DNA from: Candidatus Komeilibacteria bacterium
GTDB taxonomy: Bacteria > Patescibacteriota > Patescibacteriia > UBA1558 > 2-01-FULL-52-15
Length of the DNA: 64,000 nucleotides
Assembly (NCBI GenBank): GCA_043801745.1
Contig: JAZDLR010000001.1
Location: forward strand, 24,374 to 88,373
Direction of reading: 5' to 3'
A program made the position numbers and the translations under genes. This document shows, in pieces, positions 1 to 64,000 of the stretch (within the stretch, counting starts at the first letter, position 1; every line of letters begins with the position of its first letter). The notes beneath the pieces are model-generated. The model searched no databases and was not told the DNA's origin. It was given only the letters and a program-made list of their open reading frames with translations.

Positions 1-274
1 GCCTGTCCTGAGCGAAGCCGAAGGAGCCGGCTAATAATTGCTCGGCCCGTGACAACATTTCCTTGGCTGCTTTATTCGTAAAGGTTAAAAGTAAAATGCG
101 GTCTTTAGTAAAACCATTATCAATTAACCAGGACAAACGGTAAATCAGGGTCCGCGTCTTGCCCGAACCGGCTCCGGCCAAAACTAAAGCCGGCCCCGGC
201 TTGCTTTCGACCACGGCCAATTGCTCAGTATTAAGTTCCTGCGCGTAATTAATCGGCTTGACGCTCATGGTCAT
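1..274 (-). CDS. uvrD: UvrD/PcrA-family DNA helicase, N-terminal fragment; the gene continues beyond the window start
   Basis: Minus-strand translation [47 protein letters not shown]... shows a Walker A motif GAGSGKT in the UvrD-type context. The start codon is the reverse complement of 272-274. Confidence 0.75.
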
Positions 275-458
275 TACCAAAAAATTTAGCTGCCAGTTCC
301 CAGAGGGCCCGGTCTAATAGCTTCGGATCATTAATAGAGCGTCGCAACTCCGCTTTTTGCCGGCGCAAAAATTTACGCACTGATTTGGGTAATTTACGGG
401 TCATAGCCTGACCATTATAGCAGGCGTACCTGTTTCAGCAACTGGCTGCAATATAGCT

Positions 459-487
459 TTGACAGCAAGAATCAATTATACTATTAT
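459..487 (+). promoter_or_regulatory. sigma70-like promoter upstream of ychF
   Basis: TTGACA at 459-464, a 17-nt spacer, and TATTAT at 482-487. Confidence 0.4.
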
Positions 488-511
488 GGCCTTTCTACTT
501 AACGTAAAACA

Positions 512-1573
512 ATGTCATTTTCACTCGGTATCGTCGGCTTACCTAACGTCGGCAAATCAACTTTATTTCAGGCCTTAACCAAAAAAAAGGTTGATGCTTC
601 GAATTATCCTTTTTGCACGATTGATCCCAATGTCGGCGTCGTGGCCGTGCCGGATGAGCGCTTAGCTAAACTGGCGGTCATGTCCAAATCAGATAAAATT
701 GTTCCCACGGCTATTGAGTTCGTGGATATTGCGGGCTTGGTCAAAGGCGCTTCCACCGGCGAGGGGTTGGGTAATAAATTCTTAACTCACATCCGCGAGG
801 TGGATGCTATTGCGCAAGTGGTCCGGGCTTTCGAAGATCCCAATGTCATCCACGTGCACGGGCAGGTTGATCCAATCGGTGACCGCGAAGTAATTAATTT
901 GGAATTAATCCTGGCTGATCTGGAGGTAGTGAATAATCGTCTGTCTCGGGCAAAACAGCAGGCCAAGGGCATCGTGGCTAAAGAAGCCGTAAAAGAAATT
1001 GAGCTGTTGGAGAAAATCAAAGCTCATCTGGAAGCCAACCGCTTAGCTACAGAACTTAGTTTGACTGAAGAAGAAGTTAAAGCCATCCGCAGTTTAAACT
1101 TACTGACATTAAAACCCATGATCTATATTTATAATGTCAGTGAAGATGAATTAGCTAAACAGCAAAATTTGCCGCCGAATACAATTGCCATCTGTGCCAA
1201 GATTGAATCTGAAGTGGCCGAACTGCCGGAAAATGAACGACAGGAATATTTACAGGCCTTGGGGATTAAAACCACCGGTTTGGATAATTTAATTTCTACC
1301 AGCTATAAGTTACTCAACTTACTCACCTTTATAACCACCGGTCCGATGGAATCTAAAGCTTGGACCATAGTAGCCGGCACTAAAGCGCCACAAGCTGCCG
1401 GTGTAATTCATACTGACTTTGAACAGGGCTTTATCCGCGCTGAAGTTGTGAACTGGCAGGAACTGCTAAATTGCGGCAGTTGGAACGGGGCACGCGAACA
1501 GGGCAAACTGCGCATGGAAGGTAAAGATTACATTATGCAGGATGGAGACGTGGTGCATTTTCATTTTAATTAA
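512..1573 (+). CDS. ychF: ribosome-binding ATPase YchF (Obg-family GTPase)
   Basis: G1 motif [14 protein letters not shown] at the N-terminus and a TGS-like C-terminus. Total length 353 aa. Confidence 0.9.
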
Positions 1574-1609
1574 TTTTTCTTCAGCTTGACACTGGGAGCA
1601 AATTAGCCT

Positions 1610-1637
1610 AAAAAGGAACTGCTAGCAGTTCCTTTTT
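1610..1637. terminator. bidirectional rho-independent terminator
   Basis: Perfect hairpin aaaaaggaactgc/gcagttccttttt with A and T runs on both flanks. Confidence 0.6.
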
Positions 1638-1659
1638 ACTTACATCAACGGAGGTCAAC

Positions 1660-2073
1660 GTGAGCTTGTCTTGTCAGCGGGCAACTGATCCAGTCAAATT
1701 GCTGAAACGCAACCGGATCAAGGTTCCGATTACAGTCGCGGCGCAAGCCAATCTGGCCGACTTTATCCAGATTGGAAACCGCAGTATGGTCATGAGCAGG
1801 AAAACCCGGATTGAAAAAATCCGACAGGCCCAAGAGCAGTGGATCGGCCAGCGGGTAAAAGATAAGGGCGGGAACCGCTTTGGACGCGTCCTGTATCTGC
1901 GGATCCGGAATTCCTGCAACGATTTTGATGCCAAAGACCGAGTCACTCCGTACCGCATTCCGTTTCTCGCCTACGTTATCTGGGATTACGGGCCGGCCAA
2001 ATCGGTCGGCCTCAGCACACTCGAACTGGTGGCCAAAAAGGGGGAGGCACCGTGTCTCAAGTTAAAACAATAG
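1660..2073 (+). CDS. hypothetical protein, first gene of a GC-rich cassette
   Basis: GTG start 5 nt after the RBS ggagg (1651-1655). The ORF is 137 aa, about 52-55% GC against about 40% for the neighbouring ychF, and has no recognisable motif. Confidence 0.5.
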   Translation: MSLSCQRATDPVKLLKRNRIKVPITVAAQANLADFIQIGNRSMVMSRKTRIEKIRQAQEQWIGQRVKDKGGNRFGRVLYLRIRNSCNDFDAKDRVTPYRIPFLAYVIWDYGPAKSVGLSTLELVAKKGEAPCLKLKQ

Positions 2074-2420
2074 TCCGCGATCGATTCACGACCAAGGATG
2101 GCGTCACCGTCACTCTTCCTTCGCCTGGAGACGTGATCAAGATCACCATGCTAGAATCCAACGATCGACGTCGCCCAGTCGGCAGAGTAATGCAACTGAT
2201 CGTGTTAACTGTCGATATGAGTGGTCCTTTCAGAAACGTAGTCATTAAGACCAACCATCCTGAGCGTCATAATGACACCGAGAGCTTTCAACTTAGTGAC
2301 GACGGTAAATGGATGACCTCTCCAGTCATTTACCTGAAGTGTAATCTGGAGATCATCGGCTCACTCATCATTCCTTTCCAGCCAGGCAGTTATCGGCCGG
2401 AAACCGATGTCGACATGTGA
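2052..2420 (+). CDS. hypothetical protein, tandem paralogue A (122 aa)
   Basis: GTG start after the RBS gggggagg. Shares the motifs ITMLESNDRRRPVG, VIKTNHPE and FQLSDDGKW with the next ORF. Confidence 0.5.
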   Translation: MSQVKTIVRDRFTTKDGVTVTLPSPGDVIKITMLESNDRRRPVGRVMQLIVLTVDMSGPFRNVVIKTNHPERHNDTESFQLSDDGKWMTSPVIYLKCNLEIIGSLIIPFQPGSYRPETDVDM

Positions 2421-2439
2421 AACCTGCAAGGAGCGAGTC

Positions 2440-2808
2440 ATGACCAGAGCCAAAACAAGAAGTCGTGCGAAGCCGAAAGACAAGAAGCTGATTCTGCCCA
2501 AGCGCCTGGATACGGTCATGATCACCATGTTAGAGTCTGACGGTCGTCGTCGTCCCGCTGGTCTGGAGATGCACCTGCTCGTATGGTGCGCCAGCAAGCG
2601 TGACCAAAAGGGTAATGCTGTGATCTGGACAAATGACCCGGATTATTTCCGCCGCGTTCTGGCCTTCCGCCTTGGAGCAGACGGTCAGTGGCGAATCGGT
2701 CGCTCCCGAAAGAAAGTCGAAATCAAGATCCAAGGATCACTCCTTGACGCAGCCAAGATGCCGCAGCGGCCAACGGGCTTTCAGGCCGGAGCCACATTCG
2801 CTCGCTGA
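2440..2808 (+). CDS. hypothetical protein, tandem paralogue B (122 aa)
   Basis: ATG at 2440 follows the RBS aaggag; the ORF-track start at 2407 has no RBS. Carries ITMLESDGRRRPAG, VIWTNDPD and FRLGADGQW, matching paralogue A. Confidence 0.5.
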   Translation: MTRAKTRSRAKPKDKKLILPKRLDTVMITMLESDGRRRPAGLEMHLLVWCASKRDQKGNAVIWTNDPDYFRRVLAFRLGADGQWRIGRSRKKVEIKIQGSLLDAAKMPQRPTGFQAGATFAR

Positions 2809-2814
2809 AACTTT

Positions 2815-2849
2815 GGGCTCTGTTCAAATCACGAACAGAGCCCTTTTCC
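2815..2849 (+). terminator. rho-independent terminator closing the GC-rich cassette
   Basis: Hairpin gggctctgttc-aaatcacg-aacagagccc followed by ttttcc. Confidence 0.6.
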
Positions 2850-2908
2850 ATTATTATTATCCTCTCCCAAAAAAGGAATTTAGCCCAAAGTCAATTCAGA
2901 TAAATTCC

Positions 2909-2948
2909 TTGACCCCGTTAGAGGCGAAGCATCTCTAACGGGGTTGAC
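2909..2948. repeat. palindromic element, copy 1 of the TTGAC-CCCGTTAGA...TCTAACGGG-GTTGAC family
   Basis: ttgaccccgttagag-gcgaagcat-ctctaacggggttgac. The same arms recur at 17137, 20391, 21337, 23957, 28396, 40661 and 48864. Confidence 0.6.
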
Positions 2949-2972
2949 TTTTAATTGAATCTGTGCTAAAAT
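2944..2972 (+). promoter_or_regulatory. sigma70-like promoter overlapping the right arm of the palindromic element
   Basis: TTGACT at 2944-2949, a 17-nt spacer, and TAAAAT at 2967-2972. No protein ORF follows; a hairpin plus U-tract lies about 100 nt downstream. Confidence 0.35.
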
Positions 2973-3013
2973 GACTTATGTAGGTTCATTCTAGCTACGG
3001 AAAATAAAAAATA

Positions 3014-3068
3014 AACATCAGGTCAATCAACTCCACGCCAACACCGATTCTGATGTTGGTATTTTTTA
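3014..3068 (+). terminator. hairpin with a T-tract, possibly the end of a short non-coding transcript
   Basis: aacatcag ... ctgatgtt forms an 8-bp stem and is followed by ggtatttttta. Confidence 0.3.
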
Positions 3069-3178
3069 TATCGTTCTTTTGGTAGATAGTTACAACCAAT
3101 GAGCCACCACCTAGTGGGGCTACCAAATAATAAGTTGTGACTAATAGACATTTATAATTCACCACGAGGGTGAGTCAG

Positions 3179-3687
3179 CTAACAAGCTGATAAGAAAAAA
3201 CAAAACCAAATCAACATGCAGGCCCTATCTTCATCCAATGGAAGACAAGGCTCTAGCCTCGGGACCCCATGCTTGTTCCGAGGTTTTTGCTTTTTCACTC
3301 CACTCATCTTGACACGATAGCTAAACAGTGGTAGATTTGGCGCTAAATGTTCCTTGGGCATGTGACAAGCAATAGATTGCTGAATGGCAAAGCGCTGTTC
3401 AGAAATCTTCTCGGGCCAGCTGTTGTGGATCAGATTTACCACTATTAACGGCCCCACCGCCTTGAGCTGCTTGTCACAGTAGTATTTGGTACCGCCGGTG
3501 CGTTTGGGAACTGGTATGTGCGGCCACTACCACTACCAACCACCGGTGGTACCGAAAATAAATTTCCGCTGTGCTGCTGGTATTCAGGCCGACGCCATCC
3601 CTGAATTTGGGCCGCGCCAAATCCTGATACCTTCAGTACGGCGGGATATATTTCGCAAAATGCCTGTCCTGTTTTCGGTGCTAGCAA
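3179..3687 (-). pseudogene. possible degraded GC-rich gene remnant (two adjacent-frame ORFs of 92 and 80 aa)
   Basis: Two abutting minus-strand ORFs in different frames with locally elevated GC. No recognisable domain and no good alternative frame. Confidence 0.2.
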
Positions 3688-3847
3688 TCACGCCTTGCGT
3701 CAGCTAAGCGGCCTGCCTGCCGCGCAAGGTTGCCTTGATTGGCTTCACCGATCTGGCCGGACCCGACAAAGAAGTGACTCAGCTGATATTAGGGTACGCA
3801 ACCCCTAATCACTGACGATCTCTGAGTTAGGTCCGGTCTCTTTAATT

Positions 3848-3885
3848 TAAAAAACTCCACGACAAAGGAGTGAAATATTTTTTTA
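3848..3885. terminator. bidirectional terminator downstream of ruvB
   Basis: actccacgacaaaggagt hairpin flanked by A and T tracts. Confidence 0.4.
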
Positions 3886-3918
3886 TCATACTACAACCTA
3901 AAGCCTAATTCCTAACGC

Positions 3919-4950
3919 CTACAATAATTTCTGCGTCACATCCTGCGGCGGCGTCAATCCCATATGTTCATAGCCTCGTTCCGTAACCACGCGTCCACGT
4001 GGTGTCCGAGCGAGAAATCCCAACTGCATTAAATAGGGCTCGTAGATTTCTTCAATCGTTCCCATATCTTCCTGCATCGAAGCCGCCAAAGTGGTGAGCC
4101 CTACCGGTCCGCCGCTAAATTTTTCAATCACAGTTAACAATAACTGCCGGTCCAATTCTTCTAAACCCGCCTGATCAATACCTAACATGTCTAGGGCCTC
4201 TTGTGTTTGCCGCAAAGTAATACGTCCGCCGTCACCTTTGACTTGCGAAAAATCGCGCACGCGTTTCAAAATACGGTTGGCGATACGCGGAGTGGCACGG
4301 CTGCGGCGGGAAATTTCTGACGCCGCGTCATCATCCAATGATAAAGCCAATAGTTGCGCCGAACGCCGGACAATCTGACCGATTTCATCTTTGCGGTAAA
4401 AATCTAAACGGTAAGTTACGCCAAAACGGTCACGCAACGGCGCTGATAATAAATTGTAACGCGTGGTCGCGCCAATAATGGTAAAGCGCGGTAAATCTAA
4501 CCGAACTGTTTGCGCACTTGGTCCCTTACCAATAATTAGATCAATAGCGCAATCTTCCATAGCCGGATAAAGAATTTCCTCAATCACTTTATTCAGACGG
4601 TGGATCTCATCAATAAACAAAATATCTCCGCCTTGCATATTAGTCAGGATCGCCGCCAGATCTCCGGCTTTAGTAATAGCCGGCCCAGAAGTTGTCTTGA
4701 TATTAGCTCCCATCTCGCGGGCAATAATATGAGCCAGTGTTGTTTTGCCTAAACCCGGAGGACCATAAATCAAAACATGCTCAATCGGTTCATTGCGCTG
4801 CTTGGCCGCCTGCAAGAAAATATCCAGATTATTCTTCACCTGTTCCTGACCAATGTACTCGGCTAAAAATCTGGGACGCAAAGTCAGGTCCAGAGTCTTA
4901 TCCTCCGGCAGTTCCTTTAAACTCAAAGATTTATGGGGGTCAACAGTCAT
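3919..4950 (-). CDS. ruvB: Holliday junction branch migration ATPase RuvB
   Basis: Walker A motif [15 protein letters not shown] and the RuvB-type AAA+ and winged-helix C-terminus. Length 343 aa. Confidence 0.95.
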
Positions 4951-4995
4951 ATTAAAGTCACCTTAGCACTAAATACAGCCAATTTCAACCATTCT

Positions 4996-5405
4996 CACGC
5001 CATTGCCATTGTCATTGCGAGACCCATCAGCCTCCGGTTGATGGAGCGAAGCAATCTGTAACTAATCATACCAATCCTTAGCCAAATCATCATATTCAGG
5101 ATTATCTTTTATTATCAGTAACTCTTTATTTTTTCGTGATCCACCCTTTATTTGTTTTTCTCTGGCGAGAGCACAAGCAATATCATCTGTCTCCTCATAA
5201 TAAACCAACTTCCTAATATTGTAGTGGGTCGTGAAACTAGTGGAATCAATTTTATTTTTGTGTTCATAAACTCTGCGTTCGAGATCATTAGTAACACCAA
5301 CGTAAATAACGCTATCAGTAAAATTAGTCATTAAATAGACAAAATAGGATTTAGACATATCTTTACAGATTGCTTCCCCCGCCAGAGGCGGGGTCGCAAT
5401 GACAA
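4996..5405. mobile_element. GIY-YIG mini-element bounded by inverted terminal repeats
   Basis: The left end cattgtcattgcgag-(hairpin)-agcgaagcaatctgtaa (about 5003-5060) is mirrored by the reverse complement of the right end, cattgtcattgcgac-(hairpin)-aagcaatctgtaa (about 5362-5400). The only ORF inside is a GIY-YIG gene. Confidence 0.5.
5062..5358 (-). CDS. GIY-YIG nuclease-domain protein (98 aa)
   Basis: N-terminal YFVYLMTNFTDSVIYVGVTNDLERRVYEHK is a canonical GIY-YIG motif. Confidence 0.8.
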   Translation of the reverse strand: MSKSYFVYLMTNFTDSVIYVGVTNDLERRVYEHKNKIDSTSFTTHYNIRKLVYYEETDDIACALAREKQIKGGSRKNKELLIIKDNPEYDDLAKDWYD

Positions 5406-5488
5406 TGTTCAGATAATAATAAAAAACAAAGACCGTCGTCCCTGTTTCATAATTCTTCCCTTACTTCTATCTTCTAACTTCTTCCTTC

Positions 5489-7987
5489 TTATATTAAAAC
5501 CAACGACGTCAGTTCATCCTCCGCTTCCTTGAAACGCATCAGACGCACACCTTGCGTGGCGCGGCCCAAGATAGAAACGGATTTGATTGGCATACGGATA
5601 ACCTGACCCATCTTAGAAATAATAATAGCGTCGCCGTCATGCTTGCTGCTGATAATTCGCACCGCTTTTATCTCACCGGTCTTAGGCGTAACATTAGCTG
5701 TCTTGACGCCTGATCCGCCACGGCCCTGAACTTTATATTCTTTCACCGGCGTACGTTTACCGTAGCCCTTACTCATAACGACTAATAACTGCTCGCCAAC
5801 CTGAATCTGTCCTTCGGGCAACAAATCCATGCCCACGATCAAATCGTTGCCTTTGAGGCGCATACCGCGCACACCGGCCGCGTTACGTCCCATTTCTCGG
5901 ATATCTTTTTCTTTGAAGCGGATAGCCTGACCTTTGGCCGAGATCAACATAATATCATCCTTACCGGTAGAAAGTTTCACCCATTGCAGGCGGTCGCCTT
6001 CTTTCAATTTCAAAGCAATCAAGCCGCTGCGGCGGATATTAGAAAACTTATCAATGCCCACGCGCTTGATCAGACCATGCTCAGTAACCATCACCATATA
6101 CTTGTAAAGTCTGAAATCAGCGCTCTGTAAAATAGAAGAAACTTTTTCTTCCGGGCCAAGCTGCAGGAAATTCACAATATTAGTGCCCTTAGCCGTACGT
6201 GAGGCCGGCGGCACATCATAAGCTTTCAATTGGAACACCCGTCCGCGCGTAGTGAAAAACATCAGATCATCATGAGTATTGGTGGCCAGGAAAAATTCCA
6301 CCTGATCCTCCTCTTTCGTGGTTAAACCGATGACTCCTTTACCGCCCCTGGCCTGACTCTTGAAAGTATCCGGCGGCAAACGTTTAATGTAACCGTCATG
6401 GGTAATGGTGACAACTGCCGGCTCATTGGGAATTAAATCTTCTGTCGTCATTTCTCCGACTCCACCCTTGACTACCCGGGTCCGGCGCTCATCACCAAAT
6501 TTTTCTTTCAAATATTTTAATTCCTCTACGATGATGCTGGTTATCTTCTTCTCGCTCTTAAGAATATCCAGCAACTCCTTTATCAAAGTCTGCTTCTCTT
6601 TTAATTCTCCCTCAATTTTCAAACGCTCCAGATTAGCCAAGCTCTGCAGACGCATTTCCAAAATGGCTGTGGCCTGACGGTCGGACAATTTAAACTTAGT
6701 AATCAGATTAACCTTAGCTACATCCTTATCTTTAGAAGCGCGGATAGTTTTAATCACCGCGTCAATCTTATCCAGGGCCATAACCAAGCCTTCCAAAATG
6801 TGCGCCCGGTCTTTAGCTTTTTCCAGATCAAATTCGGTGCGGCGGCGCACCACCACGCGGCGGTGTTTGAGATATTCTTCTAAAAAGTTCTTCAGCGTCA
6901 ACACCCGGGGCTGTAAGCCGTCAACCAAAGCTAATAAATTAGCGTGAAAAGTTTCTTGCAGCTGTGTATGCTTGTAAAGGTTATTTAATACCTTCTTGGG
7001 ATAAGCATCTTTCTTTAATTCAACTACCACGCGTACGCCGTCGCGGTCAGATTCATCGCGTAAATCTTTGATACCTTCTACTTTCTTATCACGCACCAGG
7101 TTGGCAATCGCTTCCACCAAAGTTGATTTATTAACCTGATAAGGAATGGAAGTAATAATAATACGAAATTGCCCTTCTTTGGTTTCTTCAATTTCCGCTT
7201 CGCCGCGTATGACAATACCGCCCTTACCAGTCGAATAAGTCGCCTTGATATCATTCCAATTATAAATCACGCCGCCAGTCGGAAAATCCGGACCCTTAAC
7301 AAATTCCATCAGGTCATCAACATCACAATCAGGATGGTCAGTTAAATAAATAATGGCGTCAACTAATTCCGTCATATTGTGCGGCGGAATACTAGTCGCC
7401 ATACCGACGGCAATACCGACGCTGCCATTTAATAACAAGTTAGGAGCTTTGGCCGGCAGGACCGAAGGCTCTATTTGTGAACCGTCATAATTGGGAATAA
7501 AGTTGACGGTATTCTTCTCAATATCAGTCAGCATTTCTTCGGCCAAAGGACGCAGCTTGGCTTCGGTATAACGCATGGCCGCCGCACTATCACCGTCCAT
7601 TGATCCGAAGTTGCCCTGACCGTTGACCAACTCATAACGCATGGAGAAATCCTGGGCCATGCGCACCATTGATTCATAAATAGCGCTATCACCATGAGGA
7701 TGGTATTTTCCCATCACTTCTCCGACCACAGTGGCTGACTTACGGAATTTCGCTCCCGGCTTCAAGCCGATATTCCACATGGCGTACAAGACGCGGCGGT
7801 GAACCGGCTTCAAACCATCACGCACATCCGGCAAAGCCCGCGCCACAATAACACTCATGGCATAGTCCAGATAGGATGTCTGCATTTCCTCCACCAACGG
7901 CTGCAACACTAACGTCTCACCACGAGATTGCTCGGGCTTAACAGCGCCGGATTGATTACCTTTATTCTTTTTAATTAATCTGGCCAT
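5489..7987 (-). CDS. gyrA: DNA gyrase subunit A
   Basis: [28 protein letters not shown] with the active-site Tyr region, and C-terminal beta-pinwheel repeats. Length 832 aa. Confidence 0.95.
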
Positions 7988-7999
7988 GATTATAGATAA

Positions 8000-8281
8000 C
8001 TACTGATTGGTAGACGTCGTTAAATCAGTATTAATATTGCCCGTTGCCGCCGGCACTGTAGCAGACTCCGTAGTTGAAGACGTTAAGAAATCTGCGTTCT
8101 GCTGCAACAGCTTAATAAAATCATTATTATTCTTATCCAAGGTTTTCATAATCTCTACTTGACGCTGCTGACTGGGACCAGAGAAAATTCCCAGGCGATA
8201 CAAGGCCCACCAGGTCAATAAACCCACAATAATAACCACCACTAATACAATCTGCAAAACTTTTTGGTTATTGGATTCCAT
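8000..8281 (-). CDS. hypothetical small membrane protein
   Basis: A single N-terminal transmembrane helix (VLQIVLVVVIIVGLLTWWALY) followed by a polar tail. Confidence 0.4.
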   Translation of the reverse strand: MESNNQKVLQIVLVVVIIVGLLTWWALYRLGIFSGPSQQRQVEIMKTLDKNNNDFIKLLQQNADFLTSSTTESATVPAATGNINTDLTTSTNQ

Positions 8282-8284
8282 AAT

Positions 8285-8887
8285 TTAAACTGTTAAGACC
8301 ACGACCCGGGTGTCCTCGGTCGTGACGTCTTTTTTAGTAATTTTTAACTTATCAGTAGTCTCGTGTTTGGCGCCATACTCTTTCAAGAAGGGCTCAACCG
8401 CTTCTAGTCCCTTACTGCCGCTGATTTTGGTATAAGCCGGAATAATAATGCTCGGTTCAATCTGATTAATCATAGCCGCGGCTTCCTTGGGCGTCATCAT
8501 ACCACCACCGCCAACGGGCAAAATTAGCACGTCCACACCTTCTATCTTTTCTAAAATTGGCGCTGGTAAATCTTTAGCTTTGACCGGACCAATCCAGGCT
8601 ACAGTAACACCGCCAATATCCAACCAATAAATTACCGAAGCATGATTATAACCCAGACCATTGACAAACACACCCTTAACTTCATACTCGCCCGGCGTAT
8701 CAATAATAAAAGTGCCCTCACCAATGCAAGCCAGATCATCTTTTGTCCGAGGGTGGCTCAAAAGTAGCAACTCGGCGCTGGTCTTTCTTAATTTAAAATT
8801 TGACTCCGGAACCGTCGGGTCAAATATCACAGAAACGTTGCTTTCTTGTAAGCGGAAACAGCCGTAGCCAGACCAGGAAATTTGCAT
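8285..8887 (-). CDS. MBL-fold metal-dependent hydrolase
   Basis: A 200-aa ORF with beta-lactamase-fold-like motifs (LSHPRTKDD...D, VLILPVGGGG). Confidence 0.55.
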   Translation of the reverse strand: MQISWSGYGCFRLQESNVSVIFDPTVPESNFKLRKTSAELLLLSHPRTKDDLACIGEGTFIIDTPGEYEVKGVFVNGLGYNHASVIYWLDIGGVTVAWIGPVKAKDLPAPILEKIEGVDVLILPVGGGGMMTPKEAAAMINQIEPSIIIPAYTKISGSKGLEAVEPFLKEYGAKHETTDKLKITKKDVTTEDTRVVVLTV

Positions 8888-9008
8888 GAATTTAGGGTCA
8901 AAATTAATCGATTAGAACGGAGTAATATTAGCACATTTTACCTTATGAGTAAAGCCCAAAAACAACCATTCCTTCAATTCCGAGCAGGGCCAATAATTAA
9001 ACCAAGTA

Positions 9009-9037
9009 TTGACTAATATGACTAGTTCGGGTAAACT
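9009..9037 (+). promoter_or_regulatory. sigma70-like promoter for the long rpsA leader
   Basis: TTGACT at 9009-9014, a 17-nt spacer, and TAAACT at 9032-9037. Confidence 0.35.
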
Positions 9038-9240
9038 CAGACCACTTAAATTAAAGACCTAAATTGGCGAGAAACAACGCCAATCCCTGGGCCACTTTGT
9101 CAGGTTGTAGCAAGATAGCTTGTAGGTTGTAGGAAGAATTCCTACTGCCTACAACCTAACGCCTAACGCCTGACCAGGTTAACGATCAACTCCCTCGCGA
9201 GCCATCTGGTCGTGAGGATTTTTTAGAAAGAACTACTATT

Positions 9241-10467
9241 GTGCCTACCAAGATTCCAACCAGTCATCTAGTGACCAAAGGTCACCCTATGGATGAGCTG
9301 CTCAAGCAACAAGATTTAATCAAAGTACCCAAGCCCGGCGAACTGGTCGAAGGTACTGTTCTTAGCGTCAGTAAAAACGAAGTCTACCTGGACCTGGATG
9401 GTATGACTACCGGTGTTATCCGCGGTAAAGAAATGGAAGACGAATCCGGCGAATCCGCCTCATTGCAAATTGGTGACCGCACTTCAGCCATGGTTGTTGA
9501 TTTGGAAAATGAACGCGGTGAAGTCGAGTTATCCTTCCGCATGGCCGGACATCAGAAAGCCTGGGACCGTTTAGAAAAATTAATGCGTGACGAACAGCCG
9601 GTAGAAGCCCGAGTCATTGATGCCAATAAAGGCGGTTTGATGGTGAAAGTCGGTAATGTCATTGGTTTCTTGCCGGTCTCGCAATTGACTACAGAAAATT
9701 ATCCCCGCATTGAGGGCGGTGACAAGAATAAAATTTTGGCCTACCTGAAAACCTTTGTTAATAAAGTAATGAAGACCAAAATTATTGACGTTGACGAGAA
9801 AGATGAGAAACTTATCGTTTCCGAGAAAGCTGCCTGGGATGAGAAACAGCGTAAAGCTCTGTCCGGCTACAAAGTCGGCGACACCATCAAGGGTACTATT
9901 ACCGGCGTGGTTGATTTCGGTGCTTTCATTGAATTCGGTGACGGCTTAGAAGGCCTGATTCATATTTCCGAATTGGCCTGGCAGCGTATTGACGATCCCA
10001 AAACCATTGTTAAAGTCGGCGACATTGTCGAAGCGGAAATTATTTCTCTGGATGACACCAAAGTCTCACTATCCATGAAAAAATTGAAAGATGATCCTTG
10101 GAAAGACGTAGAAAAGAAATATAAGATCGGCGACAAAGTCACTGGTAAAGTTTTGAAACTCAATCCCTTTGGCGCCTTCGTGGAATTGGATCAGGATATT
10201 CACGGTTTGGCCCACATCTCGGAATTAAGCGAAAAACCCATCAAGAGTCCCGATGAAGCGGTTCACGTCGGTGAAAGTTACGACTTCCGCGTCATTACCA
10301 TAGAAGCTAAAGATCACCGTCTGGGCCTTTCCTTGCGCCCTCCGCGCCCACCCAAGATCAAAAAAGAAATAACTCAAGAAACTGCCGGCGAAACAACTCC
10401 CCCAATTGAAACTACTCCGGTACCAGTAAGTGAAACTCCGACCAGCGATACTCCGGCCGCAGCTTAA
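9241..10467 (+). CDS. rpsA: 30S ribosomal protein S1 (four S1 domains)
   Basis: Repeated S1 folds (GELVEGTVLSV..., IGDKVTGKVLKLNPFGAFVEL). GTG at 9241; the ATG at 9289 is an alternative start. Confidence 0.85.
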   Translation: MPTKIPTSHLVTKGHPMDELLKQQDLIKVPKPGELVEGTVLSVSKNEVYLDLDGMTTGVIRGKEMEDESGESASLQIGDRTSAMVVDLENERGEVELSFRMAGHQKAWDRLEKLMRDEQPVEARVIDANKGGLMVKVGNVIGFLPVSQLTTENYPRIEGGDKNKILAYLKTFVNKVMKTKIIDVDEKDEKLIVSEKAAWDEKQRKALSGYKVGDTIKGTITGVVDFGAFIEFGDGLEGLIHISELAWQRIDDPKTIVKVGDIVEAEIISLDDTKVSLSMKKLKDDPWKDVEKKYKIGDKVTGKVLKLNPFGAFVELDQDIHGLAHISELSEKPIKSPDEAVHVGESYDFRVITIEAKDHRLGLSLRPPRPPKIKKEITQETAGETTPPIETTPVPVSETPTSDTPAAA

Positions 10468-10515
10468 CTAGACTATTAGGTTGCATCTCGGTATTATTAA
10501 GACAAGACAACTATA

Positions 10516-12324
10516 ATGAAAAAAATCGTCCGCAATATAATAATCTACGTTGGTCTTTTTGTTGTGCTGGCTATTATCTTGGCGGAATTTAGCCTTTCGC
10601 ACACTACTGTCAAAACCGTTGATATCGGCACCTTGATCAAAGAAATCAATGACCAACAGGTTGAACAAATTGTAGTCAAAGGCAGCGAAGTACAAATAAC
10701 TCTCAAGAATAAGGAAGAACAAAAAACCCAGAAAGAATCCACCGAATCACTCAGCTCTCTGCTGGCTAATCTTGGTGTAGCTCCGGAGAAATTAGCTAAT
10801 GTTAAGATTGAGGTGAAAAACGATGCCGCCGGATCTTTCCTCTGGACTACTATTGTGCCTTTTGTCCTACCCATTATCATTGTCGGGGTTATTCTCTGGT
10901 TTATGTTACGTCAGGTCCAGGGCGCCAATAACCGCGCTATGTCTTTTGGTCAGAGTCAGGTCAAACAAGCTTCAGCTGATAAAAATAAAGTCAGCTTCAA
11001 AGACGTGGCCGGTGCCATTGAAGCCAAAATTGAACTGGCTGAAGTTGTTGACTTTCTGAAAAATCCCCAAAAATTTATTAATGTGGGAGCTAAAATTCCT
11101 AAAGGTGTCCTGCTGCTGGGTTCGCCCGGAACCGGTAAAACTCTGCTCGCCCGCGCGGTGGCCGGTGAAGCTAATGTCCCCTTTTTCCATATCAGCGGTT
11201 CGGAATTCGTGGAAATGTTTGTTGGTGTCGGCGCTTCCCGTGTACGCGATTTGTTCAAACGGGCCCGTAAGGAAGCCCCCTGTATTGTCTTTATTGATGA
11301 AATTGATGCGGTCGGCCGCCAGCGCGGCTCCGGTCTCGGAGGCTCGCATGACGAGCGCGAGCAGACCTTAAATCAAATTCTGGTAGAAATGGACGGCTTT
11401 GATAACCAAACTAATGTTATTGTCATGGCTGCCACTAACCGTCCTGATGTACTGGATCCGGCATTACTACGTCCCGGCCGCTTTGACCGTCAAGTAATTA
11501 TTGACATGCCCGACCTGAAGGACCGCCAGGCAATTTTGGCCATTCACGCTACTAATAAACCCCTGGATCCGGACGTTGATCTAAAAGTAGTGGCCCAACG
11601 CACACCGGGATTTTCCGGCGCCGACCTGGCTAATGTTTTAAACGAAGCTGCTATTGCCACCGGCCGTCAGAATTTGAAAGTCATTTCTCAAGACACTATC
11701 CTCTCCTCTATTGAGAAAGTCATGCTTGGCCCGGAACGAAAAAGTAAAGTTATTACCGATAAAGAAAAAAAGATTATCGCTTATCATGAGGCCGGTCACG
11801 CTTTAGTAGCACATTTTCTGACAAACGCTGATCCGGTACACAAAATTTCTGTTATCAGCCGCGGCCGGGCCGGCGGTTATACCTTGAAACTACCCGAAGA
11901 AGACCGCACCTTACACAGCCGCGCCGAATTTGTCGATGATCTGGCAGTCATGCTTGGTGGTTACGCAGCGGAAAAAATTATCTTTAATGATATTACCACC
12001 GGCGCCTCCAGTGATTTACTGCACGCCACTCAATTAGCCCGGTCACTGGTAACTCAATACGGCATGAGCGAGAAACTCGGTCCCCGGACTTATGGTCAGA
12101 AAGAAGAAATGATTTTCCTGGGCCGCGAAATCCATGAACGCCGTGATTATTCGGAGCAAGCAGCCGAAGCCATTGACCGGGAAGTTACTTCCTTTATTGC
12201 CAGCGCTTTCCAGACTGCTGACAAGCTGATCCGCGAACAAAAAGAGAGATTAGAAAAAATCGTGGCCGCTTTGTTTGAGAAAGAGACATTAGAACGGGCA
12301 GAGTTTGAAGCTTTGATGGCTTAA
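10516..12324 (+). CDS. ftsH: ATP-dependent zinc metalloprotease FtsH
   Basis: N-terminal transmembrane helices, Walker [19 protein letters not shown], and the zinc site HEAGHAL. Confidence 0.95.
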
Positions 12325-12340
12325 AAAATTTGGTATTTGA

Positions 12341-12380
12341 AAGCCCGCTCACCGGCCAGTGGCTGGATGAGCGGGCTTTT
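12341..12380 (+). terminator. rho-independent terminator after ftsH
   Basis: aagcccgctcacc...ggatgagcgggctttt. Confidence 0.6.
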
Positions 12381-12498
12381 GTTATCATACATCCCGACTT
12401 GACAAAAAACTTATTCTGTGTTTAGATACTTTATCTGCTCATTTACATTCAGTCATTTACCCTAGTCACTCTCACTACTCTCACGAAAGGAGAATCTA

Positions 12499-13545
12499 GT
12501 GAATCGGAATGCTCGCGACATCGCTGTGGCCTGCTTTATCGGCGGGTCAGCTCTGGTGCTACTGTCACTGATCCTAATACCTACACTGTGGTGGCTAGCT
12601 TTTCCGGCCGGTGCAGCCATTGGTTACTTTGGTTGGCGTTTCAGTCAGTCTGTGGCCGGCTTCAAGCTGGCCTGGACCCGCTACTGGCGAGGACTGGATC
12701 TGCAAGAAACTCTGACCGATATCAAAGATGTTTCTACGGCCTTGAGCCGAGCGATCGTGGCAGTAATTGCTACACATCTGTTGGGCGTTCTTGGCTTGAT
12801 CTCTGGCATGGTTCTGTTATGCCTGCTTGCGATTGTCAACAACGGACAGACGCTCAAGGCAGACTTTATACCCCTGTACAAGGAAGGGCTTACTGAATTT
12901 ATCAAGCTGACCCCATTCCTCACTCATCATTGGGGCTGGCTGATTCTGTGGTTTTCCGTGATTACTTTTGTCGGATATATGTTCCTGGCAATGTCCGCCG
13001 AAAGTCTGTTCTACCAACTCGCGAAGCGGAAGCAACATCTTGTTCACGACCTGGTCAGTGAACACGGCAATTACGACCACCATCCGGAGGTTAGAATTTC
13101 CACCTCACGGTTATTCTTCTATGCCTTACGCTTTGTGCTCTATGGCTGGCTAGTCTGGTATCTCGTACCAGGAACTATTTTTCTTGTCAGACACCTTATC
13201 AGAGGCGTTGCCTGGCTAGTGCTGAAGTTGGCGATTCTCCTGATAATTAAACTGCCAATTCTCCTGTTTTGGTGCCTGATCGGCCTCCCGGGGTTCATCT
13301 GGAATATCTTCCGCTTCATCCACACGCGGGAACGGCTAGTGGTGGCGGTGGATACTTTCCTTGGTGGTGGAGCAGTTGCCTGGTGGCTACATCAGTCCCA
13401 GCTTCAGCTGCCGCTGTGGCAGAATCTGCTGGCTGTGATTTTCGGTGGGCTAGCTGCCAGCATCATAGGAGTGGTCAACTATCAGTTGGTTGGCGTCAAG
13501 TGGCTCAAAACACTTCCGTCGGCCACTGAACGTTCCGAGATTTAA
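12499..13545 (+). CDS. hypothetical polytopic membrane protein (GC about 52%)
   Basis: GTG start 6 nt after the RBS aaggag. Several predicted transmembrane helices. Confidence 0.5.
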   Translation: MNRNARDIAVACFIGGSALVLLSLILIPTLWWLAFPAGAAIGYFGWRFSQSVAGFKLAWTRYWRGLDLQETLTDIKDVSTALSRAIVAVIATHLLGVLGLISGMVLLCLLAIVNNGQTLKADFIPLYKEGLTEFIKLTPFLTHHWGWLILWFSVITFVGYMFLAMSAESLFYQLAKRKQHLVHDLVSEHGNYDHHPEVRISTSRLFFYALRFVLYGWLVWYLVPGTIFLVRHLIRGVAWLVLKLAILLIIKLPILLFWCLIGLPGFIWNIFRFIHTRERLVVAVDTFLGGGAVAWWLHQSQLQLPLWQNLLAVIFGGLAASIIGVVNYQLVGVKWLKTLPSATERSEI

Positions 13546-13549
13546 CTTC

Positions 13550-13606
13550 AACCCCCGTTCGCGACTTGAGACATTCAAGAACGCGAACGGGGGTTGTGCT
13601 ATTTTT
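13550..13606 (+). terminator. rho-independent terminator with a long stem
   Basis: aacccccgttcgcg...cgcgaacgggggtt followed by gctattttt. Confidence 0.6.
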
Positions 13607-13689
13607 GGCAAAACATTGTATAATAAACGCAATATTAAATAACTTCGCCCATCCGCCGACAGCGGAGGCGGAAAATACAAATACTAAAT

Positions 13690-14700
13690 ATGAAACCATT
13701 TTATAAACAGGTAGTGGCGAATGCTTGGTCAGCTGCCCTCAATAAACGTTGGCTCTGGCCCTTAGCTTTTTTCGCCTCCTTCCTCGGCTTATCAAGCACC
13801 TTTCAGATATTTTTCGACATCATGCCTCAAGATAACGGCCTGGTAGTCGACATCACCCGGACCACCAGTCAAGACTTTCTGACGGCCAATTTTGTCGGCT
13901 GGAGCAACGGCTTTTATCAAATCCCCTGGACCAGAGTAACTTTTTCTGACATACCGCTTCTGGCCCTAATCATAATTTTACTCTTCATTATCTTAGGCCT
14001 AACGGTTATAGTGATCAGCGCGCAAGGCGGTTTAATCCACGGCTTAGCTGCTACCTTCAGCAACCGCCGTTCAGATTTTTTTACTAGTTTCCGCGCCGGC
14101 TTAGATCGCTTCTGGGAAATTTTTGTTGTCAACTTCTGCTACCGTCTAATATATCTTTTCTTCCTCGGTGCCATTATTTTACCTCTAATGATTATTGCAT
14201 CTCATGCTTCTCGGCCCTGGACCCTTTTCTGGTCAATCATAATCTTTTTCATTGCTTTGCCGGCAATAATTATCCTGGATATCGTGGCGCGCTTTACTGT
14301 CATGCAGGTTGTTTTGGCCAAAGGCAAACTAACCAAGGCTATCCGTACGGCTTGGGATTTATTTAAAGCTAACTGGTTAATCAGCATTGAAACCTCGCTG
14401 TTAATCTTTGCCCTGCTTTTCGTGCTGGTGGTTATTATTCTGATCATCTTCTATCTACTGCTGATGCTCTTTGTCTTCTTCGTTTCCTTGATGCCCGTGG
14501 GCACCATTTTCTTCCAAATAGTTCTCTTTACTGGTCTGATCGTGGCCCTAGTAATAGTAGTCGTGGCTTTTATCCTCTTTACTACTTTCCAGCTGGGAAT
14601 CTGGACAGAAATCTTTCAGCGCATTAACCGCGAGCAGCACTTCAGTAAAGTCCACCGTGCTGTCAGTCAACTACCCCTATTCCATAAGAAACTATTCTAA
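13690..14700 (+). CDS. hypothetical polytopic membrane protein
   Basis: A 336-aa ORF that is highly hydrophobic with about 8 predicted transmembrane segments. Confidence 0.5.
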   Translation: MKPFYKQVVANAWSAALNKRWLWPLAFFASFLGLSSTFQIFFDIMPQDNGLVVDITRTTSQDFLTANFVGWSNGFYQIPWTRVTFSDIPLLALIIILLFIILGLTVIVISAQGGLIHGLAATFSNRRSDFFTSFRAGLDRFWEIFVVNFCYRLIYLFFLGAIILPLMIIASHASRPWTLFWSIIIFFIALPAIIILDIVARFTVMQVVLAKGKLTKAIRTAWDLFKANWLISIETSLLIFALLFVLVVIILIIFYLLLMLFVFFVSLMPVGTIFFQIVLFTGLIVALVIVVVAFILFTTFQLGIWTEIFQRINREQHFSKVHRAVSQLPLFHKKLF

Positions 14701-14782
14701 GGGGAATTTATTGAGTTTTCACAATCACCGCGTCAATCGTGGTGATTGTTTTGTCTTGGCTGAACAGGTATAATTCTGATAT

Positions 14783-16513
14783 ATGCCACTATTTAAAAAA
14801 CCTCAACACCTCGATACTTCTGCCCAGGACGAGCAACATCCTCACGTGATTTTGGCGACCAGTGATACAGAAAAAAAGCTGGCCAACAAATTAGAGGAAA
14901 TTGATACAGAAAATTTGGAGCACGAGGCCAAAACCAAGGCTGAGCAATTGAGTCTTAAATATATTGACTTACGAAAATTACCGATTGCCCAGGATGCCAT
15001 GCAGCTATTATCTGAAGATCAATCCTTAGCTTTGCAGGCTGTAGTTTTTTTGTTTAACGATAACATTATCCGTATTGCCTCTACTAATCCCCAGAATCCT
15101 CAACTGGGGGCCAAAATTAAGGAGTTAGAAGAGCGCTATTCGGCTCAGGTTATTGTCTATTACGTTTCCGAACAGAGCTTACAGCAATCTCTGGACAAAT
15201 ATTCCCGTATTCCCAAGATCATTGAATCTATCAGTGGTGGCGTAGAGATCAAAGAAGAAGATATTAAAAAATATGAAGCTGGTATTGCCACTTTCCAAGA
15301 TCTTAATAGTTTTATCCAAAAGGCGGCCATCAGCGATATTATCGCCATCATTCTGGCAGCAGCGCTAAAATCTGAAGCTTCCGACATTCATATTGAAGCT
15401 GAAGAAAACCAAGTTAAGTTCCGCTTCCGCATTGACGGCGCCTTGCACGATACCGCCAGTCTGCCGATAGAACATTGGGCCAAAATCATTTCCCGCGTCA
15501 AATTAGTGGCACGTTTAAAACTCAATATCACCGCTCATCCACAGGATGGCCGCTTTACCATATTCATTGACAAGAAAAAAATTGAAGTCCGCGTCTCTAC
15601 TGTACCGACCAGCTACGGCGAAAGTGTAGTCATGCGTATCTTGCGGCAGGATGATTCGGTCTTCAACTTTGATAATCTGGGTTTGCGGGGAAAATCCTAT
15701 AGTGAGTTGCAGGTACAAATTAAGAAGCCTAACGGCATGATTATCTGTACCGGTCCAACCGGTTCGGGTAAAACTACTACACTCTATGCTGTGCTCAATC
15801 TGGTCAATAGTACGGAAAAAAAAATCATCACCTTAGAAGATCCGATTGAATACAAAATACCCGGCATTAATCAAAGTCAAATCGATTCGGCTGGCAACTA
15901 TTCATTTTCCGACGGTTTGCGCTCCATCCTGCGTCAAGATCCAGACATCATCATGGTGGGTGAAATCCGCGATCTGGAAACAGCCGAAGTCGCCATTAAT
16001 GCCGCTCTGACCGGACATTTAATGCTTTCCACCATGCATACTAATAGCGCCGCCGGTGCCATCCCCCGTTTATTAGCTATGGGCGTCAAACCTTTCTTGC
16101 TAGCTCCATCCATTAATGCCATCGAGGCGCAACGTCTGGTACGTAAACTCTGTCAGTATTGTAAAAAACCCGCCGAGCTGGATAATGCCACCATGACCCT
16201 GGTTCTTAACGAACTCAATAAATTATCACCCGAATCTGGTTACAAAGTTGATAATTTAAATACTGTAACCTTCTACACCTCTCCTGGCTGTGAAAAATGT
16301 CACGGACTAGGTTATAAAGGTCGCATTGGCCTATTTGAAATCCTAACCATGTCTCCGGCAGTAGAAAAATTAATCCTATCCGGCACAGTCTCAGAATATG
16401 ATTTGGAAGATTTAGCCGTTAAAGCCGGGATGGTCACTATGATTCAGGACGGAATACTAAAGTCCCTTGAAGGGATAACTTCTATTGACGAGGTGTTGAG
16501 TAAAACTGAATAA
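14783..16513 (+). CDS. pilB: type IV pilus / type II secretion assembly ATPase (GspE/PilB family)
   Basis: Walker [18 protein letters not shown], a Cys-tetrad region (CQYC...CEKC), and the GspE_N-like N-terminus. Confidence 0.85.
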
Positions 16514-16533
16514 TCAGACTAAAAAAACAAATT

Positions 16534-16572
16534 GCCCCTCACCAGCCATTGGCTGGTGAGGGGCTTTGGTTT
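16534..16572. terminator. bidirectional terminator
   Basis: gcccctcaccagcc-attg-gctggtgaggggc followed by tttggttt. Confidence 0.6.
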
Positions 16573-16843
16573 ACACGAAGTACCGGCGGAAGACGAGCCC
16601 TCCCCAGATGCCCAGCACAACTCCGGTTAGAAGCAACATCAGCGCCAAGATGCCGTTAATCGCCATTGCCGGCCAGTGCGGTGATTTGGTCGTAGCCAGA
16701 ATAGCAGCACCCATGATCGGCACTGCCCCGCCCGAAATCAAAACAGCACCAAATAATCTGTTTCTCAATTTCGGCCTCCCAGCACCAGAGTCTCCCAATA
16801 TTGCCGCACGGCAACTGCTGCCGCCGCGGCCATCAGTTGACAC
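16571..16843 (-). CDS. hypothetical small membrane protein in a GC-rich island (about 58% GC)
   Basis: The C-terminal hydrophobic stretch INGILALMLLLTGVVLGIWGGLVF. It overlaps the next ORF in another frame, so the gene structure is uncertain. Confidence 0.25.
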   Translation of the reverse strand: MSTDGRGGSSCRAAILGDSGAGRPKLRNRLFGAVLISGGAVPIMGAAILATTKSPHWPAMAINGILALMLLLTGVVLGIWGGLVFRRYFV

Positions 16844-17112
16844 ACCCGTTCAGGACTGGACAGTCGCCCCATCTCCAGACTCTTACTGGCCGATTCGCCA
16901 CCGGCGGCGTGAGGGGGAACAGAACCCAAACCATTCACCGGGTCATCAGAAATCTCCACCTGGGAGATAACTTCAACTCCTGGCGGAGGTACAGAGCCAG
17001 ACGCACCGGTGATTTCTCCGGTGGCATCTCTTACGACGAACACGTAGTCCATGGCTGCCTCTTTCGGTTGAGGGTGTTTAAGAAAAGTACGCAAAACGGT
17101 CACTCTGACCAT
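16765..17112 (-). CDS. hypothetical protein, GC-rich island; may be one frameshifted gene together with 16571..16843
   Basis: The ORF overlaps the downstream ORF by 79 nt in a different frame. No recognisable domain. Confidence 0.25.
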   Translation of the reverse strand: MVRVTVLRTFLKHPQPKEAAMDYVFVVRDATGEITGASGSVPPPGVEVISQVEISDDPVNGLGSVPPHAAGGESASKSLEMGRLSSPERVCQLMAAAAAVAVRQYWETLVLGGRN

Positions 17113-17136
17113 TGGTCAAGAGTATGCCTCAGTTTA

Positions 17137-17175
17137 ATTTGCCAGTCAACCCCATTAGAACATTATATTTTAACG
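17137..17175. repeat. palindromic element, copy 2 (CCCCATTAGA...TTAACGGGG variant)
   Basis: tcaaccccattagaa-cattatatt-ttaacggggttaagc. Confidence 0.5.
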
Positions 17176-17186
17176 GGGTTAAGCAA

Positions 17187-17298
17187 TATTAAATACCTCA
17201 CCTGTCCTCTCCTTCAAAAGGAGAGGAACGCTATTTAAGTGGCTTGCCCCCTACTGTTCCACCATACATCACCCCTCTCCTTTTCTAAGGAGAGGGTT
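17187..17298. mobile_element. MITE-like element with terminal inverted repeats, copy 1
   Basis: cctcacctgtcctctcctt ... aaggagagggttggggtgagg, with internal hairpins ctctccttcaaaaggagag and ctctccttttctaaggagag. Copies 2 and 3 are at 35172 and 62431. Confidence 0.6.
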
Positions 17299-17325
17299 GG
17301 GGTGAGGTTGTCTAATAACATGGCG

Positions 17326-19970
17326 TTACTCTAACTTCACCCTAGCATCAGCCAACTTCTTCTTTACTTCGTCCACCACCTTTCGCGGCGCACGGGAAGT
17401 AAAATTACTATCGGCTAATTTGGCTTCTAAATCGGCAATATATTTTTTCAATTCGGTCTGGTCAACGCTTTTCTCAACTCCCTGAATATCGGTAATTAAT
17501 CTAAACCAACTACCTTTTAGTTCCAGCTTTGATTCCACCTGATCTACCAGCTTCACGCGGCCTAGTGTTTCAATAAATGGCTTCAACGAATCGATCTTTG
17601 GCTGACCAATATACTGTACCTGACTAATCGTAGCCGCTGCTACTTTATTTTCCGCGCGGGCATTACGTAATACGGTCACAATTTCCTGCAATTTCTTCAT
17701 CTCTTCCGCTGCCCCGGTTACCGAGCCCCGATTACCGGTTACTGACGCCTCCTCCGGCCACTGCTCAATCATCAACAACTTATCCTTATTCACCTGTCCC
17801 CAAATTACTTCAGTCACAAACGGAATAAACGGATGCCAGAGCTTAAGTAGATTCTGCAACAAATATAATAATAAGCCATCGCGGTCTTTTTTGGTCTCGG
17901 GTTTAATCCGATTCTCAATTTTCGCAAGCTCGAGATACCAATCCGCGAACTTAGACCAGGTAAAATCGTAAAGTTTTTCCGCGGCCAGAGAAAACATTTT
18001 TTCGTTTAATAAATTGGTTACTTCCGTCACTAACCCGGTATACTCGTACCAAATCCAATAATCTATGTCACCGGATAAAACCGGCAGTTCTTCGATTAAT
18101 TTCGGCTGTTCAACACTGGTTAAGATAAAGCGGGAAATATTCCACAGCTTATTAATAAAGTTGCGGTAGCCCTGAATCTTTTCCGTGTAAAATTTAGAGT
18201 CACTGCCAGGACTAATACCGGCAATTAAACTCAAACGCAATGAATCCGCGCCATACCGACGGACAATATCCATCGGATCAATGCCATTACCTAAGGACTT
18301 AGAAAACTTTTTGCCTTCCGTATCGCGCAACATACCGTGGAAATAAACTTCCCGAAACGGAATTTGATCCAGAGCATACGTGGACATCATAATCATGCGT
18401 GCCATCCAGAAAAACAGCAGTTCATAACCCATCTGCATCCAGGCTGTCGGATGATACTGCTTCAAATCAGGAGTTTCTTTTGGCCAGCCGAGAGTGCTGA
18501 AAGTCCAAGTGCCGGAGGAAAACCAAGTATCAAGAGTATCTTCATCTTGCTGCCAGCCATCGCCAATTGGCGGTGTTACTCCGACGTACATTTCGGAGGA
18601 GTTAGTAGAAAGAAGCAAGGAGGAAGGGTTATCTTCCCTAGCTTCTTTCTCCTTTCTCCTGTCCTATACCAAACCGGAATCCTGTGGCCCCACCAAATCT
18701 GCCGGCTAATACACCAATCATGTAAATTATCTATCCACTGTAAATAACTTTTGCTAAAGCGCTCGGGCTGAATCGCAATTATATTCTCTTTCTTGCCACC
18801 GTGCCCAGTAGTTACTGCTTCACGCATCAGATCTTTCAGACTTTTTCCTTTTTTAGGAATCTGCTTATTGACATCAACAAACCACTGCAGTTTAATCTGC
18901 GGTTCCACTGGCACGTTGCCGCGGTCACTGATGGCCACGCGGTGAAGATAATCTTTTTTCACGTCATAAACTAAACCTTTTTTCTCAAGTTTCTGAACAA
19001 TCTTAGCTCGGGCTTCGCTAATGCTTAAACCCGCGAATTCTCTGGCAATAGGCAGCATTTTTCCGTCAAAGCCAATAATCTGCACTTTATCTAATTTATG
19101 CCGTTCAGCAATATCAAAGTCAACGCTGTCATGCCACGGCGTAATGGTCATGGCGCCAGTGCCAAATTCCGGATCAATAACTTTATCCTTAATAACCGTG
19201 GCCTTCACCGGACCGTTAATCCATTCGCAGTCAAAAGTATCACCATGCTTATATTTCCAATAACGCTTATCATCCGGATGCACCACGACATATTTATCGC
19301 CCAATTTAGTTTCCGGCCGGGCCGTAGTAATGATAAACGGCCCAAAGTGAAAATAATATAAGGGAATATTTTCTTCCTGCCAAACCAGTTCATCATCAGA
19401 AACCGTGGTCGCTAGTTTCGGATCCCAGTTAACGATCCGGTGTCCACGGTAAATCAAGTTATCATTATACATCCGGATAAACATCTCATTTACTGCCGCT
19501 GATCTCTGCTCATCAAAAGTATAAGCCAACCGTGACCAATCACAGCTGGTACCCATAATTCTAATTTGCTTTAATATCGTTTCCCGTGATTTATCCGCGT
19601 AATCTTTGATTAGCTGTAATAATTTCTCGCGACCCAATTCTGTCCGTGGATCTTTATATTTACCCGAAGCAATTAATTCTTTCTCTACCCGTGCCTGCGT
19701 GGCTACGGCCGCGTGATCAGTACCGGGCAGTAACAAAGTTTTCTTGCCCAGCATGCGTTGATAGCGGATCTGTAAATCCATCAGAGCATTTTCCATCGCA
19801 TGGCCCAAATGTAAAACTCCGGTCACATTTGGCGGCGGCATCATAATGGCATAGGGCTCACCTAAACTCGTGGCTAATTTATCCGGATTAAAATATCCTG
19901 AACTTTCCCAGATATGATAAATATCTGATTCGTAATTCGCTGGGTTATATATTTTTGGTAATTCTTTCAT
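17326..19970 (-). CDS. valS: valine--tRNA ligase, split by a frameshift into two ORFs (18576..19970 and 17326..18618)
   Basis: The N-terminal ORF carries PPPNVTGVLHLGHA (HIGH) and WCISRQIWWGHRIPVWY. The C-terminal ORF carries DTLDTWFSSG and KFSKSLGN (KMSKS). The frames change within a purine-rich/pyrimidine-rich segment of about 74 nt between the IPVWY and EMYVGV codons. Confidence 0.85.
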
Positions 19971-19988
19971 AGTATTATGTTTGTCCTT

Positions 19989-20053
19989 CCCCTCCTTACT
20001 AAGGAGGGGTAAGGCCCGCCCGCCTGCGAAGCGCAGCGAGTCGGGCGGGGGTG
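19989..20053. repeat. GC-rich nested-hairpin repeat (CCCCTCCTTACTAAGGAGGGG family), copy 1
   Basis: cccctccttactaaggagggg followed by gcccgcccgcc...cgggcgggggtgg. Related copies lie at 54996-55062 and 58600-58685. Confidence 0.5.
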
Positions 20054-20390
20054 GTAAAAAAATAAAACGCCAATAATAACTATTCGCGTTAACGGCCCCG
20101 CACCAAGCGCCGCGCTGGTGCGGGGCAAGCCCCGACAGCTGACGACACTAGATACAGAGAGACACCACCTTTAACAATACTCAATTTTCGCTGTAACGGA
20201 GCGCCCCGGCACGTTCTACTACCCTTGGTAGGGATTCTTCGAGCTACTCTTCCGCACAACTAAGCGGAATTTCTAGGAGACATTACCTAGATCTAGAGTA
20301 TTTATGTTTTCAAATCGACACCCCTTTTAATTTGGCTTTTGGATAGCCATACCGAGGCGCACTTTTAATGTAGCTCTGGGCTTATAAATA

Positions 20391-20432
20391 GTCAACCCCG
20401 TTAGAAACGCATTATTTCTAACGGGGTCAAGC
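20391..20432. repeat. palindromic element, copy 3 (perfect arms)
   Basis: gtcaaccccgttagaaa-cgcatta-tttctaacggggtcaagc. Confidence 0.6.
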
Positions 20433-20506
20433 AAATTTAAAGAGCCCCGCGCATTTCTGCACAGGGCTCCACGGACGTGATGTCCGGAATGGGTTACGTT
20501 TGCTAA

Positions 20507-21127
20507 CTAGCTGGCAGGGCTGATACGGACAGCGGCGTAAAGGACCTCAAATTCCTGCAGCTTATCTACCCATATCGGCCCCACACTCAAACGTCCAGCA
20601 TCTCTATAAATATTGGCCACACGCTCCCGCTCGGCAAAGAGCCACGTAGTTCCGAGAGCAACTACGGTGGCCCTAGGATTGAAACCGGGAAGCGCTCCGA
20701 GAGCCAACAGCTCTTCGGCTCTGGCCGGCCGGTATCCAACACGCCTCATGCGGCACACTGCTTCCCGCGGACTGACGCTCCGCGAGAAGGGGAAAAGCTC
20801 TATGACAACCGGCACCTTTCCCCGGCCCCTGAGTTTGATGTCGAAGGCCGCCGTATCAAGGCAACGGTGCGTGTAACTGCCCAAATCCATCATGTGTGAC
20901 AGATCTAGGGAATAGTCCACAATTACGGAGAAAATCTGACGACCAGCGGTAAGTGATTCGGCAATTAGTTTGGCGATCTTCTTGCGAAGGTCGCCATCCG
21001 TGTGCACATTGCTCAACGCTTCGTCGGTCCTCTCACCGACCAGAGCACGAACGTCCTCGGCGATCCATTTGAACATTTCGCCCAAAACGCCTACATTGCT
21101 CACGAATCCACTCCAAGAACAAGCCAT
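20507..21127 (-). CDS. hypothetical protein in a GC-rich single-gene cassette (about 57% GC)
   Basis: A 206-aa ORF bracketed by palindromic elements at 20391-20432 and 21337-21365. No recognisable motif. Confidence 0.5.
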   Translation of the reverse strand: MACSWSGFVSNVGVLGEMFKWIAEDVRALVGERTDEALSNVHTDGDLRKKIAKLIAESLTAGRQIFSVIVDYSLDLSHMMDLGSYTHRCLDTAAFDIKLRGRGKVPVVIELFPFSRSVSPREAVCRMRRVGYRPARAEELLALGALPGFNPRATVVALGTTWLFAERERVANIYRDAGRLSVGPIWVDKLQEFEVLYAAVRISPAS

Positions 21128-21336
21128 GGTTAGCCTCCTTCGTCGGCGTACCTCGTATCCCGCGCTTTGCAGGACGTAGGCGTACCGCTCTCTGGGGTAA
21201 TCTATATGGAAGCAGTGAAAACTGCCTATTTACTAGCTATGTTGTAATGTGCGTTGAATAACATAATAATAGCATATACATCAAAATCTGTCAATGGTTC
21301 GGCAAGCTCACCACATAAAAAAATGGCTATTATTAG

Positions 21337-21365
21337 CCACGTTAGAGAGCTGGTCTCTAACGGGG
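21337..21365. repeat. palindromic element, copy 4
   Basis: ccacgttagagag-ctgg-tctctaacgggg, embedded in a larger palindrome atggcta...tagccat. Confidence 0.5.
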
Positions 21366-21396
21366 TAGCCATATACTGCTCAAAATATCCCTAATA

Positions 21397-21816
21397 TTAC
21401 CTAATCGCCCTCTCCTTCTCGCCCCTCTGCTCCACCCGCACCCTAATCGCGCCTTTGGGCAAAATCTCTTTTACCTTATCTCCCCACTCGATCAAAACAA
21501 CAGAATCCGGCTGACCCAGATAATCTCCCAGACCAATATTTAATAATTCCTCATGACCAGTCAGACGGTAAGCATCCACGTGCACCAAATTAGTAATTTT
21601 GCCGTGATGGACAGAGTATACTTTCATTAATACAAAAGTCGGACTATTTACCACCTCGGTAATACCTAAGCCCTTGGCTATGCCTTTAGCAATCACGGTT
21701 TTGCCGGCTCCCAAATTTCCTTCCAAAGAAATAACTTCCCCGCCTTTTAAACTGGCGGCGAATTTCTTGGCCCAGGATAGGGTTTGTGTTTCTGATTTAG
21801 AAATGAATTTTTTCAT
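21397..21816 (-). CDS. tsaE: tRNA threonylcarbamoyladenosine biosynthesis ATPase TsaE
   Basis: LEGNLGAGKTVIAKGIAKGLGI...SPTFVLMKVY is the YjeE/TsaE Walker-type motif. Length 139 aa. Confidence 0.8.
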   Translation of the reverse strand: MKKFISKSETQTLSWAKKFAASLKGGEVISLEGNLGAGKTVIAKGIAKGLGITEVVNSPTFVLMKVYSVHHGKITNLVHVDAYRLTGHEELLNIGLGDYLGQPDSVVLIEWGDKVKEILPKGAIRVRVEQRGEKERAIR

Positions 21817-21895
21817 GTGTTGTTGTCACACTGAGCTTGTCGAAGTGCGACAACCATTGCCTCCTTCGACAGGCTCAGGATGACAATGGTTGTCC

Positions 21896-22936
21896 CTACG
21901 TTAAACGCAATTGCGGATCAAATCTCAACTTCTTCCAATTCTCCTTCAACCCTTTATCCTTCCGATGATAATAGGCCGCGGCGGCAATCATGGCGGCGTT
22001 ATCACCGGTAAATTCCACTGCCGGAATTAGTACGGACAACCCTAGGGTTGTCCCTACAGCCCGACATCTGATGCCTAATTCCTTATTCGCACTAACGCCG
22101 CCCACAACCATTAAGGATTTAACTTTATATTGTTTGGCTGCGCGCTCCATTTTTTTAATTAATACATCACACGCAGCTAACTGAAATGACGCGCAAATAT
22201 CATTAACTGTGTTCTTCCCTAACTTCTTTCTACTTGCTTCTTGCTTCTGAACATAATAAAGCACCGCAGTTTTCAAACCAGCAAAACTAAAATTAAAATT
22301 ATCCTTGTCAATCATCGGCCGTGGGAAATCAATGGCCGCCGGGTTTCCTTCGCTGGCTAATTTAGCCACAATCGGACCGCCCGGATAACCAAGATCCAAA
22401 ATTTTGGCTACTTTATCAAAAGCTTCGCCCGCCGCGTCATCCAGTGTCTGACCAATTAATTGATATTTACCGTGCCCCTTCATTAAAACTAATTCCGTAT
22501 GCCCCCCGGAAACGATCAAAACCAGTGCCGGGAAAATCTTTTTGTCGTTCTTAAATAATTCCGGATAGGTTAGCCAGTTGGCGTAAATATGCGCTTCCAA
22601 ATGATTAATCCCAACTAAAGGTTTATTTAATGAATAAGCCAGTGACTTAGCTGTTTCCGTGCCAACCATAAGCGAAGTAATTAATCCCGGACCCCTAGTC
22701 ACGGTCAATAAGTCAGCTTCTCTGACCGCTTTTAATCCAATACTTTTATCTAATAGGGGTAGTAATACTTCCAAGTGTTTACGGGCCGCCACTTCCGGCA
22801 CCACACCACCGTATTTTTTATGAATATTGATCTGCGACGCTACAAGATGTTGCTGTAAATCAAAACCGCTCTTAGTTACTTGCAATAAGGCAAAAGAGGT
22901 CTCGTCGCAGGATGTTTCAATGGCAAAAATTCGCAT
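21896..22936 (-). CDS. tsaD: tRNA N6-adenosine threonylcarbamoyltransferase TsaD (Kae1/YgjD family)
   Basis: MRIFAIETSCDETS..., GINHLEAHIY, VSGGHTELV and GDNAAMIA are diagnostic of TsaD. Confidence 0.9.
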   Translation of the reverse strand: MRIFAIETSCDETSFALLQVTKSGFDLQQHLVASQINIHKKYGGVVPEVAARKHLEVLLPLLDKSIGLKAVREADLLTVTRGPGLITSLMVGTETAKSLAYSLNKPLVGINHLEAHIYANWLTYPELFKNDKKIFPALVLIVSGGHTELVLMKGHGKYQLIGQTLDDAAGEAFDKVAKILDLGYPGGPIVAKLASEGNPAAIDFPRPMIDKDNFNFSFAGLKTAVLYYVQKQEASRKKLGKNTVNDICASFQLAACDVLIKKMERAAKQYKVKSLMVVGGVSANKELGIRCRAVGTTLGLSVLIPAVEFTGDNAAMIAAAAYYHRKDKGLKENWKKLRFDPQLRLT

Positions 22937-23002
22937 AAAAATATACTAACATGCTCCTCTATATTTCAAAAGGGGCGAACCATGCTGGTCCGCCCCCTGT
23001 TC

Positions 23003-23365
23003 TTATCCTCCCATTTGCTGACTCTGTACCTTGATGTGTTCCACCAGCCGTCTTAGATCCGATGAAACTGTCAGTCTGGCAGCCAGTTCCATTCCCGCCC
23101 TGGTCACGATCGGCGCTGTAGCTCCTAAATGAAGCAGTCCACGTTGCCGCAAACTGGCGACCTCTATGTCCAGTTGCCTCAGCCGAAGCAGAGGATCAGT
23201 GGCAAACATTGGTCGTTGCCATAAGCCACCAGCCGTAGGATCTTGTCCTAAGAAATCACCAATCAACTGACGGACTAACCTCCACGGCGGCGAGCGTCCT
23301 TCTTGCTGGCTCAAAGCCAACACACAGAGAACCGCCTCGTCAGTTGAAATCTCCATCACCTGCAA
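23003..23365 (-). CDS. hypothetical protein (GC-rich), winged-helix-like; paralogous to the next ORF
   Basis: A 120-aa ORF with a helix-turn-wing pattern LRQRGLLHLGATAPIVTRAGMELAARL, comparable to LEQRSLIIRHRGCLGWELTEQGIELGQQL in the 23379 ORF. Confidence 0.4.
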   Translation of the reverse strand: MQVMEISTDEAVLCVLALSQQEGRSPPWRLVRQLIGDFLGQDPTAGGLWQRPMFATDPLLRLRQLDIEVASLRQRGLLHLGATAPIVTRAGMELAARLTVSSDLRRLVEHIKVQSQQMGG

Positions 23366-23378
23366 CGCATCACCTCCA

Positions 23379-23798
23379 TCAGTGAGACACTACTCCCGGA
23401 AATCCGTGGGCATCGGCTTTCGGAATGGATGAGCACATGATATCCACCAGCTCACTGATTACGCTTTCCAGAGGAAGACAATCAGCCAACTGCTGACCCA
23501 GTTCAATCCCTTGCTCGGTCAGCTCCCAGCCCAGACAGCCCCGATGACGGATGATCAAACTGCGCTGTTCCAAACTGGTCAGATCCCGCCGCAAGCTGGC
23601 AACCAGCTGCCTTTCATCCGAAGGCAAATAACCGTAGATAGCCAACTCCGTGACTTCGCGTTTGCGGGCGTCGGCAATCAGTGCACGTCCCAGTTCACAC
23701 ATAGTGGGATAAGCCGGTCTTTCCGTCCAAGCCGACAGTTGATAGAACAGGCGCAGAAGCTGCAGCTGACAATCTCCAGCCAAATCCTGAAGAGACAC
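23379..23798 (-). CDS. hypothetical protein (GC-rich), winged-helix-like
   Basis: A 139-aa ORF; see the paralogue at 23003..23365. Confidence 0.4.
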   Translation of the reverse strand: MSLQDLAGDCQLQLLRLFYQLSAWTERPAYPTMCELGRALIADARKREVTELAIYGYLPSDERQLVASLRRDLTSLEQRSLIIRHRGCLGWELTEQGIELGQQLADCLPLESVISELVDIMCSSIPKADAHGFPGVVSH

Positions 23799-23903
23799 AG
23801 CAATTCCCTCCGTTTGGTGGTTAGAGAAACGTTATGAAAAGTACGGAACAAAGGTGAATACTATTATTCTCCGGAAAAAAAGTCAATGTGATACAATTGG
23901 TCA

Positions 23904-24452
23904 ATGAGCATAATCATTAAACGCAGCCGCCGCAAAACTCTGCAATTATCCGTTCACCTTGTTAGAAATGGGACTTCTAACGGGGTTAATCCCGCGATCC
24001 AAATAATAGTCCGCGCTCCGCTGACACTGCCGCTGTCACGCATTCAATTATTTGTCCAACAAAAACAAGCCTGGATAAACCGGGCCATTCACAGGCAGAG
24101 CAATCGCCTCCCCTTACCGCATAGCCCGCAGGATTATAAAAAAAACAAATCTCTGGCTAGAAAAATTATCTTGGAACGTCTGAATCAATTAAATGACACC
24201 TATCAGTTACATTGGAAACGGTTGACGATCCGCAACTCCCGCACCCGCTGGGGTAGCTGTTCGCGGCAGGGAAACTTGAATTTCAATTATCGGATTATAT
24301 ATTTGCCACCAGAACTACAGGATTACGTCATTGTGCACGAACTTTGTCATTTGCAGGAGCTAAATCATGGAAAAAAATTCTGGCAGTTGGTGACCAGGGT
24401 CATCCCCAACTTTTCTGTAACACGAAAACAACTTCGACAATACAGTCTATAA
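23904..24452 (+). CDS. DUF45 / COG1451 (YgjP-like) zinc-dependent metallohydrolase carrying an in-frame palindromic-element insertion
   Basis: IIKRSRRKTLQLSV...IIVRAP at the N-terminus, and the zinc site VIVHELCHLQELNHGKKFW (HExxH). Codons for LVRNGTSNGVN are contributed by the palindromic element at 23957-23991. Confidence 0.7.
   Translation: MSIIIKRSRRKTLQLSVHLVRNGTSNGVNPAIQIIVRAPLTLPLSRIQLFVQQKQAWINRAIHRQSNRLPLPHSPQDYKKNKSLARKIILERLNQLNDTYQLHWKRLTIRNSRTRWGSCSRQGNLNFNYRIIYLPPELQDYVIVHELCHLQELNHGKKFWQLVTRVIPNFSVTRKQLRQYSL
23957..23991. repeat. palindromic element, copy 5, inserted in frame within the DUF45 gene
   Basis: ccttgttagaaatgggacttctaacggggttaatc has a degenerate left arm. It lengthens the SV...IIVRAP spacer by about 10-11 codons relative to the family norm. 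Confidence 0.55.
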
Positions 24453-24578
24453 TAATTGTTGTTTGTACCAATCTTGACATATTTATAAAGATATGTTATC
24501 TTTTTTTATTAAAACTTGTTCCAGACAATATCTGGACTTGTCTGGGTTCTTAAAACAGCCACACTCAAGGAGGTTCCA

Positions 24579-24815
24579 ATGACATCGCTTCGCAGTGGCA
24601 TTCCCCGTGGCAAAACCCGGGTCATCGGAGTTGATCTTTTCGAAGGCGGAGACTATCTGGTTGGCGACTACGACAACCCGCAGGATGCCTTTGACGTTGC
24701 TGACGATCACAACAAGAAGCGCACCGGTCCAATGAACGACGTCTACTATGTGTACGACGAAAAGGGTAACTACATTCACGGAAACGAAGATGTAGACCAG
24801 GAGGTCTGCCCGTAA
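24579..24815 (+). CDS. hypothetical small acidic protein (78 aa), upstream partner of the HD hydrolase
   Basis: ATG at 24579 follows the RBS aaggagg; the ORF-track start at 24516 has no RBS. GC about 52-55%. Confidence 0.45.
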   Translation: MTSLRSGIPRGKTRVIGVDLFEGGDYLVGDYDNPQDAFDVADDHNKKRTGPMNDVYYVYDEKGNYIHGNEDVDQEVCP

Positions 24816-24832
24816 CCAGGGAGGGCATAAAC

Positions 24833-25261
24833 ATGGTAACTTTGGAAGACACTATCGTCTTCGCTACGCAACTACACAATGGTCAAAAGGATAAGGCGGG
24901 AGCGCCGTACATCCTCCATGTCCTGCGTGTAATGTTGCAGATGAAAACCGAGCAAGAGCGCATCGTTGCCTTACTGCACGACGTCGCGGAAGACTGCAAC
25001 ATCACCTTAGAGCCGATGATGGGATTCGGCCAAGAGGTGATGGACGCCGTGGACTGTCTTACGAAGCGTCCGCAGGAAGAGCACAACTACGATGCTTTCA
25101 TTCAACGCATTGCCTCGGGTCCGGCACTAGCTCGTCGGGTGAAGATCGCGGATCTGCGGGATAACTCCGACCTCACCCGTTTTGCCCAGCCCACCGAAGC
25201 AGACCGCCGACGTTGTCTGAAATATCATCGAGCGCTCGCTATTCTCACCAGCCTTGAGTAA
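24833..25261 (+). CDS. HD-domain (p)ppGpp hydrolase-like protein (small alarmone hydrolase, RelA/SpoT HD family)
   Basis: GAPYILHVLRV...IVALLHDVAEDCNITLEPMMGFGQEV...LTKR...KIADLRDN matches the SpoT/Mesh1 HD motif series (H..HD..D, KxADRLhN). RBS gggaggg. GC-rich. Confidence 0.7.
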   Translation: MVTLEDTIVFATQLHNGQKDKAGAPYILHVLRVMLQMKTEQERIVALLHDVAEDCNITLEPMMGFGQEVMDAVDCLTKRPQEEHNYDAFIQRIASGPALARRVKIADLRDNSDLTRFAQPTEADRRRCLKYHRALAILTSLE

Positions 25262-25276
25262 CACGCATCTCTAACT

Positions 25277-25312
25277 ACCGAGAGGTCATCACGATCTCTC
25301 GGTTTAATTTTG
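25277..25312 (+). terminator. rho-independent terminator
   Basis: accgagag-gtcatcacgatc-tctcggt followed by ttaattttg. Confidence 0.55.
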
Positions 25313-25378
25313 TCCGACCTTGAAATGTGCTATTTAAAATAACAAAACAAGCTTCTCAGCTTGCTATAAATAATATAC

Positions 25379-25453
25379 TGGTGACCCCAGGGGGAATTGA
25401 ACCCCCATTGCCAGGATGAAAACCTGGTGTCCTAACCATTAGACGATAGGGCC
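25379..25453 (-). tRNA. tRNA-Glu (anticodon UUC)
   Basis: GGCCCTATCGTCTAATGGTTAGGACACCAGGTTTTCATCCTGGCAATGGGGGTTCAATTCCCCCTGGGGTCACCA folds as a cloverleaf with anticodon loop TTTTCAT and an encoded CCA. Confidence 0.85.
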
Positions 25454-25521
25454 GGAAAACGCCGTTTGACAATACCCTATTTTGTTGTTCTTATCAAGGG
25501 GCGAACAAATATCAAATTTTG

Positions 25522-25550
25522 TTGTCCTTACCGTTATTTTCCTCTATAAT
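25522..25550 (+). promoter_or_regulatory. sigma70-like promoter for hsp20
   Basis: TTGTCC at 25522-25527, a 17-nt spacer, and TATAAT at 25545-25550. Confidence 0.45.
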
Positions 25551-25556
25551 ACATTC

Positions 25557-26096
25557 ATGCTGGGCCGAAAAAAAGCTAAAAAAGAAATTAAAATTGATCA
25601 TTCTGAGGAAACTAATGATGAGTCTTTTTTTGCTTTACCCACGGCCCCGGCCAATGATGCTGCCCATAACTGGGCCGATGATGGGCCTGAGACTGCCGAC
25701 ACTGACGAATTTGGGGAGCCGGAAAATATTGCAGACACCGGATTAACCTCCTGGATCAACGAAGAAGATAAACTACCTATCGATGTTTACCAAGACGAAT
25801 CTTTCATTTACCTCAAATCGCCGGTACCGGGAGCCGATGTTAAAGACATTGATATTACTATTGAAAACGATCTCATAACCGTGCGTGTCCACCGCCAGGA
25901 AGAAGAAACTATCAGCCAAGAAGATTATTATTTTCAAGAATGCTTCTGGGGCTCGCTTTCACGTTCTATTATTTTGCCGACGGAAATTGATGCCAACGCT
26001 GTCCGGGCCAGCTTACGCAGCGGCATATTAACAATTACTTTGCCAAAAATTAACCGCTCAACAGGAACCAAAGTTTCTGTTGAAGCAGAAGATTAA
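25557..26096 (+). CDS. Hsp20/alpha-crystallin family small heat-shock protein
   Basis: The alpha-crystallin domain (IDVYQDESFIYLKSPVPGADVKDIDITIENDLITVRV...RSIILPTEIDANAVRASLRSGILTITLPK). Start placed at the ATG at 25557 downstream of the promoter. Confidence 0.75.
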   Translation: MLGRKKAKKEIKIDHSEETNDESFFALPTAPANDAAHNWADDGPETADTDEFGEPENIADTGLTSWINEEDKLPIDVYQDESFIYLKSPVPGADVKDIDITIENDLITVRVHRQEEETISQEDYYFQECFWGSLSRSIILPTEIDANAVRASLRSGILTITLPKINRSTGTKVSVEAED

Positions 26097-26307
26097 TCTT
26101 ATGCTACTACGCAATACCAAATTAACTGTCACCGCTGTGACTGAACAGCAAGTGACACTTCAGAGCGAGCTAAAACAAACTGTCACTATTGCCCGCGATT
26201 TTGTAGAAGCCCTCAAAGTCGGCGACGTAGTTTATCTGTCGATTGACTCGCAGCCCCTGCAAACTCCGGCGGCCAAAGATATTCTCAACGAAATTATCAA
26301 TGGCTAA
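26080..26307 (+). CDS. hypothetical small protein, translationally coupled to the next gene
   Basis: Its stop overlaps the next start in ATGGCTAA. Length 75 aa, or shorter from the ATG at 26101. Confidence 0.35.
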   Translation: MKQKINLMLLRNTKLTVTAVTEQQVTLQSELKQTVTIARDFVEALKVGDVVYLSIDSQPLQTPAAKDILNEIING

Positions 26308-28144
26308 GACTACTTTACTCTCCCATCATCGGATACTCCTCAGACTCCTAATAGCTGCGGCTGTAATTTTTATTGTTGGCTTGCTCATTTATATAGTCAT
26401 TGGCTTAATGCAATTGGGTTACCGCGACCGGCTTTGGCCGCATATCAAAATCGCCTCTATTCCCGTCGGCGGACTTACCTATGATGAGGCTTTGGGTCAG
26501 GTACAGAAACAAGTGGATCAGATGAATAACGCCGGCCTCACTTTTGTCAGCCCAGAAAAAAAGGTTACCATCAGCCCTAACATCGTTTCTACCGGTGATC
26601 CTGATGTAGCCCGTCAATTAGTCATCTGGAATCCCAACATCACTGTGGCGTCCGCTTTTCAATTAGGTAAGAGCTCAAATCCGCTTACCAATATCCGCGC
26701 TTTTGGCCAAATGATTATCGGCGTCAATAAACCGGTGGCCTATACCTGGAACCGTGATGAATTCGCAGTCATGCTCCGCCAAAATTATGCCGGAGTACTG
26801 GGTGCCAAAAAAGATGCTCAGCTTTATTTTGACGGTTCAGAAGCCAAGATTAGTAACGAGGTGACCGGTATTACTTTTAATTTCGACAAGGCCTTAAAAC
26901 AGGCCGAACGGACTCTGGGACAGCTTGATGACCGGCCGATAACATTGGAAAGCCGAGTGGAACAGCCACAACTGACAGTAGCTCTGGCCAGTCCTCTTCT
27001 GGAACGCGTTAATCAGGCTCTCAATTTTGATCATTACGTTGTGAAATATAATAAAACAGAATACGTTATCACCCCCGATTTGTTACAGCGCTGGCTTCAA
27101 TTTAAATTGGTCAATAATACCGCCCAACTTGGCGTTGACCCGCTGGCTTTGGAGTCTTGGCTAAAAAATATCCGCGCCGATGTCGAACAACAACCGCTCA
27201 ATGCTAAATTCCGTCTAGAAAATAACCGCGTAGTAGAATTTCAAGCCAGTCAGGACGGTCAAGTTATAAATACCGCCGAGCTGATTAAACGTTTAGATAA
27301 TAATCTATTAGTTAAACAGGATATTGAACTGCCAGTAGAAATTGATAAACCAGAATACACAGTCGATAAGGTTAACAATATGGGCATCAAAGAGATTCTC
27401 GGTACAGGCACTTCCAATTTTGCCGGCAGTCCGAAAAACCGCCGTCACAATATTGCCGTAGGCGCCGCGGCCTTGAACGGACTTATTGTTAAACCGGGGG
27501 AAGATTTTTCCCTGCTCAAAGCCCTGGGCACAGTTGACGGCAGCACGGGTTATTTGCAGGAATTAGTTATCAAGGGTGATAAAACCATACCCGAATACGG
27601 CGGCGGTCTCTGCCAGATCGGCACCACCACTTTCCGCGCCACACTAGCCTCGGGTCTGCCAGTAGTATTCCGCCGTAATCATTCGTACCGCGTAGTGTAT
27701 TATGAGCCGGCCGGTACTGATGCTACCATTTATGACCCTTGGCCGGATTATAAATTTAAAAACGACACAGCCAATAACCTCTTAATTCAAACCCGGATTG
27801 ACGGCGATAATATCTATTTTGATTTCTGGGGCACTAAGGATGGCCGTAAAGTCGAAGAAACAGAACCGGACATTTATAATATCGTTAAACCTGAACCGGG
27901 CAAAATCGTAGAAACCACCTCTCTGCCGGTGGGTACAAAAAAATGTACTGAATCAGCCCACAACGGCGCGGATGCCAAATTTGATTACACTATTACTTAC
28001 CCCGATGGCCGGGTGTCAGCCACCACTTTCCGCAGTCACTATATTCCCTGGCAGTCAGTTTGTTTAGTCGGTGTGGAACAACTTTCCACTCCCACTTCAA
28101 CTCCCGACACAGCAGGCGAGGTAATTCTTAATTCCTTCAATTAA
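26300..28144 (+). CDS. VanW-like (YoaR-like) cell-wall-associated protein with an N-terminal transmembrane anchor
   Basis: Transmembrane helix LLIAAAVIFIVGLLIYIVIGL and the VanW-domain signature GGGLCQIGTTTFRATLASGLPVVFRRNHSY. Confidence 0.7.
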   Translation: MAKTTLLSHHRILLRLLIAAAVIFIVGLLIYIVIGLMQLGYRDRLWPHIKIASIPVGGLTYDEALGQVQKQVDQMNNAGLTFVSPEKKVTISPNIVSTGDPDVARQLVIWNPNITVASAFQLGKSSNPLTNIRAFGQMIIGVNKPVAYTWNRDEFAVMLRQNYAGVLGAKKDAQLYFDGSEAKISNEVTGITFNFDKALKQAERTLGQLDDRPITLESRVEQPQLTVALASPLLERVNQALNFDHYVVKYNKTEYVITPDLLQRWLQFKLVNNTAQLGVDPLALESWLKNIRADVEQQPLNAKFRLENNRVVEFQASQDGQVINTAELIKRLDNNLLVKQDIELPVEIDKPEYTVDKVNNMGIKEILGTGTSNFAGSPKNRRHNIAVGAAALNGLIVKPGEDFSLLKALGTVDGSTGYLQELVIKGDKTIPEYGGGLCQIGTTTFRATLASGLPVVFRRNHSYRVVYYEPAGTDATIYDPWPDYKFKNDTANNLLIQTRIDGDNIYFDFWGTKDGRKVEETEPDIYNIVKPEPGKIVETTSLPVGTKKCTESAHNGADAKFDYTITYPDGRVSATTFRSHYIPWQSVCLVGVEQLSTPTSTPDTAGEVILNSFN

Positions 28145-28210
28145 TCCTTAACTGACCAGTAAATATTCTGCCCCCCGCTTAATCCCCGGGGGCTATTTTA
28201 TTAAATACAA

Positions 28211-28337
28211 AACACCCCCGTAAATCTGCACCCAAGAAAATTGATCTAAGAAACCTTCTAGCCGAAGCCGGAAAACTCTGGAGATCAATCCCCATGCTTG
28301 TCGTGGATGCAGATTTACGGGGGTGTTGTTTTTTATG
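28211..28337 (+). other. large perfect stem-loop (20-bp stem, about 77-nt structured loop) with a U-tract; possible structured non-coding RNA or rpmF leader element
   Basis: aacacccccgtaaatctgca (28211-28230) pairs with tgcagatttacgggggtgtt (28308-28327) and is followed by gttttttatg. The loop contains a nested ttgatc...gatcaa stem. Confidence 0.4.
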
Positions 28338-28395
28338 TGCTCCCTTTGAGGGATTAATGATGATAGCATAACCCCTGCCGTCTGTCAATAGTGGT

Positions 28396-28434
28396 GTCAA
28401 CCCCATTAGAGATAACTCTTTAATGGGGTCAAGA
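28396..28434. repeat. palindromic element, copy 6
   Basis: gtcaaccccattagag-ataact-ctttaatggggtcaagagcc. Confidence 0.5.
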
Positions 28435-28455
28435 GCCATAAAATCAGCCAAAAAC

Positions 28456-28484
28456 TTGACATAGGCGACATCTTCCAGTATGAT
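28456..28484 (+). promoter_or_regulatory. near-consensus sigma70 promoter for rpmF
   Basis: TTGACA at 28456-28461, a 17-nt spacer, and TATGAT at 28479-28484. Confidence 0.5.
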
Positions 28485-28588
28485 GTCTCAAGATTTACTA
28501 CTGCTTTCAGTAATAATTTAATACATCGGTTTTCCCAATCAACCGATCAATATTTCTTAAAACTTACAACTGTTAACTTTTAACTTCT

Positions 28589-28825
28589 ATGGGTCTACCC
28601 AGCAAGAAACGTTCGAGTTCATCTAAGCGCCGTCGAGCTGCTCATTTTGCTTTATCTAATCCGGCGCGCAGCAAATGCGCCCACTGCGGTCATGACACCA
28701 GGCCACATTTTGCCTGCAAGAACTGCGGTTTTTACCGCGGCCGTGAAATAGTCAATACTCTTAAAAAATCTAAATCTTTAACCCGGTCAGGCAAAGCAGC
28801 TAAAGCTACGACCTCCGAAAAATAG
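28589..28825 (+). CDS. rpmF: 50S ribosomal protein L32 with a C-terminal basic extension
   Basis: MGLPSKKRSSSSKRRRAAHFAL...CAHCGHDTRPHFACKNCGFYRGREIV is the L32 zinc-ribbon signature. Confidence 0.8.
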   Translation: MGLPSKKRSSSSKRRRAAHFALSNPARSKCAHCGHDTRPHFACKNCGFYRGREIVNTLKKSKSLTRSGKAAKATTSEK

Positions 28826-28871
28826 CCCGCTCTTTCGTTCTTTACTTGTTCTTTCACCTGGCCCACCATCT

Positions 28872-29783
28872 ATGGCCAACCGACATCTTGCCCGCACCTT
28901 AACGCTTCAAACTCTTTTTGAATGGGATTTCTACCTGGGTAAATTAGATGTGCCAGCAGCCATGGCTACTATTAAACACGAATTTGCACCTGATTTTGAC
29001 GATCAGGGTTTTAGTTTACGCTTAACTGAAGAAGTTATTGATAATCACTTTATCATTGATAAGCTGATCACTAAATTCGCGCCCGAATGGCCTTTGGATC
29101 AAATTACCTTAGTTGACCGCAACGTTTTGCGTATCGGCATCTATGAACTAAAATTTGATAAAACTATTCCACCCAAAGTCGCTATTAATGAAGCCATTGA
29201 ATTAGCCAAGACCTACGGTGGCACTTCCTCGGGAAAATTCGTCAATGGCGTCCTGGGCAGCATCTATAAAGAAATGATCCAACGCGGCGAGAAACAAACA
29301 TTAGAGAGCCAAGGCATCAAAGAAGAGTCCAGCGGCGGCATTATCTACCGGCAAGAAGACGAATCCTATAAATTCGCTCTCATCCTTGACTCCTATGGCA
29401 AGTGGACTTTCCCTAAGGGTCACGTTGATGGTAAAGAAAAACCCGAAGAGGCAGCCATCAGAGAAATCCAAGAGGAAATTGGCATCCAAAATTTGGTCAA
29501 CAAAGGACACCTGGATGATCTGCAATTAAAAGTTCACAAACCCGAACAGCAGCCTTTCCGTAAATTAGTCCACGTTTATCTTTTCGAAACTACTGATACC
29601 GATCTGAAGCCGCAGATATCCGAAGTCAAAGACGCCCGTTGGTATGATCCTCAAGAAGCCTTGGACATTATCGGCTATGAAGAAACTAAAAATATTTTCT
29701 GCCAAGTACTCGATCAATTAAAAATTCCTTATGAAAGATCTGCAACTGCTGGAAAGCAGCCTGAAGCTGAAATTCAAAAATAA
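28872..29783 (+). CDS. nusB: NusB antitermination factor fused to a C-terminal NUDIX hydrolase domain
   Basis: Residues 1-140 are NusB-like (ARTLTLQTLFEWDF...LVDRNVLRIGIYEL...INEAIELAKTYGG). Residues 160-300 carry a NUDIX box GHVDGKEKPEEAAIREIQEEIGI. Confidence 0.7.
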   Translation: MANRHLARTLTLQTLFEWDFYLGKLDVPAAMATIKHEFAPDFDDQGFSLRLTEEVIDNHFIIDKLITKFAPEWPLDQITLVDRNVLRIGIYELKFDKTIPPKVAINEAIELAKTYGGTSSGKFVNGVLGSIYKEMIQRGEKQTLESQGIKEESSGGIIYRQEDESYKFALILDSYGKWTFPKGHVDGKEKPEEAAIREIQEEIGIQNLVNKGHLDDLQLKVHKPEQQPFRKLVHVYLFETTDTDLKPQISEVKDARWYDPQEALDIIGYEETKNIFCQVLDQLKIPYERSATAGKQPEAEIQK

Positions 29784-30420
29784 AGAGATTATCCGTTCAG
29801 CCTTGACTCACCGCTCTTACCTGAACGAACATAAGAATCTCGGTATAGACCATAATGAACGTTTAGAGTTCCTGGGTGATGCTGTTTTGGAATTAGTTGT
29901 CACTGATTACCTCTTTAGTAATTACCCCAATCCGGAAGGCGAACTGACCAATTGGCGCTCCAGTTTAGTTAATGCCAACACTTTAGCTGATTTGGCGGAA
30001 GAAATTGAAATCAATGATTATCTTTATTTAAGCCGCGGCGAAGCCAAGGACTCCAGCAGCAAAGCCCGTCGTATTATCCTGGCCAATGCCTACGAAGCTT
30101 TGATCGGCGCCATTTATCTTGATCAGGGTTACGCCAAAGCTGATAAGTTTATCAAAGAACGGGTACTGATAAAACTAGAAGAAATATTGCGTAAACATTT
30201 ATACATCGATCCCAAGAGCAAACTACAAGAAAAGTCCCAGGAACTTTATGGTATTACTCCTCATTATAAAGTGCTGGGCGAAACCGGGCCCGACCATCAT
30301 AAAAAATTTGTCGTCGGTTTATATATAGATAAGGAACAAATCGCCCAAGGCGAAGGTTACTCCAAACAAGAAGCCCAGATCAATGCCGCGGCCGAGGGCC
30401 TGAAAAAGAAACACTGGTAG
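29731..30420 (+). CDS. rnc: ribonuclease III
   Basis: The RNase III signature ERLEFLGDAVLELVVTDYLF and the dsRBD C-terminus. It overlaps the previous gene by 53 nt. Confidence 0.85.
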   Translation: MKDLQLLESSLKLKFKNKEIIRSALTHRSYLNEHKNLGIDHNERLEFLGDAVLELVVTDYLFSNYPNPEGELTNWRSSLVNANTLADLAEEIEINDYLYLSRGEAKDSSSKARRIILANAYEALIGAIYLDQGYAKADKFIKERVLIKLEEILRKHLYIDPKSKLQEKSQELYGITPHYKVLGETGPDHHKKFVVGLYIDKEQIAQGEGYSKQEAQINAAAEGLKKKHW

Positions 30421-30505
30421 ATCAATTACATCCGCATTTTATAATTGGCTCCTGTAGGAGCGATTCGCGAATCGCCCGAAACGAGGCCACACTAATCAAA
30501 AAACA

Positions 30506-31915
30506 ATGAAACAGAAAAAACAACGCAGCACCCTACTGGCGCCTTTTATTATATTGATTATTTTAGCCGCTTCGTTAACAATGATCTTTTGGGTGTGCTT
30601 TCAGATGCGAAACCATGTACCGCTACGACGGGTAAATCATCCGATTGCTTCTGATCCGATGGCTGATTGGCAGACATACACCAATAATAACCTGGGATTC
30701 AGTTTAAAATTACCTCAACAATGGAGGACTCAAGATTACGGTAATAGTATTTATCTGGTTTCCCCAGAGAATGTTTACCCATACCCGAAATATCAATACA
30801 ACACCGCCGCAATAAATTTATCTCGCTACGCAGGGAAACCAAGAATTGCTGATTTAAAAAATGTATCAGACCTATCAATAAATGGTGTAACTGGAACGAG
30901 TGGTGTCGAATTAATTCTTCCTTATACAAAACACGTCATCCTGCATGGAACCACTAACGATATCATAGTTAGCTGGCCAGTCTTAATTCATGAAGACGGG
31001 ACGGTTGTAGATGAAAACGACATTTATAATCAAATCCTCTCCACCTTCAAATTTACTGATGACGCGGCAGATTGGAAAACTTATAACGATAAGGATGGCG
31101 GTTACACAATCAAATATCCATCGACCTGGAGGGTTTCAGATTTTGACCCACAATTTGTTAATATTATTCCACCCTCGGAAGATGTTCCTAATAAAGAAAC
31201 CTATGTTTCCTCTATTCGATTAGAATATTTTCCCAAGCCATTAGTCTCAAATAATGGCAGTATCGTTGGCAGAGATGAAGCTGTTTTCACTCTACAGGAC
31301 AGGAAGGAGATTACAGTTAATGGTACAAAAGCAACACAAGGTATAAAAAATGGCATTCCAAATTTATTTGTCACTCAGATCGCTACTGCCGACAAAACCT
31401 ACCAAATATATTGGCCGACAGTTAATGGATATTCAGAAACGTTTCAACAAATCCTCTCCACCTTCAAATTTGCGGATGATATGAGTGATTGGCAGACGTA
31501 TACGAATTCGAATTTACATTTTAGTTTCAAATATCCTGCTGATTGGCATATTAGTAACGACACACTACCAACTATATTACCAGCTGACGCCCAACGAGTG
31601 GATCAATCTCTATCTTTCTTATCAGAATCTGGAGATAAACACCTTATGTTTTTTGTTAATCCCCCCGCTTTTGGACCATTTTTTAACCAAAAAAATATTC
31701 TCATTAAACAGACCACTAAGGGTTTAAATATCTTATCTGAACAAGATAATAATGTTGAAGAAAATCTAGACAGTAAAACTTATGCGGTAGGAGTTTCCGA
31801 AGATTCTATGGATCAGCCAAGCTATTGGATGAACTTTAGCGCACCCATTGCTGAAAAGGATGAATTATTGACCACTATTAAAAATATTATTACAAGTTTT
31901 AGCTTCACAAAATAA
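30506..31915 (+). CDS. hypothetical secreted/membrane-anchored protein with three internal repeats of about 40 aa
   Basis: An N-terminal transmembrane helix. The repeats are DWQTYTNNNLGFSLKLPQQWRTQDY, ILSTFKFTDDAADWKTYNDKDGGYTIKYPSTWRVSDF and ILSTFKFADDMSDWQTYTNSNLHFSFKYPADWHISND. Confidence 0.5.
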   Translation: MKQKKQRSTLLAPFIILIILAASLTMIFWVCFQMRNHVPLRRVNHPIASDPMADWQTYTNNNLGFSLKLPQQWRTQDYGNSIYLVSPENVYPYPKYQYNTAAINLSRYAGKPRIADLKNVSDLSINGVTGTSGVELILPYTKHVILHGTTNDIIVSWPVLIHEDGTVVDENDIYNQILSTFKFTDDAADWKTYNDKDGGYTIKYPSTWRVSDFDPQFVNIIPPSEDVPNKETYVSSIRLEYFPKPLVSNNGSIVGRDEAVFTLQDRKEITVNGTKATQGIKNGIPNLFVTQIATADKTYQIYWPTVNGYSETFQQILSTFKFADDMSDWQTYTNSNLHFSFKYPADWHISNDTLPTILPADAQRVDQSLSFLSESGDKHLMFFVNPPAFGPFFNQKNILIKQTTKGLNILSEQDNNVEENLDSKTYAVGVSEDSMDQPSYWMNFSAPIAEKDELLTTIKNIITSFSFTK

Positions 31916-31941
31916 ACCGTCAATCATTTATCCCTAATGTT

Positions 31942-31973
31942 CAAGAGCCGGAACGCTAAGCGTTCCGGCTCTT
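31942..31973. terminator. bidirectional terminator
   Basis: aagagccggaacgc-taa-gcgttccggctctt. Confidence 0.6.
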
Positions 31974-31977
31974 CTTG

Positions 31978-32304
31978 TCACAGCGGCTCCCAAGGCAACC
32001 TTTCGCTCAGAAGCCTGGAGGCGATTTCCCGCAACTTACTTTCGATCGTTCCCCGAAATACTCCGAACACCAGAGGTAACTCTCCACCAATGGTCACGTT
32101 GTCTTCGGAGATCGCGGCTGTGCCGAATATCACGTATCCTTGAGCCGAGAAGGAAAAATGCAGCACCGGACCATCCCAGTGATATCTGACATCACGCAGG
32201 GTTCCTTGGTGAGTCAGCATTAGCTGCGGCAACAGCTGGTCAATCAACAGAAACACATTGGCCATGGCCTTAGAATGAGCAATGCAAACTTCAAACCCCG
32301 GCAT
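31978..32304 (-). CDS. hypothetical protein (GC-rich single-gene island, 108 aa)
   Basis: The ORF sits between a terminator and the smc upstream region. GC is elevated and there is no recognisable motif. Confidence 0.4.
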   Translation of the reverse strand: MPGFEVCIAHSKAMANVFLLIDQLLPQLMLTHQGTLRDVRYHWDGPVLHFSFSAQGYVIFGTAAISEDNVTIGGELPLVFGVFRGTIESKLREIASRLLSERLPWEPL

Positions 32305-32561
32305 ATAACCCCCTTATAGCGAAGGTATTCAGACAACTACTCAAAGGTACCGGAAAAAGACATTGAATCATTGTCCTAACTATTTGTCAAAGAGATTTAA
32401 TAATATCGAAAACCGCACGATCGGCCATTGGCCGACGATCGAGCGGCTTTTTAATTACAAATAATCCTTATTTCCTAGCCAAATCAGCCAAAAATTGCTA
32501 TAATTTTCAAGTTATTCTTTGTTCGGGCTACCTCCTAATGCCTAACGCCTAATTCCTAAAC

Positions 32562-35171
32562 ATGTATTTACAAAAACTGGAAATCCAAGGCTTCAAATCT
32601 TTTGCTCATCAAATAGAGTTGGTCTTTAACCGTGAATTAACAGCCATTGTCGGACCCAATGGCTCAGGCAAATCTAACATTGCTGATTCCGTGCGCTGGG
32701 TCTTGGGCGAACAGAGCGTTAAATTATTACGCGGAAAAAAATCTGATGACGTGATTTTTTCCGGTTCCGACAAAAAGGCCCGGCTAAGTTTCGCTCAAGT
32801 TGATCTGCATCTGGATAATAGCGATCATCAGGCGCCGGTTGATTATGATCAGATAGTCATCAGCCGCAAAATCTACCGTGACGGCGAAAGTGAATATTTA
32901 TTAAATAATACTAAGGTTCGCTTATCCGATATCCAAATCTTATTGGCCAAGTCACACTTTGGCCAGAAAACCTACAGCGTCATTGGTCAGGGCACAGTTG
33001 ATCATTTATTAACTCTGTCTTCAGCCGAACGTAAAGATTTTTTTGACGAAGCTACCGGCGTTAAACAGTATCAGATCAAAAAAGACCAATCAGTAAATAA
33101 ATTACTGGCCACGCATGAAAATTTAATCCAAGCGGAAAATATTTTAACGGAAATTACTCCCCGTCTGCGTTCCTTATCGCGGCAAGTGCGCCGGTTGGAA
33201 TTAAAAGAAGAGAATGAAAAAAAACTTCAGGATCTGCAAACGCAATATTACAGTTTCTTATCCCAAACCTTACAAACGGAGCTAAATAAAGTTCAAGGCG
33301 AAAAGAAACAACAGGAAAGCAAAGTGGCGAAAGTTAAAACCGAACTGGATAAAGTCGGCAGTCAATTAGAACAGCAATCAGTCGGGCCTTCAAGAAATCA
33401 GGAATTTGATTTACTGCAGAAAAAGTTAACTACCCTGCAGGATGAATACAATCTCTTAAGCCGCGAGAAAACCCGTCTGGAAGGCAGCCGCGATCTGGAT
33501 CTGATGAAATCCGGCAAACAGGATCTGGTCTGGCTACAGGCACGGTTAGATACCGTTAACAACAAGGTCAGCAAACTGCAAATTGAGGTTGAGGAACATA
33601 GCCGCACACTGACAACTAAGAAAAAGCTAACGCAGGATTTGGGTCAGAAAATCTCGGCTCTGGATCTGCAGATTAAACAAATAGAAAAGCAGATGCGGGA
33701 AAATCTGGAGCCGCATGCTGACTGGGATAAATTAGCGGCAGCCGCGTCTAAACTGGAATCTGATCAGGTGGAACTGGACGAACTGATTCAATTAGCCGCC
33801 GATGACTCCGGCTGGCAGCAGGTCAAGAAAACTTGGTTGAATTTTGGTCAGAGTTTAAAGACCTTTTGGCAAACTTTCCGTAAGCCCTCGCCAGCTAATC
33901 AAACTAAACTCTTAGAAGAGTTTCAGAAATTATTAGCTGAGAAAGACGTTCTCCAGCGGCAGTTACAAACGGAAAAGCTGGCCGAACAAAGTAGTGAGCA
34001 ACAGGTTGTCTCACTTAAACAGCAGTTGCAGGAATTAGAACAGGAAAAAATCAAAATCAACGAGCAAATGACTGACGCCGGTGGCCGCTCTTCGACTGTC
34101 AATGCCAGCCAGCTGCAGGAATTAGCTTCTAAGCTAACTAAACAGGCGCAAGCTATTGCCGAGATCACCAAACAAATTGGCAACTTCAACCAATTAGAAG
34201 AGGGCAAGAAGCAACAAATACTGGAGTGGCAGAAAAGCTTCAGCCGTGCGCAGTATGATTACAATTTGCTGGGTCAGGATTTGAATAAATATAATATTGA
34301 GCTAGCTAAATTAGAAACCCGCGAAGAAGATCTGCAACGGGAAATTAGAGAAGAGTTTCCGCAGTTTCAGGCGACTAAGGTTAGTAGCCTGAATTCTGAA
34401 GAAGTCCGCGATAAAATAAATGATCTAAAAAAGCAATTGGCTGTCATCGGCAGTATTGATGAAGCTACGATGTCGGAATATACCGAAGTGAAAGAACGGC
34501 ACACATTTTTAACGCAACAAACGGCTGATCTGAAACAGGCTACCGCCAGTTTACAGAAATTAATTAAAGAACTGGACGAAACAATTGCCAAACAGTTTAA
34601 TGACAATTTCGTCCATATTAATACTTACTTTAATAAATACTTTAAAAAACTCTTTAGTGGCGGTACGGCGAAATTAATCTTAGAAATGAAACAGCCGGAG
34701 GAAGAGGATCTTGGGACTGGGGACTCGGAACCCGTCGGTACATCCTCAACAACAAGCCCCAAGTCCCAAGTCCCAAGTCCCGATAAAAGTCGAGAGTTAA
34801 AGTTCCAATCCTTAGAATATGGTATTGAAATTCAAGCCACGCCTCCGGGTAAAAGATTATCCGGCATTGCCATGCTTTCCGGCGGTGAGAAAGCTTTAAC
34901 TGCTATTGCTCTGATCTCCGCCATTATTGCTAACAACCCCTCGCCCTTTGTCGTGCTGGATGAAGTTGACGCCGCTCTGGATGAAGCTAATTCCGTGCGC
35001 TTCGCCGAAATCATTGATGAGCTTTCGGATAAAACTCAATTCATTGCTATAACGCATAACCGCGCTACCATGCAACAGGCCAAAATACTTTATGGTGTGA
35101 CTATGGGTGATGATGGTATTTCACGCCTATTGTCAGTTAACTTTAGTGAGGCTGATAAGATAGCCGCCTAA
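32562..35171 (+). CDS. smc: SMC-family chromosome segregation ATPase (short form, 869 aa)
   Basis: N-terminal LEIQGFKSFA...VGPNGSGKSNIADSVRWVLGEQS, long coiled coils, and C-terminal LSGGEKALTAIALI...VLDEVDAALD. Confidence 0.85.
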   Translation: MYLQKLEIQGFKSFAHQIELVFNRELTAIVGPNGSGKSNIADSVRWVLGEQSVKLLRGKKSDDVIFSGSDKKARLSFAQVDLHLDNSDHQAPVDYDQIVISRKIYRDGESEYLLNNTKVRLSDIQILLAKSHFGQKTYSVIGQGTVDHLLTLSSAERKDFFDEATGVKQYQIKKDQSVNKLLATHENLIQAENILTEITPRLRSLSRQVRRLELKEENEKKLQDLQTQYYSFLSQTLQTELNKVQGEKKQQESKVAKVKTELDKVGSQLEQQSVGPSRNQEFDLLQKKLTTLQDEYNLLSREKTRLEGSRDLDLMKSGKQDLVWLQARLDTVNNKVSKLQIEVEEHSRTLTTKKKLTQDLGQKISALDLQIKQIEKQMRENLEPHADWDKLAAAASKLESDQVELDELIQLAADDSGWQQVKKTWLNFGQSLKTFWQTFRKPSPANQTKLLEEFQKLLAEKDVLQRQLQTEKLAEQSSEQQVVSLKQQLQELEQEKIKINEQMTDAGGRSSTVNASQLQELASKLTKQAQAIAEITKQIGNFNQLEEGKKQQILEWQKSFSRAQYDYNLLGQDLNKYNIELAKLETREEDLQREIREEFPQFQATKVSSLNSEEVRDKINDLKKQLAVIGSIDEATMSEYTEVKERHTFLTQQTADLKQATASLQKLIKELDETIAKQFNDNFVHINTYFNKYFKKLFSGGTAKLILEMKQPEEEDLGTGDSEPVGTSSTTSPKSQVPSPDKSRELKFQSLEYGIEIQATPPGKRLSGIAMLSGGEKALTAIALISAIIANNPSPFVVLDEVDAALDEANSVRFAEIIDELSDKTQFIAITHNRATMQQAKILYGVTMGDDGISRLLSVNFSEADKIAA

Positions 35172-35260
35172 CCTCACCCCAACCCTCTCCTTAGAAAAGG
35201 AGAGGGAGGATGCACAGTGGGATAGTGTTCCTCTCCTTTTGAAGGAGAGGGCAGGTGAGG
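35172..35260. mobile_element. MITE-like element, copy 2 (inverted orientation), abutting the smc stop codon
   Basis: cctcaccccaaccctctccttagaaaaggagagg...ctctccttttgaaggagagggcaggtgagg. Confidence 0.55.
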
Positions 35261-35399
35261 TATTCAAAAAAACATATGAATTGACATAATCCCTCTCCTA
35301 TAGTAATATCCTCCCATCAATATCTTCTTGATACTTGATTCCTACTCACAGCGCGAAATAGCTAATCAGTAGGACAGAACAACTAAGTACCATAAGCTT

Positions 35400-35849
35400 A
35401 TGCTTACTATCCGTCTTTCCCGGATCGGCAAAAAGAAGAAGCCCTTCTATCGCCTGATCGTATCCGAGAAAACTAAAGACCCCTGGGGAACGTTCTTAGA
35501 ACAGTTGGGTCATTTTAATCCCCACACTAAACAAACCGTGCTGAAAACTGACCGGATCAAATACTGGATCAGTGTCGGCGCGCAGATGTCTAACACCGTC
35601 AGCAACCTCTTGGTTAAAGAAGGTGTAATTAAAGATAAGAAAAAGAAATCGGTCTATATCTCGAAAAACCGTCACGCCAAAATTGAAAAAGCCAAGCCTC
35701 AGCCACAGCCAGAGGCTGTCAAAGGAAAGGCTGATGAGAAACCAGTTGAGTCTGCTCCGGTAGCTGAAGAAAAACCTGAACCAAAAAAAGAAGCCAAGGT
35801 TGAGGAAGTAAAAACCGAAGAACCAAAGGCTGAAGAAACTAAAGAATAA
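35400..35849 (+). CDS. rpsP: 30S ribosomal protein S16 with a Lys/Glu-rich C-terminal extension
   Basis: MLTIRLSRIGKKKKPFYRLIVSEKTKDPWGTFLEQLGHFNP. Confidence 0.85.
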   Translation: MLTIRLSRIGKKKKPFYRLIVSEKTKDPWGTFLEQLGHFNPHTKQTVLKTDRIKYWISVGAQMSNTVSNLLVKEGVIKDKKKKSVYISKNRHAKIEKAKPQPQPEAVKGKADEKPVESAPVAEEKPEPKKEAKVEEVKTEEPKAEETKE

Positions 35850-35858
35850 TAAATTTCC

Positions 35859-35890
35859 AAAGAAACCCTGAATCAAGGGTTTCTTTTTAT
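35859..35890 (+). terminator. rho-independent terminator
   Basis: aaagaaaccctgaatcaagggtttcttt followed by ttattg. Confidence 0.6.
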
Positions 35891-36027
35891 TGATAAAACC
35901 CGACGTCATGTTGACCGTCGGGTTGAAAGAGCGGAGCGCCCCGGGGCTGCAATCAGCTGGAACCCGGATGCCGCCCGGGTTGTCAACTAATCACAGTTGG
36001 GTCTGGGCGCTCCGCCGCATCTGTTGC

Positions 36028-36234
36028 CTATCGCCTACCCGGGAAGTCGCGCTCCATCCTGAATCTCCCCGACCGACCGGTTGGAGGAAATGCATCGCCC
36101 TCCATTTCGCGAATCATCTCCTCTTCTTCAGGGGTTAGCGAGATTGGGCGCATCCCTTTGGAAATTGGGATCGGGCCAGGAGGCAGGGTTTCAAACCCAT
36201 AAATCGTCGTTGTGAATATTCTCATCTCTCTCAT
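36028..36234 (-). CDS. hypothetical small protein in a GC-rich island (about 60% GC)
   Basis: ATG at 36234 follows the RBS gaggag. Length 68 aa, with no motif. Confidence 0.3.
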   Translation of the reverse strand: MREMRIFTTTIYGFETLPPGPIPISKGMRPISLTPEEEEMIREMEGDAFPPTGRSGRFRMERDFPGRR

Positions 36235-36339
36235 AGTTGCTCCTCTCGCAACAAGTAGGGTTGCCCCAGATAAAAACGTGTACAATATTTATTCGGTAGA
36301 ATACAACCTATACCATCAAACGTCAATAATGCCTAAAGA

Positions 36340-36367
36340 TTGACAAACTATTATTTTATGGTAATAT
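36340..36367 (+). promoter_or_regulatory. sigma70-like promoter for khpA
   Basis: TTGACA at 36340-36345, a 16-nt spacer, and TAATAT at 36362-36367. Confidence 0.45.
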
Positions 36368-36424
36368 CTATTTCATGATTGTTAAGAAGCAATCATAGAT
36401 CTTAAAAAAGTAAGTCATTAACGA

Positions 36425-36739
36425 ATGGCAGAAAAAGACCTGGAGTTTCTAGAGTACGTGGTTAAGACTCTAGTTGATAATCCGAATGACGTCCACATCG
36501 ACCGAACGGTAGATGAAATGGGAGTCCTATTAACCCTCAAGGTTAACCCCAAGGACATGGGTCAGATCATTGGCCGCGAAGGCCAGACCGCCCGTTCCTT
36601 GAGAACGCTACTGCGCGTTGTTGGCGCTAAGAATAATTCTCGCGTCAATCTGAAGATCTATGAACCGGAAGGTTCTCGCCGAATGCCAGAAGCAGCCCCT
36701 GCGGCCAGCGATACTGGTATGGAAGATCTGAAATTGTAA
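36425..36739 (+). CDS. khpA: KH-domain RNA-binding protein (KhpA/YlqC, UPF0109)
   Basis: The KH core MGQIIGREGQTARSLRTLLRVVGAKN. Its position between rpsP and trmD matches the conserved operon. Confidence 0.75.
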   Translation: MAEKDLEFLEYVVKTLVDNPNDVHIDRTVDEMGVLLTLKVNPKDMGQIIGREGQTARSLRTLLRVVGAKNNSRVNLKIYEPEGSRRMPEAAPAASDTGMEDLKL

Positions 36740-36751
36740 GTTACAAACTAC

Positions 36752-36788
36752 AAAAGCCACCAGAATATTGAGTGGCTTTTGTTATTTT
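36752..36788 (+). terminator. rho-independent terminator
   Basis: aaaagccaccagaatattgagtggctttt followed by gttatttt. Confidence 0.55.
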
Positions 36789-36954
36789 AAGGTGTTTGTC
36801 GAGCTGAGCTCGACAAAACTTTTGCCTACTTTTGGTTACAAAAGTAGGTTTACCCACCAAAGCTCCTGTGGAGCGTCGGTGGGGCCTCCCCGGCGAGGGG
36901 ATAAAAAAATCAAAAAATGGCATTTATCATTAACCGCTGCTATAATAGCCAAGT

Positions 36955-38730
36955 ATGAAATTATCTCCCCGAGCAAAATTAACTCTAGCAACAGCTGAAG
37001 AAGCCGGCCGGATTTTATTATCTGAAGCCAAAAGGATCAGACACGATAAAGTGGGTCAACAAAATATTTCTATTAAAAATGACCTGACTCCGGGCAAAAT
37101 TGATCTAGTAACTTCAGTGGATAAATTATTAGATTCATATATTACTAAACAATTAAAACAAAAGTATCCTAACGATTTTTTCTTAACTGAAGAATCATAT
37201 GTTGCAACTGCTGATCGCCTAAGACTAACTCATAAATCCGTCTGGATTATTGATCCTATTGATGGGACACGGGATTTCTCGCAATTTTTACTAGGAGAAG
37301 CTAAAAAAAGACGGCAACACAGCTTTTCTATTTGCCTTGCCTGGGCTAAAAAAGGAATCTTGCAAATAGGGGCTATATATACGCCAGTTCTTTCAGAAAT
37401 CTGGGTAGCAGAAAAGGGTCGCGGCACCTGGTATAAAAAAGGTAACTCCCAATGGCGTAAATTAATCATGCAACCAAAAAAATCAGCCCGATTAACTATT
37501 GCCCTAAACTCTCATGAACGGGTAACCCATGAAAACACCCCTCAATTGGCCGGACACAAATTCGTCTTTCCCAGCTCGCTGGCTTATCGCATCGTTGGGA
37601 CAACTACTGGTCATCATGATATGTTAATTTCCTTTAAAGGCGGCAGTAAAGAATGGGACGTAGCTGCTGCCGATATTATTCTTCAAGAGGCTGGCGGTCT
37701 TTTGCTTGATGCTGACAAAAAAATGATCCGCTATAATAAACCCGATCTAGTCAACCACTTATTGCTTATTGCCGGTCATCCCAAAAATATTGATAGGTTA
37801 TTACCTCTGATTCAGAAAAAATCTTTAGCTTTAATCGGTTCAATCAGCCACTCAACTCCGCTTTATCCTGATGGTGTCCGCGAACGCTTTGGCGGTGGTG
37901 TGATCTATGGTTCAGAAACTGCGAAAAAATTAGGCTTAGATGTGCACGTCATTACTGCCGGAGCCAATGATATTGAAGGCGGTATTAAACAATTACGGAA
38001 ACAACAAATCTGGTCCGTGAGACTAAAAAGGAAATTAAGCAATAATTTTGCTAATGATTGCACCAAACCCAAAAGAATACTGAGGATGGGGTCAATTATG
38101 GAGCGCCCTATTACCAAGCGGGAATTAACGAAACATATCCCCAATGCTGACGGCTGGATTTTAAATCCGATTTATCACGAGGTTTCGCCCGACATGGTTC
38201 CGGCTAAAAGAAATTTTGTCGTCTATATGGACATACAAGGATTGACCAGAGCCGTGACCAGAGCCAGTGACGGCTACTGGCATTTAAAAGATCATAAATG
38301 GCCGGGCTGGAAACAGTGGAAAGGTAAATTAGATATCCTGCGCCTAAGTGATGAAGACGCCGAGCATATGGCTTTTCCGGCTAAATGTAAAAATCTAAAA
38401 TCCCGTCTGCACTATCTGGTAACGCAAGGATTTCCTATAGTCGTGGCTTCGCAAGGAACCAAACCAACTTTAGTGGCTACGAAAAAAGGAATTAAAGAAA
38501 TTCCGGTTACTAAAGTTGATGCTGTAGATACCGGCGGTGCTGGTGACAGTTTTAACGCCGGATTTATGGCTGGTTATTTAACTTATAAAGATCCCATCGT
38601 AGCCGCGGCTTTTGGTAATGCCGCCGCCGGCCTGATGGTCAGTGGTAAGGGCACGACAAATTGCGGCAATTGGCAGCAAGTGGAAACTAAGGCTAAACTT
38701 ATTCTCAAGAAAATTAACTATGCGCTTTGA
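36955..38730 (+). CDS. bifunctional fusion: inositol-monophosphatase/CysQ-like phosphatase (N-terminus) with a PfkB/ribokinase-family sugar kinase (C-terminus)
   Basis: N-terminal WIIDPIDGTRDF is the IMPase motif. C-terminal DTGGAGDSFNAGFMAGYL is the PfkB signature 2. Total length 591 aa. Confidence 0.65.
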   Translation: MKLSPRAKLTLATAEEAGRILLSEAKRIRHDKVGQQNISIKNDLTPGKIDLVTSVDKLLDSYITKQLKQKYPNDFFLTEESYVATADRLRLTHKSVWIIDPIDGTRDFSQFLLGEAKKRRQHSFSICLAWAKKGILQIGAIYTPVLSEIWVAEKGRGTWYKKGNSQWRKLIMQPKKSARLTIALNSHERVTHENTPQLAGHKFVFPSSLAYRIVGTTTGHHDMLISFKGGSKEWDVAAADIILQEAGGLLLDADKKMIRYNKPDLVNHLLLIAGHPKNIDRLLPLIQKKSLALIGSISHSTPLYPDGVRERFGGGVIYGSETAKKLGLDVHVITAGANDIEGGIKQLRKQQIWSVRLKRKLSNNFANDCTKPKRILRMGSIMERPITKRELTKHIPNADGWILNPIYHEVSPDMVPAKRNFVVYMDIQGLTRAVTRASDGYWHLKDHKWPGWKQWKGKLDILRLSDEDAEHMAFPAKCKNLKSRLHYLVTQGFPIVVASQGTKPTLVATKKGIKEIPVTKVDAVDTGGAGDSFNAGFMAGYLTYKDPIVAAAFGNAAAGLMVSGKGTTNCGNWQQVETKAKLILKKINYAL

Positions 38731-39394
38731 TCTACTCACCATCTTCCCCCATTCTCTGGATTCCTATTTTAATGAATCTATTCTTAAGCGCGGACAGGCA
38801 AAAAAATTGATAACCATCAAAACACACGACATTCGTAGTGTGACTAAAGACAAACATCACACTGTGGATGATAAACCTTATGGCGGCGGGGCCGGTATGG
38901 TGATGAAGGTAGATATTGTTCACAAGGCACTGCTGAAAATATATAAGAAAACATCGAAAACGACCCGGGTTATTTTATTATCCCCGCGTGGTGATTTTTT
39001 TACGCAAAATGAGGCTAAGCGATTAGCTAAATATCAGCGGTTAATTTTAATTTCCGGACATTATGAATCAATTGACAGCCGGATTGAAGATTACGTGGAT
39101 GAAATTATTTCTATCGGTCCTTATGTGCTGACCGGCGGTGAACTGCCGGCCGCTTGTATCATTGATTCTGTCTCCCGTCTGATCACGGGCGTGGTTGGTA
39201 AAGCCGAATCCATCAAAGACGAATCCTACCAGCAAATAGCTAAGGGTCAGACTCAAACTGAATACCCCCACTATACCCGCCCCGAGGTTTACCGTGGGAA
39301 AAAGGTGCCCACCGTCTTGCTGTCCGGTAATCACCAGAAGATTGCTCACTGGCGGCAGCAGCAGAAAAAGACCAGCAAATTAGCTCATGACTGA
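38720..39394 (+). CDS. trmD: tRNA (guanine37-N1)-methyltransferase TrmD
   Basis: MRFDLLTIFPHSLDSYFNESILKRGQ...HDIRSVTKDKHHTVDDKPYGGGAGMVMK. Start at ATG 38720 rather than the ORF-track 38642. Confidence 0.85.
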   Translation: MRFDLLTIFPHSLDSYFNESILKRGQAKKLITIKTHDIRSVTKDKHHTVDDKPYGGGAGMVMKVDIVHKALLKIYKKTSKTTRVILLSPRGDFFTQNEAKRLAKYQRLILISGHYESIDSRIEDYVDEIISIGPYVLTGGELPAACIIDSVSRLITGVVGKAESIKDESYQQIAKGQTQTEYPHYTRPEVYRGKKVPTVLLSGNHQKIAHWRQQQKKTSKLAHD

Positions 39395-40625
39395 GCGAAA
39401 TTATTTTTATTACTCACTACTGACAGCAGTGGTCTTGATCTTACTGCTGCTGACTAAAATCGTTTATAGCTCTGCCAACGATTTATCCCGTTTTTTTACC
39501 ATTCGCTCTGTAGGTGTTGAACATACACTAGTAATTTTTCAAGACGCTGAAACTAAATATGCTGATACCATCTATCTTCCTGGCCGCGGCTGGTATTCTG
39601 ATAAGCCGCCGCTTCTTTCTATTACCGCTGCCGGTATTTTTTTGCTCTTACGTTCACTCGGGATTCTGTCAGATCCGGTTTTAGCATCCAGCGCTAATGC
39701 CAACTATTATATACTGACTTTGATTTTTTCCGGTCTGCCGTTGCTGATTTTTTTCTGGTTGTGGCACCGGGCGCTCAAAAAAATGACTCTAGCAAAACGC
39801 AGCCAAAATTTTTGGCTGCTCTTAGGCGCTGGTGGTACCCTGCTGCTACCCTTTGCCACAATTTTCTCCAATCATGTTATCACCGCTCTCTTAGCTTTTG
39901 TCTCGTTCTATTTAATTATTGCTAAAAAAATAACCAGCAAAACTCTCTGGGCTTTGGGATTACTAGTCGGACTGCTGCCGGCCATTGATGTGCCCTTTGG
40001 TTTTTTTTGGCTTATCATCATTACCCTACTTATTTGGCCGCAGATCAAAAAAAATTACTGGCCCTATCTGATTAGCCTTATTCCCGGAATTATCTTAACT
40101 CTATTTCTTAACTGGCTGACCAGCGGCAACATCTTACCAATGTATCTTGTTGCCAAACAATATTTATCACTGCCGCAAAATAACTGGCGAACTGATCTGA
40201 CAATTCGGCCGCCCTGGCAAATTGTAGTAGACTTCGGACAAGCGTTAGTGGGATTAAAAAAAGGACTATTTGTCTACACTCCCATTTTACTTCTGGGCTT
40301 CTGGGCACTCCTACGCAACACCCGATCATTACTCCTAGGCTATCAGCGTCAGGTCCTTTTTTGGGGTAGTCTGATCTATATCTTCAGCGTTATTGCCCTA
40401 ACCAATGATCTGGGCGGCCAATCCTATGGCCTACGCTGGGCGCTTCCTTTGGTCCCTATTTGGCTCTGGGCCGCAGCTGAATATTGGCCCCAATTAAGCA
40501 CCAAAAGTAAGTATATCTGGGCCATTATTGGTCTTTTCTCCGTCTTGATGTCTATTGGCGGTCTTATTGATCCCTGGCAGTCAACTCAAAATTTTACCTT
40601 GTGGAACCTGGTCGCCAGCCTCTAA
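39387..40625 (+). CDS. hypothetical polytopic membrane protein (GT-C-like glycosyltransferase fold possible)
   Basis: A 412-aa ORF with more than 10 predicted transmembrane helices. Its start overlaps the trmD stop in ATGA. Confidence 0.45.
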   Translation: MTERNYFYYSLLTAVVLILLLLTKIVYSSANDLSRFFTIRSVGVEHTLVIFQDAETKYADTIYLPGRGWYSDKPPLLSITAAGIFLLLRSLGILSDPVLASSANANYYILTLIFSGLPLLIFFWLWHRALKKMTLAKRSQNFWLLLGAGGTLLLPFATIFSNHVITALLAFVSFYLIIAKKITSKTLWALGLLVGLLPAIDVPFGFFWLIIITLLIWPQIKKNYWPYLISLIPGIILTLFLNWLTSGNILPMYLVAKQYLSLPQNNWRTDLTIRPPWQIVVDFGQALVGLKKGLFVYTPILLLGFWALLRNTRSLLLGYQRQVLFWGSLIYIFSVIALTNDLGGQSYGLRWALPLVPIWLWAAAEYWPQLSTKSKYIWAIIGLFSVLMSIGGLIDPWQSTQNFTLWNLVASL

Positions 40626-40660
40626 TCACCTGCCAGCACTTTTACCCTGCCATTCGGGGA

Positions 40661-40701
40661 CTTGTCCCGTTAGAAGCAACGCTTCTAACGGGACTTGACA
40701 A
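40661..40701. repeat. palindromic element, copy 7 (perfect 13-bp arms)
   Basis: ttgtcccgttagaag-caacg-cttctaacgggacttgacaag. Confidence 0.55.
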
Positions 40702-41162
40702 GAGGCCCAACCTTGTCTAAACTGATGCTACTTGCTCTTTGTAGCCCCTTTATCCATCAACATCCATTTCATTTCCTTGAGGCTTGAAACCTCATACCGG
40801 AGTAGCTGCCGGTAACAATCTAATGAGTTGAGAACAAACAGTAGTATCTGTAGCTCGGGTATTTCTGTTTTTTCTTAACGCCGAATCCGTGGCCAAAGGA
40901 TAAATGGAACCTAAATAAATTTCTGACGTTCCGATTCGAAGACCGCGAATGGCGTTAACCCGCCGTATCGAGCTCAGCTCGAGAAGGAGGGTTGTCCGAC
41001 ATTAAACGAACAAGAGAAGAGCACCTTGACAACTGAATCAACAGCAACACCATTAGATAGTGAATAACAATTGAAATGTGACGGTTAATGTCAATTCGTT
41101 GCTGCGTTCTGCGCAGTAACATAACATGAATTTTTTTCGAGCCTACAAGCTCACTCTAACAA

Positions 41163-42775
<1,613 letters not shown>

Positions 42776-42995
42776 AAGGAGATATTGTTCTCTACTTCAC
42801 GGTAGAGAATATTAGTCGAGTCTCTGCAAAGAGATAATTTCATCAGGGCGACCTGGTGGAGACAAGTCTCCCGCCATCGGCGGGAGCAGCATTAGCCGTC
42901 GCATTTTAGTTGTTATAAGTGTTGCAATAAAATAAAATCAGCCGAAAGGGCTGTTTTGTTTTATTTGAAAGGTATATACTTATGTTAGAAAAATA

Positions 42996-43694
42996 ATGAA
43001 ATCGAAAAAAATAGGAAATATATCGCCACCATCAAAACTTCGCTACTTATATTCTTTAATAATAATTGGCGGATCCTGTTTTGCTTTTCTATTTTACAAT
43101 GAATCAATAAGTCATTTCGATCTTAGTCTTGCTGGGGCAGCATTTATCTTAGGGGCTTTATACTTTCTTGGGATCATAAATATAATTTTCTTGATACTAT
43201 CCGTGATGTCCAAACAAAAAGGCAAACCTTATCACCTAGCATTTGCTATTTGCTTGGTCCTGCTTATTATTTTTTTCATGCAGTGTCTGAATCAAATCCG
43301 TGACTTTAAAAATATAGCAATTAAAAGCGACAATGATAAAGAAGAATACATAAATGCATCTATTTCTGCTGATAAGGCAAGCCTCTTATCCGATTGTAAT
43401 GGTATGCAACAATATTCGCAAGAAATCTGGCAAAGATGTATTAATAGAACCCTGAGCAACAAATCTCAACTAACTGAATGTAAAGATCAAGTGGGAAATT
43501 CCGAGGGTATGAATTACAGCAACAATCTAAATGACGCAACCAAGGGTGCGCCTCTTTACGTTTACTGCTACGGGGCCTTAGCGCTTAATCAAAACAATCC
43601 CTCTATCTGTGATCAATTATCCGTTAAAGGATCCGATAATAACCAGAATGTTCAATACTGTCGGTGGTATTATTCTAATTATCATGAGAAGTAG
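42996..43694 (+). CDS. hypothetical membrane protein, strongly AT-rich, with a Cys-rich C-terminal domain
   Basis: A 232-aa ORF with transmembrane helices near the N-terminus and GC well below the window average. Confidence 0.45.
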   Translation: MKSKKIGNISPPSKLRYLYSLIIIGGSCFAFLFYNESISHFDLSLAGAAFILGALYFLGIINIIFLILSVMSKQKGKPYHLAFAICLVLLIIFFMQCLNQIRDFKNIAIKSDNDKEEYINASISADKASLLSDCNGMQQYSQEIWQRCINRTLSNKSQLTECKDQVGNSEGMNYSNNLNDATKGAPLYVYCYGALALNQNNPSICDQLSVKGSDNNQNVQYCRWYYSNYHEK

Positions 43695-44091
43695 CCGGCA
43701 TCATTATTATATTCAAAGACAAAAAAACAGCCGCCGAGGCTGATTTTTTTGTTATTCAATATACTTGCCAAATGTGAGTTAATTTGTTATTATCACCGCC
43801 GTATCTTTAACATTTTATCGCATTTTATTTGAAATGGGCGCCCCTCTCCCTCGGCAAGCTCGGGATCGGGGCAGGCTCCGCGAATTTAGGATGTAGGCAT
43901 GTGGTGGGCGCGTAGCTTCCGCCTTCGCTGAAGCTTCGGCGGACGTAGCAGGTGATTATATCAAAAATAAAGCGCGCCTGCCCCGCACGAGCCGGGCGAG
44001 TTGCGGGGTCACTGACCCGCCTGCCAAAGTACGAACATTTCAAATAGGTCACATAATAACGGAAGTATCGTGATTATTGTCGGTCACTGGT

Positions 44092-44168
44092 GGGCGCGTA
44101 GCTCAGGTGGTTAGAGCGCGTCACTGATAATGACGAGGTCGATGGTTCGAGTCCATCCGCGCCCACCA
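44092..44168 (+). tRNA. tRNA-Ile (anticodon GAU)
   Basis: GGGCGCGTAGCTCAGGTGGTTAGAGCGCGTCACTGATAATGACGAGGTCGATGGTTCGAGTCCATCCGCGCCCACCA. Confidence 0.9.
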
Positions 44169-44295
44169 GTGGTTGATAATAGTGATACTTCGTACGGCGG
44201 TAAACGAAGGACACCGCAAGGCTCCTTCTCGGCTAGCTCGAAGTTGCCAACGGGTCAGGCTGAAAATCCAAAACATTTCTCTGGTGCCATATTGA

Positions 44296-44370
44296 GCCGA
44301 GGTAGCTCAGTGGTAGAGCGAAGGACTGAAAATCCTTGCGTCGGCAGTTCAATTCTGCCCCTCGGCACCA
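44296..44370 (+). tRNA. tRNA-Phe (anticodon GAA)
   Basis: GCCGAGGTAGCTCAGTGGTAGAGCGAAGGACTGAAAATCCTTGCGTCGGCAGTTCAATTCTGCCCCTCGGCACCA. Confidence 0.9.
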
Positions 44371-44434
44371 GAGAAATGTCGAGGATACTTGCGCTGTGCC
44401 CGGCCGAAGCCGAGTAGCAACGAGGCGAAGGCGG

Positions 44435-44470
44435 GTCGGCAGTTCAATTCTGCCCCTCGGCACCAGAGAA
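44435..44470 (+). repeat. 36-nt direct duplicate of the tRNA-Phe 3' end (T-arm, acceptor and trailer), 59 nt downstream of the gene
   Basis: gtcggcagttcaattctgcccctcggcaccagagaa at 44340-44375 is repeated exactly at 44435-44470. Confidence 0.7.
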
Positions 44471-44487
44471 GTTTTATCAATCTATTT

Positions 44488-44564
44488 CGGGGATTGGCGC
44501 AGTTGGCTAGCGCGCCTGCTTTGGGAGCAGGAGGCCACCAGTTCGAGTCTGGTATCCCCGACCA
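44488..44564 (+). tRNA. tRNA-Pro (anticodon UGG)
   Basis: CGGGGATTGGCGCAGTTGGCTAGCGCGCCTGCTTTGGGAGCAGGAGGCCACCAGTTCGAGTCTGGTATCCCCGACCA. Confidence 0.9.
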
Positions 44565-44569
44565 CCGTC

Positions 44570-44884
44570 ATGACTTTCTACGACCAGGTTTATCATCTGA
44601 CTAAAAAAATCCCCCGTGGCCGCGTGGCTTCGTATGGTCAAATCGCCAGCTTAATTTCTACGCCGCGCGCGGCACGTGTAGTCGGTTGGTGCCTACACGT
44701 TATGGATAATGATTCGGCTCTGCCCTGGCACCGAGTTATTAATAGCAAAGGATACATCTCCACCACTTGCGAAACGCATCCGGCTGATCTACAGGCAGCA
44801 CTTTTAAAAAAAGAAGGGATTAAAGTAACTCGTAAAGATAATCTTTGGTGGATAGATATGAAGCAGTATCAATGGAAACCGTAG
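44570..44884 (+). CDS. alkyltransferase-like protein (MGMT/Ogt DNA-binding domain with Trp in place of the acceptor Cys)
   Basis: YGQIASLISTPRAARVVGWCLHVMDNDSALPWHRVINSKG has PWHRV where MGMT has PCHRV, which marks the ATL subfamily. The start lies 5 nt after tRNA-Pro; the ORF-track start at 44336 runs through two tRNAs. Confidence 0.7.
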   Translation: MTFYDQVYHLTKKIPRGRVASYGQIASLISTPRAARVVGWCLHVMDNDSALPWHRVINSKGYISTTCETHPADLQAALLKKEGIKVTRKDNLWWIDMKQYQWKP

Positions 44885-44993
44885 CAGTTGACAGTTGCCC
44901 GCCACGACTCGCCGTCTTTGGCGAGGCGGGTAAGTTGAAAGTTGATAGTATATCCCTTCTGACAACTTACAACTTAAACCTAACATCTAACAG

Positions 44994-45067
44994 GCGGGTA
45001 TCGTATACTGGTATTACCTCAGCTTTCCAAGCTGATGAAAGGGGTTCGATTCCCCTTACCCGCTCCA
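44994..45067 (+). tRNA. tRNA-Gly (anticodon UCC)
   Basis: GCGGGTATCGTATACTGGTATTACCTCAGCTTTCCAAGCTGATGAAAGGGGTTCGATTCCCCTTACCCGCTCCA. Confidence 0.85.
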
Positions 45068-45167
45068 AGGTAAATGTAGGATCCTTGTAAACAGCTGGAT
45101 TAGTTAGACATCATCTCATCGCTGCGGGACAAGCTGATGACAGTTCTCAGTAACAATAAAACCAATT

Positions 45168-45569
45168 ATGAACACTATTTACAAATTACGGATAATAAAA
45201 ATTATTGCCTGGATAATGGCGATATTTTCGATCCTACCACTTATGACAATTGCCATGATTTTAGTTGGGAAAATTCCAATTATTGATCCTTGGTCAAAAT
45301 GGATTGAAATACATTCACAGGCTTGGTTGTTTTTATACTTCTTAATAGGTGGCATTGGCATTATAAAAGGTAATAAATTGGCGGTATATTTTTCCTTCTT
45401 TTTCGGTGCCTATATTTTATGTGAGGCTTTCTTATTAGCCGTCATTGCTCTTCATACCGGATTTGCACCGATCTATCCTTGGTTTCGGCTTGTTACAAAC
45501 TTTGTGTTTGGTTTGGGGAGTGTCTATATTTTTTACAATAAAAGGCTATTAGATAAAACAGTTAATTAA
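45168..45569 (+). CDS. hypothetical small membrane protein (AT-rich, 4 predicted transmembrane helices)
   Basis: A 133-aa hydrophobic ORF. Confidence 0.4.
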   Translation: MNTIYKLRIIKIIAWIMAIFSILPLMTIAMILVGKIPIIDPWSKWIEIHSQAWLFLYFLIGGIGIIKGNKLAVYFSFFFGAYILCEAFLLAVIALHTGFAPIYPWFRLVTNFVFGLGSVYIFYNKRLLDKTVN

Positions 45570-46009
45570 CTGTTTGCTTTCGACTTCGCTACTTAATTAT
45601 GGCGACCCCCAGCGGTCTTTTTTTATTTCCCTGTGGATAAACATCCCCTTTCTCCTTTCTTCTTACTTCTTTCTTCCATTCATCCGCTAACCTCAGCCGC
45701 TTGCTTATCTGAATCAATATGCTATATTAACTATGTAAGTAAGCCGTACCTTGCATCAAGAGAAATGACTGTACAACAGTCACCAACCTCGAGCTTAGCT
45801 CGAAACCAAAGCGCACCGACTATTTGCTAGTCATAAAGATATTCCCCCCGACCCCCACCTCCTCCTTCCCTCTCCATCACCCATTCTCCAACCACAATAT
45901 CTTTTCCCTAGCAAACCATCCGGCGCGCTTTTCTCTTTTATAGATGCGCAGTAAATCGGCAGCAGCCTCCATTATTGGGGCTCTTTTTTTATGTTATACT
46001 AAAAGAACT

Positions 46010-46384
46010 ATGAAAAACATCCTCATCCTCGAAGATGAGCCCTCACTGTCGAAAAGTTTAAGTCAGACATTAAAACGGGCCAAATTCGCCGTCACCGCTG
46101 TTGCCAATGGCCGCGACGGTTTAACTGCAGCCGAAGCTCATCATCCCGATCTGATTATTCTGGATATTCTCATGCCAATTATGGACGGTCTTACTGTTTT
46201 ACGGGAACTGAGACAAAAGCCCTGGGCCAAAAAAATCCCCGTCATCATTCTTTCCAACTTAACGCTTAATGAAAAACAGCTGAAAGAATTTACGCAAAGG
46301 CCGCATGCTCAATATTTGGTAAAAGCAGACACTAAATTGAAAGATATTGTTAACGCCGTCAAAAAACTGACTGCCGAAAAATAG
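46010..46384 (+). CDS. single-domain response regulator (CheY-like receiver)
   Basis: MKNILILEDEPSL...DLIILDILMPIMDGLTVLRELR...KIPVIILSN. The phospho-acceptor Asp lies in DLIILDI, and the ATG at 46010 follows an extended -10 sequence tgttatact. Confidence 0.7.
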   Translation: MKNILILEDEPSLSKSLSQTLKRAKFAVTAVANGRDGLTAAEAHHPDLIILDILMPIMDGLTVLRELRQKPWAKKIPVIILSNLTLNEKQLKEFTQRPHAQYLVKADTKLKDIVNAVKKLTAEK

Positions 46385-46536
46385 AACTCTTTCCAAAATA
46401 TTTTAGCCCGCTATACTACCTTCACAGCTGCAGGTATAGTTTCCGCCAGAGGCGGACCCGCCTCTGGCGGGCAAGGGTAAAACCTGTCTTTCCCAAAAAA
46501 ATGTCGTCTTGCCTTTGGCGGGATCGCCCAAAACAC

Positions 46537-46610
46537 GCGGGATTAGTACAATGGTAGTATGTTGGCTTCCCAAGCCAAAGACGCGAGTCCGATTCTCGTA
46601 TCCCGCTCCA
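46537..46610 (+). tRNA. tRNA-Gly (anticodon CCC), with an atypical T-loop TCCGATT
   Basis: GCGGGATTAGTACAATGGTAGTATGTTGGCTTCCCAAGCCAAAGACGCGAGTCCGATTCTCGTATCCCGCTCCA. Confidence 0.75.
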
Positions 46611-46730
46611 TCCTTCGCTTCGCAGAGCGAAGCTACGGATGGCCTTCGGCCATGCGTAGTGACGAAGTCAACGAAGGATGCCCGCCGAAGCCTTGGCGAA
46701 GGCGGGCTATCTATCATTAAACCCAATCAT

Positions 46731-47126
46731 ATGTTGTCAAAAAAAATATTAATTATTCTAGCCGTAATAGTTATACTAGCTGCTGCTGTTCTGGCCCTCC
46801 GCTTCCTGAGCGGACCGGAAGATACTTGGCTGTGCGTCAATAATGCTTGGGTCAAACATGGTAATCCCAGTCAAACCCAGCCGCCAGCAACGGGCTGTGG
46901 TGACACATCAGCCAATCAAAATACTTCCGTGCCAACCGCTGCTGATGCTAGATGTGAGTGTACGAAAGCTCTAGCCGGAAGCACCGGTTATTGGTATGAT
47001 CCTGAATCGGGCAACTGCTGGTCAGCGCAACAACAAAAATTCTGCCAACCGAATTTTACTACCCAAGCCGAATGCCTAAAGACTTGCGGTAACTTATGGA
47101 AAAAAGCCCACGGATCGAGTCAATAA
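46731..47126 (+). CDS. hypothetical small Cys-rich exported protein with a signal/anchor sequence
   Basis: MLSKKILIILAVIVILAAAVLAL followed by 10 Cys in 100 aa. The ORF-track start at 46509 crosses tRNA-Gly. Confidence 0.45.
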   Translation: MLSKKILIILAVIVILAAAVLALRFLSGPEDTWLCVNNAWVKHGNPSQTQPPATGCGDTSANQNTSVPTAADARCECTKALAGSTGYWYDPESGNCWSAQQQKFCQPNFTTQAECLKTCGNLWKKAHGSSQ

Positions 47127-47183
47127 TAGAATACCGAAACTGACAAGAAACCGCAGCCGATTCATGTTATACTAAAGGCATCT

Positions 47184-48734
47184 ATGCTAAAACAATATTT
47201 GAATAAAATCCTTACCGCTGCCTTAATCATTCCACTGGTCCAAACCTCGGCCATCAGTTTAAGCTTAAGTACGCAGATGAAGGGTAAAATTCTATTGCAG
47301 GTGGAATCCCACGGCGAAGCCTGGTATGTCTTACCTACTGATGGTAAGCGCTATTACCTCAAAGATGGTGCTACTGCCTACTCTGCCTTGCGCGCCTTTG
47401 GTCTGGGTATATCTAATGCCAACATTGCTAAAATTCCGGTTGGCTTAGAGCCACGATTCCAGGACACCGACACTGATGGTGATAGTCTGCCGGATCAACT
47501 GGAAGATGCCATTGGCACCAAAAAGGATAATGCCGACACTGATGGGGATAGTTTTAACGACGGACAAGAAATTACCAATAGCTACAATCCTTTGGGTGCA
47601 GGGAAACTCACTTTTGACAGCAAATTAATCAATCAAGTTAAAGGTAAAATTTTACTGCAAACCGAAGCGCACGGCGAAGCCTGGTATGTCCGGCCTGATG
47701 ATGGTAAACGGTATTATATGAAAAATGGCGAAGCAGCTTTCCAAATAATGCGTTTCTTAAGTCTTGGTATTACTAATGTCAATTTGAATAAGATAGCTGT
47801 CGGTACTATCGCCGGAGCTACTCCAACTTCAACCACAACACCAAATCCCACAACTCCAACACCTTTGCCTCTTTCTTCCGACGCCTACCGTAATTATGCT
47901 TTGGCTGTTTGTTATGCCCGTACTCATGCCGCCGCCCTTAACACTTTCCCCAGCGGATCACTACGTAACGACATGCAAACGGCTATCGATGACCAAAGCC
48001 AAACCTGCAACGAATTCACTACTGAGGAAATTAATGGCATTGCCGGCCTGCTAAATACTGACAGTGATTCTGATGGAGTTAATGCTTTACTGGAACAATA
48101 CTATGGAACTTCAGATACCAAAGCTGATACTGATGGAGATGGTGTCAAAGACTTACAGGAAATTCAACTTACCAGCGATCAATACACCTGGAATACAGCT
48201 GCCGATCAGGTTAAGTATGAAGGACTATTAGCTTCAACATCGTGGCAGCCACTTACGATGAAAAATCGTATTGATGGCTTAACTTTTGCCGACAGCCAAA
48301 TCAATGCACTTAGCGGAGATGGAATAAAAATAATAACGCTAGCAACACAGAGTAATGCCGGCTGCTTCACCATCAGTAAAACCTCAGGTTATCTTCGCTT
48401 TGAAGGAAAAACTGATTGCGCCACCGGCTACTGGCTACAAGCTACCGGCTCGCTAATGGATCTCAAAATTACCACTCCAACTCTTCTTAAAAGCACTTTT
48501 GCTCCGGTGAGTACTCCGTCTGAAGCCGCCGCTTTTGTAGCAGCGATTACTCCCGGGCTAGATGTTGATGCTGGTGACGCGCCCAAGGGTAAAGTCCTAA
48601 CACTTGATGACGGTTATTTAGTCCAACTTTCAGTAGTGAAAACTCTCGGTTTTAGCCACGCGCCTCAAAAGGTTATCTATAAGGTATCAACTGATGGAAC
48701 TGTCCAAAGTCTGGCTTACGAACGCGTAGATTAG
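47184..48734 (+). CDS. hypothetical secreted protein with duplicated about 55-aa modules and thrombospondin-type-3-like DxDxDG calcium-binding repeats
   Basis: A signal peptide. KGKILLQ(V/T)E(S/A)HGEAWYV.PDGKRYY occurs twice, and the repeats DTDGDSLPD, DTDGDSFNDG, DSDGVNA and DTDGDGVKD are present. Confidence 0.5.
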   Translation: MLKQYLNKILTAALIIPLVQTSAISLSLSTQMKGKILLQVESHGEAWYVLPTDGKRYYLKDGATAYSALRAFGLGISNANIAKIPVGLEPRFQDTDTDGDSLPDQLEDAIGTKKDNADTDGDSFNDGQEITNSYNPLGAGKLTFDSKLINQVKGKILLQTEAHGEAWYVRPDDGKRYYMKNGEAAFQIMRFLSLGITNVNLNKIAVGTIAGATPTSTTTPNPTTPTPLPLSSDAYRNYALAVCYARTHAAALNTFPSGSLRNDMQTAIDDQSQTCNEFTTEEINGIAGLLNTDSDSDGVNALLEQYYGTSDTKADTDGDGVKDLQEIQLTSDQYTWNTAADQVKYEGLLASTSWQPLTMKNRIDGLTFADSQINALSGDGIKIITLATQSNAGCFTISKTSGYLRFEGKTDCATGYWLQATGSLMDLKITTPTLLKSTFAPVSTPSEAAAFVAAITPGLDVDAGDAPKGKVLTLDDGYLVQLSVVKTLGFSHAPQKVIYKVSTDGTVQSLAYERVD

Positions 48735-48753
48735 CCAAAAAATTTGACTTTTG

Positions 48754-48788
48754 CCACCCGGCAGATCTTTGTCGGGTGGTTTTTTTGT
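48754..48788 (+). terminator. rho-independent terminator
   Basis: ccacccggcagatctttgtcgggtgg followed by ttttttttg. Confidence 0.6.
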
Positions 48789-48961
48789 TTAATAATAAGC
48801 CTTAACCATCTTAGATGAACTATTTTAAGGGCTTGACCCTGTTTCAAGCATCTGTAAAAAACTTCTAATGGGGTTGACATCGGTATTGACAAAATAAGCC
48901 AGATGTGATAAAAGGATTAATCGATTCGCTATATGCGAATCTTTTTTATTAGAGAAAGCCT

Positions 48962-49492
48962 ATGAAATATTTCCGTTCGACAATAAAAAGGCAGATTATT
49001 AAAAAAGCCAAATATTGGCTAGTTTTAGCTAGTTTCTCTACTATTCTATTCCCCCACGCTGCTTTAGCAGGTTATAACGGGGCTATTTTGATTGATAATG
49101 GTCCGGTGCCAATAGTCGCCCTGTCGCTCTGGCCTAATTATGCCCAACAATTTGATACCACCGAACCAATACAGACCAAAAGGGTTACCGTAACTGCTTA
49201 TAACAGTGAGGTAGGCCAGACTGACGATTCTCCTTTTATTACCGCCTTTGGTACCTATGTCCGGGACGGAATAGTGGCCACCAATGACTTGCCGCGCGGT
49301 ACCCGCGTGCGCTTTCCGGAAACATTTGGTACCAAAATTTTTACAGTAGAAGACCGCATGAACCGTCGCTATACCGGCACTGGCCGAGCTGATATTTGGA
49401 TGGCCAGCAAGAAAGATGCTATTACTTTCGGTGCCCGTAAACTCACCATGGAAGTTTTGCCGGCGACTGTGGTTCTAGCCGACAACGAATAA
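48962..49492 (+). CDS. 3D-domain (MltA/YocH-like) cell-wall-associated protein
   Basis: TAYNSEVGQTDDSPFITAFGT...GIVATNDLPRGTRVRFPE...TVEDRMNRRYTGTGRADIWM carries the three conserved Asp of the 3D domain. Confidence 0.6.
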   Translation: MKYFRSTIKRQIIKKAKYWLVLASFSTILFPHAALAGYNGAILIDNGPVPIVALSLWPNYAQQFDTTEPIQTKRVTVTAYNSEVGQTDDSPFITAFGTYVRDGIVATNDLPRGTRVRFPETFGTKIFTVEDRMNRRYTGTGRADIWMASKKDAITFGARKLTMEVLPATVVLADNE

Positions 49493-49505
49493 ATCAAATT
49501 CTAAA

Positions 49506-49553
49506 AACCGCCCGGCACTACTCGTCTGACAGAGTAAAGCTGGGCGGTTTTTT
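49506..49553. terminator. bidirectional terminator
   Basis: aaaaccgcccgg...ctgggcggtttttt. Confidence 0.55.
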
Positions 49554-49564
49554 GATTGTCCGAA

Positions 49565-50092
49565 CTACTTTAAATCTTTCCGCAAATCCTCTAATACATT
49601 CCGGAAATTCGGGAAAGCTAAATTTGGAGGAAGATTATCCAGAGGAAACCATTCTAGAGCATCAACGTCATCATCGGCTTTTATGTCTCCTTCAATTGTA
49701 CCCCGATAGGCCAAAAGTAGCACTGATGTTTTCAAACCGCCAAAATGATACCAACTATGCACCGCGGTTAATAACTTCAAAGGAGTAAATTCCACATGCA
49801 TTTCTTCCCTAATCTCCCGCTTAATGGCTGCCACCGGATCCTCGCCCCAATCGACAAATCCACCCGGCGGACCCCAAGTACCTTTATCCGGCTCCTTAGC
49901 TCGGCGCGCTAACAAAACCTGCAACTTTGTATTCACTATTAATACCCCCACGGTCGCTTTGGGGTTTTGATAAAAAGAATAGCCACACTGCCAGCAGTGT
50001 AAACAATTATCCGCAATATCTTCCGGCCGATATTTTACCCCGCACTTCGGACAATATTTAAAAAAATCTTTGGGCGTCAGCGACGAATTCAT
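49565..50092 (-). CDS. NUDIX hydrolase with an N-terminal zinc ribbon (NudC-like architecture)
   Basis: CPKCGVKY...CLHCWQCGYSF zinc ribbon plus the NUDIX box GGFVDWGEDPVAAIKREIREEMHVE. Confidence 0.7.
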   Translation of the reverse strand: MNSSLTPKDFFKYCPKCGVKYRPEDIADNCLHCWQCGYSFYQNPKATVGVLIVNTKLQVLLARRAKEPDKGTWGPPGGFVDWGEDPVAAIKREIREEMHVEFTPLKLLTAVHSWYHFGGLKTSVLLLAYRGTIEGDIKADDDVDALEWFPLDNLPPNLAFPNFRNVLEDLRKDLK

Positions 50093-50685
50093 AGTTTTTT
50101 TCTTTTATTAGCTAAGGCCGCGGGAATTGGAATAAAACGTATTTCTGACCAAGACCAGATCTCTTCATCGGTCACGTTAAAATAATGCTGGTAAGCCACT
50201 TCCACACTGCCGTGTAAAGCCCGGGACCAATCTAACTCTAATTGCGCTGCCGTCTGTTTAACTAATAATTCATCATCAGCTTCAATCTCACAAAAAGTCG
50301 GTATCCAGGGCCAGGTATCAATAGTAATTTCTACTTCATTTAATTTCCAAGTCTCCCTTTTAGTTTCTTGGACATTGTAAGAAATTAAACCAATGCTTAG
50401 CAACAAATCTTTGGCCCTATCATAATTATCAATAACGACCTCTACTTCTTTGGTTCCCTGCAACGAACGGTCATTAAGTTGCTTATAGGCCAGAGTTATC
50501 TTATCTCCCTCGTTACGGATACGAACCCAGCCGCCAATCTTTTCCAAACGCTTATCCGGAAAATCAAAGTTTTCTCTAATCATAGGGCGTTCAGCCATAA
50601 CCAAAAAAGCTCCAAGCTGCTTCAAAGTCTGACGCAACTTAGAGCTATCAATATCTAGAAACTTGGCTTCAATTTCGGTTTTCAT
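50089..50685 (-). CDS. CYTH-domain protein (triphosphate tunnel metalloenzyme / CyaB-like)
   Basis: The N-terminal EIEAKF signature of the CYTH family. The stop overlaps the NUDIX start in ATGA. Confidence 0.6.
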   Translation of the reverse strand: MKTEIEAKFLDIDSSKLRQTLKQLGAFLVMAERPMIRENFDFPDKRLEKIGGWVRIRNEGDKITLAYKQLNDRSLQGTKEVEVVIDNYDRAKDLLLSIGLISYNVQETKRETWKLNEVEITIDTWPWIPTFCEIEADDELLVKQTAAQLELDWSRALHGSVEVAYQHYFNVTDEEIWSWSEIRFIPIPAALANKRKKL

Positions 50686-50701
50686 ACTGTCAAAATTATA
50701 C

Positions 50702-50797
50702 TGGAGGCCTGAGGCGGATTCGAACCGCCGAATACTTGTCCGCCTTTGGTGGAAGGGTTTTGTCCCGATGCTGAAATCTGGATCGAGCTAAGCTCGA
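50702..50797 (-). pseudogene. degenerate partial copy of tRNA-Cys (T-arm, 3' acceptor strand and CCA retained, with an anticodon-arm remnant) and no 5' acceptor strand
   Basis: The minus strand reads ...gggacaaaaccc...ggcggttcgaatccgcctcaggcctcca, against tRNA-Cys ggggtctgcaaaacccc...ggcggttcgattccgcccgtgacctcca. No segment complementary to TCAGGCC is present. Confidence 0.35.
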
Positions 50798-50872
50798 TGG
50801 AGGTCACGGGCGGAATCGAACCGCCGAATAGGGGTTTTGCAGACCCCTGCCTTACCGCTTGGCTACGTGACC
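50798..50872 (-). tRNA. tRNA-Cys (anticodon GCA)
   Basis: GGTCACGTAGCCAAGCGGTAAGGCAGGGGTCTGCAAAACCCCTATTCGGCGGTTCGATTCCGCCCGTGACCTCCA. Confidence 0.85.
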
Positions 50873-50993
50873 AGGATATTTAATAAGCTACAGCGCTAAT
50901 CAGCTAATAAGCTAATTAGCTATTACAAAGTACCAGAATCCCCCCATATTTTCAAGCTGAAATATTGTTTCAAACATGCTATCATAACCTTCG

Positions 50994-53741
50994 ATGTCTA
51001 AGCAAAAAAAACTAGTTGTCATTGATACTTACTCCCTCTTACATAGGGCCTGGCATGCCATTCCTCCACTGACTACCAAAGACGGAACCGTGGTTAACGC
51101 CGTTTTTGGCTTTACCTCAATTTTGTTGCGTCTAATCAGAGAACTAAAACCCGACTATTTATTAGCTGCCTTTGACTTGGCAGCGCCAACTTTCCGGCAT
51201 GAAGAATTCAAGGAATACAAAGCCCAGAGAGAAAAACAGCCCGATGAATTATATAACCAGGTGGTTTTGGTGGAACAGATTCTAGATGCTTTGGAAATCC
51301 CCCGCTTATCCCAACCGGGCTATGAAGCTGATGACATTATCGGCAGTATCGTAACCCATAATTGTGCCCAACACAAAGATATTAAAAACATTATCGTTAC
51401 CGGCGACAATGACAGCTTGCAGCTGGTCAATAAACAAACTGAAGTCTATACCATGAAGCGCGGCATCAATGACACCATTACCTATGATGTTGCTGCTGTC
51501 AAAGAGCGTTATGGTCTGGAACCAAAACAACTGATAGAACTGAAGGCCATCATGGGCGATACTTCAGATAATATACCCGGAGTCAAAGGCATTGGTGAAA
51601 AAGGCGCTCAAACTTTGATTCAGGAATTTGGTTCACTGGACGGCGTCTATAAACATCTCGATTCTCCCAAAATTAAAGACCGCCTCCGAGAATTATTGCG
51701 CCAGCAGAAAGAACAAGCTTGGCAAAGCAGAAAATTAGTAACTATCGTAACTGATCTTCCGGTTAAGGTTGATCTAAAACAAGCCGCGATTCATCAATTT
51801 GACCGGCAGAAAGTTTATCAGATTTTTAAACAATTAGAATTTACCAGTTTGATAGACAAAATCCCCCGGCCAGAGGCTGGTTATGCGTCAAATCCTACTG
51901 ACAGCGAAGAAATTAAATCTTCGGTTTCCAAAATTGGCACGCACCACGAAACTTATGAGCTGATCAAAGGAGAAGCGGCCATGAAAAAAATGGCCCAGAA
52001 ATTGAGCCAACAGACAATTTTTGCCCTGGATACGGAGACCACCGGCCTGGATCCGCTACAAGACAAACTCCTGGGAGCCAGTTTTTCCTGGAAAGAAGCT
52101 GAAGCCTATTTTGTCAGCCTTCGGACTGATGCTGACAGAAAATTATTCGTCAAATTATTTGGACCAATTTTGTCCGATAAAAAAATTCATAAGGTTGGGC
52201 ATAATCTCAAATTTGATTATGAAGTTCTGAAATGCGCCGGGGTGGAAGTTGGGGGTATTATTTTTGACAGTTTAATTGCTGCCTTTCTGATCAAACCCGA
52301 CCGTGGACTGAAGCTGGAAGAATTAGCTTTTAATCATTTTGGCCTGCGGATGCAACCCTTAGCGGAGATCGCTCAAGGCAAAAAAAATAATCTGGATGTT
52401 GCCGGCGTTCCGGAAGAAACCCTAAGTTGGTATGCTGCGGAAGACGCGGACTTTGCCTGGCGTCTGTACCAAACTCTGAAAAAAGAATTAACCGATCTTA
52501 ATCTGGCAAAACTTAACTCCGTGATTGAAACTCCCCTTATACCTATTCTGGGGGACATGGAATTGGCCGGTATTAGTCTGGATGTTCCGCTGCTGAAAAA
52601 ACTGGAAAAACGCTTTGATCAGCGCCTGGCGGAAATCAGCCAGAAAATTCATACCTTGGCCGGCCGCGAATTTAACATTGCCTCGCCTTTACAGCTAAAA
52701 GAAATTCTCTTTGACGTACTGGCAGTTGATACTAAAGGACTGAAAAAAACTAAAACCGGAATATCTACCGCGGCGTCAGAATTAGATAAGCTACAAGGCC
52801 GCCACCCGATTATTCCTTGGATATCTGAATACCGTGAACTGGCTAAACTGCAGTCAACTTATATTACTGCTTTGCCGCAACTGCTGTCGCCGGTTGATAA
52901 AAGAATCCATACCAGCTTTAACCAAACCGTAGCTGTTACCGGCCGCCTGTCATCAAATAATCCTAATCTACAAAACATTCCTATCCGCACGGAAATTGGC
53001 CGCGAAATCAGGCAGGCTTTTATTGCTGACAAGGGTTATCGCCTATTATCAGCCGACTATTCGCAAATTGAGTTACGTTTGGCCGCCCATATTTCCGGCG
53101 ATCCGGTGATGATTAAAAGTTTTAATAATGGCGAGGATATTCATACTGCCACCGCAGCCAAGATTAACAAAATTCCTTTGGAGCAAGTGAGCAAGGATGA
53201 ACGCCGCAAAGCTAAAGAAGTTAACTTTGGCGTTATCTATGGTTTAGGATCGTTAGGTTTGGCCCAACGGACCGGCATCAGCCGCGACGAAGCCAAAGAA
53301 TTTATTGCCAAATATTTTCAGTTATACAAAGGGGTTAAAAAATATATTGAAGAAACCAAATTAGAAGTGCGTGACGCTGGCTATGTAGAAACTTTATTTG
53401 GCCGTAGGCGATATTTACCGGAAATAAATTCCACTATGCCCCAGCTGATAGCCCAGGCCGAACGTATGGCGGTTAATATGCCCCTACAGGGCTCGGCTGC
53501 TGATATTATCAAACAAGCCATGATTCAATTGGCCGTGGAATTACCCAAAATCTCCATCAACAGCCGGCTTCTACTGCAGGTTCATGATGAATTAGTCCTG
53601 GAAGTGCCGCAAGCTGACTTGCCAAAAGTCGGAAAACTCGTTAAGAAGATTATGGAAGGCGTGACGAGGCTCAAAGTGCCGCTGATTGTTGATCTAAAAG
53701 CCGGACACAATTGGGCGGAGATGAAAGAGGTTAGCTCGTAG
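50994..53741 (+). CDS. polA: DNA polymerase I (5'-3' exonuclease, inactive 3'-5' exonuclease-like domain, and polymerase domain)
   Basis: KLVVIDTYSLLHRAWHA (the 5' nuclease) and the polymerase motifs RRKAKEVNFGVIYG (motif B) and LQVHDELVLE (motif C). Length 915 aa. Confidence 0.95.
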   Translation: MSKQKKLVVIDTYSLLHRAWHAIPPLTTKDGTVVNAVFGFTSILLRLIRELKPDYLLAAFDLAAPTFRHEEFKEYKAQREKQPDELYNQVVLVEQILDALEIPRLSQPGYEADDIIGSIVTHNCAQHKDIKNIIVTGDNDSLQLVNKQTEVYTMKRGINDTITYDVAAVKERYGLEPKQLIELKAIMGDTSDNIPGVKGIGEKGAQTLIQEFGSLDGVYKHLDSPKIKDRLRELLRQQKEQAWQSRKLVTIVTDLPVKVDLKQAAIHQFDRQKVYQIFKQLEFTSLIDKIPRPEAGYASNPTDSEEIKSSVSKIGTHHETYELIKGEAAMKKMAQKLSQQTIFALDTETTGLDPLQDKLLGASFSWKEAEAYFVSLRTDADRKLFVKLFGPILSDKKIHKVGHNLKFDYEVLKCAGVEVGGIIFDSLIAAFLIKPDRGLKLEELAFNHFGLRMQPLAEIAQGKKNNLDVAGVPEETLSWYAAEDADFAWRLYQTLKKELTDLNLAKLNSVIETPLIPILGDMELAGISLDVPLLKKLEKRFDQRLAEISQKIHTLAGREFNIASPLQLKEILFDVLAVDTKGLKKTKTGISTAASELDKLQGRHPIIPWISEYRELAKLQSTYITALPQLLSPVDKRIHTSFNQTVAVTGRLSSNNPNLQNIPIRTEIGREIRQAFIADKGYRLLSADYSQIELRLAAHISGDPVMIKSFNNGEDIHTATAAKINKIPLEQVSKDERRKAKEVNFGVIYGLGSLGLAQRTGISRDEAKEFIAKYFQLYKGVKKYIEETKLEVRDAGYVETLFGRRRYLPEINSTMPQLIAQAERMAVNMPLQGSAADIIKQAMIQLAVELPKISINSRLLLQVHDELVLEVPQADLPKVGKLVKKIMEGVTRLKVPLIVDLKAGHNWAEMKEVSS

Positions 53742-53769
53742 CCTGTAGTTCTTTATCTAAAGGATTAGA

Positions 53770-53988
53770 ATGAAACAAGAATTTTTAAAAAGGAGAGAAG
53801 CAGTATTATATGATTTACGACTAGCTTTTGCGGTGTCGTCGATAATTCTATTTGCGGATCTGGTTAGGGATACACTTCGCGAACAATACAGTTTCAAATA
53901 TTATTATTTAGCAGCGCCAGTAATAGCATCAATAATCTTTATCTTACTCGAACTCTGGATATCACACATGAAACATCCTCCAAAATAA
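53770..53988 (+). CDS. hypothetical small membrane protein
   Basis: A 72-aa ORF with two hydrophobic segments and no support beyond ORF length and position. Confidence 0.3.
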   Translation: MKQEFLKRREAVLYDLRLAFAVSSIILFADLVRDTLREQYSFKYYYLAAPVIASIIFILLELWISHMKHPPK

Positions 53989-54042
53989 TACCAATTATTT
54001 TAACCCCAACTCCTAACTCCTTACTTCCAACTCCTATTCAAA

Positions 54043-54990
54043 ATGATTTTCTTCCTCCACGGCCCTGACCATTACCGGGCCAAAGTAACCATTGACTCCA
54101 TCAAAGAAAAATACCGCTCGGCAGTTGATCCCAGCGGTCACTCTATCTATACTTTTGATGGCGAATCTTTAGATTGGTCGCAACTGCTTAATCTGCTTAA
54201 GGGACAGGGATTTTTTAGTCACAGAAATCTTATAATTATCCGCGACATTTTATCCCATCCCGAGTGGGAAGAATTTGAGCAACCCTTTTTAGATTGGCTA
54301 GCACTACAGAAAGACACCAAAGACGAGCACTACCTAGTCCTCTGGCAGCCACAAAGCAAATTACCGACTAAACATCCTCTGATTAAGGCTCTGCAGCGCT
54401 TCAAATACGTGACGGAATTTTCCGAGCTAGCGGGCGACGCGCTGGAACGTTGGGTAGCGGCTGAAGCCAAAAAATTTAATGTCTCTTTTACCGCCGAAGC
54501 TATCAGGCTGCTAATTGAACTGGTCGGCACTGATACCTGGGAACTGCATAATGAAATCCATAAATTATGCCACTGCGGGCATAACCCAATAACACTACCG
54601 GTGGTCCAGGAATTTATCAGTGGCAAAATCACTAATCAGATTTTTCAAGCTATTGATGCCTGCGGCCAGAGAAAAAAGGCTTCGGCCCATGACCTAATTG
54701 AAACCTTGCTGCGTAGCGGAGCCGAAGGATTATATATTCTAGCCATGATTGCCCGCCAATTCAGACTGTTAGCGCAGGTTCCCACCAATATCGGTTTAAA
54801 TAATTCTTACGCCTTAGCCTCGCATCTGGGAGTTCATCCTTTTGTGGCTAAGAAATTACTGCAACAAACGCGCAACTTCAGTCCCGATCAATTAACCGGT
54901 ATTTATCAGGCTCTGATAGCTAGCGATAACCGTCTCAAACTTTCTGCCAACGAACGCGCCACCCTAGCCCTACTGATCGAAAAGATATAA
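54043..54990 (+). CDS. holA: DNA polymerase III delta subunit (HolA-like clamp-loader subunit)
   Basis: A 315-aa ORF with an N-terminal MIFFLHGPDHYRAKV...IYTFDGESL pattern and the helical C-terminal domain typical of delta. Confidence 0.6.
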   Translation: MIFFLHGPDHYRAKVTIDSIKEKYRSAVDPSGHSIYTFDGESLDWSQLLNLLKGQGFFSHRNLIIIRDILSHPEWEEFEQPFLDWLALQKDTKDEHYLVLWQPQSKLPTKHPLIKALQRFKYVTEFSELAGDALERWVAAEAKKFNVSFTAEAIRLLIELVGTDTWELHNEIHKLCHCGHNPITLPVVQEFISGKITNQIFQAIDACGQRKKASAHDLIETLLRSGAEGLYILAMIARQFRLLAQVPTNIGLNNSYALASHLGVHPFVAKKLLQQTRNFSPDQLTGIYQALIASDNRLKLSANERATLALLIEKI

Positions 54991-54995
54991 ATAGT

Positions 54996-55062
54996 AAGGA
55001 GGGTCTACCACCCCTTTCCCCTCCTTGCCAAGGAGGGGAGGTCGACAGACCGGGGTGGTATC
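54996..55062. repeat. GC-rich nested-hairpin repeat (CCACCCC...CCCCTCCTTGCCAAGGAGGGG...GGGGTGG), copy 2
   Basis: ggtctaccacccctttcccctccttgccaaggaggggaggtcgacagaccggggtggta, with outer arms gagggtctac/gtagaccctc. Confidence 0.5.
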
Positions 55063-55094
55063 AAAAAATGTAGACCCTCGAGGCCAACAAAATA

Positions 55095-55126
55095 AAAAAC
55101 TCCCATTAGACAACAGGAGTTTTTTT
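55095..55126. terminator. bidirectional terminator between holA and rpsT
   Basis: aaaaaactcc-cattagacaaca-ggagtttttt. Confidence 0.6.
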
Positions 55127-55130
55127 AAAT

Positions 55131-55400
55131 TTATTTCTTTTTGCTGGCAGTAATTTTCTTACTCAAGCGGGCTTTCTTACGATTGGCATTATTGCCTTTC
55201 AGCACTTTAGCTTTTACCGCCTTATCAACTGCCTGCTGTAACTTGCCATAGAATTCCTGAGCTTTGGCTGTATCTCCGGCGGCCAGCGCCTTCTGAGCAT
55301 CTTTGATCAGCTCTTTGATATTACGTAAAACCAGTGAATTGCGGGCAGAATTTTTCTTAATCCGCCGTACATCTTTTATGGAAGCTTTCTTTTGTGGCAT
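55131..55400 (-). CDS. rpsT: 30S ribosomal protein S20
   Basis: MPQKKASIKDVRRIKKNSARNSLVLRNIKELIK... is a basic helical protein of 89 aa. Confidence 0.85.
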   Translation of the reverse strand: MPQKKASIKDVRRIKKNSARNSLVLRNIKELIKDAQKALAAGDTAKAQEFYGKLQQAVDKAVKAKVLKGNNANRKKARLSKKITASKKK

Positions 55401-55475
55401 AAATTGAATTAATTAATACAATGGGCTGACTCTAACATATTATTTTCACCCTGACAAGTCCGCCGGTATTTTTAC

Positions 55476-56231
55476 TTAGGACAGATTAGTCACGTCAATA
55501 ACTTGTTTGGGCCAATTATCCCGAGTAATATCCCTGACGCTTACTGCTTGTGATACCTGACACGGGCCAATTGCGGTCCGCCGTAAAGCCGACAAATAAG
55601 CCCCGGCTCCCAAGGCCTGCCCCAGATCATGCGCCAGCGAACGAATATAAGTACCGGTGGAACATTTAACTCTTAATTTCAAAAGAGGATAATCATACTC
55701 AAGAATATCTATAGAATGAATAGTTACCGTCGCAGGCTGGCGCTCCACCTCTTTGCCGGCACGCGCTAATTCATATAACCGTTTCCCGCCAATACTTTTG
55801 GCCGAATACATTGGAGGTACCTGTCCAACGGTTCCTGTAAACTTCAGAAGGGCTGCAGTAATATCCCTTTCTTCTTCGGCCACAGGCCGATCGCCCTCTG
55901 GGCGAAACTCCTTACTGCTTACTTCTGAAATGACTCCTTCCCCATCATACGTCGTCGAAACCTTACCCAAGGTAATCTCCGCCTCATACTCCTTAGGAAA
56001 CTGATGCCAGTAATCTAATAGCTTCGTGGCTTTATTGATGCCGATAATTAATAAACCACTGGCCGCCGGATCTAAAGTTCCGGCAAAGCCAATTTTCTTT
56101 TGTCCGGTAATCTGCCGCAGTTGCGACACGGTTTTAAAAGACGGCTCGCCCGCGGGTTTATCGATTAATAAAAATCCGCTATCGGGCGAATTTTGAATTT
56201 CGGCAATTATATTTGGAAATTTATTATTCAT
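55476..56231 (-). CDS. truB: tRNA pseudouridine55 synthase TruB
   Basis: GFLLIDKPAGEPSF...GFAGTLDPAASGLLIIG carries the catalytic Asp motif, followed by a PUA-like C-terminus. Confidence 0.9.
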   Translation of the reverse strand: MNNKFPNIIAEIQNSPDSGFLLIDKPAGEPSFKTVSQLRQITGQKKIGFAGTLDPAASGLLIIGINKATKLLDYWHQFPKEYEAEITLGKVSTTYDGEGVISEVSSKEFRPEGDRPVAEEERDITAALLKFTGTVGQVPPMYSAKSIGGKRLYELARAGKEVERQPATVTIHSIDILEYDYPLLKLRVKCSTGTYIRSLAHDLGQALGAGAYLSALRRTAIGPCQVSQAVSVRDITRDNWPKQVIDVTNLS

Positions 56232-56272
56232 ATGATTCCGTACGGCCGATTCATGAATCGGCCCTAGCAGAT

Positions 56273-58243
56273 TTATTTTTTTCGACCCCGCAAAACCGCT
56301 ATCTGATCCCGCAGGCGAGCCGCTGTTTCAAATTCCAAATTAGCCGCGGCTAGTTGCATTTGCTGTTCCAGAGAATGTAATAAAAAATCCTTTTCTCCAA
56401 CTGATAAACCTTTAATTTCATCTTTAAATTCAGCTTTTACATCCAAACCCTTCAAAGAGGCGGCTTTAATTGCTTTAATAATTGTCTGCGGCGTTATGTG
56501 GTTCGCCTTGTTATATATTCTCTGCTTATCGCGGCGGCGGTTGGTTTCATCTATAGCCTGTTTCATTGATCTGGTTACTGTATCGGCATACATAATGACT
56601 TTACCTTCTACGTGGCGGGCCGCACGGCCAATGATCTGGATCATGGCTGTGGCACTACGTAAAAATCCTTCTTTATCCGCGTCTAAAATAATTACCAAAG
56701 ACACTTCCGGCAAATCTAATCCTTCGCGCAACAGATTAATGCCGACCAAAACATCATATTTACCTTGCCGCAGATCGCGTAAAATATCTATCCGGTCCAA
56801 AGTATCCACTTCCGAATGCAGATATTGCGCTTTGATATTTTTTTCCAGCAACATTTCGCTAATATCTTCGGCTAATACTTTAGTTATAGTTGTTACCAAA
56901 ACGCGCTGACCATGGCTGACCCTGGCGTTTATTTCTTTAATCACGTCCTCCACCTGACCGGTTGTTCCGCGTACTTCAATTTCCGGATCTAATAAACCGG
57001 TTGGACGCACAACTTGTTCTACTACTTGTTTAGACAAACCCAGCTCATACTGATCCGGCGTGGCTGACATATAAACCGTCTGTCCGGTCCTCTGCCGGAA
57101 CTCATCATAATTCAACGGCCGGTTATCCAAAGCGCTGGGCAAACGCCAGCCGTAATCTATCAACATTTTCTTTCGCGCCTGATCACCGTTATACATGCCG
57201 CGGATCTGCGGCAGAGTCATATGTGACTCATCAACGACCAGAAAAAAATCATCAGGAAAATAACCTAGTAGTGTCTCCGGCGGTTCTCCGGCCTGCCGGC
57301 CGGCCAAATGCCGCGAATAATTCTCAATGCCGTTGCAATAACCAACTGACCGGATCATTTCCAGATCATACTTGGTCCTTTCTTCAATGCGCTGAGCTTC
57401 AATCAGCTTATTGTGCTGCTTAAAATATTGAATCCGTTCTATTAGCTCGGTTTCAATATTGGGCAGGGCTTTCTTAATATTAACTTCCGGCGCTAAGAAA
57501 TGTTTAGCCGGAAAGATGCTTAGATCTTTCGGTGTTTCTAAAATATCATGAGTTAAATAATGAACTTTTTCAATTTTATCTAACTTGTCGCCATCAAAAC
57601 GCAGACGGTAGTAATGTTCATCTTCGGCGCTAGGAAATATTTCCATATTTTCACCCTTAACCGTGAAATTACCGCGCGTTAAAACCGTGTCATTGCGGTT
57701 ATATTGTAAAAAATTCAGTTGATTTAATAATTTATAGCGGGCATAAGTCTTGCCAATCTCTAATGTAATGCGCACCTGACTATAATCTTCCGGCGAACCT
57801 AATCCGTAAATACACGATACAGACGCGACAATTAAAACATCGCGCCGAGTGAGTAAGGCCTGCGTGGCTGCATGCCGCAAGCGGTCAATTTCTTCATTGA
57901 TCTGCGTTTCCTTGTCTATGTGCGTGTCAGACGCCGGTATATAAGCCTCGGGCTGATAATAATCATAGTAGGAAACAAAATAATGCACGGCATTATTGGG
58001 AAAGAAATCCTGAAACTCCGAAGCCAGCTGCGCGGCCAAAGTTTTATTATGTGAAATAACTAAAGTCGGTTTGTTAATTTTGGCCACAACATTGGCAATA
58101 GTAAAGGTCTTACCCGAACCAGTTACTCCCAAAAGAGTTTGATCGCGGTAGCCCTTTTTCAAACCAGTAGTCAATTGTAAAATCGCACTCGGCTGATCCC
58201 CAGTGGGTTTGAATTTGGCCTTAAGACTAAACTTATCTGCCAT
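56273..58243 (-). CDS. uvrB: excinuclease ABC subunit B
   Basis: GDQPSAI...GVTGSGKTFTIANV and the C-terminal UVR domain QMQLAAANLEFETAARLRDQI. Length 656 aa. Confidence 0.95.
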   Translation of the reverse strand: MADKFSLKAKFKPTGDQPSAILQLTTGLKKGYRDQTLLGVTGSGKTFTIANVVAKINKPTLVISHNKTLAAQLASEFQDFFPNNAVHYFVSYYDYYQPEAYIPASDTHIDKETQINEEIDRLRHAATQALLTRRDVLIVASVSCIYGLGSPEDYSQVRITLEIGKTYARYKLLNQLNFLQYNRNDTVLTRGNFTVKGENMEIFPSAEDEHYYRLRFDGDKLDKIEKVHYLTHDILETPKDLSIFPAKHFLAPEVNIKKALPNIETELIERIQYFKQHNKLIEAQRIEERTKYDLEMIRSVGYCNGIENYSRHLAGRQAGEPPETLLGYFPDDFFLVVDESHMTLPQIRGMYNGDQARKKMLIDYGWRLPSALDNRPLNYDEFRQRTGQTVYMSATPDQYELGLSKQVVEQVVRPTGLLDPEIEVRGTTGQVEDVIKEINARVSHGQRVLVTTITKVLAEDISEMLLEKNIKAQYLHSEVDTLDRIDILRDLRQGKYDVLVGINLLREGLDLPEVSLVIILDADKEGFLRSATAMIQIIGRAARHVEGKVIMYADTVTRSMKQAIDETNRRRDKQRIYNKANHITPQTIIKAIKAASLKGLDVKAEFKDEIKGLSVGEKDFLLHSLEQQMQLAAANLEFETAARLRDQIAVLRGRKK

Positions 58244-58598
58244 TATTTAAATGCCGTTTAATAATTTCAATCACTTCTTCCGTATTTTCATAAACTTCAC
58301 CATTACTGAAACGAATTACTTTAATGCCGTATAACTCAATATACTTTTGCCGCTCATTATCCATTTCCTCTGCTCCATCTACTAAATGACTTTCGCCGTC
58401 AATCTCAATTGCCAGCTTAACCTCTGGACAATAAAAATCCACCACATACTTTCCAATTCCATGCTGTCGTCTAAATTTATATCCGTTCAACTGACTACCC
58501 TTGAGTCGTAACCACAGCATTATCTCTGCCGGCGGCAGTGAGCTCCGTAAATCTTTACGTAAAGATTTGAATCGGTGTCGATTATATAATTTTGTCAT
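58233..58598 (-). CDS. DUF559 / Vsr-like endonuclease-domain protein
   Basis: KYVVDFYCPEVKLAIEIDGESH is the DUF559 (PD-(D/E)xK-like) signature. Length 121 aa, with the start overlapping the uvrB stop. Confidence 0.65.
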   Translation of the reverse strand: MTKLYNRHRFKSLRKDLRSSLPPAEIMLWLRLKGSQLNGYKFRRQHGIGKYVVDFYCPEVKLAIEIDGESHLVDGAEEMDNERQKYIELYGIKVIRFSNGEVYENTEEVIEIIKRHLNNGR

Positions 58599-58599
58599 A

Positions 58600-58685
58600 A
58601 CAGGGCATACAATTTTTGACCACCCCGGCCTATTGCCCCCCCTCCTTACTAAGGGGGGGGGAGGGGTGGTATGCCCTGTTATTAC
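58600..58685. repeat. GC-rich nested-hairpin repeat, copy 3
   Basis: aacagggcatac...ccaccccggcctattgccccccctccttactaagggggggggaggggtggtatgccctgtt is a three-level nested palindrome. Confidence 0.5.
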
Positions 58686-58786
58686 TTATTGTAATCACAC
58701 TATGCCAGACTTTTAATAAAATGAGAAGCCCGCAGAGAAACACAAAATACCTTGATTTTCAGGCCAAAATATACTACAGTTAGCCT

Positions 58787-59368
58787 ATGATTAGCTTTAT
58801 AAAGGGCAATATTATCATCCGTCAGGAACGCTACCTGGTAATTGATATTGGCTCGCTGGGTTACCAAGTCTACTGTACTTCGCAGACCCTGGAAAAACTC
58901 CGTGATCAGAACGAAGTTTCCCTCTTTACTCATACACACGTGCGCGAAGACGCCATGGAATTATACGGCTTCATCACCTGGGAAGAAATGGAATTTTTTG
59001 AAAAATTAATTGAAATTTCCGGCGTTGGACCAAAAAGTGCCCTAGCGGTCATGTCCGTCGCGCCTTTGGAAGATATTAAGAAAGCCGTGGTCCATGGCGA
59101 TCCGGCTATATTACAACGCGTTACCGGCATTGGTAAGAAAACTGCCGAGCGCATTATTGTAGAACTGAAAGAAAAAATTAAATTCTCCTCACCACTGGAT
59201 TCTAATGCCATCGCCTCCTTGGGTGACAGCCAATTATTTGAAGGTCTGCAATCACTGGGCTACAAAGAACGAGAGATTCGACAAATTTTACCGCAAATTC
59301 CTATTGACGTTACCGACCTCGGTGAGCGAATCAAAGAAGCTTTAAAGCTTTTAAGCAATCAAAAGTAG
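58787..59368 (+). CDS. ruvA: Holliday junction DNA helicase RuvA
   Basis: MISFIKGNI...LVIDIGSLGYQVY (OB domain) and the HhH motif ISGVGPKSALAV. Confidence 0.9.
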   Translation: MISFIKGNIIIRQERYLVIDIGSLGYQVYCTSQTLEKLRDQNEVSLFTHTHVREDAMELYGFITWEEMEFFEKLIEISGVGPKSALAVMSVAPLEDIKKAVVHGDPAILQRVTGIGKKTAERIIVELKEKIKFSSPLDSNAIASLGDSQLFEGLQSLGYKEREIRQILPQIPIDVTDLGERIKEALKLLSNQK

Positions 59369-59369
59369 C

Positions 59370-60383
59370 ATGGAAGTTTCCCTGAACATCCGGCCTAATC
59401 AGGAATTTTTGGATCGCTTTCCCATTGGCGCTTTCCTGCAGTCACGCTTCTGGGCTGAGGTTTTGAAACAGCAGGGAATAAAAAGTTGGCAACTTAATGT
59501 TTTCCAGAATCATCAAGTTATTGGCCAGTGTCTGCTCTACAGTCACAAGCTGCCTTTTGGTAAGGCTTATTTATATTCCGGCAAAGGGCCACTCATCAGC
59601 TTGGAACATGAATCAGAATTACGCGAAGCCTTTGGTTTATTCCTAACACAGATTAGAGACATCACGATTGCCACGGCCCATCGTCAGGAAATTTTTTGCC
59701 GCCTGGAACCAAGCATGGTACCACCGCAGTTAGAAATTCCTTTTGTTCCGGCTGCTCCGGTACAACCACAACTGACCTCGCTCCTTAATTTGCGGAAGAG
59801 CGAAGAAGAAATATTTCAAAAATTTAAAGAAAAAACCCGCTACAATATCCGCTTAGCCGAACGTAAAGGCGTAACCGTACACTGGGGCACCAGTGATCAA
59901 GCTTTAAAAATATTTTTGGACCTCCTGCCCCGTACCCAATTACGGCAACGTATTAGATCACACACCAACCGACACTACCGCGCCATTGTTAATGCCGGCC
60001 GGGAACACAATACTGTTAAAATTGCCTGGGCCGAATATCAGGGGCAACCGATTGCCGCCAATCTTTATATCCTATTTGGTTCAACCGTTACCTATTTGCA
60101 CGGCGCCTTTAATTATCATTACCGTGAAGTTATGGCGCCTCATTTACTGCAGTGGCAGGGAATTAAACAGGCAGCTTATCTGGGCTACAAATATTTTGAT
60201 TTCTGGGGCCTGGCTCCTAGCGACGGTTCACAGCCCAGTTGGGACGGCTTTACCCGTTTCAAACGCGGCTTTAATGGCATAGAAATTTCTCACCCCGGTG
60301 CCTTTGATTTTATCTATAACGACAGCTGGTACACCTTTTACCAGCGCGTACGTAAGGTCCGCCGGTTATTAAGACGCACCTAA
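59370..60383 (+). CDS. FemAB-family peptidyltransferase-like protein (peptidoglycan bridge formation)
   Basis: KTRYNIRLAERKGVTV is characteristic of the FemAB/GNAT-like family. Length 337 aa, immediately upstream of a Mur ligase gene. Confidence 0.55.
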   Translation: MEVSLNIRPNQEFLDRFPIGAFLQSRFWAEVLKQQGIKSWQLNVFQNHQVIGQCLLYSHKLPFGKAYLYSGKGPLISLEHESELREAFGLFLTQIRDITIATAHRQEIFCRLEPSMVPPQLEIPFVPAAPVQPQLTSLLNLRKSEEEIFQKFKEKTRYNIRLAERKGVTVHWGTSDQALKIFLDLLPRTQLRQRIRSHTNRHYRAIVNAGREHNTVKIAWAEYQGQPIAANLYILFGSTVTYLHGAFNYHYREVMAPHLLQWQGIKQAAYLGYKYFDFWGLAPSDGSQPSWDGFTRFKRGFNGIEISHPGAFDFIYNDSWYTFYQRVRKVRRLLRRT

Positions 60384-60384
60384 T

Positions 60385-61704
60385 ATGTACTGGAAAACAG
60401 TTGCGCACAAAATTATTCCCGACTCGCTGACCAAAGTCTATCATTGGTTATTAGCTCAAGCAGCAGCCCGTCAGTATCATTGGCCCAGCGAGTCAATGAT
60501 CGTTATTGCCATTACCGGTACTTCAGGTAAATCCACTACCTGCGAGATCCTCTGGCAGATTCTTCAGCATCAAGGTTACAAAGTCGGATTAGCTTCCGGT
60601 ATCCGTTTTTTCGACGGTGTTACTTCTGCGTCCAATAATACCAAAATGACTATGTTGGGCCGTTTCCGCTTACAAAAATTGCTGGCCCAAATGAAAACCA
60701 ATGGTTGTCAGTATGCCATTATAGAAACTACGTCACTGGGCTTAAGCCAATACCGTCACTTAGGAATCAACATTGATGTAGCTGCCATTACTAATTTCTG
60801 GTCCGAGCATGATGAGGCACACGGTGGTTTAGAACAATACCGCGCTGCCAAGGGTCAATTATTTCACCATCTTACTACTAAGCCGCGGAAAACTATTAAT
60901 GGCAAAACAATTGATAAAATCTCCGTACTCAACGCCGATGACGATAATTATCACTACTTTGCGCAATTTACCAGTGATAAACAATTAGCCTTTAGTTTAC
61001 AATCTCACAGACCCAATACATTAACTGCCGACAAAATCAGCTATCAGGCAGACGGCTGTAATTTTGCGATTGAAAATATCCCCTTTCATCTGCCACTGCT
61101 AGGCTCATATAACGTTACCAATGCGCTAACTGCTATAACTATTGCTTCCGGCCTGGGGGTTAGTTTAAATGATTCGGCTGCTGCGCTGCGAGGAATTGCA
61201 CCGGTGCCCGGTAGATTAGAATATATTGATGAAGGTCAGGATTTTACCGTCATTGTTGATTATGCCTTCGAACCTAAGGCCATGACCAAACTTTATGAGG
61301 TAATTATACAATTACCGCACAATAAGGTCATTCACGTACTAGGCACTACCGGCGGCGGCCGTGATGCCAAACGAGGCGGTATCTTAGGTGCTATGGCCGC
61401 TGACTTTGCTGATATTGTAATCGCCACTGACGAAGACCCCTATGATGATGATCCGCTGAAACTAATCCAGCGCGTGGCTACCGGCGCGCAAAATAAAGGT
61501 AAGGAACTGGATAAAAATTTGTTTATTAAACGAAACCGGCTGGATGGCATTACTAAAGCCGTTGATCTAGCACAGCCAGGCGATATTGTCTTAATCACCG
61601 GCAAAGGTTCCGAAGGCGCTATGGCCGTGGCTAATGGTAAGAAAATAGCGTGGGATGATCGGGAGGTAGCCCGGGCGGCGATTCAGAATAAGACAAAGCG
61701 ATAA
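60385..61704 (+). CDS. Mur ligase family protein (MurE-like)
   Basis: The ATP-binding motif IAITGTSGKSTTCEIL, plus the middle and C-terminal Mur ligase domains. Confidence 0.7.
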   Translation: MYWKTVAHKIIPDSLTKVYHWLLAQAAARQYHWPSESMIVIAITGTSGKSTTCEILWQILQHQGYKVGLASGIRFFDGVTSASNNTKMTMLGRFRLQKLLAQMKTNGCQYAIIETTSLGLSQYRHLGINIDVAAITNFWSEHDEAHGGLEQYRAAKGQLFHHLTTKPRKTINGKTIDKISVLNADDDNYHYFAQFTSDKQLAFSLQSHRPNTLTADKISYQADGCNFAIENIPFHLPLLGSYNVTNALTAITIASGLGVSLNDSAAALRGIAPVPGRLEYIDEGQDFTVIVDYAFEPKAMTKLYEVIIQLPHNKVIHVLGTTGGGRDAKRGGILGAMAADFADIVIATDEDPYDDDPLKLIQRVATGAQNKGKELDKNLFIKRNRLDGITKAVDLAQPGDIVLITGKGSEGAMAVANGKKIAWDDREVARAAIQNKTKR

Positions 61705-61718
61705 AGCAATATTGATTT

Positions 61719-62297
61719 ATGACCAAACCTATAAATTGCATCATCATCCACGGTTGTCCGTCTCCAAAAGAGAAAAATTATAACGCTGAGTCCAGAACCT
61801 ATGATAAACATTGGATGCCTTGGGTTAAGAAAGAACTACTGGCTAAGGGAATTAAAACAGAAACTCCGCTCATGCCCGAGCCGTGGGCGCCTGATTATGA
61901 AAAATTCAAAGCCGAGTTTGAGAAACTAGAAGTTAATGAAGACACGATATTAATTGGCCACAGCTGCGGTTGCAGTTTTTTAGTCCAATGGTTAGGCGAA
62001 AGTAAAAAAAATATTTCTAAACTTATTTTGGTAGCCCCGTGGAAAATTGCTACCACAGAATTTGAATTTCGGACAAAATTTTATGGCTTTCCTATTGATG
62101 AAACAATAAAAGATCGGGTCAAAGAAATAATTATGTTTACTGCTGATAATGAATGGCCCGAGGGAAAAGCCAGTTTAAAAATATTTCACGCTGCCTTAGG
62201 CGGTGAAGTGATAGAATTGAAAAACCACGGACACTATTTATTGAAACAAATGGGCACCGAGGAATTTCCGGAATTATTAAACGTCGTTTTAAAGTAA
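61719..62297 (+). CDS. alpha/beta hydrolase (RBBP9/YdeN-like serine hydrolase)
   Basis: IIIHGCPS...ILIGHSCG carries a GxSxG nucleophile elbow. Length 192 aa. Confidence 0.55.
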   Translation: MTKPINCIIIHGCPSPKEKNYNAESRTYDKHWMPWVKKELLAKGIKTETPLMPEPWAPDYEKFKAEFEKLEVNEDTILIGHSCGCSFLVQWLGESKKNISKLILVAPWKIATTEFEFRTKFYGFPIDETIKDRVKEIIMFTADNEWPEGKASLKIFHAALGGEVIELKNHGHYLLKQMGTEEFPELLNVVLK

Positions 62298-62430
62298 TAA
62301 AATGACCAAATCGGACTTAGAAAAAATCATAAACTACATAGTTGGCCAAGGACTGGCGGAAACGAAAGGTCTGGCAGCCGGGGTGAGAATATACGATTAA
62401 CTGATTATTGGAAATTGATTATTTGCATTA

Positions 62431-62542
62431 CCTCACCTGTCCTCTCCTTCAAAAGGAGAGGAACGCTATTTATAAAGCTAGTCGCTCTACTCAACCTCCG
62501 CGCATCCTCCCTCTCCTTTTCAAGGAGAGGGTTGGGGTGAGG
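62431..62542. mobile_element. MITE-like element, copy 3 (same orientation as copy 1)
   Basis: The first 45 nt and the last about 35 nt are near-identical to the copy at 17187-17298. Extended terminal inverted repeat ttacctcacctgtcctctcctt / aaggagagggttggggtgaggtaa. Confidence 0.6.
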
Positions 62543-62650
62543 TAATCTACAAATAAATTTGTCTGACTAACACCGTTGTTAGCTTTTTTTGTAAAATTAA
62601 TAACCCATCGACAAATTATTGCGGGGCTTTCAATACAATATAGTTTTAAC

Positions 62651-63076
62651 TTACTTCAAATACTTATCTTCAAAATCTTTCTCATTGCCATACTCGGCGA
62701 AATTCATCGTCCGATGATGTTCTGGTTCAATAAAACCTTTGTCAGCCTTATGTCTAATACCACACCAGTACTTTTCTGTCTGCGCCACCATTTCCCGCCA
62801 AAAAGCGATCACACCATTGCCATAACCGCAATAGACACAATACATTTTTTGCCAGAAAGTTAAATATTTCAATTTGTGACGATCGATCTTAATATATACC
62901 GACCTTCTAATGTAGGGATAACCATAAAACGGAAAACAAATCCGATGATACACTTCAGCCCAAATATCCAGGATCACCAAGGGGATGATCAAGGTAGTAA
63001 CTATAGGAATGACAATTATGTGTTTAAGCTGATAATGCTCATTACTTAGATATTTCATATATTTTGCTATTAACAA
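62651..63076 (-). CDS. hypothetical membrane protein (AT-rich)
   Basis: A 141-aa ORF with a transmembrane segment IVIPIVTTLIIPLVILDIW and a Cys-containing C-terminal half. Confidence 0.4.
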   Translation of the reverse strand: MLIAKYMKYLSNEHYQLKHIIVIPIVTTLIIPLVILDIWAEVYHRICFPFYGYPYIRRSVYIKIDRHKLKYLTFWQKMYCVYCGYGNGVIAFWREMVAQTEKYWCGIRHKADKGFIEPEHHRTMNFAEYGNEKDFEDKYLK

Positions 63077-63120
63077 TTATAGCATACTAACCCAAAAGGA
63101 ATAATTTTTTCCAAATTGAA

Positions 63121-63151
63121 GAGGCCCACCGTTGTTGAAACAGTGGGCCTC
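63121..63151. terminator. hairpin terminator
   Basis: gaggcccaccgttgttgaaacagtgggcctc. Confidence 0.5.
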
Positions 63152-63173
63152 GTTGCTACTCCCGCAGCACCAC

Positions 63174-63350
63174 CTAACCGACCTTGGTGGCGCTGGTGAT
63201 CATCCCGAAATTCTCGGTGCAGGGAATCGTTCCCTGAATCACAGCCCGTTCATGCTGTAATCTGGCCAGACGAATCGCTTCATCCTCTGACCAGGCCTTA
63301 ACCTGAAACGTCTGCTTGCACGTCTGACAGACCGCCTCCCACTCACGCAT
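63174..63350 (-). CDS. hypothetical small GC-rich protein (58 aa, CxxC-containing)
   Basis: MREWEAVCQTCKQTFQVKAWSEDEAIRLARLQHERAVIQGTIPCTENFGMITSATKVG. GC about 58%, set in AT-rich flanks, with a terminator 20 nt downstream. Confidence 0.3.
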   Translation of the reverse strand: MREWEAVCQTCKQTFQVKAWSEDEAIRLARLQHERAVIQGTIPCTENFGMITSATKVG

Positions 63351-63399
63351 GACTCATCGCCTCCTTGGATTCAAGTTAAACTAACTCTTCACTGTCACC

Positions 63400-64000
63400 G
63401 CTAATATGATGACTAGGTATTAACACGGTTACGATTTTGCTGAAAATAAGACAGAACACGAATATATCAAAATAGCATATATAATAAAATATGTCAAGTC
63501 TAAACAATATTAGCTAAATACTGGCAATATTTTAAATATTTGCACCTCATAAAATTGGCCCAATTAATTATTATCCACAGGACATTAAGTTTATTTGTCA
63601 TTATTATATATAAAGCCTTGTGGATAAAATGTTTAGTTACTAGGGAAAAAACGCTAATTAATGACGATTTTTATCAATATTTGACTTTTTTTTCTGCCCT
63701 ATTTTAGTATTTATTGGCTAATACTGGCTATTCCCATCAATAAATTACTACTTTTGTCTCTTTTTGAGCTCAAAATCCTTGACAGCGACAATGTCAACTG
63801 GTACTATAATTGCATGATTTTTTTGACGATTCCCTATCCCTCATAGGTAACGTCTGTTAAACCCTTTTCCAGTAAACCTGGGAAGGGGTTTAATAATTGC
63901 TCAATAAGGATTAATTTTGGGCCTGTAGCCCGATCACTCGATCGGATCGTCTCCTCCCTTAGTGGAAACTTCGGGAAGGGATCTAACTAACCCTCTAAAG
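63400..64000. other. AT-rich intergenic region with two perfect DnaA boxes; candidate chromosomal replication origin
   Basis: TTATCCACA at 63571-63579 and its inverse TGTGGATAA at 63619-63627, plus a degenerate box ttatcaata at 63670. The region is about 600 bp with no ORF and AT-rich tracts. Confidence 0.45.

What the first reader, a model, noticed from the sequence alone, without database searches (positions are those of the whole stretch)
1660..2948. A three-gene GC-rich cassette with two tandem 122-aa paralogues, closed by a terminator plus palindromic element
Three co-oriented ORFs with proper RBSs (ggagg, gggggagg, aaggag) and GTG/GTG/ATG starts sit between the ychF terminator (1610-1637) and a terminator at 2815-2849 followed by element copy 1. 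The second and third ORFs are both exactly 122 aa and share ITMLES(N/D)(D/G)RRRP(V/A)G, VI(K/W)TN(H/D)P(E/D) and F(Q/R)L(S/G)(D/A)DG(K/Q)W, so they are a duplicated pair. GC is about 52-55% against about 40% for ychF. I could match none of the three proteins to a known family. A compact foreign operon with a duplicated component is a common form for toxin-antitoxin or anti-phage modules.
Basis: partly seen in the sequence, partly recalled or inferred. Interest (0 to 1): 0.6.

Follow-up and report, generated by a model that had tools for sequence, protein, structure and literature searches.

The report
Orphan three-gene operon in a CPR bacterium
A real but tiny accessory operon in a Candidatus Komeilibacteria genome encodes three small proteins, two of them old duplicates of a protein family seen only four times in about 15 billion sequences; nothing links it to toxin-antitoxin or anti-phage systems, and its function is unknown.

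Summary
Three co-oriented, tightly packed ORFs with Shine-Dalgarno sites (A 1660-2073, B 2052-2420, C 2440-2808) fill 98% of the space between the ychF terminator and a strong terminator. B and C are true paralogues (36% identity, E 9e-17; dN/dS about 0.27, dS saturated).

The source is a Candidatus Komeilibacteria (CPR) MAG. Its public annotation truncates B to 67 aa and C to 96 aa.

No protein matches Pfam, NCBIfam, PHROGs, PADLOC, PDB, phage or plasmid records. An exhaustive HMMER scan of 1.84 billion representatives found only two distant B/C relatives. Both are solitary genes: one in another Patescibacteria MAG, one on an unnamed 1.1-kb metagenome contig.

B models as an eight-strand all-beta protein with no significant structural neighbour. 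Its conserved residues look structural. A and C are very basic.

The closest genome keeps the ychF...ruvB synteny but lacks the cassette, so it is an accessory indel. GC3 is only moderately atypical. The neighbours are housekeeping genes. The "closing" palindrome belongs to a family of five hairpins in this window that often abut promoters.

Best reading: a lineage-specific ORFan operon for a small, non-enzymatic, probably nucleic-acid-binding complex. A toxin-antitoxin or defence role is unsupported.

The parts
1586..1614 (+). Left junction. TTGACA-17 nt-TAAAAA, 12 nt after the ychF stop. It is either a weak promoter of the cassette or the left copy of the TTGAC junction repeat.
   Evidence: Read. 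The scan did not report it (its -10 rule wants a T at position 6). L003 has TTGACT 11 nt after its own ychF stop. Both homologues have a TTGACA box 56-83 nt upstream of their start.
1609..1638 (.). Perfect 15+15 nt palindrome flanked by A5/T5. It is the terminator of ychF and, in the insertion model, the left-end hairpin of the inserted segment.
   Evidence: I6; I1. Its 5' arm, CCTAAAAAGGAA, recurs at 2867-2878.
1660..2073 (+). Gene A: 137 aa, pI 10.4, ORFan. NCBI V1846_00135.
   Evidence: No family or PDB hit. AF2 on the single sequence was uninformative (pLDDT 38).
2052..2420 (+). Gene B: 122 aa, pI 6.7, all-beta, founding member of the new family. The public call V1846_00140 is truncated to 67 aa.
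   Evidence: (pLDDT 74.5, 8 strands). The homologues align from residue 1.
2440..2808 (+). Gene C: 122 aa, pI 11.3, paralogue of B with a Lys/Arg-rich N-terminal tail. The public call V1846_00145 is truncated to 96 aa.
2815..2849 (+). Intrinsic terminator of the operon: 11-bp stem with 7 G-C pairs, then a T-run.
2867..2910 (+). Right-end hairpin (stem 2873-2882 / 2901-2910). Its 5' arm repeats the 12-nt start of the left hairpin, and it runs into TTGAC at 2909-2913.
   Evidence: D11, I14; the only two exact CCWAAAAAGGAA matches in the 64 kb.
2909..2947 (.). Palindrome c1, TTGACCCCGTTAGAG-9 nt-CTCTAACGGGGTTGA, one of five related hairpins in the window. It is probably a pre-existing terminator or promoter-proximal hairpin rather than part of the cassette.
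   Evidence: The same stems act as ordinary terminators in 65 viral contigs.
2944..2972 (+). Right boundary: promoter of the next unit (TTGACT-17 nt-TAAAAT with TG). It is conserved in L003, where it directly follows ychF.

Best explanation
Window 1586-2948 holds a real, lineage-specific accessory operon in the chromosome of a Candidatus Komeilibacteria (CPR/Patescibacteria) bacterium.

Shown:
- Three translationally coupled genes are bracketed by terminators.
- The segment is missing from the same ychF...ruvB slot in the nearest available genome, so it is an indel of about 1.3 kb.
- B and C are old tandem duplicates under purifying selection.
- They belong to a previously undescribed small all-beta family with four known members, each a singleton cluster. 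Three are in two Patescibacteria MAGs and the fourth is on an unnamed 1.1-kb metagenome contig.
- No protein is related to any catalogued toxin, antitoxin, defence, phage or housekeeping family.

Inferred:
- The proteins are cytoplasmic and non-enzymatic. The only invariant residues are Pro, Gly, Asp, Thr and hydrophobic core positions.
- The solitary ancestral protein works as a homo-oligomer. After duplication, B (neutral) and C (pI 11.3, Lys/Arg-rich tail) work as a hetero-oligomer made in fixed ratio with the very basic protein A.
- The complex binds nucleic acid (DNA or RNA) rather than catalysing a reaction.
- The segment was most probably gained by insertion at a TTGAC in the foot of a terminator hairpin downstream of ychF.

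My confidence is about 0.9 that this is a real accessory ORFan operon with a new family. It is about 0.3 that the products are a nucleic-acid-binding hetero-oligomer.
For: Coding and operon structure. As a control, the coding part is not unusually structured as RNA (z = -0.70).

Paralogy.

Orphan status: the word-index searches of 5.8 billion proteins returned only the window's own genes. Full HMMER over 1.84 billion representatives gave only P0004 (E 6.7e-6) and P0006 (E 8e-4). P0006 is annotated as a Patescibacteria hypothetical protein. Scans of genome, viral and metagenome contigs, phages and plasmids found nothing more.

Fold: the AF2 model of B has pLDDT 74.5, pTM 0.65 and eight strands.

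Charge: pI 10.4 (A), 6.7 (B), 11.3 (C).

Invariant residues: P23 D27 T32 G44 V51 F79 W87 I101 G103 P108.

Indel: L003 has ychF, ruvB, GIY-YIG and gyrA in the same order. Its ychF stop is followed 11 nt later by the homologue of the promoter at window 2944. The downstream landmarks align. L004 and L005 also lack the cassette.

Composition: GC3 is 0.64, 0.54 and 0.61 against mostly 0.43-0.48 for host genes. The homologues are also GC-rich islands (GC3 0.63 and 0.68) in AT-richer flanks.

Junctions: TTGAC at 1586, 2909 and 2944, and a shared 12-nt hairpin arm at both ends.
Against: No experiment or homology ties the proteins to nucleic-acid binding. Basic charge and a weak, non-significant resemblance to small ribosomal beta-barrel proteins (Foldseek E >= 0.1, TM 0.33-0.43) are all there is. 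P0004 is acidic (pI 5.6), so basicity is not a family trait.

Hetero-oligomerisation is inferred only from duplication and coupling.

The direction of the indel (gain here or loss elsewhere) rests on three outgroups that are themselves rearranged. L002 carries its homologue about 2 kb from ruvB, which would also fit old vertical inheritance in a variable slot.

The GC3 deviation of B lies within the host range.

Protein A has no homologue at all, and its model is unusable.
Confidence: 0.45

Rival explanations
1. Toxin-antitoxin or anti-phage defence module. One of the small proteins is a toxin or effector and the others neutralise or sense it.
For: The operon is compact, overlapping and accessory, encodes small basic proteins and has atypical GC3. 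Many defence and toxin-antitoxin families are still undescribed, so a lack of HMM hits is not decisive.
Against: No PADLOC, Pfam or NCBIfam hit at E <= 10 for A, B or C, or at E <= 0.01 (PADLOC) for P0004 and P0006. There is no conserved catalytic residue set. The two homologues are solitary genes with their own promoter and terminator and no partner. The two components that would have to be toxin and antitoxin are paralogues of one fold. The neighbourhood is housekeeping.
Confidence: 0.1
2. Cargo or remnant of a phage or another mobile element of CPR bacteria (a moron-like cassette). The proteins would serve the element, for example as structural, DNA-packaging or host-takeover proteins, rather than the cell.
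For: The segment is an indel relative to L003. GC3 is higher than the host's here and in both homologue loci. The best, though non-significant, fold neighbours in BFVD are small uncharacterised phage beta proteins such as R4T9F6 (E 0.02, TM 0.48/0.60). The segment has hairpins at both ends and TTGAC at both junctions.
Against: No PHROG hit. No tblastn hit in 50,697 phage records or 72,556 plasmids. No relative in IMG/VR. No integrase, transposase or other phage gene among the 39 window ORFs scanned against Pfam. No tRNA or att-like long repeat at the edges.
Confidence: 0.2
3. An ordinary, vertically inherited but very fast-evolving host gene family that sits in a variable slot next to ruvB, was duplicated in this lineage and was lost in close relatives. 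It is not foreign DNA.
For: In L002 (RuvB 63% identical) the homologue P0006 lies about 2 kb from ruvB, convergent with queA-archease-ruvB. In L004 and L005 queA lies in the ychF...ruvB slot. Host GC3 is heterogeneous in the window and in L002.
Against: L003, L004 and L005 lack any homologue in the slot. There are only four members in about 15 billion proteins. A's GC3 excess (z = 4.5) is above every host gene tested.
Confidence: 0.15
4. Artefact: spurious ORFs in GC-rich non-coding DNA, or an assembly chimera that put foreign DNA into the contig.
For: NCBI's gene calls for B and C are short (67 and 96 aa). The source is a MAG. The composition is atypical.
Against: B and C are conserved at protein level with mostly synonymous differences at identical residues. 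Distant homologues align over the full length. The AF2 model is confident. The SD sites are strong. 0 of 5000 shuffles reach the ORF coverage. The segment sits inside a 112-kb contig with host sequence on both sides.
Confidence: 0.03

Closest known systems
Type II toxin-antitoxin operons (for example MazEF, RelBE, with AbrB/RHH/HTH antitoxins)
   Same: Small, overlapping, co-transcribed genes. Patchy, accessory distribution. Basic small proteins.
   Different: There are three genes, and two of them are paralogues of one all-beta fold. No toxin or antitoxin domain is present. The homologues are solitary. No conserved catalytic residues.
Small beta-barrel ribosomal proteins of the bacterial 50S subunit (chains of 103-118 aa; I believe bL19, bL21 or uL24, but that identity is from memory and was not checked)
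   Same: Size of about 120 aa, all-beta, basic extensions in some members. These are the top Foldseek PDB matches.
   Different: The matches are not significant (E 0.1-1, TM 0.33-0.43, rmsd 5-13 A). There is no sequence similarity. The genes are accessory, not universal.
Small uncharacterised beta proteins of tailed phages in BFVD (for example R4T9F6 of Halogranum tailed virus 1)
   Same: Similar size and all-beta topology. These are the best structural scores found (E 0.02-0.05, TM up to 0.48/0.60).
   Different: The scores are below significance, identity is 12-18%, none has a known function, and there is no PHROG or tblastn link.
Integron gene cassettes (ORF plus attC hairpin)
   Same: A compact ORF unit followed by an imperfect palindrome containing GTTA...TAAC. 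All three GC3-outlier ORFan units in the window are followed by a hairpin of the same family.
   Different: The arm order is GTTAGAG...CTCTAAC, the reverse of attC R''(RYYYAAC)...R'(GTTRRRY) (consensus from memory). The hairpin is 31-39 nt, not 57 nt or more. No IntI-type recombinase was found among the ORFs scanned. The same hairpins also follow tsaE and precede the 16S promoter.
IS200/IS605-family elements and their non-autonomous PATE derivatives
   Same: No terminal inverted repeats. A hairpin near each end with a shared arm sequence. A pentanucleotide (TTGAC) at the left flank is repeated at the right end.
   Different: No TnpA or TnpB. Protein A has no histidine, so it has no HUH motif (sequence). 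The two hairpins differ apart from 12 nt. The guide/cleavage-site pairing rule is not met. No second copy was found anywhere.

Membership tests
Type II toxin-antitoxin system | At least one gene product belongs to a known toxin or antitoxin superfamily | tested here: not met
   Pfam, NCBIfam and PADLOC give no match at E <= 10 for A, B or C. Pfam also gives none for any of the four B/C family members.
Type II toxin-antitoxin system | Toxin and antitoxin genes stay adjacent in homologous loci | tested here: not met
   P0004 (L001) and P0006 (L002) are monocistronic, with divergent or convergent neighbours.
Type II toxin-antitoxin system | Toxicity of one component is neutralised by the other | not testable with these tools
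   Needs expression experiments.
Known anti-phage defence systems (PADLOC-DB v2) | HMM match to a defence protein | tested here: not met
   No match for A, B, C, P0004 or P0006.
Known anti-phage defence systems (PADLOC-DB v2) | Located in a defence island, next to other defence genes | tested here: not met
   The neighbours are UvrD-like helicase, YchF, RuvB, GIY-YIG, GyrA, MBL-fold protein, S1 and FtsH. The only PADLOC hits are generic S1-domain and AAA+ matches to the S1 protein and FtsH.
Integron gene cassette | attC site: R''(RYYYAAC)...R'(GTTRRRY) in that order, 57-141 nt, with extrahelical bases | tested here: not met
   The palindrome reads GTTAGAG-9 nt-CTCTAAC (reverse order) and is 31-39 nt. 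The attC consensus is from memory.
Integron gene cassette | IntI tyrosine recombinase and attI nearby | tested here: not met
   No recombinase domain in the 39 window ORFs scanned against Pfam. A few ORFs were not scanned, and the rest of the 112-kb contig was not available.
IS200/IS605 / PATE | Y1 HUH transposase (TnpA) in the element or in trans | tested here: not met
   No Pfam Y1_Tnp hit. Protein A contains no His. A trans-acting TnpA elsewhere in the genome could not be checked.
IS200/IS605 / PATE | Similar subterminal hairpins at both ends, and multiple copies in the genome | tested here: inconclusive
   The two end hairpins share only CC[T/A]AAAAAGGAA. There is no further copy in the 64 kb or in IMG/VR.
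SH3-like / small beta-barrel RNA-binding proteins | Significant structural superposition on a member | tested here: inconclusive

The most novel reading that the evidence does not exclude
The 1.32-kb segment 1591-2913 is a new kind of small, recombinase-less mobile cassette of CPR bacteria. It has hairpins at both ends and is inserted at a TTGAC in the foot of a terminator hairpin. It carries a new beta-barrel family whose duplicated members, together with protein A, form a nucleic-acid-binding complex that benefits the cassette, for example through addiction, exclusion or anti-phage activity. The other two GC3-outlier ORFan units in the window (12499-13545 and 20507-21127), each closed by the same hairpin family, would be further cassettes of this type.
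Probability: 0.08. Interest if true: 0.65.

Novelty: new variant of a known kind. Interest (0 to 1): 0.3.

Why it matters
If the reading is right, this is one more lineage-specific ORFan operon of the kind that fills CPR genomes. It has two concrete, modest pay-offs.

1. It defines a new small all-beta protein family (B, C, P0004, P0006). The family has corrected gene models and a usable structure model, and could be deposited and tested.
2. It shows that the ychF...ruvB interval of Komeilibacteria-like genomes is a variable slot where GC-richer ORFan genes come and go.

It does not open a long-standing question. Its value would rise only if the hairpin-ended segment proved mobile or the proteins proved to have a defined nucleic-acid target.

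Tried and rejected
- **Family libraries.** Pfam, NCBIfam, PHROGs and PADLOC on A, B and C; Pfam, PHROGs and PADLOC on P0004 and P0006. Nothing.
- **PDB by sequence,** with the B/C profile and with A. Nothing below E 0.3.
- **Is A a third, diverged paralogue?** I suspected this from GRV...L motifs. hhalign probability is 0.13, so rejected.
- **AF2 of A alone.** pLDDT 38, unusable.
- **More family members.** Pattern scans of genome, viral and metagenome contigs with A1 and A4 found none. The four-sequence alignment was too divergent for the scanner. tblastn against phages and plasmids found none. A profile search of all ORFs of 147 fetched loci and the window found none.
- **PilZ-like RxxxR / DxSxxG motifs in B.** Considered by eye and rejected: the spacing is wrong and the motifs are absent from C, P0004 and P0006.
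- **AbrB/MazE-like 'LP..GD' motif.** Considered by eye and rejected: the loop is too short and there is no Pfam hit.
- **The palindrome as a cassette-specific att, attC or operator site.** Rejected. Five related hairpins occur in the window, also after tsaE and before the 16S promoter. The same stems are ordinary terminators in 65 unrelated viral contigs, and none occurs in relatives' loci.
- **The 1 kb downstream as a decayed gene.** No tblastx or blastn hits. No Rfam family there either.
- **Terminal inverted repeats or long direct repeats at the cassette edges.** None beyond TTGAC and one 12-mer.
- **Exact look-up of the source contig through P0003 and P0002.** Not on record.
- **Literature search for Komeilibacteria.** Nothing relevant.
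Full report
**1. What is in the sequence**

The window comes from a chromosome of a CPR bacterium. The three proteins are recorded at NCBI as V1846_00135, V1846_00140 and V1846_00145 of a "Candidatus Komeilibacteria bacterium" MAG, on a 112,174-bp contig.

Downstream of ychF (512-1573) lie three co-oriented ORFs:
- A, 1660-2073, GTG start, 137 aa.
- B, 2052-2420, GTG start, 122 aa.
- C, 2440-2808, ATG start, 122 aa. A longer 133-aa form from ATG 2407 has no SD.

Each start has a Shine-Dalgarno site 4-6 nt upstream: GGAGG at 1650-1654, GGGGGAGG at 2040-2047 and AAGGAG at 2428-2433. A and B overlap by 22 nt, and B and C are 19 nt apart.

The block is bracketed by two signals. On the left is a perfect 15+15-nt palindrome with A5/T5 flanks (1609-1638). 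On the right is a strong intrinsic terminator (2815-2843 plus a T-run).

One strand of 1640-2810 is 98% covered by three ORFs of at least 100 aa. None of 5000 dinucleotide-preserving shuffles reached that.

**2. The genes are real and the duplication is old**

B and C align over 118 residues at 36% identity (E 9e-17).

At DNA level, 25 of the 41 identical residues use different codons. pS is 0.72 (saturated) against pN 0.43, so dN/dS is about 0.27 or less. That is the signature of selection on a protein, not of a recent repeat or of non-coding DNA.

As a control, 542 nt spanning gene B and the first part of gene C (2052-2593) is not unusually structured as RNA (z = -0.70).

The public annotation starts B at Met56 (67 aa) and C at Met27 (96 aa). 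The distant homologues align from residue 1-7 onward. The AF2 model has confident strands in residues 11-55. So the long forms are the correct gene models.

**3. Orphan status**

- A, B and C have no match at E <= 10 in Pfam, NCBIfam, PHROGs or PADLOC.
- Word-indexed searches of 5.8 billion proteins returned only the window's own genes.
- A full HMMER search of 1.84 billion cluster representatives with the B+C profile returned two credible distant relatives. P0004 is 132 aa (E 6.7e-6). P0006 is 129 aa (E 8e-4). A third hit, P0005, is a low-complexity repeat artefact.
- Both relatives are singletons. P0006 is a hypothetical protein of a "Patescibacteria group bacterium" MAG.
- Protein A has no relative at all and is not a diverged copy of B/C (hhalign probability 0.13).

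**4. What the proteins look like**

AF2 with the two-sequence alignment gives B a mean pLDDT of 74.5 and pTM of 0.65. The model has eight beta strands and no helix.

Foldseek finds no significant neighbour.
- Against PDB, the best matches are small beta proteins of bacterial 50S subunits (E 0.1-1, TM 0.33-0.43).
- Against BFVD, the best matches are small uncharacterised phage proteins (E 0.02-0.05, TM up to 0.48/0.60).

Across the four family members the invariant residues after the initiator Met are P23, D27, T32, G44, V51, F79, W87, I101, G103 and P108. These look like turn and core positions, and I see no catalytic constellation among them.

By eye I see no signal peptide or hydrophobic segment in the sequences, and GRAVY is negative for all three. 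The pI values are 10.4 (A), 6.7 (B), 11.3 (C), 5.6 (P0004) and 9.7 (P0006). C and P0006 carry Lys/Arg-rich N-terminal tails. AF2 of A without an alignment was useless (pLDDT 38).

**5. Context and origin**

The neighbours are housekeeping genes: UvrD-like helicase, YchF, then RuvB, a small GIY-YIG protein, GyrA, an MBL-fold protein, ribosomal protein S1 and FtsH. I found no integrase, transposase, phage gene or defence gene among the 39 window ORFs scanned against Pfam.

The closest genome in the species-representative collection is L003 (YchF 73% and RuvB 84.5% identical). It has the same order ychF -> ... <- ruvB <- GIY-YIG <- gyrA, but no trace of A, B or C.
- In L003 the ychF stop is followed 11 nt later by a TTGACT-17-TATAAT promoter.
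- That promoter, a T-run, a hairpin plus T-run (window 3257-3297, 83% identical to L003 1816-1855) and a second promoter all line up with window 2944-3340.
- So the difference is an indel of about 1.3 kb that holds the cassette.

L004 and L005 also lack the cassette and carry other genes after ychF.

In L002 (RuvB 63% identical) the homologue P0006 lies about 2 kb from ruvB, beside queA. The family may therefore have some history in this variable slot.

**6. Composition**

ychF is 45% GC and the window averages 44.8%. A, B and C are 54, 49 and 56% GC, with GC3 of 0.64, 0.54 and 0.61. Most host genes have GC3 of 0.43-0.48.

I redrew each protein's codons from host codon usage. The GC3 excess is z = 4.5 (A), 1.8 (B) and 2.8 (C). 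Host genes themselves have SD 1.8 and a maximum of 3.9. The signal is real but moderate.

Both homologues are also GC-rich islands (GC3 0.63 and 0.68) in AT-richer surroundings.

**7. Junctions and the palindrome**

The palindrome at 2909-2947 is one of five related hairpins (CCCCGTT...AACGGGG) in the window, at 2913, 13553, 20396, 21337 and 40666.
- In three of them the 3' arm runs straight into a TTGAC that is the -35 box of a promoter-like site. These are c1 here, c2 upstream of the valS leader, and c4 about 460 nt upstream of the 16S gene.
- Another follows tsaE as a terminator.
- The same stems occur as ordinary terminators in 65 unrelated viral contigs, and none occurs in the relatives' loci.

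So the element is not a cassette-specific site.

TTGAC occurs at 1586 (12 nt after the ychF stop), at 2909 (left foot of the palindrome) and at 2944 (right foot, the -35 box). Deleting 1591-2913 would recreate a complete c2-like hairpin directly after ychF.

That 1323-bp segment has a hairpin near each end. Their 5' arms share CC[T/A]AAAAAGGAA, and these are the only two exact matches in the 64 kb. There are no terminal inverted repeats.

This fits insertion at a TTGAC in a terminator foot. But TTGACA at 1586 could equally be the cassette's own -35 box, because both homologues have a TTGACA 56-83 nt upstream of their start. The evidence is suggestive only.

**8. Mechanism**

Shown: a real, accessory, three-gene operon; a new small all-beta family; an old tandem duplication under purifying selection; and no link to any catalogued family.

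Inferred:
- The family protein can work alone, because the homologues are solitary. It is a binding or scaffold protein rather than an enzyme, because only apparently structural residues are conserved.
- After duplication, B and C diverged in charge. They are made in fixed proportion with the very basic protein A, which points to a hetero-oligomer.
- Two strongly basic components with Lys/Arg tails make nucleic acid the most likely ligand.

I put about 0.3 on that functional statement and about 0.9 on the structural description.

**9. Rivals**

- **Toxin-antitoxin or defence (0.1).** Unsupported for the reasons in sections 3-5.
- **Phage or mobile-element cargo (0.2).** Compatible with the indel, the composition and the end hairpins, but no viral or plasmid relative exists in any collection searched.
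- **Vertically inherited, fast-evolving host gene (0.15).** Compatible with the ruvB proximity in L002, but not with the absence from L003, L004 and L005.
- **Artefact (0.03).** Contradicted by the protein-level conservation.

**10. Verdict**

"Foreign compact operon" is largely right. "Toxin-antitoxin or anti-phage" is not supported.

The proteins define a new family, but ORFan operons are common in CPR genomes and nothing here points to a new kind of system. I score interest at 0.3.

The most interesting loose ends lie outside the finding: a candidate 540-nt structured RNA just downstream, and the hairpin family that closes all three GC-rich ORFan units in the window.

Noticed in passing
window 3344-3885 (+), promoter-like site 3309-3337: A stretch of about 540 nt with no credible ORF lies behind a TTGACA-17-TAGATT (TG) promoter-like site and ends at a bidirectional terminator shared with ruvB. 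It folds far better than shuffles (MFE -213.6 against -161.9 +/- 6.6, z = -7.84; minus strand z = -6.55). A 542-nt coding control from the cassette gives z = -0.70. There is no Rfam hit at E <= 10, no tblastx or blastn relative in the fetched loci, and no phage match. It is a candidate large structured non-coding RNA.
   Followed up: partly
window 2944-3340; L003 1550-1900: An ORF-free array of promoter, about 90-nt transcript, terminator, about 190 nt, hairpin plus T-run (3257-3297) and a second promoter has its landmarks conserved between the window and the closest relative, L003. The 41-nt hairpin is 83% identical. These are possibly small RNA genes.
   Followed up: partly
window 2913, 13553, 20396, 21337, 40666: A family of five hairpins with conserved outer stems, CCCCGTT...AACGGGG, and variable, compensated inner stems and loops. 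Three run directly into a TTGAC -35 box. One of those (c4) sits about 460 nt upstream of the 16S rRNA gene. The stems also occur as ordinary terminators in 65 IMG/VR contigs.
   Followed up: partly
window 12499-13545 (+) and 20507-21127 (-): Two more GC3-outlier ORFs (348 aa with GC3 0.59; 206 aa with GC3 0.60) have no Pfam or PADLOC match. Each is followed by a hairpin of the same family, as the A-B-C cassette is. The 206-aa ORF sits between tsaE and valS with its own TTGACA-17-TATTAT promoter-like site. All three compositional outliers in the window therefore share this 3' hairpin.
   Followed up: partly
window 19971-20385 (-): About 415 nt of GC-rich, ORF-poor sequence lies between the c2 hairpin/promoter and the valS start. 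It folds with z = -6.05. There is no T-box or other Rfam hit at E <= 1. It is a possible structured leader or separate RNA.
   Followed up: partly
window 17326-19970 (-): Valyl-tRNA synthetase is split into two ORFs that overlap by 43 nt (18576-19970 for the N-terminal part, 17326-18618 for the C-terminal part). An imperfect 24-nt inverted repeat sits at 18597-18660. This could be a frameshift, a sequencing error or a genuine split gene.
   Followed up: no
window 2052-2420 and 2440-2808: The public NCBI gene calls are truncated at the N-terminus (V1846_00140 to 67 aa, V1846_00145 to 96 aa). Homologues and the structure model support the 122-aa forms.
   Followed up: yes
window 41157-47000: The 16S rRNA gene (1617 nt against a 1533-nt model) is not followed by a 23S gene anywhere in the window. 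Instead there is a 232-aa AT-rich ORF with no Pfam match (42996-43694) and a cluster of tRNA genes (Ile, Phe, Pro, Gly, Gly).
   Followed up: no
L003 1540-4440: In the closest relative, the same ychF...ruvB slot holds different lineage-specific content. This includes an 80-aa Cys-rich (CxxC) ORF at 3004-3246 and a GC-rich 375-aa ORF with a Gly-rich stretch at 3313-4440. A further 576-aa ORF lies between ruvB and GIY-YIG. The slot is a hot spot of gene turnover.
   Followed up: no
L002 600-860: Downstream of the P0006 homologue lies a run of four short hairpins with GGAA/TTCC-type centres (for example GGCTTTCCAGCC, GACTGGAAAGTC). I saw this by eye only.
   Followed up: no

Follow-up and report, generated by a model that had tools for sequence, protein, structure and literature searches.

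Palindromes in a Candidatus Komeilibacteria genome are probably copies of a small hairpin-shaped mobile element

The window analysed here, a stretch of 64,000 nucleotides from Candidatus Komeilibacteria bacterium (GCA_043801745.1 JAZDLR010000001.1:24374-88373), contains a family of short palindromes beside promoters, terminators and GC-rich genes. This raises the question of whether they are regulatory sites, borders of acquired gene cassettes or copies of a mobile element. We consider it very likely that a non-autonomous, hairpin-shaped mobile element of about 29 bp, with a 4-base target duplication, gave rise to all eight palindromes, and that these copies differ in age.

Eight palindromes and their flanks

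A first-pass annotation had reported at least eight palindromes that share the arms CCCC(G/A)TTAGA and TCTAA(C/T)GGGG, and palindromes with these arms are present at all eight places, beyond chance. The exact arm pattern matches twice in the window (0.00 expected), and the arm 10-mer with at most one mismatch matches 19 times versus 6.8 expected, a count that none of the shuffles reached. Each element consists of CCCCGTTAGA, a variable middle and TCTAACGGGG, and spans 28-37 bp with a gap of 8-11 nt between the 10-nt arms. The stems reach 11-14 bp through complementary bases that are specific to each copy, and the interiors of the eight copies are all different. The elements and their flanks are:

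Copy 1, 2909-2947, no strand: TTGA, 31-bp palindrome (2913-2943), TTGA
Copy 2, 17146-17182, no strand: TCAA, 29-bp palindrome (17150-17178), TTAA
Copy 3, 20392-20430, no strand: TCAA, 31-bp palindrome (20396-20426), TCAA
Copy 4, 21333-21369, no strand: 29-bp palindrome (21337-21365) with the left arm CCACGTTAGA
Copy 5, 23953-23989, no strand: TTCA, 29-bp palindrome (23957-23985), TTAA
Copy 6, 28397-28432, no strand: TCAA, 28-bp palindrome (28401-28428), TCAA
Copy 7, 40661-40697, no strand: CTTG, 29-bp palindrome (40665-40693), CTTG
Copy 8, 48833-48877, no strand: TTGA, 37-bp decayed element (48837-48873), TTGA

The flanks had been described as inverted TTGAC/GTCAA caps; they are instead direct repeats of 4 nt, TTGA at copies 1, 3, 6 and 8 and CTTG at copy 7. 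This repeat is a target-site duplication. It is perfect in these five of the eight copies, three of which (1, 3 and 6) were flagged as direct repeats, and it has one mismatch in copy 2 (TTAA/TTGA) and copy 5 (TTCA/TTAA). The flanks of copy 4, which lacks TTGAC, are ambiguous (TTAG vs TAGC) and become TAGC/TAGC if its left arm had lost one base.

The copies range from intact to decayed. Copies 1 (12-bp stem, -13 kcal/mol), 3 (-13.5 kcal/mol) and 7 (arms TCCC.../...GGGA, 14-bp stem, -16.1 kcal/mol) are intact, and their single-strand DNA folding energies of -13 to -16 kcal/mol compare with about -4 kcal/mol for the decayed copies 2, 5 and 8. The arms of copy 2 are decayed (-4.7 kcal/mol), and the left arm of copy 5 has become CCTTGTTAGA. 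Copy 8, once taken for a half copy, is a full copy with the decayed left arm CCCTGTTTCA that has lost the ability to fold. Such a range is what insertions, but not a conserved operator, would show.

Insertion sites and occurrence in other genomes

Two comparisons of filled and empty sites show insertion. Copy 5 is a 33-nt in-frame insertion in a YgjP-like gene (23904-24452) and encodes 11 extra residues of the protein, VHLVRNGTSNG; the orthologues in loci L121 and L122 both lack them, and L122 has a single TCAA at the matching site. Among the window copies this comparison covers copy 5 only, the nearest relatives being too diverged for the others. The second comparison pairs locus L004, where a 47-bp element lies between two copies of CGAG, with locus L019, where conserved flanks surround a single CGAG. 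The motif is absent from the syntenic loci L121 and L122, and no copy was found in syntenic relatives whose TsaD is 77-78% identical. Copy 5 has survived in its gene because 29 + 4 = 33 nt retain the reading frame. Overall, 20 of 151 copies (13%) lie inside long ORFs, and 18 of these 20 have a frame-preserving length of 29 or 32 bp.

At its smallest, the element is an almost perfect palindrome, 5'-CCCCGTTAGA, three variable complementary bases, a short loop and TCTAACGGGG-3', whose modal length of 29 bp corresponds to a stem of 13 bp and a loop of 3 nt. Of 127 copies, 46 lie between perfect 4-nt direct repeats, the chance level being taken from shuffled pairing; when unique copies from genomes and viral contigs are pooled the count is 49 of 137, versus about 6 (5.7) expected. 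The repeat is exactly 4 nt long (a 5-nt repeat was seen once) and has the A/T-rich consensus Y-N-N-R. Duplications include TAAA, TTTA, TTGA, TCAA and CTAA; TTAA itself is rare. That the duplication is perfect at only 36% of copies weighs against the mobile-element reading; many of the others serve as the end hairpin of a longer element, and the remainder are partly unaccounted for.

Identical termini bound elements of 26-250 bp, the longer forms being 47-250 bp, and therefore act as terminal inverted repeats; their conserved 10 bp extend to 13 bp of complementarity. Elements of 47-146 bp with these termini carry perfect duplications, and elements are nested within each other. An abundant form of about 122 bp was found at 120 metagenome loci, with a TTTA flank in 96 of 107 cases. 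Small hairpins are nested inside it, and every one has a duplication of its own. Its flank is nearly fixed as TTTA(C), and it has 13-bp terminal inverted repeats; the flanks of the short form are variable.

The termini were found in at least eight phyla and in viral contigs. Copies validated by a duplication come from Omnitrophota, Patescibacteria, Nitrospirota, Planctomycetota, Desulfobacterota, Gammaproteobacteria and one DPANN archaeon, although most of these genomes are metagenome bins and mis-binning could explain part of the taxonomic breadth. One identical 29-mer occurs in eight loci, three of them viral contigs.

The interiors differ (125 distinct ones among about 150 copies), and stem positions 11-13 vary yet stay complementary, position 11 being A-T in 54, G-C in 34 and T-A in 33 copies. 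This weighs against the mobile-element reading, since simple copying of a master element and subsequent neutral decay would not lead one to expect interiors that are hypervariable and still complementary. Complementarity that persists while the stems vary therefore implies selection for the hairpin or a mechanism that generates it. Whether the 29-bp unit is itself mobile or is a solo hairpin left by a longer element appears about equally likely; on the latter route the outer left terminus of the longer element would have recombined with an inner copy of that terminus, deleting the interior.

Promoters, terminators and GC-rich genes beside the copies

The palindromes had been placed after terminators and before promoters. 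This holds for most copies, but not for copy 5 within its coding sequence. Copy 6 lies between VanW and rpmF. The duplication overlaps a TTGAC(A/T) hexamer in six of the eight window copies, and in five of these six a -10-like match lies 16-18 nt from the hexamer or from a second TTGACA 12 bp downstream. The promoter-like sites are:

Copy 1, 2944-2972, plus strand: TTGACT-17-TAAAAT, score 5.5
Copy 2 flank, minus strand: TTGACT-17-CATACT, towards the GC-rich ORF 16765-17112
Copy 3 flank, 20395 to 20367, minus strand: TTGACT-17-TACATT
Near copy 6, 28388 to 28360, minus strand: TTGACA, then a second TTGACA-17-TATCAT
Copy 7, 40695-40723, plus strand: TTGACA-17-TAAACT, its -35 overlapping the right duplication copy
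Copy 8, 48886-48914: TTGACA after copy 8, then a second TTGACA-17-TAAAAG

At copy 1 the -35 hexamer consists of the right duplication copy (TTGA) and host bases, and about 900 nt without an ORF follow the site. The site at copy 3 is upstream of a 400-nt leader and valS, that at copy 8 upstream of ORF 48962-49492, and that at copy 7 precedes the 16S rRNA gene (41157-42773) by about 430 nt. Copy 4 neighbours a terminator-like hairpin and a promoter (21294 to 21266, minus strand). Good -10 hexamers accompany 9 of 16 TTGA-duplication sites versus 21 of all 83 TTGACW sites in the window. Copies 1 and 6 had been said to supply or abut a -35 box; they do abut one, but TTGAC is duplicated target plus host DNA, not a contribution of the element. 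With hexamers overlapped in this way and -10-like matches in place, these copies therefore landed in, or survived only at, promoter -35 boxes. The promoter would stay intact because the duplication would rebuild the hexamer downstream.

The same arrangement could be expected if the palindrome were a transcription-factor operator or an upstream promoter element for the adjacent TTGAC promoters, including that of 16S rRNA. A TTGAC(A/T) hexamer abuts six of eight copies, with a -10-like hexamer at 17 nt, and one of these copies precedes the 16S rRNA gene. We nevertheless find this reading very improbable. The distance between half-sites varies from 8 to 11 nt in the window and from 6 to 13 nt elsewhere, the extended stems covary, three copies are decayed and one is inside a gene. 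The same promoters occur in syntenic relatives without copies, at least eight phyla contain the same sequence next to unrelated genes, and the far side of the element also bears a copy of TTGA, which there plays no part in a promoter. A transcription-factor operator was rejected on its unfixed spacing and on the lack of conservation of the motif in the orthologous promoters of L121 and L122. The initial preference for a hairpin-forming repeat over a fixed-spacing operator is thus borne out by the varying spacing, the covariation at positions 11-13 and the syntenic relatives without the motif.

Alternatively, the hairpins may be kept for host use, for example as terminators, as insulators before strong promoters or as stabilisers of mRNA 3' ends, their mobile origin being secondary. 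Such use is compatible with a mobile element and does not exclude it, but as the explanation of the family it seems quite unlikely. Intact copies fold at -13 to -16 kcal/mol, keep their complementarity despite sequence turnover and lie between convergent or tandem transcription units immediately upstream of -35 boxes. A terminator scan of 16000-30000, which covers copies 2-6, passed only copy 3, on the minus strand, and scored it as terminator-like; the other copies have, by eye, no T-run 3' of the stem. Against host use, a T-run such as directly follows the G+C-rich hairpin of an intrinsic terminator is absent after most copies, canonical terminators already adjoin copies 3 and 4, folding is lost in three of eight copies, and relatives manage without any.

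The palindromes had also been thought to mark the edges of GC-rich cassettes and to recall attC sites. The association itself is real but modest: a GC-rich segment lies within 300 nt of four of the eight copies (P~0.007 against random positions not restricted to intergenic DNA). Four to five copies lie 150-415 nt from ORFs of 53-57% GC, and copies 3 and 4 bracket one such ORF. Like attC, the palindrome folds as a single strand and has GTT.../...AAC motifs, its GTTAGA and TCTAAC resembling integron core sites. An attC site carries R'' (RYYYAAC) 5' and R' (GTTRRRY) 3', pairs imperfectly with extrahelical bases, is 57-141 bp long and marks the 3' end of promoterless cassettes arrayed beside intI/attI. 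Here the core order is reversed, the 5' arm carrying GTTAGA and the 3' arm TCTAAC, the stems are perfect over 11-14 bp without extrahelical bases or imperfect inner boxes, and the whole is only 26-33 bp long, shorter than known attC sites, as first remarked. Integron recombination yields no target-site duplication, whereas a separate 4-bp duplication accompanies every copy; copies 3 and 4 therefore inserted independently. Around the copies we saw no gene array, and no integrase was noticed among those ORFs of the window that were looked at; the GC-rich genes next to them, including the bracketed ORF, have their own promoters and terminators.

Homologues of the bracketed GC-rich ORF (206 aa) in other CPR genomes match it in GC content, at 0.53-0.56 versus 0.41-0.44 for their loci, with no palindromes nearby. 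High GC therefore characterises the gene family and does not indicate recent import. The palindromes can scarcely be integron-like attC or other recombination sites at the ends of horizontally acquired cassettes; we rejected the cassette-boundary reading on the reversed core, the separate duplications and the GC-rich homologues without the element.

The mobilizing enzyme and comparable elements

Terminal inverted repeats and a staggered 4-bp duplication would point to a cut-and-paste transposase of the DDE type acting in trans. We give such an enzyme a little under an even chance; its closest formal match is the IS1380/piggyBac group, a putative link. An enzyme of some other kind is a tentative option, and a hairpin-recognising, single-strand type a still more tentative one. 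With a DDE enzyme, a conventional looped synaptic complex would need an element longer than 29 bp. A transposase gene bounded by these termini, as carried by the related autonomous element expected of a MITE, was found neither in about 265 fetched loci (~1.5 Mb) nor in the window, and phmmer detected no IS1380-like ORF at any fetched locus. To our knowledge the element has no known parent insertion sequence.

We consider it unlikely that the hairpins are single-strand substrates of a single-copy IS200-like transposase (Y1 HUH, RAYT-type) encoded elsewhere in each genome, with the flanking tetranucleotide as its cleavage and target site and not a staggered-cut duplication. As in REP/REPIN systems with RAYT, short (20-40 bp) palindromes with G+C feet occur in many copies, are selected as hairpins with covarying stems and would be served by an enzyme in trans. 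The ~122-bp form shows covariation between the right arm and the inner arm of its terminal hairpin, tolerates G-T pairs on one strand only and has an almost fixed flank (TTTA/TTTAC). AAAG occupies the four positions immediately 5' of its first internal hairpin, beside a TTAC junction, an arrangement that resembles the guide/cleavage pair of IS608. This form also shows a mild orientation bias relative to neighbouring genes (49:24 upstream, P=0.005), and Y1_Tnp genes occur at 5 of 120 loci.

A PATE of the IS200/IS605 type has no terminal inverted repeats, different subterminal hairpins at each end and a fixed tetranucleotide 5' of the left end; measured against these features the ~122-bp form is mixed, with internal hairpins and a nearly fixed flank but also terminal inverted repeats. 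REPs, however, have no target duplication and are lineage-specific and extragenic. The present element has true terminal inverted repeats and 13% intragenic copies, and its flanking 4-mer varies from copy to copy within one genome while being the same on both sides, as expected of a staggered cut and not of guide-paired cleavage. It also lacks the fixed unpaired tag, such as GTAG or CGTC, at the end of REP hairpins (PMC3733652). A search for RAYT (IS200-like) transposases had been proposed: neither the window nor 120 metagenome loci yielded a Y1 gene, and the five Y1_Tnp genes seen elsewhere, 0.7-7 kb from copies, are each flanked by their own, different hairpins.

A mobile element with a 4-base duplication finds its closest formal counterpart in IS1380, which has been paired with eukaryotic piggyBac (PMC5718144; for the hallmarks of piggyBac see PMC10813416). 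As in these groups, the ends start with CC(C) and finish with (G)GG, the terminal inverted repeat measures some 13 bp, and the duplication is short (4 bp here, 4-5 bp in IS1380) and A/T-rich; TAAA, CTAA, TCAA and TTAA are common to the element's duplications and piggyBac variants. The termini CCCCGTTAGA differ from those of the IS1380 members that were read, and no transposase of the family is linked to them. Ends of real members read CCTAGATTCTACGT, CCTGAATAATTCATA and CCTGAATTATTCA, each with a 5-bp duplication and none matching; among the three to four members compared, ISEcp1, IS1678 and one from Lactiplantibacillus plantarum have CCTAGAT... or CCTGAAT... ends.

Rickettsia palindromic elements are likewise selfish palindromes; they insert into protein-coding genes in frame and so lengthen the product by a peptide segment. 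They are about 150 bp long, occur only in Rickettsia and encode a conserved peptide, whereas the in-gene element described here is 29-32 bp long and occurs in many phyla.

The earlier alternative of a REP/MITE-like repeat came close to the evidence: the element moves, and inserting it duplicates 4 bp of target. It is MITE-like, with terminal inverted repeats, a fixed 4-nt target-site duplication and both filled and empty sites. Prokaryotic MITEs, among them families with very short derivatives such as QMITE1 and QMITE2 of Coxiella (PMC10969869), likewise lack coding sequence, end in terminal inverted repeats and are flanked by short target-site duplications; they have nested and mostly intergenic or promoter-proximal copies, and span a broad size range that includes REP-like remnants, QMITE1 copies measuring 39 to 400 bp (PMC10969869). 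Unlike these, the window-type element has a modal length of 29 bp and is nearly all stem, with a hypervariable but complementary interior; and unlike the MITEs of one genus, it has the same 10-bp termini across many phyla, an archaeon and viral contigs.

Palindromes of the window and their flanking direct repeats

The eight palindromes listed in the first-pass annotation (copies 1 to 8, with the arms CCCC(G/A)TTAGA and TCTAA(C/T)GGGG) were all confirmed by direct reading of the sequence, and the one at 48864, which had been taken for a half copy, is complete, with a left arm decayed to CCCTGTTTCA. The window holds two matches to the exact pattern CCCCRTTAGA-N(3-20)-TCTAAYGGGG (0.00 expected) and 19 matches to the 10-mer arm when one mismatch is allowed (6.8 expected), a number reached in 0 shuffles. 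Element density is approximately one copy per 8 kb. Copy-specific complementary bases, such as GAG/CTC, AAA/TTT and AGC/GCT, lengthen the stems beyond the conserved 10. Folding energies as single-stranded DNA are -13 to -16 kcal/mol for copies 1, 3 and 7, about -10 kcal/mol for copies 4 and 6 and about -4 kcal/mol for copies 2, 5 and 8; the set therefore spans intact to decayed elements. A role as DNA-uptake sequence was rejected, as single arms are not enriched outside the palindromes and the leftover one-mismatch matches are close to the chance number. Rfam gave no match at the elements in the whole window (gathering threshold), at the elements of 14 loci with long forms, or in the region 19900-20420 at E values up to 1.

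The flanks had been described as inverted caps, TTGAC and GTCAA. Read copy by copy, they are direct repeats of 4 nt.

Flanks of the window copies
Copy 1: TTGA-CCCC...GGGG-TTGA
Copies 3 and 6: TCAA-...-TCAA (TTGA on the opposite strand)
Copy 7: CTTG-TCCC...GGGA-CTTG
Copy 8: TTGA-...-TTGA
Copies 2 and 5: one mismatch in the repeat
Copy 4: ambiguous

The TTGAC(A/T) that had been taken for a cap, or for a -35 box supplied by the element, is the right-hand copy of the duplicated 4-mer together with host bases.

The window also holds a second, unrelated MITE-like family, with three copies of 85-105 bp and the inverted termini ACCTCACC...GGTGAGGT. Each copy carries two hairpins of the form CCTCTCCTT-N3-4-AAGGAGAGG (6 exact matches, 0 expected), and one copy lies 15 bp from palindrome copy 2.

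Second MITE-like family (approximate positions)
17196-17311: copy of the family
35174-35261: copy of the family
62430-62546: copy of the family

Distribution and evidence of insertion

The genome scan, with one genome per species, yielded at least 120 loci. Among the matches listed, these belong to Patescibacteria/CPR (34), Omnitrophota (18), Nitrospirota (15), Desulfobacterota (11), Planctomycetota (7) and further groups, with two archaeal bins among them; viral contigs, scanned separately, yielded 23 loci. Complete genomes with the element include those of Ca. Velamenicoccus archaeovorus LiM (NZ_CP019384.1) and of a Thermoplasmata archaeon (CP070629.1). The left 4 nt are identical to the right 4 nt in 46 of 127 copies from the genome loci among the matches listed (6 expected), and when unique copies from genomes and viral contigs are pooled, a perfect 4-nt duplication is found in 49 of 137 among the matches listed (5.7 expected). 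The repeat is exactly 4 nt long, with a bimodal distribution of mismatches and the flank consensus G-YNNR...YNNR-C. TAAA and TTTA are the most frequent duplications, followed by TTGA/TCAA, CTAA, TTCA and CGAG. Copies validated by a duplication were found in at least eight phylum-level groups, and one identical 29-mer with the interior TAGTAAACA is present at eight loci, three of them on viral contigs and the others from Omnitrophota, Nitrospirota and Patescibacteria.

Filled and empty sites were found in two contexts. Downstream of typA in two CPR genomes, locus L004 carries a 47-bp element between two CGAG repeats where locus L019 has a single CGAG, within about 190 nt of otherwise conserved non-coding sequence. 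This conserved stretch (L004 3060-3290, L019 3470-3650, 76% identity) may itself be a small RNA gene. The second context is copy 5, which lies inside a YgjP-like gene (23904-24452) and encodes 11 residues of the protein, VHLVRNGTSNG, that are absent from the orthologues in L121 and L122, two syntenic relatives of the window. The filled site reads TCC G-TTCA-[29 bp]-TTAA-T CCC and the empty site of L122 TCA G-TCAA-T TCT, with exactly 33 extra nucleotides in the window. The two relatives share with the window the gene order around copies 2-6 and a TsaD that is 77-78% identical, and no canonical copies were found in either. Of 151 short copies in other genomes, 20 fall within long open reading frames, and 18 of these 20 are 29 or 32 bp long, lengths that together with the 4-bp duplication keep the reading frame. 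Another candidate empty site (L002 compared with L056) was rejected, as two different elements in a repetitive context were involved, and the protein-level comparison for L001 falls in an unalignable region.

With mobility, a 4-bp target duplication and filled and empty sites, the REP/MITE-like reading of the first-pass annotation holds: the eight palindromes are members of a family of miniature mobile palindromes that is widespread. The literature searched, on MITEs in CPR and Omnitrophota, REP sequences with target duplication and IS1380 MITEs, contains no description of this family, and for the sequences CCCCGTTAGA and TCTAACGGGG only primers and oligonucleotides were found. One of these matches, a "77-bp inverted repeat" of Porphyromonas gingivalis, is an artificial oligonucleotide. 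The genomes of CPR and other uncultured lineages of groundwater and sediment are thought to be compact and repeat-poor; our results point to a mobile palindrome family shared among them. The hairpins can mislead motif-based prediction of operators and terminators, and they break metagenome assemblies; several copies are located at contig ends.

Promoters and GC-rich genes at the insertion sites

A -10-like hexamer lies 17 nt past TTGAC(A/T) at copies 1, 2, 3 and 7; copies 6 and 8 have a second TTGACA 12 bp further downstream, and their -10-like hexamer comes after that one. TTGA or TCAA is duplicated at four of the eight window copies and, among the matches listed, at 7 of 18 validated CPR copies versus 2 of about 50 elsewhere. 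Good -10 hexamers at a distance of 16-18 nt accompany 9 of 16 TTGA-duplication sites, versus 21 of 83 TTGACW sites in the window as a whole. Part of the TTGA bias is target preference, because the target consensus G-YNNR-C includes GTTGAC. The remainder of the promoter-site bias probably reflects survival: where intergenic DNA is scarce, an insertion that rebuilds a -35 box downstream of itself would do little harm.

Directly downstream of the strong promoter-like site of copy 1, about 900 nt (2990-3900) contain no open reading frame above 92 aa and may represent an undescribed non-coding RNA or a decayed gene. No Rfam family reached threshold in 2850-3950; the only match at E values up to 1, a weak one to mir-7360, scored below the gathering threshold and was taken as chance. 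The promoter-like site of copy 7 precedes the 16S rRNA gene (41157-42773, 1617 nt) by about 430 nt. Within this gene lies a near-palindromic insertion, rich in A/T and about 100 nt long (41252-41350). No 23S gene follows the 16S rRNA gene, and genes for tRNA-Ile, Phe, Pro and Gly begin at 44092.

The palindromes had also been described as abutting GC-rich segments and marking the edges of cassettes. The proximity stands, with four of the eight copies within 300 nt (P ~0.007 against random positions, intergenic or otherwise), but its meaning as a cassette edge does not. The GC-rich open reading frames have 53-57% GC, compared with 42-47% for core genes, and all but one are absent from both syntenic relatives. 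Pfam, NCBIfam and PADLOC gave no match for them, save a partial RelA/SpoT-like match for one. Copies 3 and 4 bracket a 206-aa open reading frame that is served by a promoter and a terminator of its own, and each of the two copies has a separate duplication. The four distant homologues of this reading frame lie among housekeeping genes in other CPR genomes; GC content in those that were fetched is 53-56%, compared with 41-44% for their loci, with no palindromes nearby; high GC is therefore a property of the gene family and not the mark of a cassette. On these grounds (own promoter and terminator, independent duplications, palindrome-free GC-rich homologues) we reject the reading as integron attC sites or cassette boundaries. 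The co-location is best read as both elements and GC-rich genes filling the few permissive intergenic spaces around stand-alone genes.

GC-rich reading frames and neighbouring features
2052-2420 and 2407-2808: adjacent GC-rich paralogues, 35% identity, common motif ITMLESxxRRRP; no Pfam, NCBIfam or PADLOC match
24833-25261: 142-aa reading frame, 54% GC, matching only the N-terminal part of RelA/SpoT models, far below the cut-offs; may be a small stand-alone fragment or domain
17326-19970, minus strand: valyl-tRNA synthetase gene in two reading frames (18576-19970 and 17326-18618, overlapping by 43 nt), which suggests a frameshift or an assembly error
19971-20366: 400-nt leader preceding the valyl-tRNA synthetase gene, rich in GC hairpins; no T-box or other Rfam match

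Short and long forms and the putative mobilising enzyme

The length of the short form peaks at 29 bp (63 of 137 copies). Position 11, just past the 10-bp core, is paired in 124 of 137 copies by three kinds of base pair (A-T 54, G-C 34, T-A 33); pairing persists in 54% at position 13 and drops to the random level at position 14, so that the unit is a 13-bp stem with a 3-nt loop. The interiors are hypervariable, with 125 distinct sequences in about 150 copies and all eight window copies different. That complementarity is kept despite this turnover is not what neutral decay from a single master predicts, and implies that the hairpin is either under selection or regenerated by some mechanism.

Longer elements share the same termini. 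At several genome loci the arms lie 47-146 bp apart and are flanked by perfect 4-bp duplications, and small hairpins are nested within larger elements at L004, L030, L049 and L090.

Examples of long forms with a perfect duplication
L021: 69 bp
L028: 114 bp
L035: 114 bp
L076: 103 bp
L090: 103 bp
L103: 97 bp

A metagenome scan with a conserved subterminal motif taken from two long forms yielded at least 120 loci. Among the matches listed, the canonical long form measures 120-122 bp, with TTTA to its left in 96 of 107 cases and TTTAC to its right in 86 of 116. It consists of the left terminus, internal hairpins and a terminal hairpin, in which an inner copy of the left terminus pairs with the right terminus. 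Versions of 150-250 bp are canonical forms with inserted small hairpins, each with its own 4-bp duplication; the nested hairpins include the variants CCCCGTAAGA...TCTTACGGGG and CCCCGTGTGAAG...CTTCTATCGGGG. L122, the relative without the main family, carries a 109-bp element (3256-3364) with 20-bp inverted termini, CCCCGATAGACCTGCGTCCA, whose arms resemble the variant hairpins of the CCCCGATAGA type nested in 122-bp elements. The element could persist in a dense genome by duplicating a -35 box at landing, so that the promoter survives, by a frame-preserving length within genes, and by nesting in its own relatives.

A length of 29 bp is too short for a looped synaptic complex, and therefore either the enzyme would handle the short form as one palindromic site, or the short form would be a "solo hairpin", left when the long-form interior is lost by recombination between the outer left terminus and its inner copy. 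Such a deletion would preserve the original duplication. A further reading, which we offer only tentatively, is that the 29-bp hairpin itself transposes as a folded or palindromic substrate of an enzyme not yet linked to it, crosses phyla and domains (bacteria, DPANN archaea, viral contigs), has its complementary hypervariable interior regenerated during transposition, for example by fold-back synthesis, and in CPR prefers the -35 hexamer while being able to enter genes in frame, adding 11-residue segments. If true, it would be the smallest mobile DNA element described.

Neither the window nor about 265 loci yielded a transposase between the termini or next to them. Candidate autonomous parents, sought as distant arm pairs that combine a duplication with extended identity of the inverted repeats, enclosed ordinary genes between separate copies when the open reading frames between distant arms were tested by Pfam. 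Clustering of open reading frames from at least 120 genome and at least 120 metagenome loci gave only generic families as recurrent neighbours (two-component systems, ABC transporters, GTPases, AMP-binding enzymes and others). Genes for IS200-like Y1 transposases occur at five loci, 0.7-7 kb from the element, each bounded on both sides by its own, different short hairpin (e.g. CTTAGAGGTGNCACCTCTAAG in L044), and were rejected as the element's enzyme for that reason. In their own right, these five loci (L011, L020, L044, L095 and L108) present a RAYT/REP arrangement in CPR and Omnitrophota genomes.

The strongest competitor of a DDE-type enzyme is a single-strand (HUH) mechanism. The variable flanks of the short form, identical left and right, and the true inverted termini argue against it; in favour of it are the covariation of the hairpin, the tolerance of G-T pairs on one strand only in the long form, the near-fixed long-form flank TTTA(C) and a mild orientation bias (upstream neighbour 49:24). 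DDE cut-and-paste transposons are recognised by terminal inverted repeats together with a staggered duplication of fixed length. The putative enzyme would recognise a hairpin or inverted repeat of 10-13 bp and insert with a 4-bp stagger; should it handle units of only 29 bp, it would represent a novel kind of compact DNA-insertion activity. A direct starting point for finding it is the highly specific TTTA target of the 122-bp form.

The hallmarks of piggyBac are ends of the form CC...GG, an inverted repeat of 13 bp and an A/T-rich duplication of 4 bp (PMC10813416), and its prokaryotic counterpart is the IS1380 family (PMC5718144). No open reading frames homologous to IS1380 transposases were found in the loci.

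Ends of IS1380 members
ISEcp1: CCTAGATTCTACGT
IS1678: CCTGAATAATTCATA, duplication GATAG
Lactiplantibacillus plantarum member: CCTGAATTATTCA, duplication TTTAT

That an IS1380/piggyBac-type enzyme mobilises the element is therefore put forward as a hypothesis: like the element, the IS1380 members have CC...GG ends and a duplication that is short and A/T-rich, but their terminal sequences are different (ISEcp1, IS1678, the ISKpn23-like member and that of L. plantarum).

Follow-up and report, generated by a model that had tools for sequence, protein, structure and literature searches.

The window, the whole 64-kb stretch of DNA analysed here, comes from a MAG of Komeilibacteria (Patescibacteria). 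Between ruvB (3919–4950) and gyrA (5489–7987), it holds a compact unit 401 bp in length, located at 5007–5407. The unit contains one ORF (5062–5358; stop codon TAG at 5062–5064), which encodes a 98-aa single-domain GIY-YIG nuclease and lies, like both of its neighbours, on the minus strand. A repeat search showed that this ORF is enclosed by two pairs of 14-nt inverted arms, each pair complementary at 14 of 14 positions and thus a perfect repeat: the outer arms (CATTGTCATTGCGA) at 5007–5020 and 5394–5407, and the inner arms (GAAGCAATCTGTAA) at 5048–5061 and 5363–5376. Between the arms of each terminus lies a GC hairpin (5024–5044 and 5377–5393, respectively), and the two hairpins differ in sequence; the order from the outside in is outer arm, variable GC hairpin, inner arm. 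An earlier sequence-only reading of this DNA had proposed a GIY-YIG gene between ruvB and gyrA, bounded by termini that are reverse complements of each other around a variable GC hairpin. This description stands in all its parts, and so does the existence of a unit, although its ends had been placed 11 nt too far out on one side (4996) and 2 nt short on the other (5405).

Each terminus forms a hairpin repeat, identified by its inverted arms and by folding of the single strand. The upstream repeat (5363–5407) reads on the gene strand, the minus strand, as 5′-CATTGTCATTGCGA-CCCCGCCTCTGGCGGGG-GAAGCAATCTGTAA, with the ATG located 4 nt beyond its end. The downstream repeat (5007–5061) reads on the plus strand, opposite to the gene, as 5′-CATTGTCATTGCGA-GACCCATCAGCCTCCGGTTGATGGAGC-GAAGCAATCTGTAA, and directly abuts the stop codon (0 nt). 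As single-stranded DNA, both fold so that an inner GC hairpin and an internal loop are closed by a 5-bp ATTGC/GCAAT stem. The right terminus folds at −12.1 kcal/mol (z about −3.4) with an inner hairpin of 7 bp; the left terminus has an inner hairpin of 9 bp and folds at −7.9 kcal/mol, a value which on its own is not significant (z −1.35). Rfam returned nothing at the gathering threshold for the termini, and a permissive run on 4900–5520 gave chance-level matches only.

The unit sits in a well-defined slot. Its upstream edge is the intrinsic terminator of gyrA (5423–5448, minus strand), found by a terminator scan. Its downstream edge, about 16 nt from the repeat in the window, is a block upstream of ruvB, GGTTGAAAT...GCTAAGGTGAC (4957–4990, minus strand), which is conserved between the window and three related loci (L015, L299 and L301, described below). 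Between the gyrA terminator and the ATG of the nuclease gene, no promoter or Shine-Dalgarno sequence is recognisable.

The nuclease matches the Pfam GIY-YIG family (PF01541) over residues 5–78 (3e-15) and no other domain. In an alignment of 13 sequences, including an ORF from Neisseria gonorrhoeae, residues Y8, Y19, G21, H33, Y46, E67 and N86 are invariant and R29 is nearly so; by this alignment, the putative catalytic residues Y8, Y19, R29, H33, E67 and N86 are intact. The gonococcal ORF was found by tblastn in a 7.3-Gb plasmid collection that has two gonococcal chromosomes filed in it, each of which gave one match. On chromosome NZ_CP119140.1, this sole match (2e-11) is an ORF of 94 aa, and BLASTP aligns the two proteins over their full length (36% identity, 5e-20). 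By comparison, structures of the UPF0213 family reach E values of 0.04–0.37 only. These UPF0213/YhbQ proteins (PDB 1ZG2 and 1YWL) are alike in size and fold class, their similarity is marginal, and we know of no repeat association for them. The match to TIGR01453, a model of group I intron endonucleases, reaches 23 bits where the cutoff is 56 and covers residues 6–41 only, PHROG homing-endonuclease families give weak N-terminal matches (E about 1e-3), and none of the PADLOC defence-system models matches the nuclease at E ≤ 0.01.

A nuclease of this size has been characterised in Neisseria meningitidis (Chenal et al. 2025, Nat Commun, PMC11893778). SsnA, a 94-aa single-domain GIY-YIG protein, binds a hairpin repeat termed NTS (CGTCATTCCCGCGMAVGCGGGAATCYRG) in single-stranded DNA only, cuts one strand only, at a position a few nucleotides upstream, and reduces transformation when the DNA contains the NTS (PMC11893778). 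It belongs to the Ssn family (CDD cd10448, GIY-YIG_unchar_3), which has thousands of members, with characterised enzymes from Neisseria and Wolbachia; most Ssn-family genes are flanked by Ssn-related motifs (SRM), hairpins of 20–50 nt, and the NTS-ssnA-NTS arrangement has been likened to an insertion sequence (PMC11893778). The gonococcal ORF is followed directly after its stop codon by CCGTCATTCCCGCTCAGGCGGGAATCC and has a dense NTS array on both sides. We take it to be the SsnA orthologue, on its length and NTS context rather than on an accession. With its tblastn value of 2e-11, the window protein falls within the limit used in that study for Ssn homology (tblastn E < 1e-10; PMC11893778).

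The window unit resembles the Ssn system in several respects. Both have a single-domain GIY-YIG protein of 94–98 aa, with no accessory DNA-binding domain in the window protein, and both have hairpin repeats 5′ and 3′ of the gene that start with GTCAT and end with AATC; the frame of the NTS, TGTCATT-stem...stem′-AATC, recurs in the window termini. Solo hairpin repeats, as with NTS, are also scattered elsewhere in genomes. Unlike the NTS, the window hairpin is closed by an ATTGC/GCAAT stem and has a variable GC core nested inside a GA(G)...GAA internal loop. The genomic setting also differs from that of Neisseria, since the 64 kb of this Patescibacteria genome contain only the two gene-flanking repeats and no array. 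We conclude that 5007–5407 is probably an SRM-ssn-SRM cassette, in which an Ssn-family nuclease gene is flanked by the hairpin presumed to be recognised by its product, present in two inverted copies. The architecture is a new example of the kind described in 2025, not a new kind of element; the sequence-only reading did not recognise it as the Ssn/SRM architecture already described.

The hairpin of this cassette differs from published SRMs in sequence. The published degenerate SRM string, HGTCWYN(0-2)YYVSBRHN(0-5)WNVSBRGN(0-2)RNCYNB, is a search tool derived from 29 genomes and not a definition of the family. It has no match in the window and matches only 3 of 80 loci with homologues of the nuclease; the gonococcal locus has 9 matches. 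The window repeat departs from the string in loop length and in the sequence of the stem, while the frame GTCAT-stem...stem′-ATC is common to both. Thus, the window hairpin, the nested core of which is longer, belongs to a different sequence class. Repeats of the same kind are present in another Patescibacteria genome (L001), with a different stem (GTCATTGCGAG...GAAGCAATC), and in an Anaerolineae genome (L004), with two versions (GTCACCCTGAGCG...GAAGGGTC and GTCATGCTGAGCG...GAAGCATC).

Association between this hairpin class and ssn genes was assessed with a descriptor consisting of GTC, a stem starting with A, T?GA, a core of at most 50 nt ending in GAA, the complementary stem and C. It was applied to the best 80 loci of a scan of species-representative genomes, which come from 80 species in more than 15 phyla and have protein identities of 49–61%. 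Among these best 80 loci, the motif occurs within 300 bp upstream of the gene in 54, downstream in 50 and on both sides in 44. Its density is 3.9 per kb near the gene and 0.15 per kb elsewhere in the same loci, a 26-fold enrichment. The modal layout in this sample is the one seen in the window: the upstream copy is on the gene strand, about 30–60 nt before the start, and the downstream copy is on the opposite strand, just past the stop. When the 5′ and 3′ halves were detected independently, 213 of 238 pairs were complementary, representing at least 8 stem classes, whereas permuted halves gave a mean of 106 and a maximum of 125 in 1,000 permutations. Covariation of the closing stem follows from this. 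The conserved sequence stops one base beyond GTC, with T or C at position −1, giving Y-GTCA and TGAC-R as limits.

A comparative series of relatives, gathered by RuvB-relative look-ups, places the cassette in a syntenic block with the order Lactamase_B_3, a 94-aa ORF, gyrA, slot, CARDB genes, ruvB, ychF and uvrD. Two conserved features limit the slot: the terminator on the gyrA side, AAACAGGGAC..GTC.TTGTTTTT, and a promoter-like sequence, TTGACAAAAGC...TA.AAT. The content of the slot varies. In the window it is the SRM-ssn-SRM cassette, and the CARDB genes are missing. In L015/L016 (RuvB 92% identical to that of the window), it is a 210-aa ORF followed by SRM-ssn-SRM, and in L301 (85%) it is SRM-ssn-SRM with an additional, gene-less SRM pair. 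L299 (87%; itself 97% identical to L017), from a sister lineage, has instead a DUF559 gene with a different hairpin repeat on both sides, and in L300 (82%) the slot is empty, with the terminator abutting the promoter-like TTGACA. A homologous terminator hairpin stands ahead of both types of cassette, ssn (L015 and L301) and DUF559 (L299). The repeat associated with DUF559 reads ACCACCCC...CCCCTCCTTnnnAAGGAGGGG...GGGGTGGT. Conservation of the position, one of two findings proposed beforehand as speaking against a mobile unit, is thus seen in L015/L016 and L301 and fails in L299 and L300. A check proposed with it, whether ruvB and gyrA adjoin each other in relatives without the insert, gave a negative answer, as 2–5 kb of CARDB genes separate the cassette slot from the ruvB upstream block there; gyrA and ruvB are neighbours only in the window genome because the CARDB genes, present in every relative, are missing from it. 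Eighty more distant gyrA neighbourhoods, from a metagenome scan with the GyrA C-terminus, contain neither an ssn gene nor an SRM; all but one of them are too distant to serve as empty-site controls, and the RuvB-based relatives were used for this purpose.

The repeats of L015 and L301 are orthologous to those of the window, with the same position, orientation and arms and with different cores. The GIY-YIG proteins of these three loci share a 1-residue insertion, and their identities (0.67, 0.57 and 0.61) agree with how RuvB and GyrA are related. A comparison of the window with L015 shows saturation of synonymous sites in the nuclease, ruvB and gyrA (pS 0.73–0.82), whereas the dN of the nuclease is 0.21, that of ruvB 0.059 and that of the gyrA C-terminus 0.014. 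The nuclease, with a pN of 0.18 against a pS of 0.82, is therefore under purifying selection. The SRM arms and the terminator are conserved between the two loci despite this saturation. The four core hairpins, by contrast, show no sequence relationship to one another, yet all are GC stems. Orthology at saturated synonymous divergence argues for long vertical residence, not recent mobility. The cassette has thus occupied its site for a long time, with purifying selection on both protein and arms, and was replaced or lost in the L299/L017 lineage.

Could the cassette be an autonomous IS-like mobile element, in which the GIY-YIG protein moves SRM(+)-X-SRM(−) units and gene-less pairs are non-autonomous, MITE-like derivatives? 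The anatomy invites this explanation, as the termini are inverted repeats like those of an insertion sequence, the limit of conservation at Y-GTCA and TGAC-R is exact, and the slot is polymorphic, being occupied by an ssn cassette (window, L015 and L301) or a DUF559 cassette (L299), or empty (L300). Gene-less repeats provide further points in its favour. Adjacent gene-less pairs, at most 60 nt apart, show a strong preference for the polarity of the cassette: IMG/VR loci have 26 (+,−) and 1 (−,+), genome loci 43 and 22. One such pair, L301:7801–7905, still contains the 14-nt leader of the ssn gene next to it and looks like an internal-deletion derivative. Adjacent pairs form palindromic units of 75–120 nt. 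Some paralogues lie near each other and are 89–100% identical, among them an exact tandem duplication of 937 bp, and non-orthologous homologues in other phyla are 63–66% similar to the window protein, as near as its true orthologue (67%).

Against these observations, the window cassette has descended vertically in three lineages, the synonymous sites of which are saturated, and the relatives in which the slot is occupied, replaced or empty are separated by the same saturated divergence. Moreover, it is single-copy in the 64 kb. A search for the 10-mer with 1 mismatch stayed at chance level, a two-arm search with 3 + 2 mismatches allowed returned just the two gene-flanking copies, and there is no second GIY-YIG gene in the window; the additional copies of the termini expected for a mobile unit did not appear in this segment. 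Together with the conserved position in L015/L016 and L301, the findings named beforehand as refuting a mobile unit hold for the most part for this copy. An NTS-like, genome-wide role would have no visible substrate in the window. No target-site duplication is seen at 5007/5407, and 105 (+,−) units show no excess of direct repeats at offsets of 0–6 and lengths of 2–6, a negative to be read with the fact that some IS families also make no target-site duplication. Protein clusters at 90% identity are almost all single-locus, and homologous recombination alone can account for both the tandem duplications and the slot replacement. No strand-transfer recombinase (DDE, HUH, serine or tyrosine) is encoded in the cassette, whose sole ORF is the GIY-YIG hydrolase; to our knowledge, GIY-YIG enzymes hydrolyse DNA and have no strand-transfer chemistry. 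An apparent multi-copy spread of P0069 was discarded, as its 54 contigs are the same locus in many samples. We therefore regard autonomous mobility as an unlikely account of the cassette. We hold a broader proposal to be equally doubtful. In it, SRM(+)-X-SRM(−) units would be mobile cassettes of wide occurrence, moved by a hydrolytic GIY-YIG enzyme that acts on single strands, with ssn as X in autonomous units and a short spacer in non-autonomous palindromic pairs; unrelated small nucleases such as DUF559, each with a nested-hairpin repeat of its own, would form parallel cassettes in competition for the same intergenic slots, such as the one after the gyrA terminator in Komeilibacteria. A selfish mobile element is plausible for the origin of the family, while the window copy behaves as a stable, vertically inherited resident. 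Of the earlier suggestion of a mobile unit rather than a housekeeping gene, the discrete, non-housekeeping cassette survives and recent mobility does not.

Solo repeats are common, as NTS are in Neisseria: more than 120 IMG/VR stretches contain GTCATTGCGAG-N6-36-GAAGCAATC as an exact pattern, with as many as six on one contig, and an Ssn-like protein is encoded in 1 of 120 of these loci. Protein scans of viral contigs returned no DUF559 protein and one partial match among ssn relatives. In a crude test, to which we give no weight, 61% of solo SRMs lie inside stop-to-stop ORFs, compared with 89% of random positions.

A housekeeping nuclease, acting in repair or recombination and coupled to gyrA and ruvB, with the hairpins serving as ordinary terminators or mRNA stabilisers, might be suspected from the position of the gene between two same-strand DNA-metabolism genes and from hairpins that are intergenic and GC-rich. 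We consider it highly improbable. The adjacency to ruvB is a deletion artefact of the window genome, as the CARDB genes of the relatives show, and neither the slot of L299 and L300 nor any of the 80 other gyrA neighbourhoods contains the gene. In addition, the nuclease has a non-synonymous rate about 4 times that of ruvB and about 15 times that of the gyrA C-terminus, and the hairpins have no T-runs and keep across phyla the unpaired boxes GTC, GA(G), GAA and C, which a simple terminator does not need.

A free-standing homing endonuclease gene of the T4 Seg or I-TevI type, cutting double-stranded DNA at the empty allele, which the sequence-only reading had entertained, can be set aside as barely credible in spite of the weak N-terminal matches to TIGR01453 and PHROG families, because these matches are confined to the GIY-YIG motif region (residues 6–41), the 98-aa protein has no C-terminal DNA-binding domain, no intron or intein surrounds the gene, homing neither needs nor explains the flanking hairpins, and the nearest characterised relatives do not cut double-stranded DNA, only single strands beside a hairpin (PMC11893778).

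In each hairpin of the cassette, a 5′ box with a sharp limit (Y-GTC) is followed by the 5-bp closing stem, which surrounds a conserved internal loop, GA(G)...GAA, and a freely varying core. By analogy with the Neisseria and Wolbachia enzymes, the protein would bind the folded hairpin only in single-stranded DNA, as arises in replication, repair or uptake, and would cut the strand reading GTCATT, a few nucleotides 5′ of the hairpin. This would give one predicted cut site at each outer boundary of the cassette, on opposite strands. The biological role might lie in limiting recombination of incoming single strands or in propagation of the cassette. The cassette has long resided in the spacer that separates the gyrA terminator from the promoter after it, and probably entered the ancestor of its carriers as a self-contained unit.

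This arrangement recalls the REP/BIME repeats and their RAYT (TnpA-REP) proteins. There too, a small nuclease gene lies between inverted copies of the hairpin that its product recognises, many solo or paired copies are found elsewhere, and the whole is thought to be a domesticated single-strand transposition system. However, RAYTs are HUH/Y1 enzymes that work through covalent intermediates, whereas the window protein is a hydrolytic GIY-YIG enzyme with no sequence relationship to them. A likeness also exists to IS200/IS605 elements, the end hairpins of which are recognised as single-stranded DNA and which produce no target-site duplication. Their two ends differ from each other and are both cut on the same strand by the Y1 transposase. 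The ends of the window cassette are inverted copies, and the predicted cuts would therefore fall on opposite strands, unlike those of IS200/IS605; the enzyme class differs as well. I-TevI and the T4 Seg proteins have the GIY-YIG catalytic domain in common with the window protein, but are about 200–250 aa in size and also contain a linker and a DNA-binding domain; their substrate is double-stranded DNA, and they have no hairpins on either side.

With this cassette, the Ssn family gains a Patescibacteria example, the hairpins of which belong to a class missed by the published search motif. Surveys that use this motif therefore probably undercount SRM elements in Chloroflexota, Bacteroidota, Patescibacteria and other groups. 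The occurrence of an ssn cassette, a DUF559 cassette or an empty slot in one and the same terminator–promoter spacer provides a clean natural experiment on cassette gain and loss. Each new hairpin class also adds a candidate specificity for tools that cut single-stranded DNA at defined sites. Knowledge of the mechanism itself is unchanged by the finding.

Finally, the core of the right terminus contains a 13-mer, CCGCCAGAGGCGG, that recurs near tRNA-Gly, as the sequence-only reading had noted; the two copies lie at 46443–46455 (plus strand) and 46458–46470 (minus strand), against 0.05 occurrences expected. This inverted pair (46443–46470) lies 67 nt upstream of tRNA-Gly(ccc) (46537–46610), and the match between the sites extends to 15 nt. 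The link drawn from it between the cassette and the tRNA-Gly region is weak, as no SRM arms surround 46443–46470. We rejected the 13-mer as a part of the element, since its other sites have no SRM arms and the SRM core is not conserved between orthologues, and treat it as belonging to a separate family of small hairpins or as a coincidence. Hairpins with all-GC stems, classed as rare, number about 12 in the window, compared with 2.8 in shuffled sequences. One form, CCCGCC-NNN-GGCGGG, is common to three loci (5378, 42870 and 46443/46457); one occurrence of this form lies 97 nt downstream of the 16S gene.

A feature of the region beside the cassette (window 5007-5407), in which an ssn-like gene for a GIY-YIG nuclease lies between two inverted Ssn-related motif (SRM) hairpins, is the loss of its neighbours. 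Large CARDB-domain genes, one or two in number, lie between the slot (the spacer after the gyrA terminator) and ruvB in all four relatives and are absent from the window genome (comparison of window 4951-5006 with L015:1520-4000, L301:7906-10000 and L299:5626-10000, loci of related genomes). In the window, only ~16 nt lie between the outer boundary of the downstream SRM and the conserved block upstream of ruvB, so the deletion has one of its endpoints at the predicted Ssn cut site or in its immediate vicinity.

Contigs with a viral classification frequently carry SRM hairpins of the GTCATTGCGAG class: the selected IMG/VR loci (L019-L138, L033 and L054 among them) contain 207 motifs in 1.08 Mb, and a single contig has as many as six. 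Hardly any Ssn-like genes occur in the same loci. The SRMs in viral-classed contigs would be predicted target sites of a host single-stranded DNA nuclease. SRMs also form an array in L189, an ssn homologue locus from a candidate division KSB1 bacterium, where an exact tandem duplication of ~937 bp (L189:4731-6420) contains an ssn gene and eight SRMs, which alternate in orientation and belong to two stem classes; the arrangement resembles a BIME.

A second pairing of a small nuclease with a hairpin repeat is present in the window. A DUF559 gene on the minus strand (58233-58598, 121 amino acids; Pfam 3.3e-31) shares 11 nt with the start of uvrB (56273-58243), and ahead of the DUF559 gene stands a nested hairpin repeat, ACCACCCC..CCCCTCCTTnnnAAGGAGGGG..GGGGTGGT (58613-58672), two further copies of which are found at 19986-20055 and 55007-55061. 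In the related locus L299, repeats of that kind stand on either side of a DUF559 gene (L299:5008-5625; 47% identical to the DUF559 of the window), and this unit occupies the same slot as the SRM-ssn-SRM cassette of the window.

Downstream of ruvB, a non-coding block of ~400 nt (window ~2900-3300, aligned to L015 ~5900-6300) is visibly far better conserved than the remainder of the same intergenic alignment, despite saturated synonymous sites between the window and L015. The block contains no convincing open reading frame, Rfam match or tmRNA, and a hairpin, GTCAACCCCGTTAGAG..CTCTAACGGGGTCAAGG, closes its end. It is a candidate for a novel non-coding RNA.

The 16S rRNA match (window 41157-42773) is 1,617 nt long, compared with a model of 1,533 positions, suggesting that an insertion may be present in the gene. 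Neither a 23S nor a 5S rRNA gene is reported in any part of the 64 kb, and the genes that come next after 16S are four tRNAs (44092-45067); the rRNA genes thus appear to be unlinked. A GC hairpin, CCCGCC-NNN-GGCGGG, lies 97 nt downstream of the 16S gene (42870-42884), and an inverted pair of such hairpins (46443-46471) lies 67 nt upstream of tRNA-Gly(ccc). Across the window, hairpins with all-GC stems are ~4 times commoner than in shuffled sequences.
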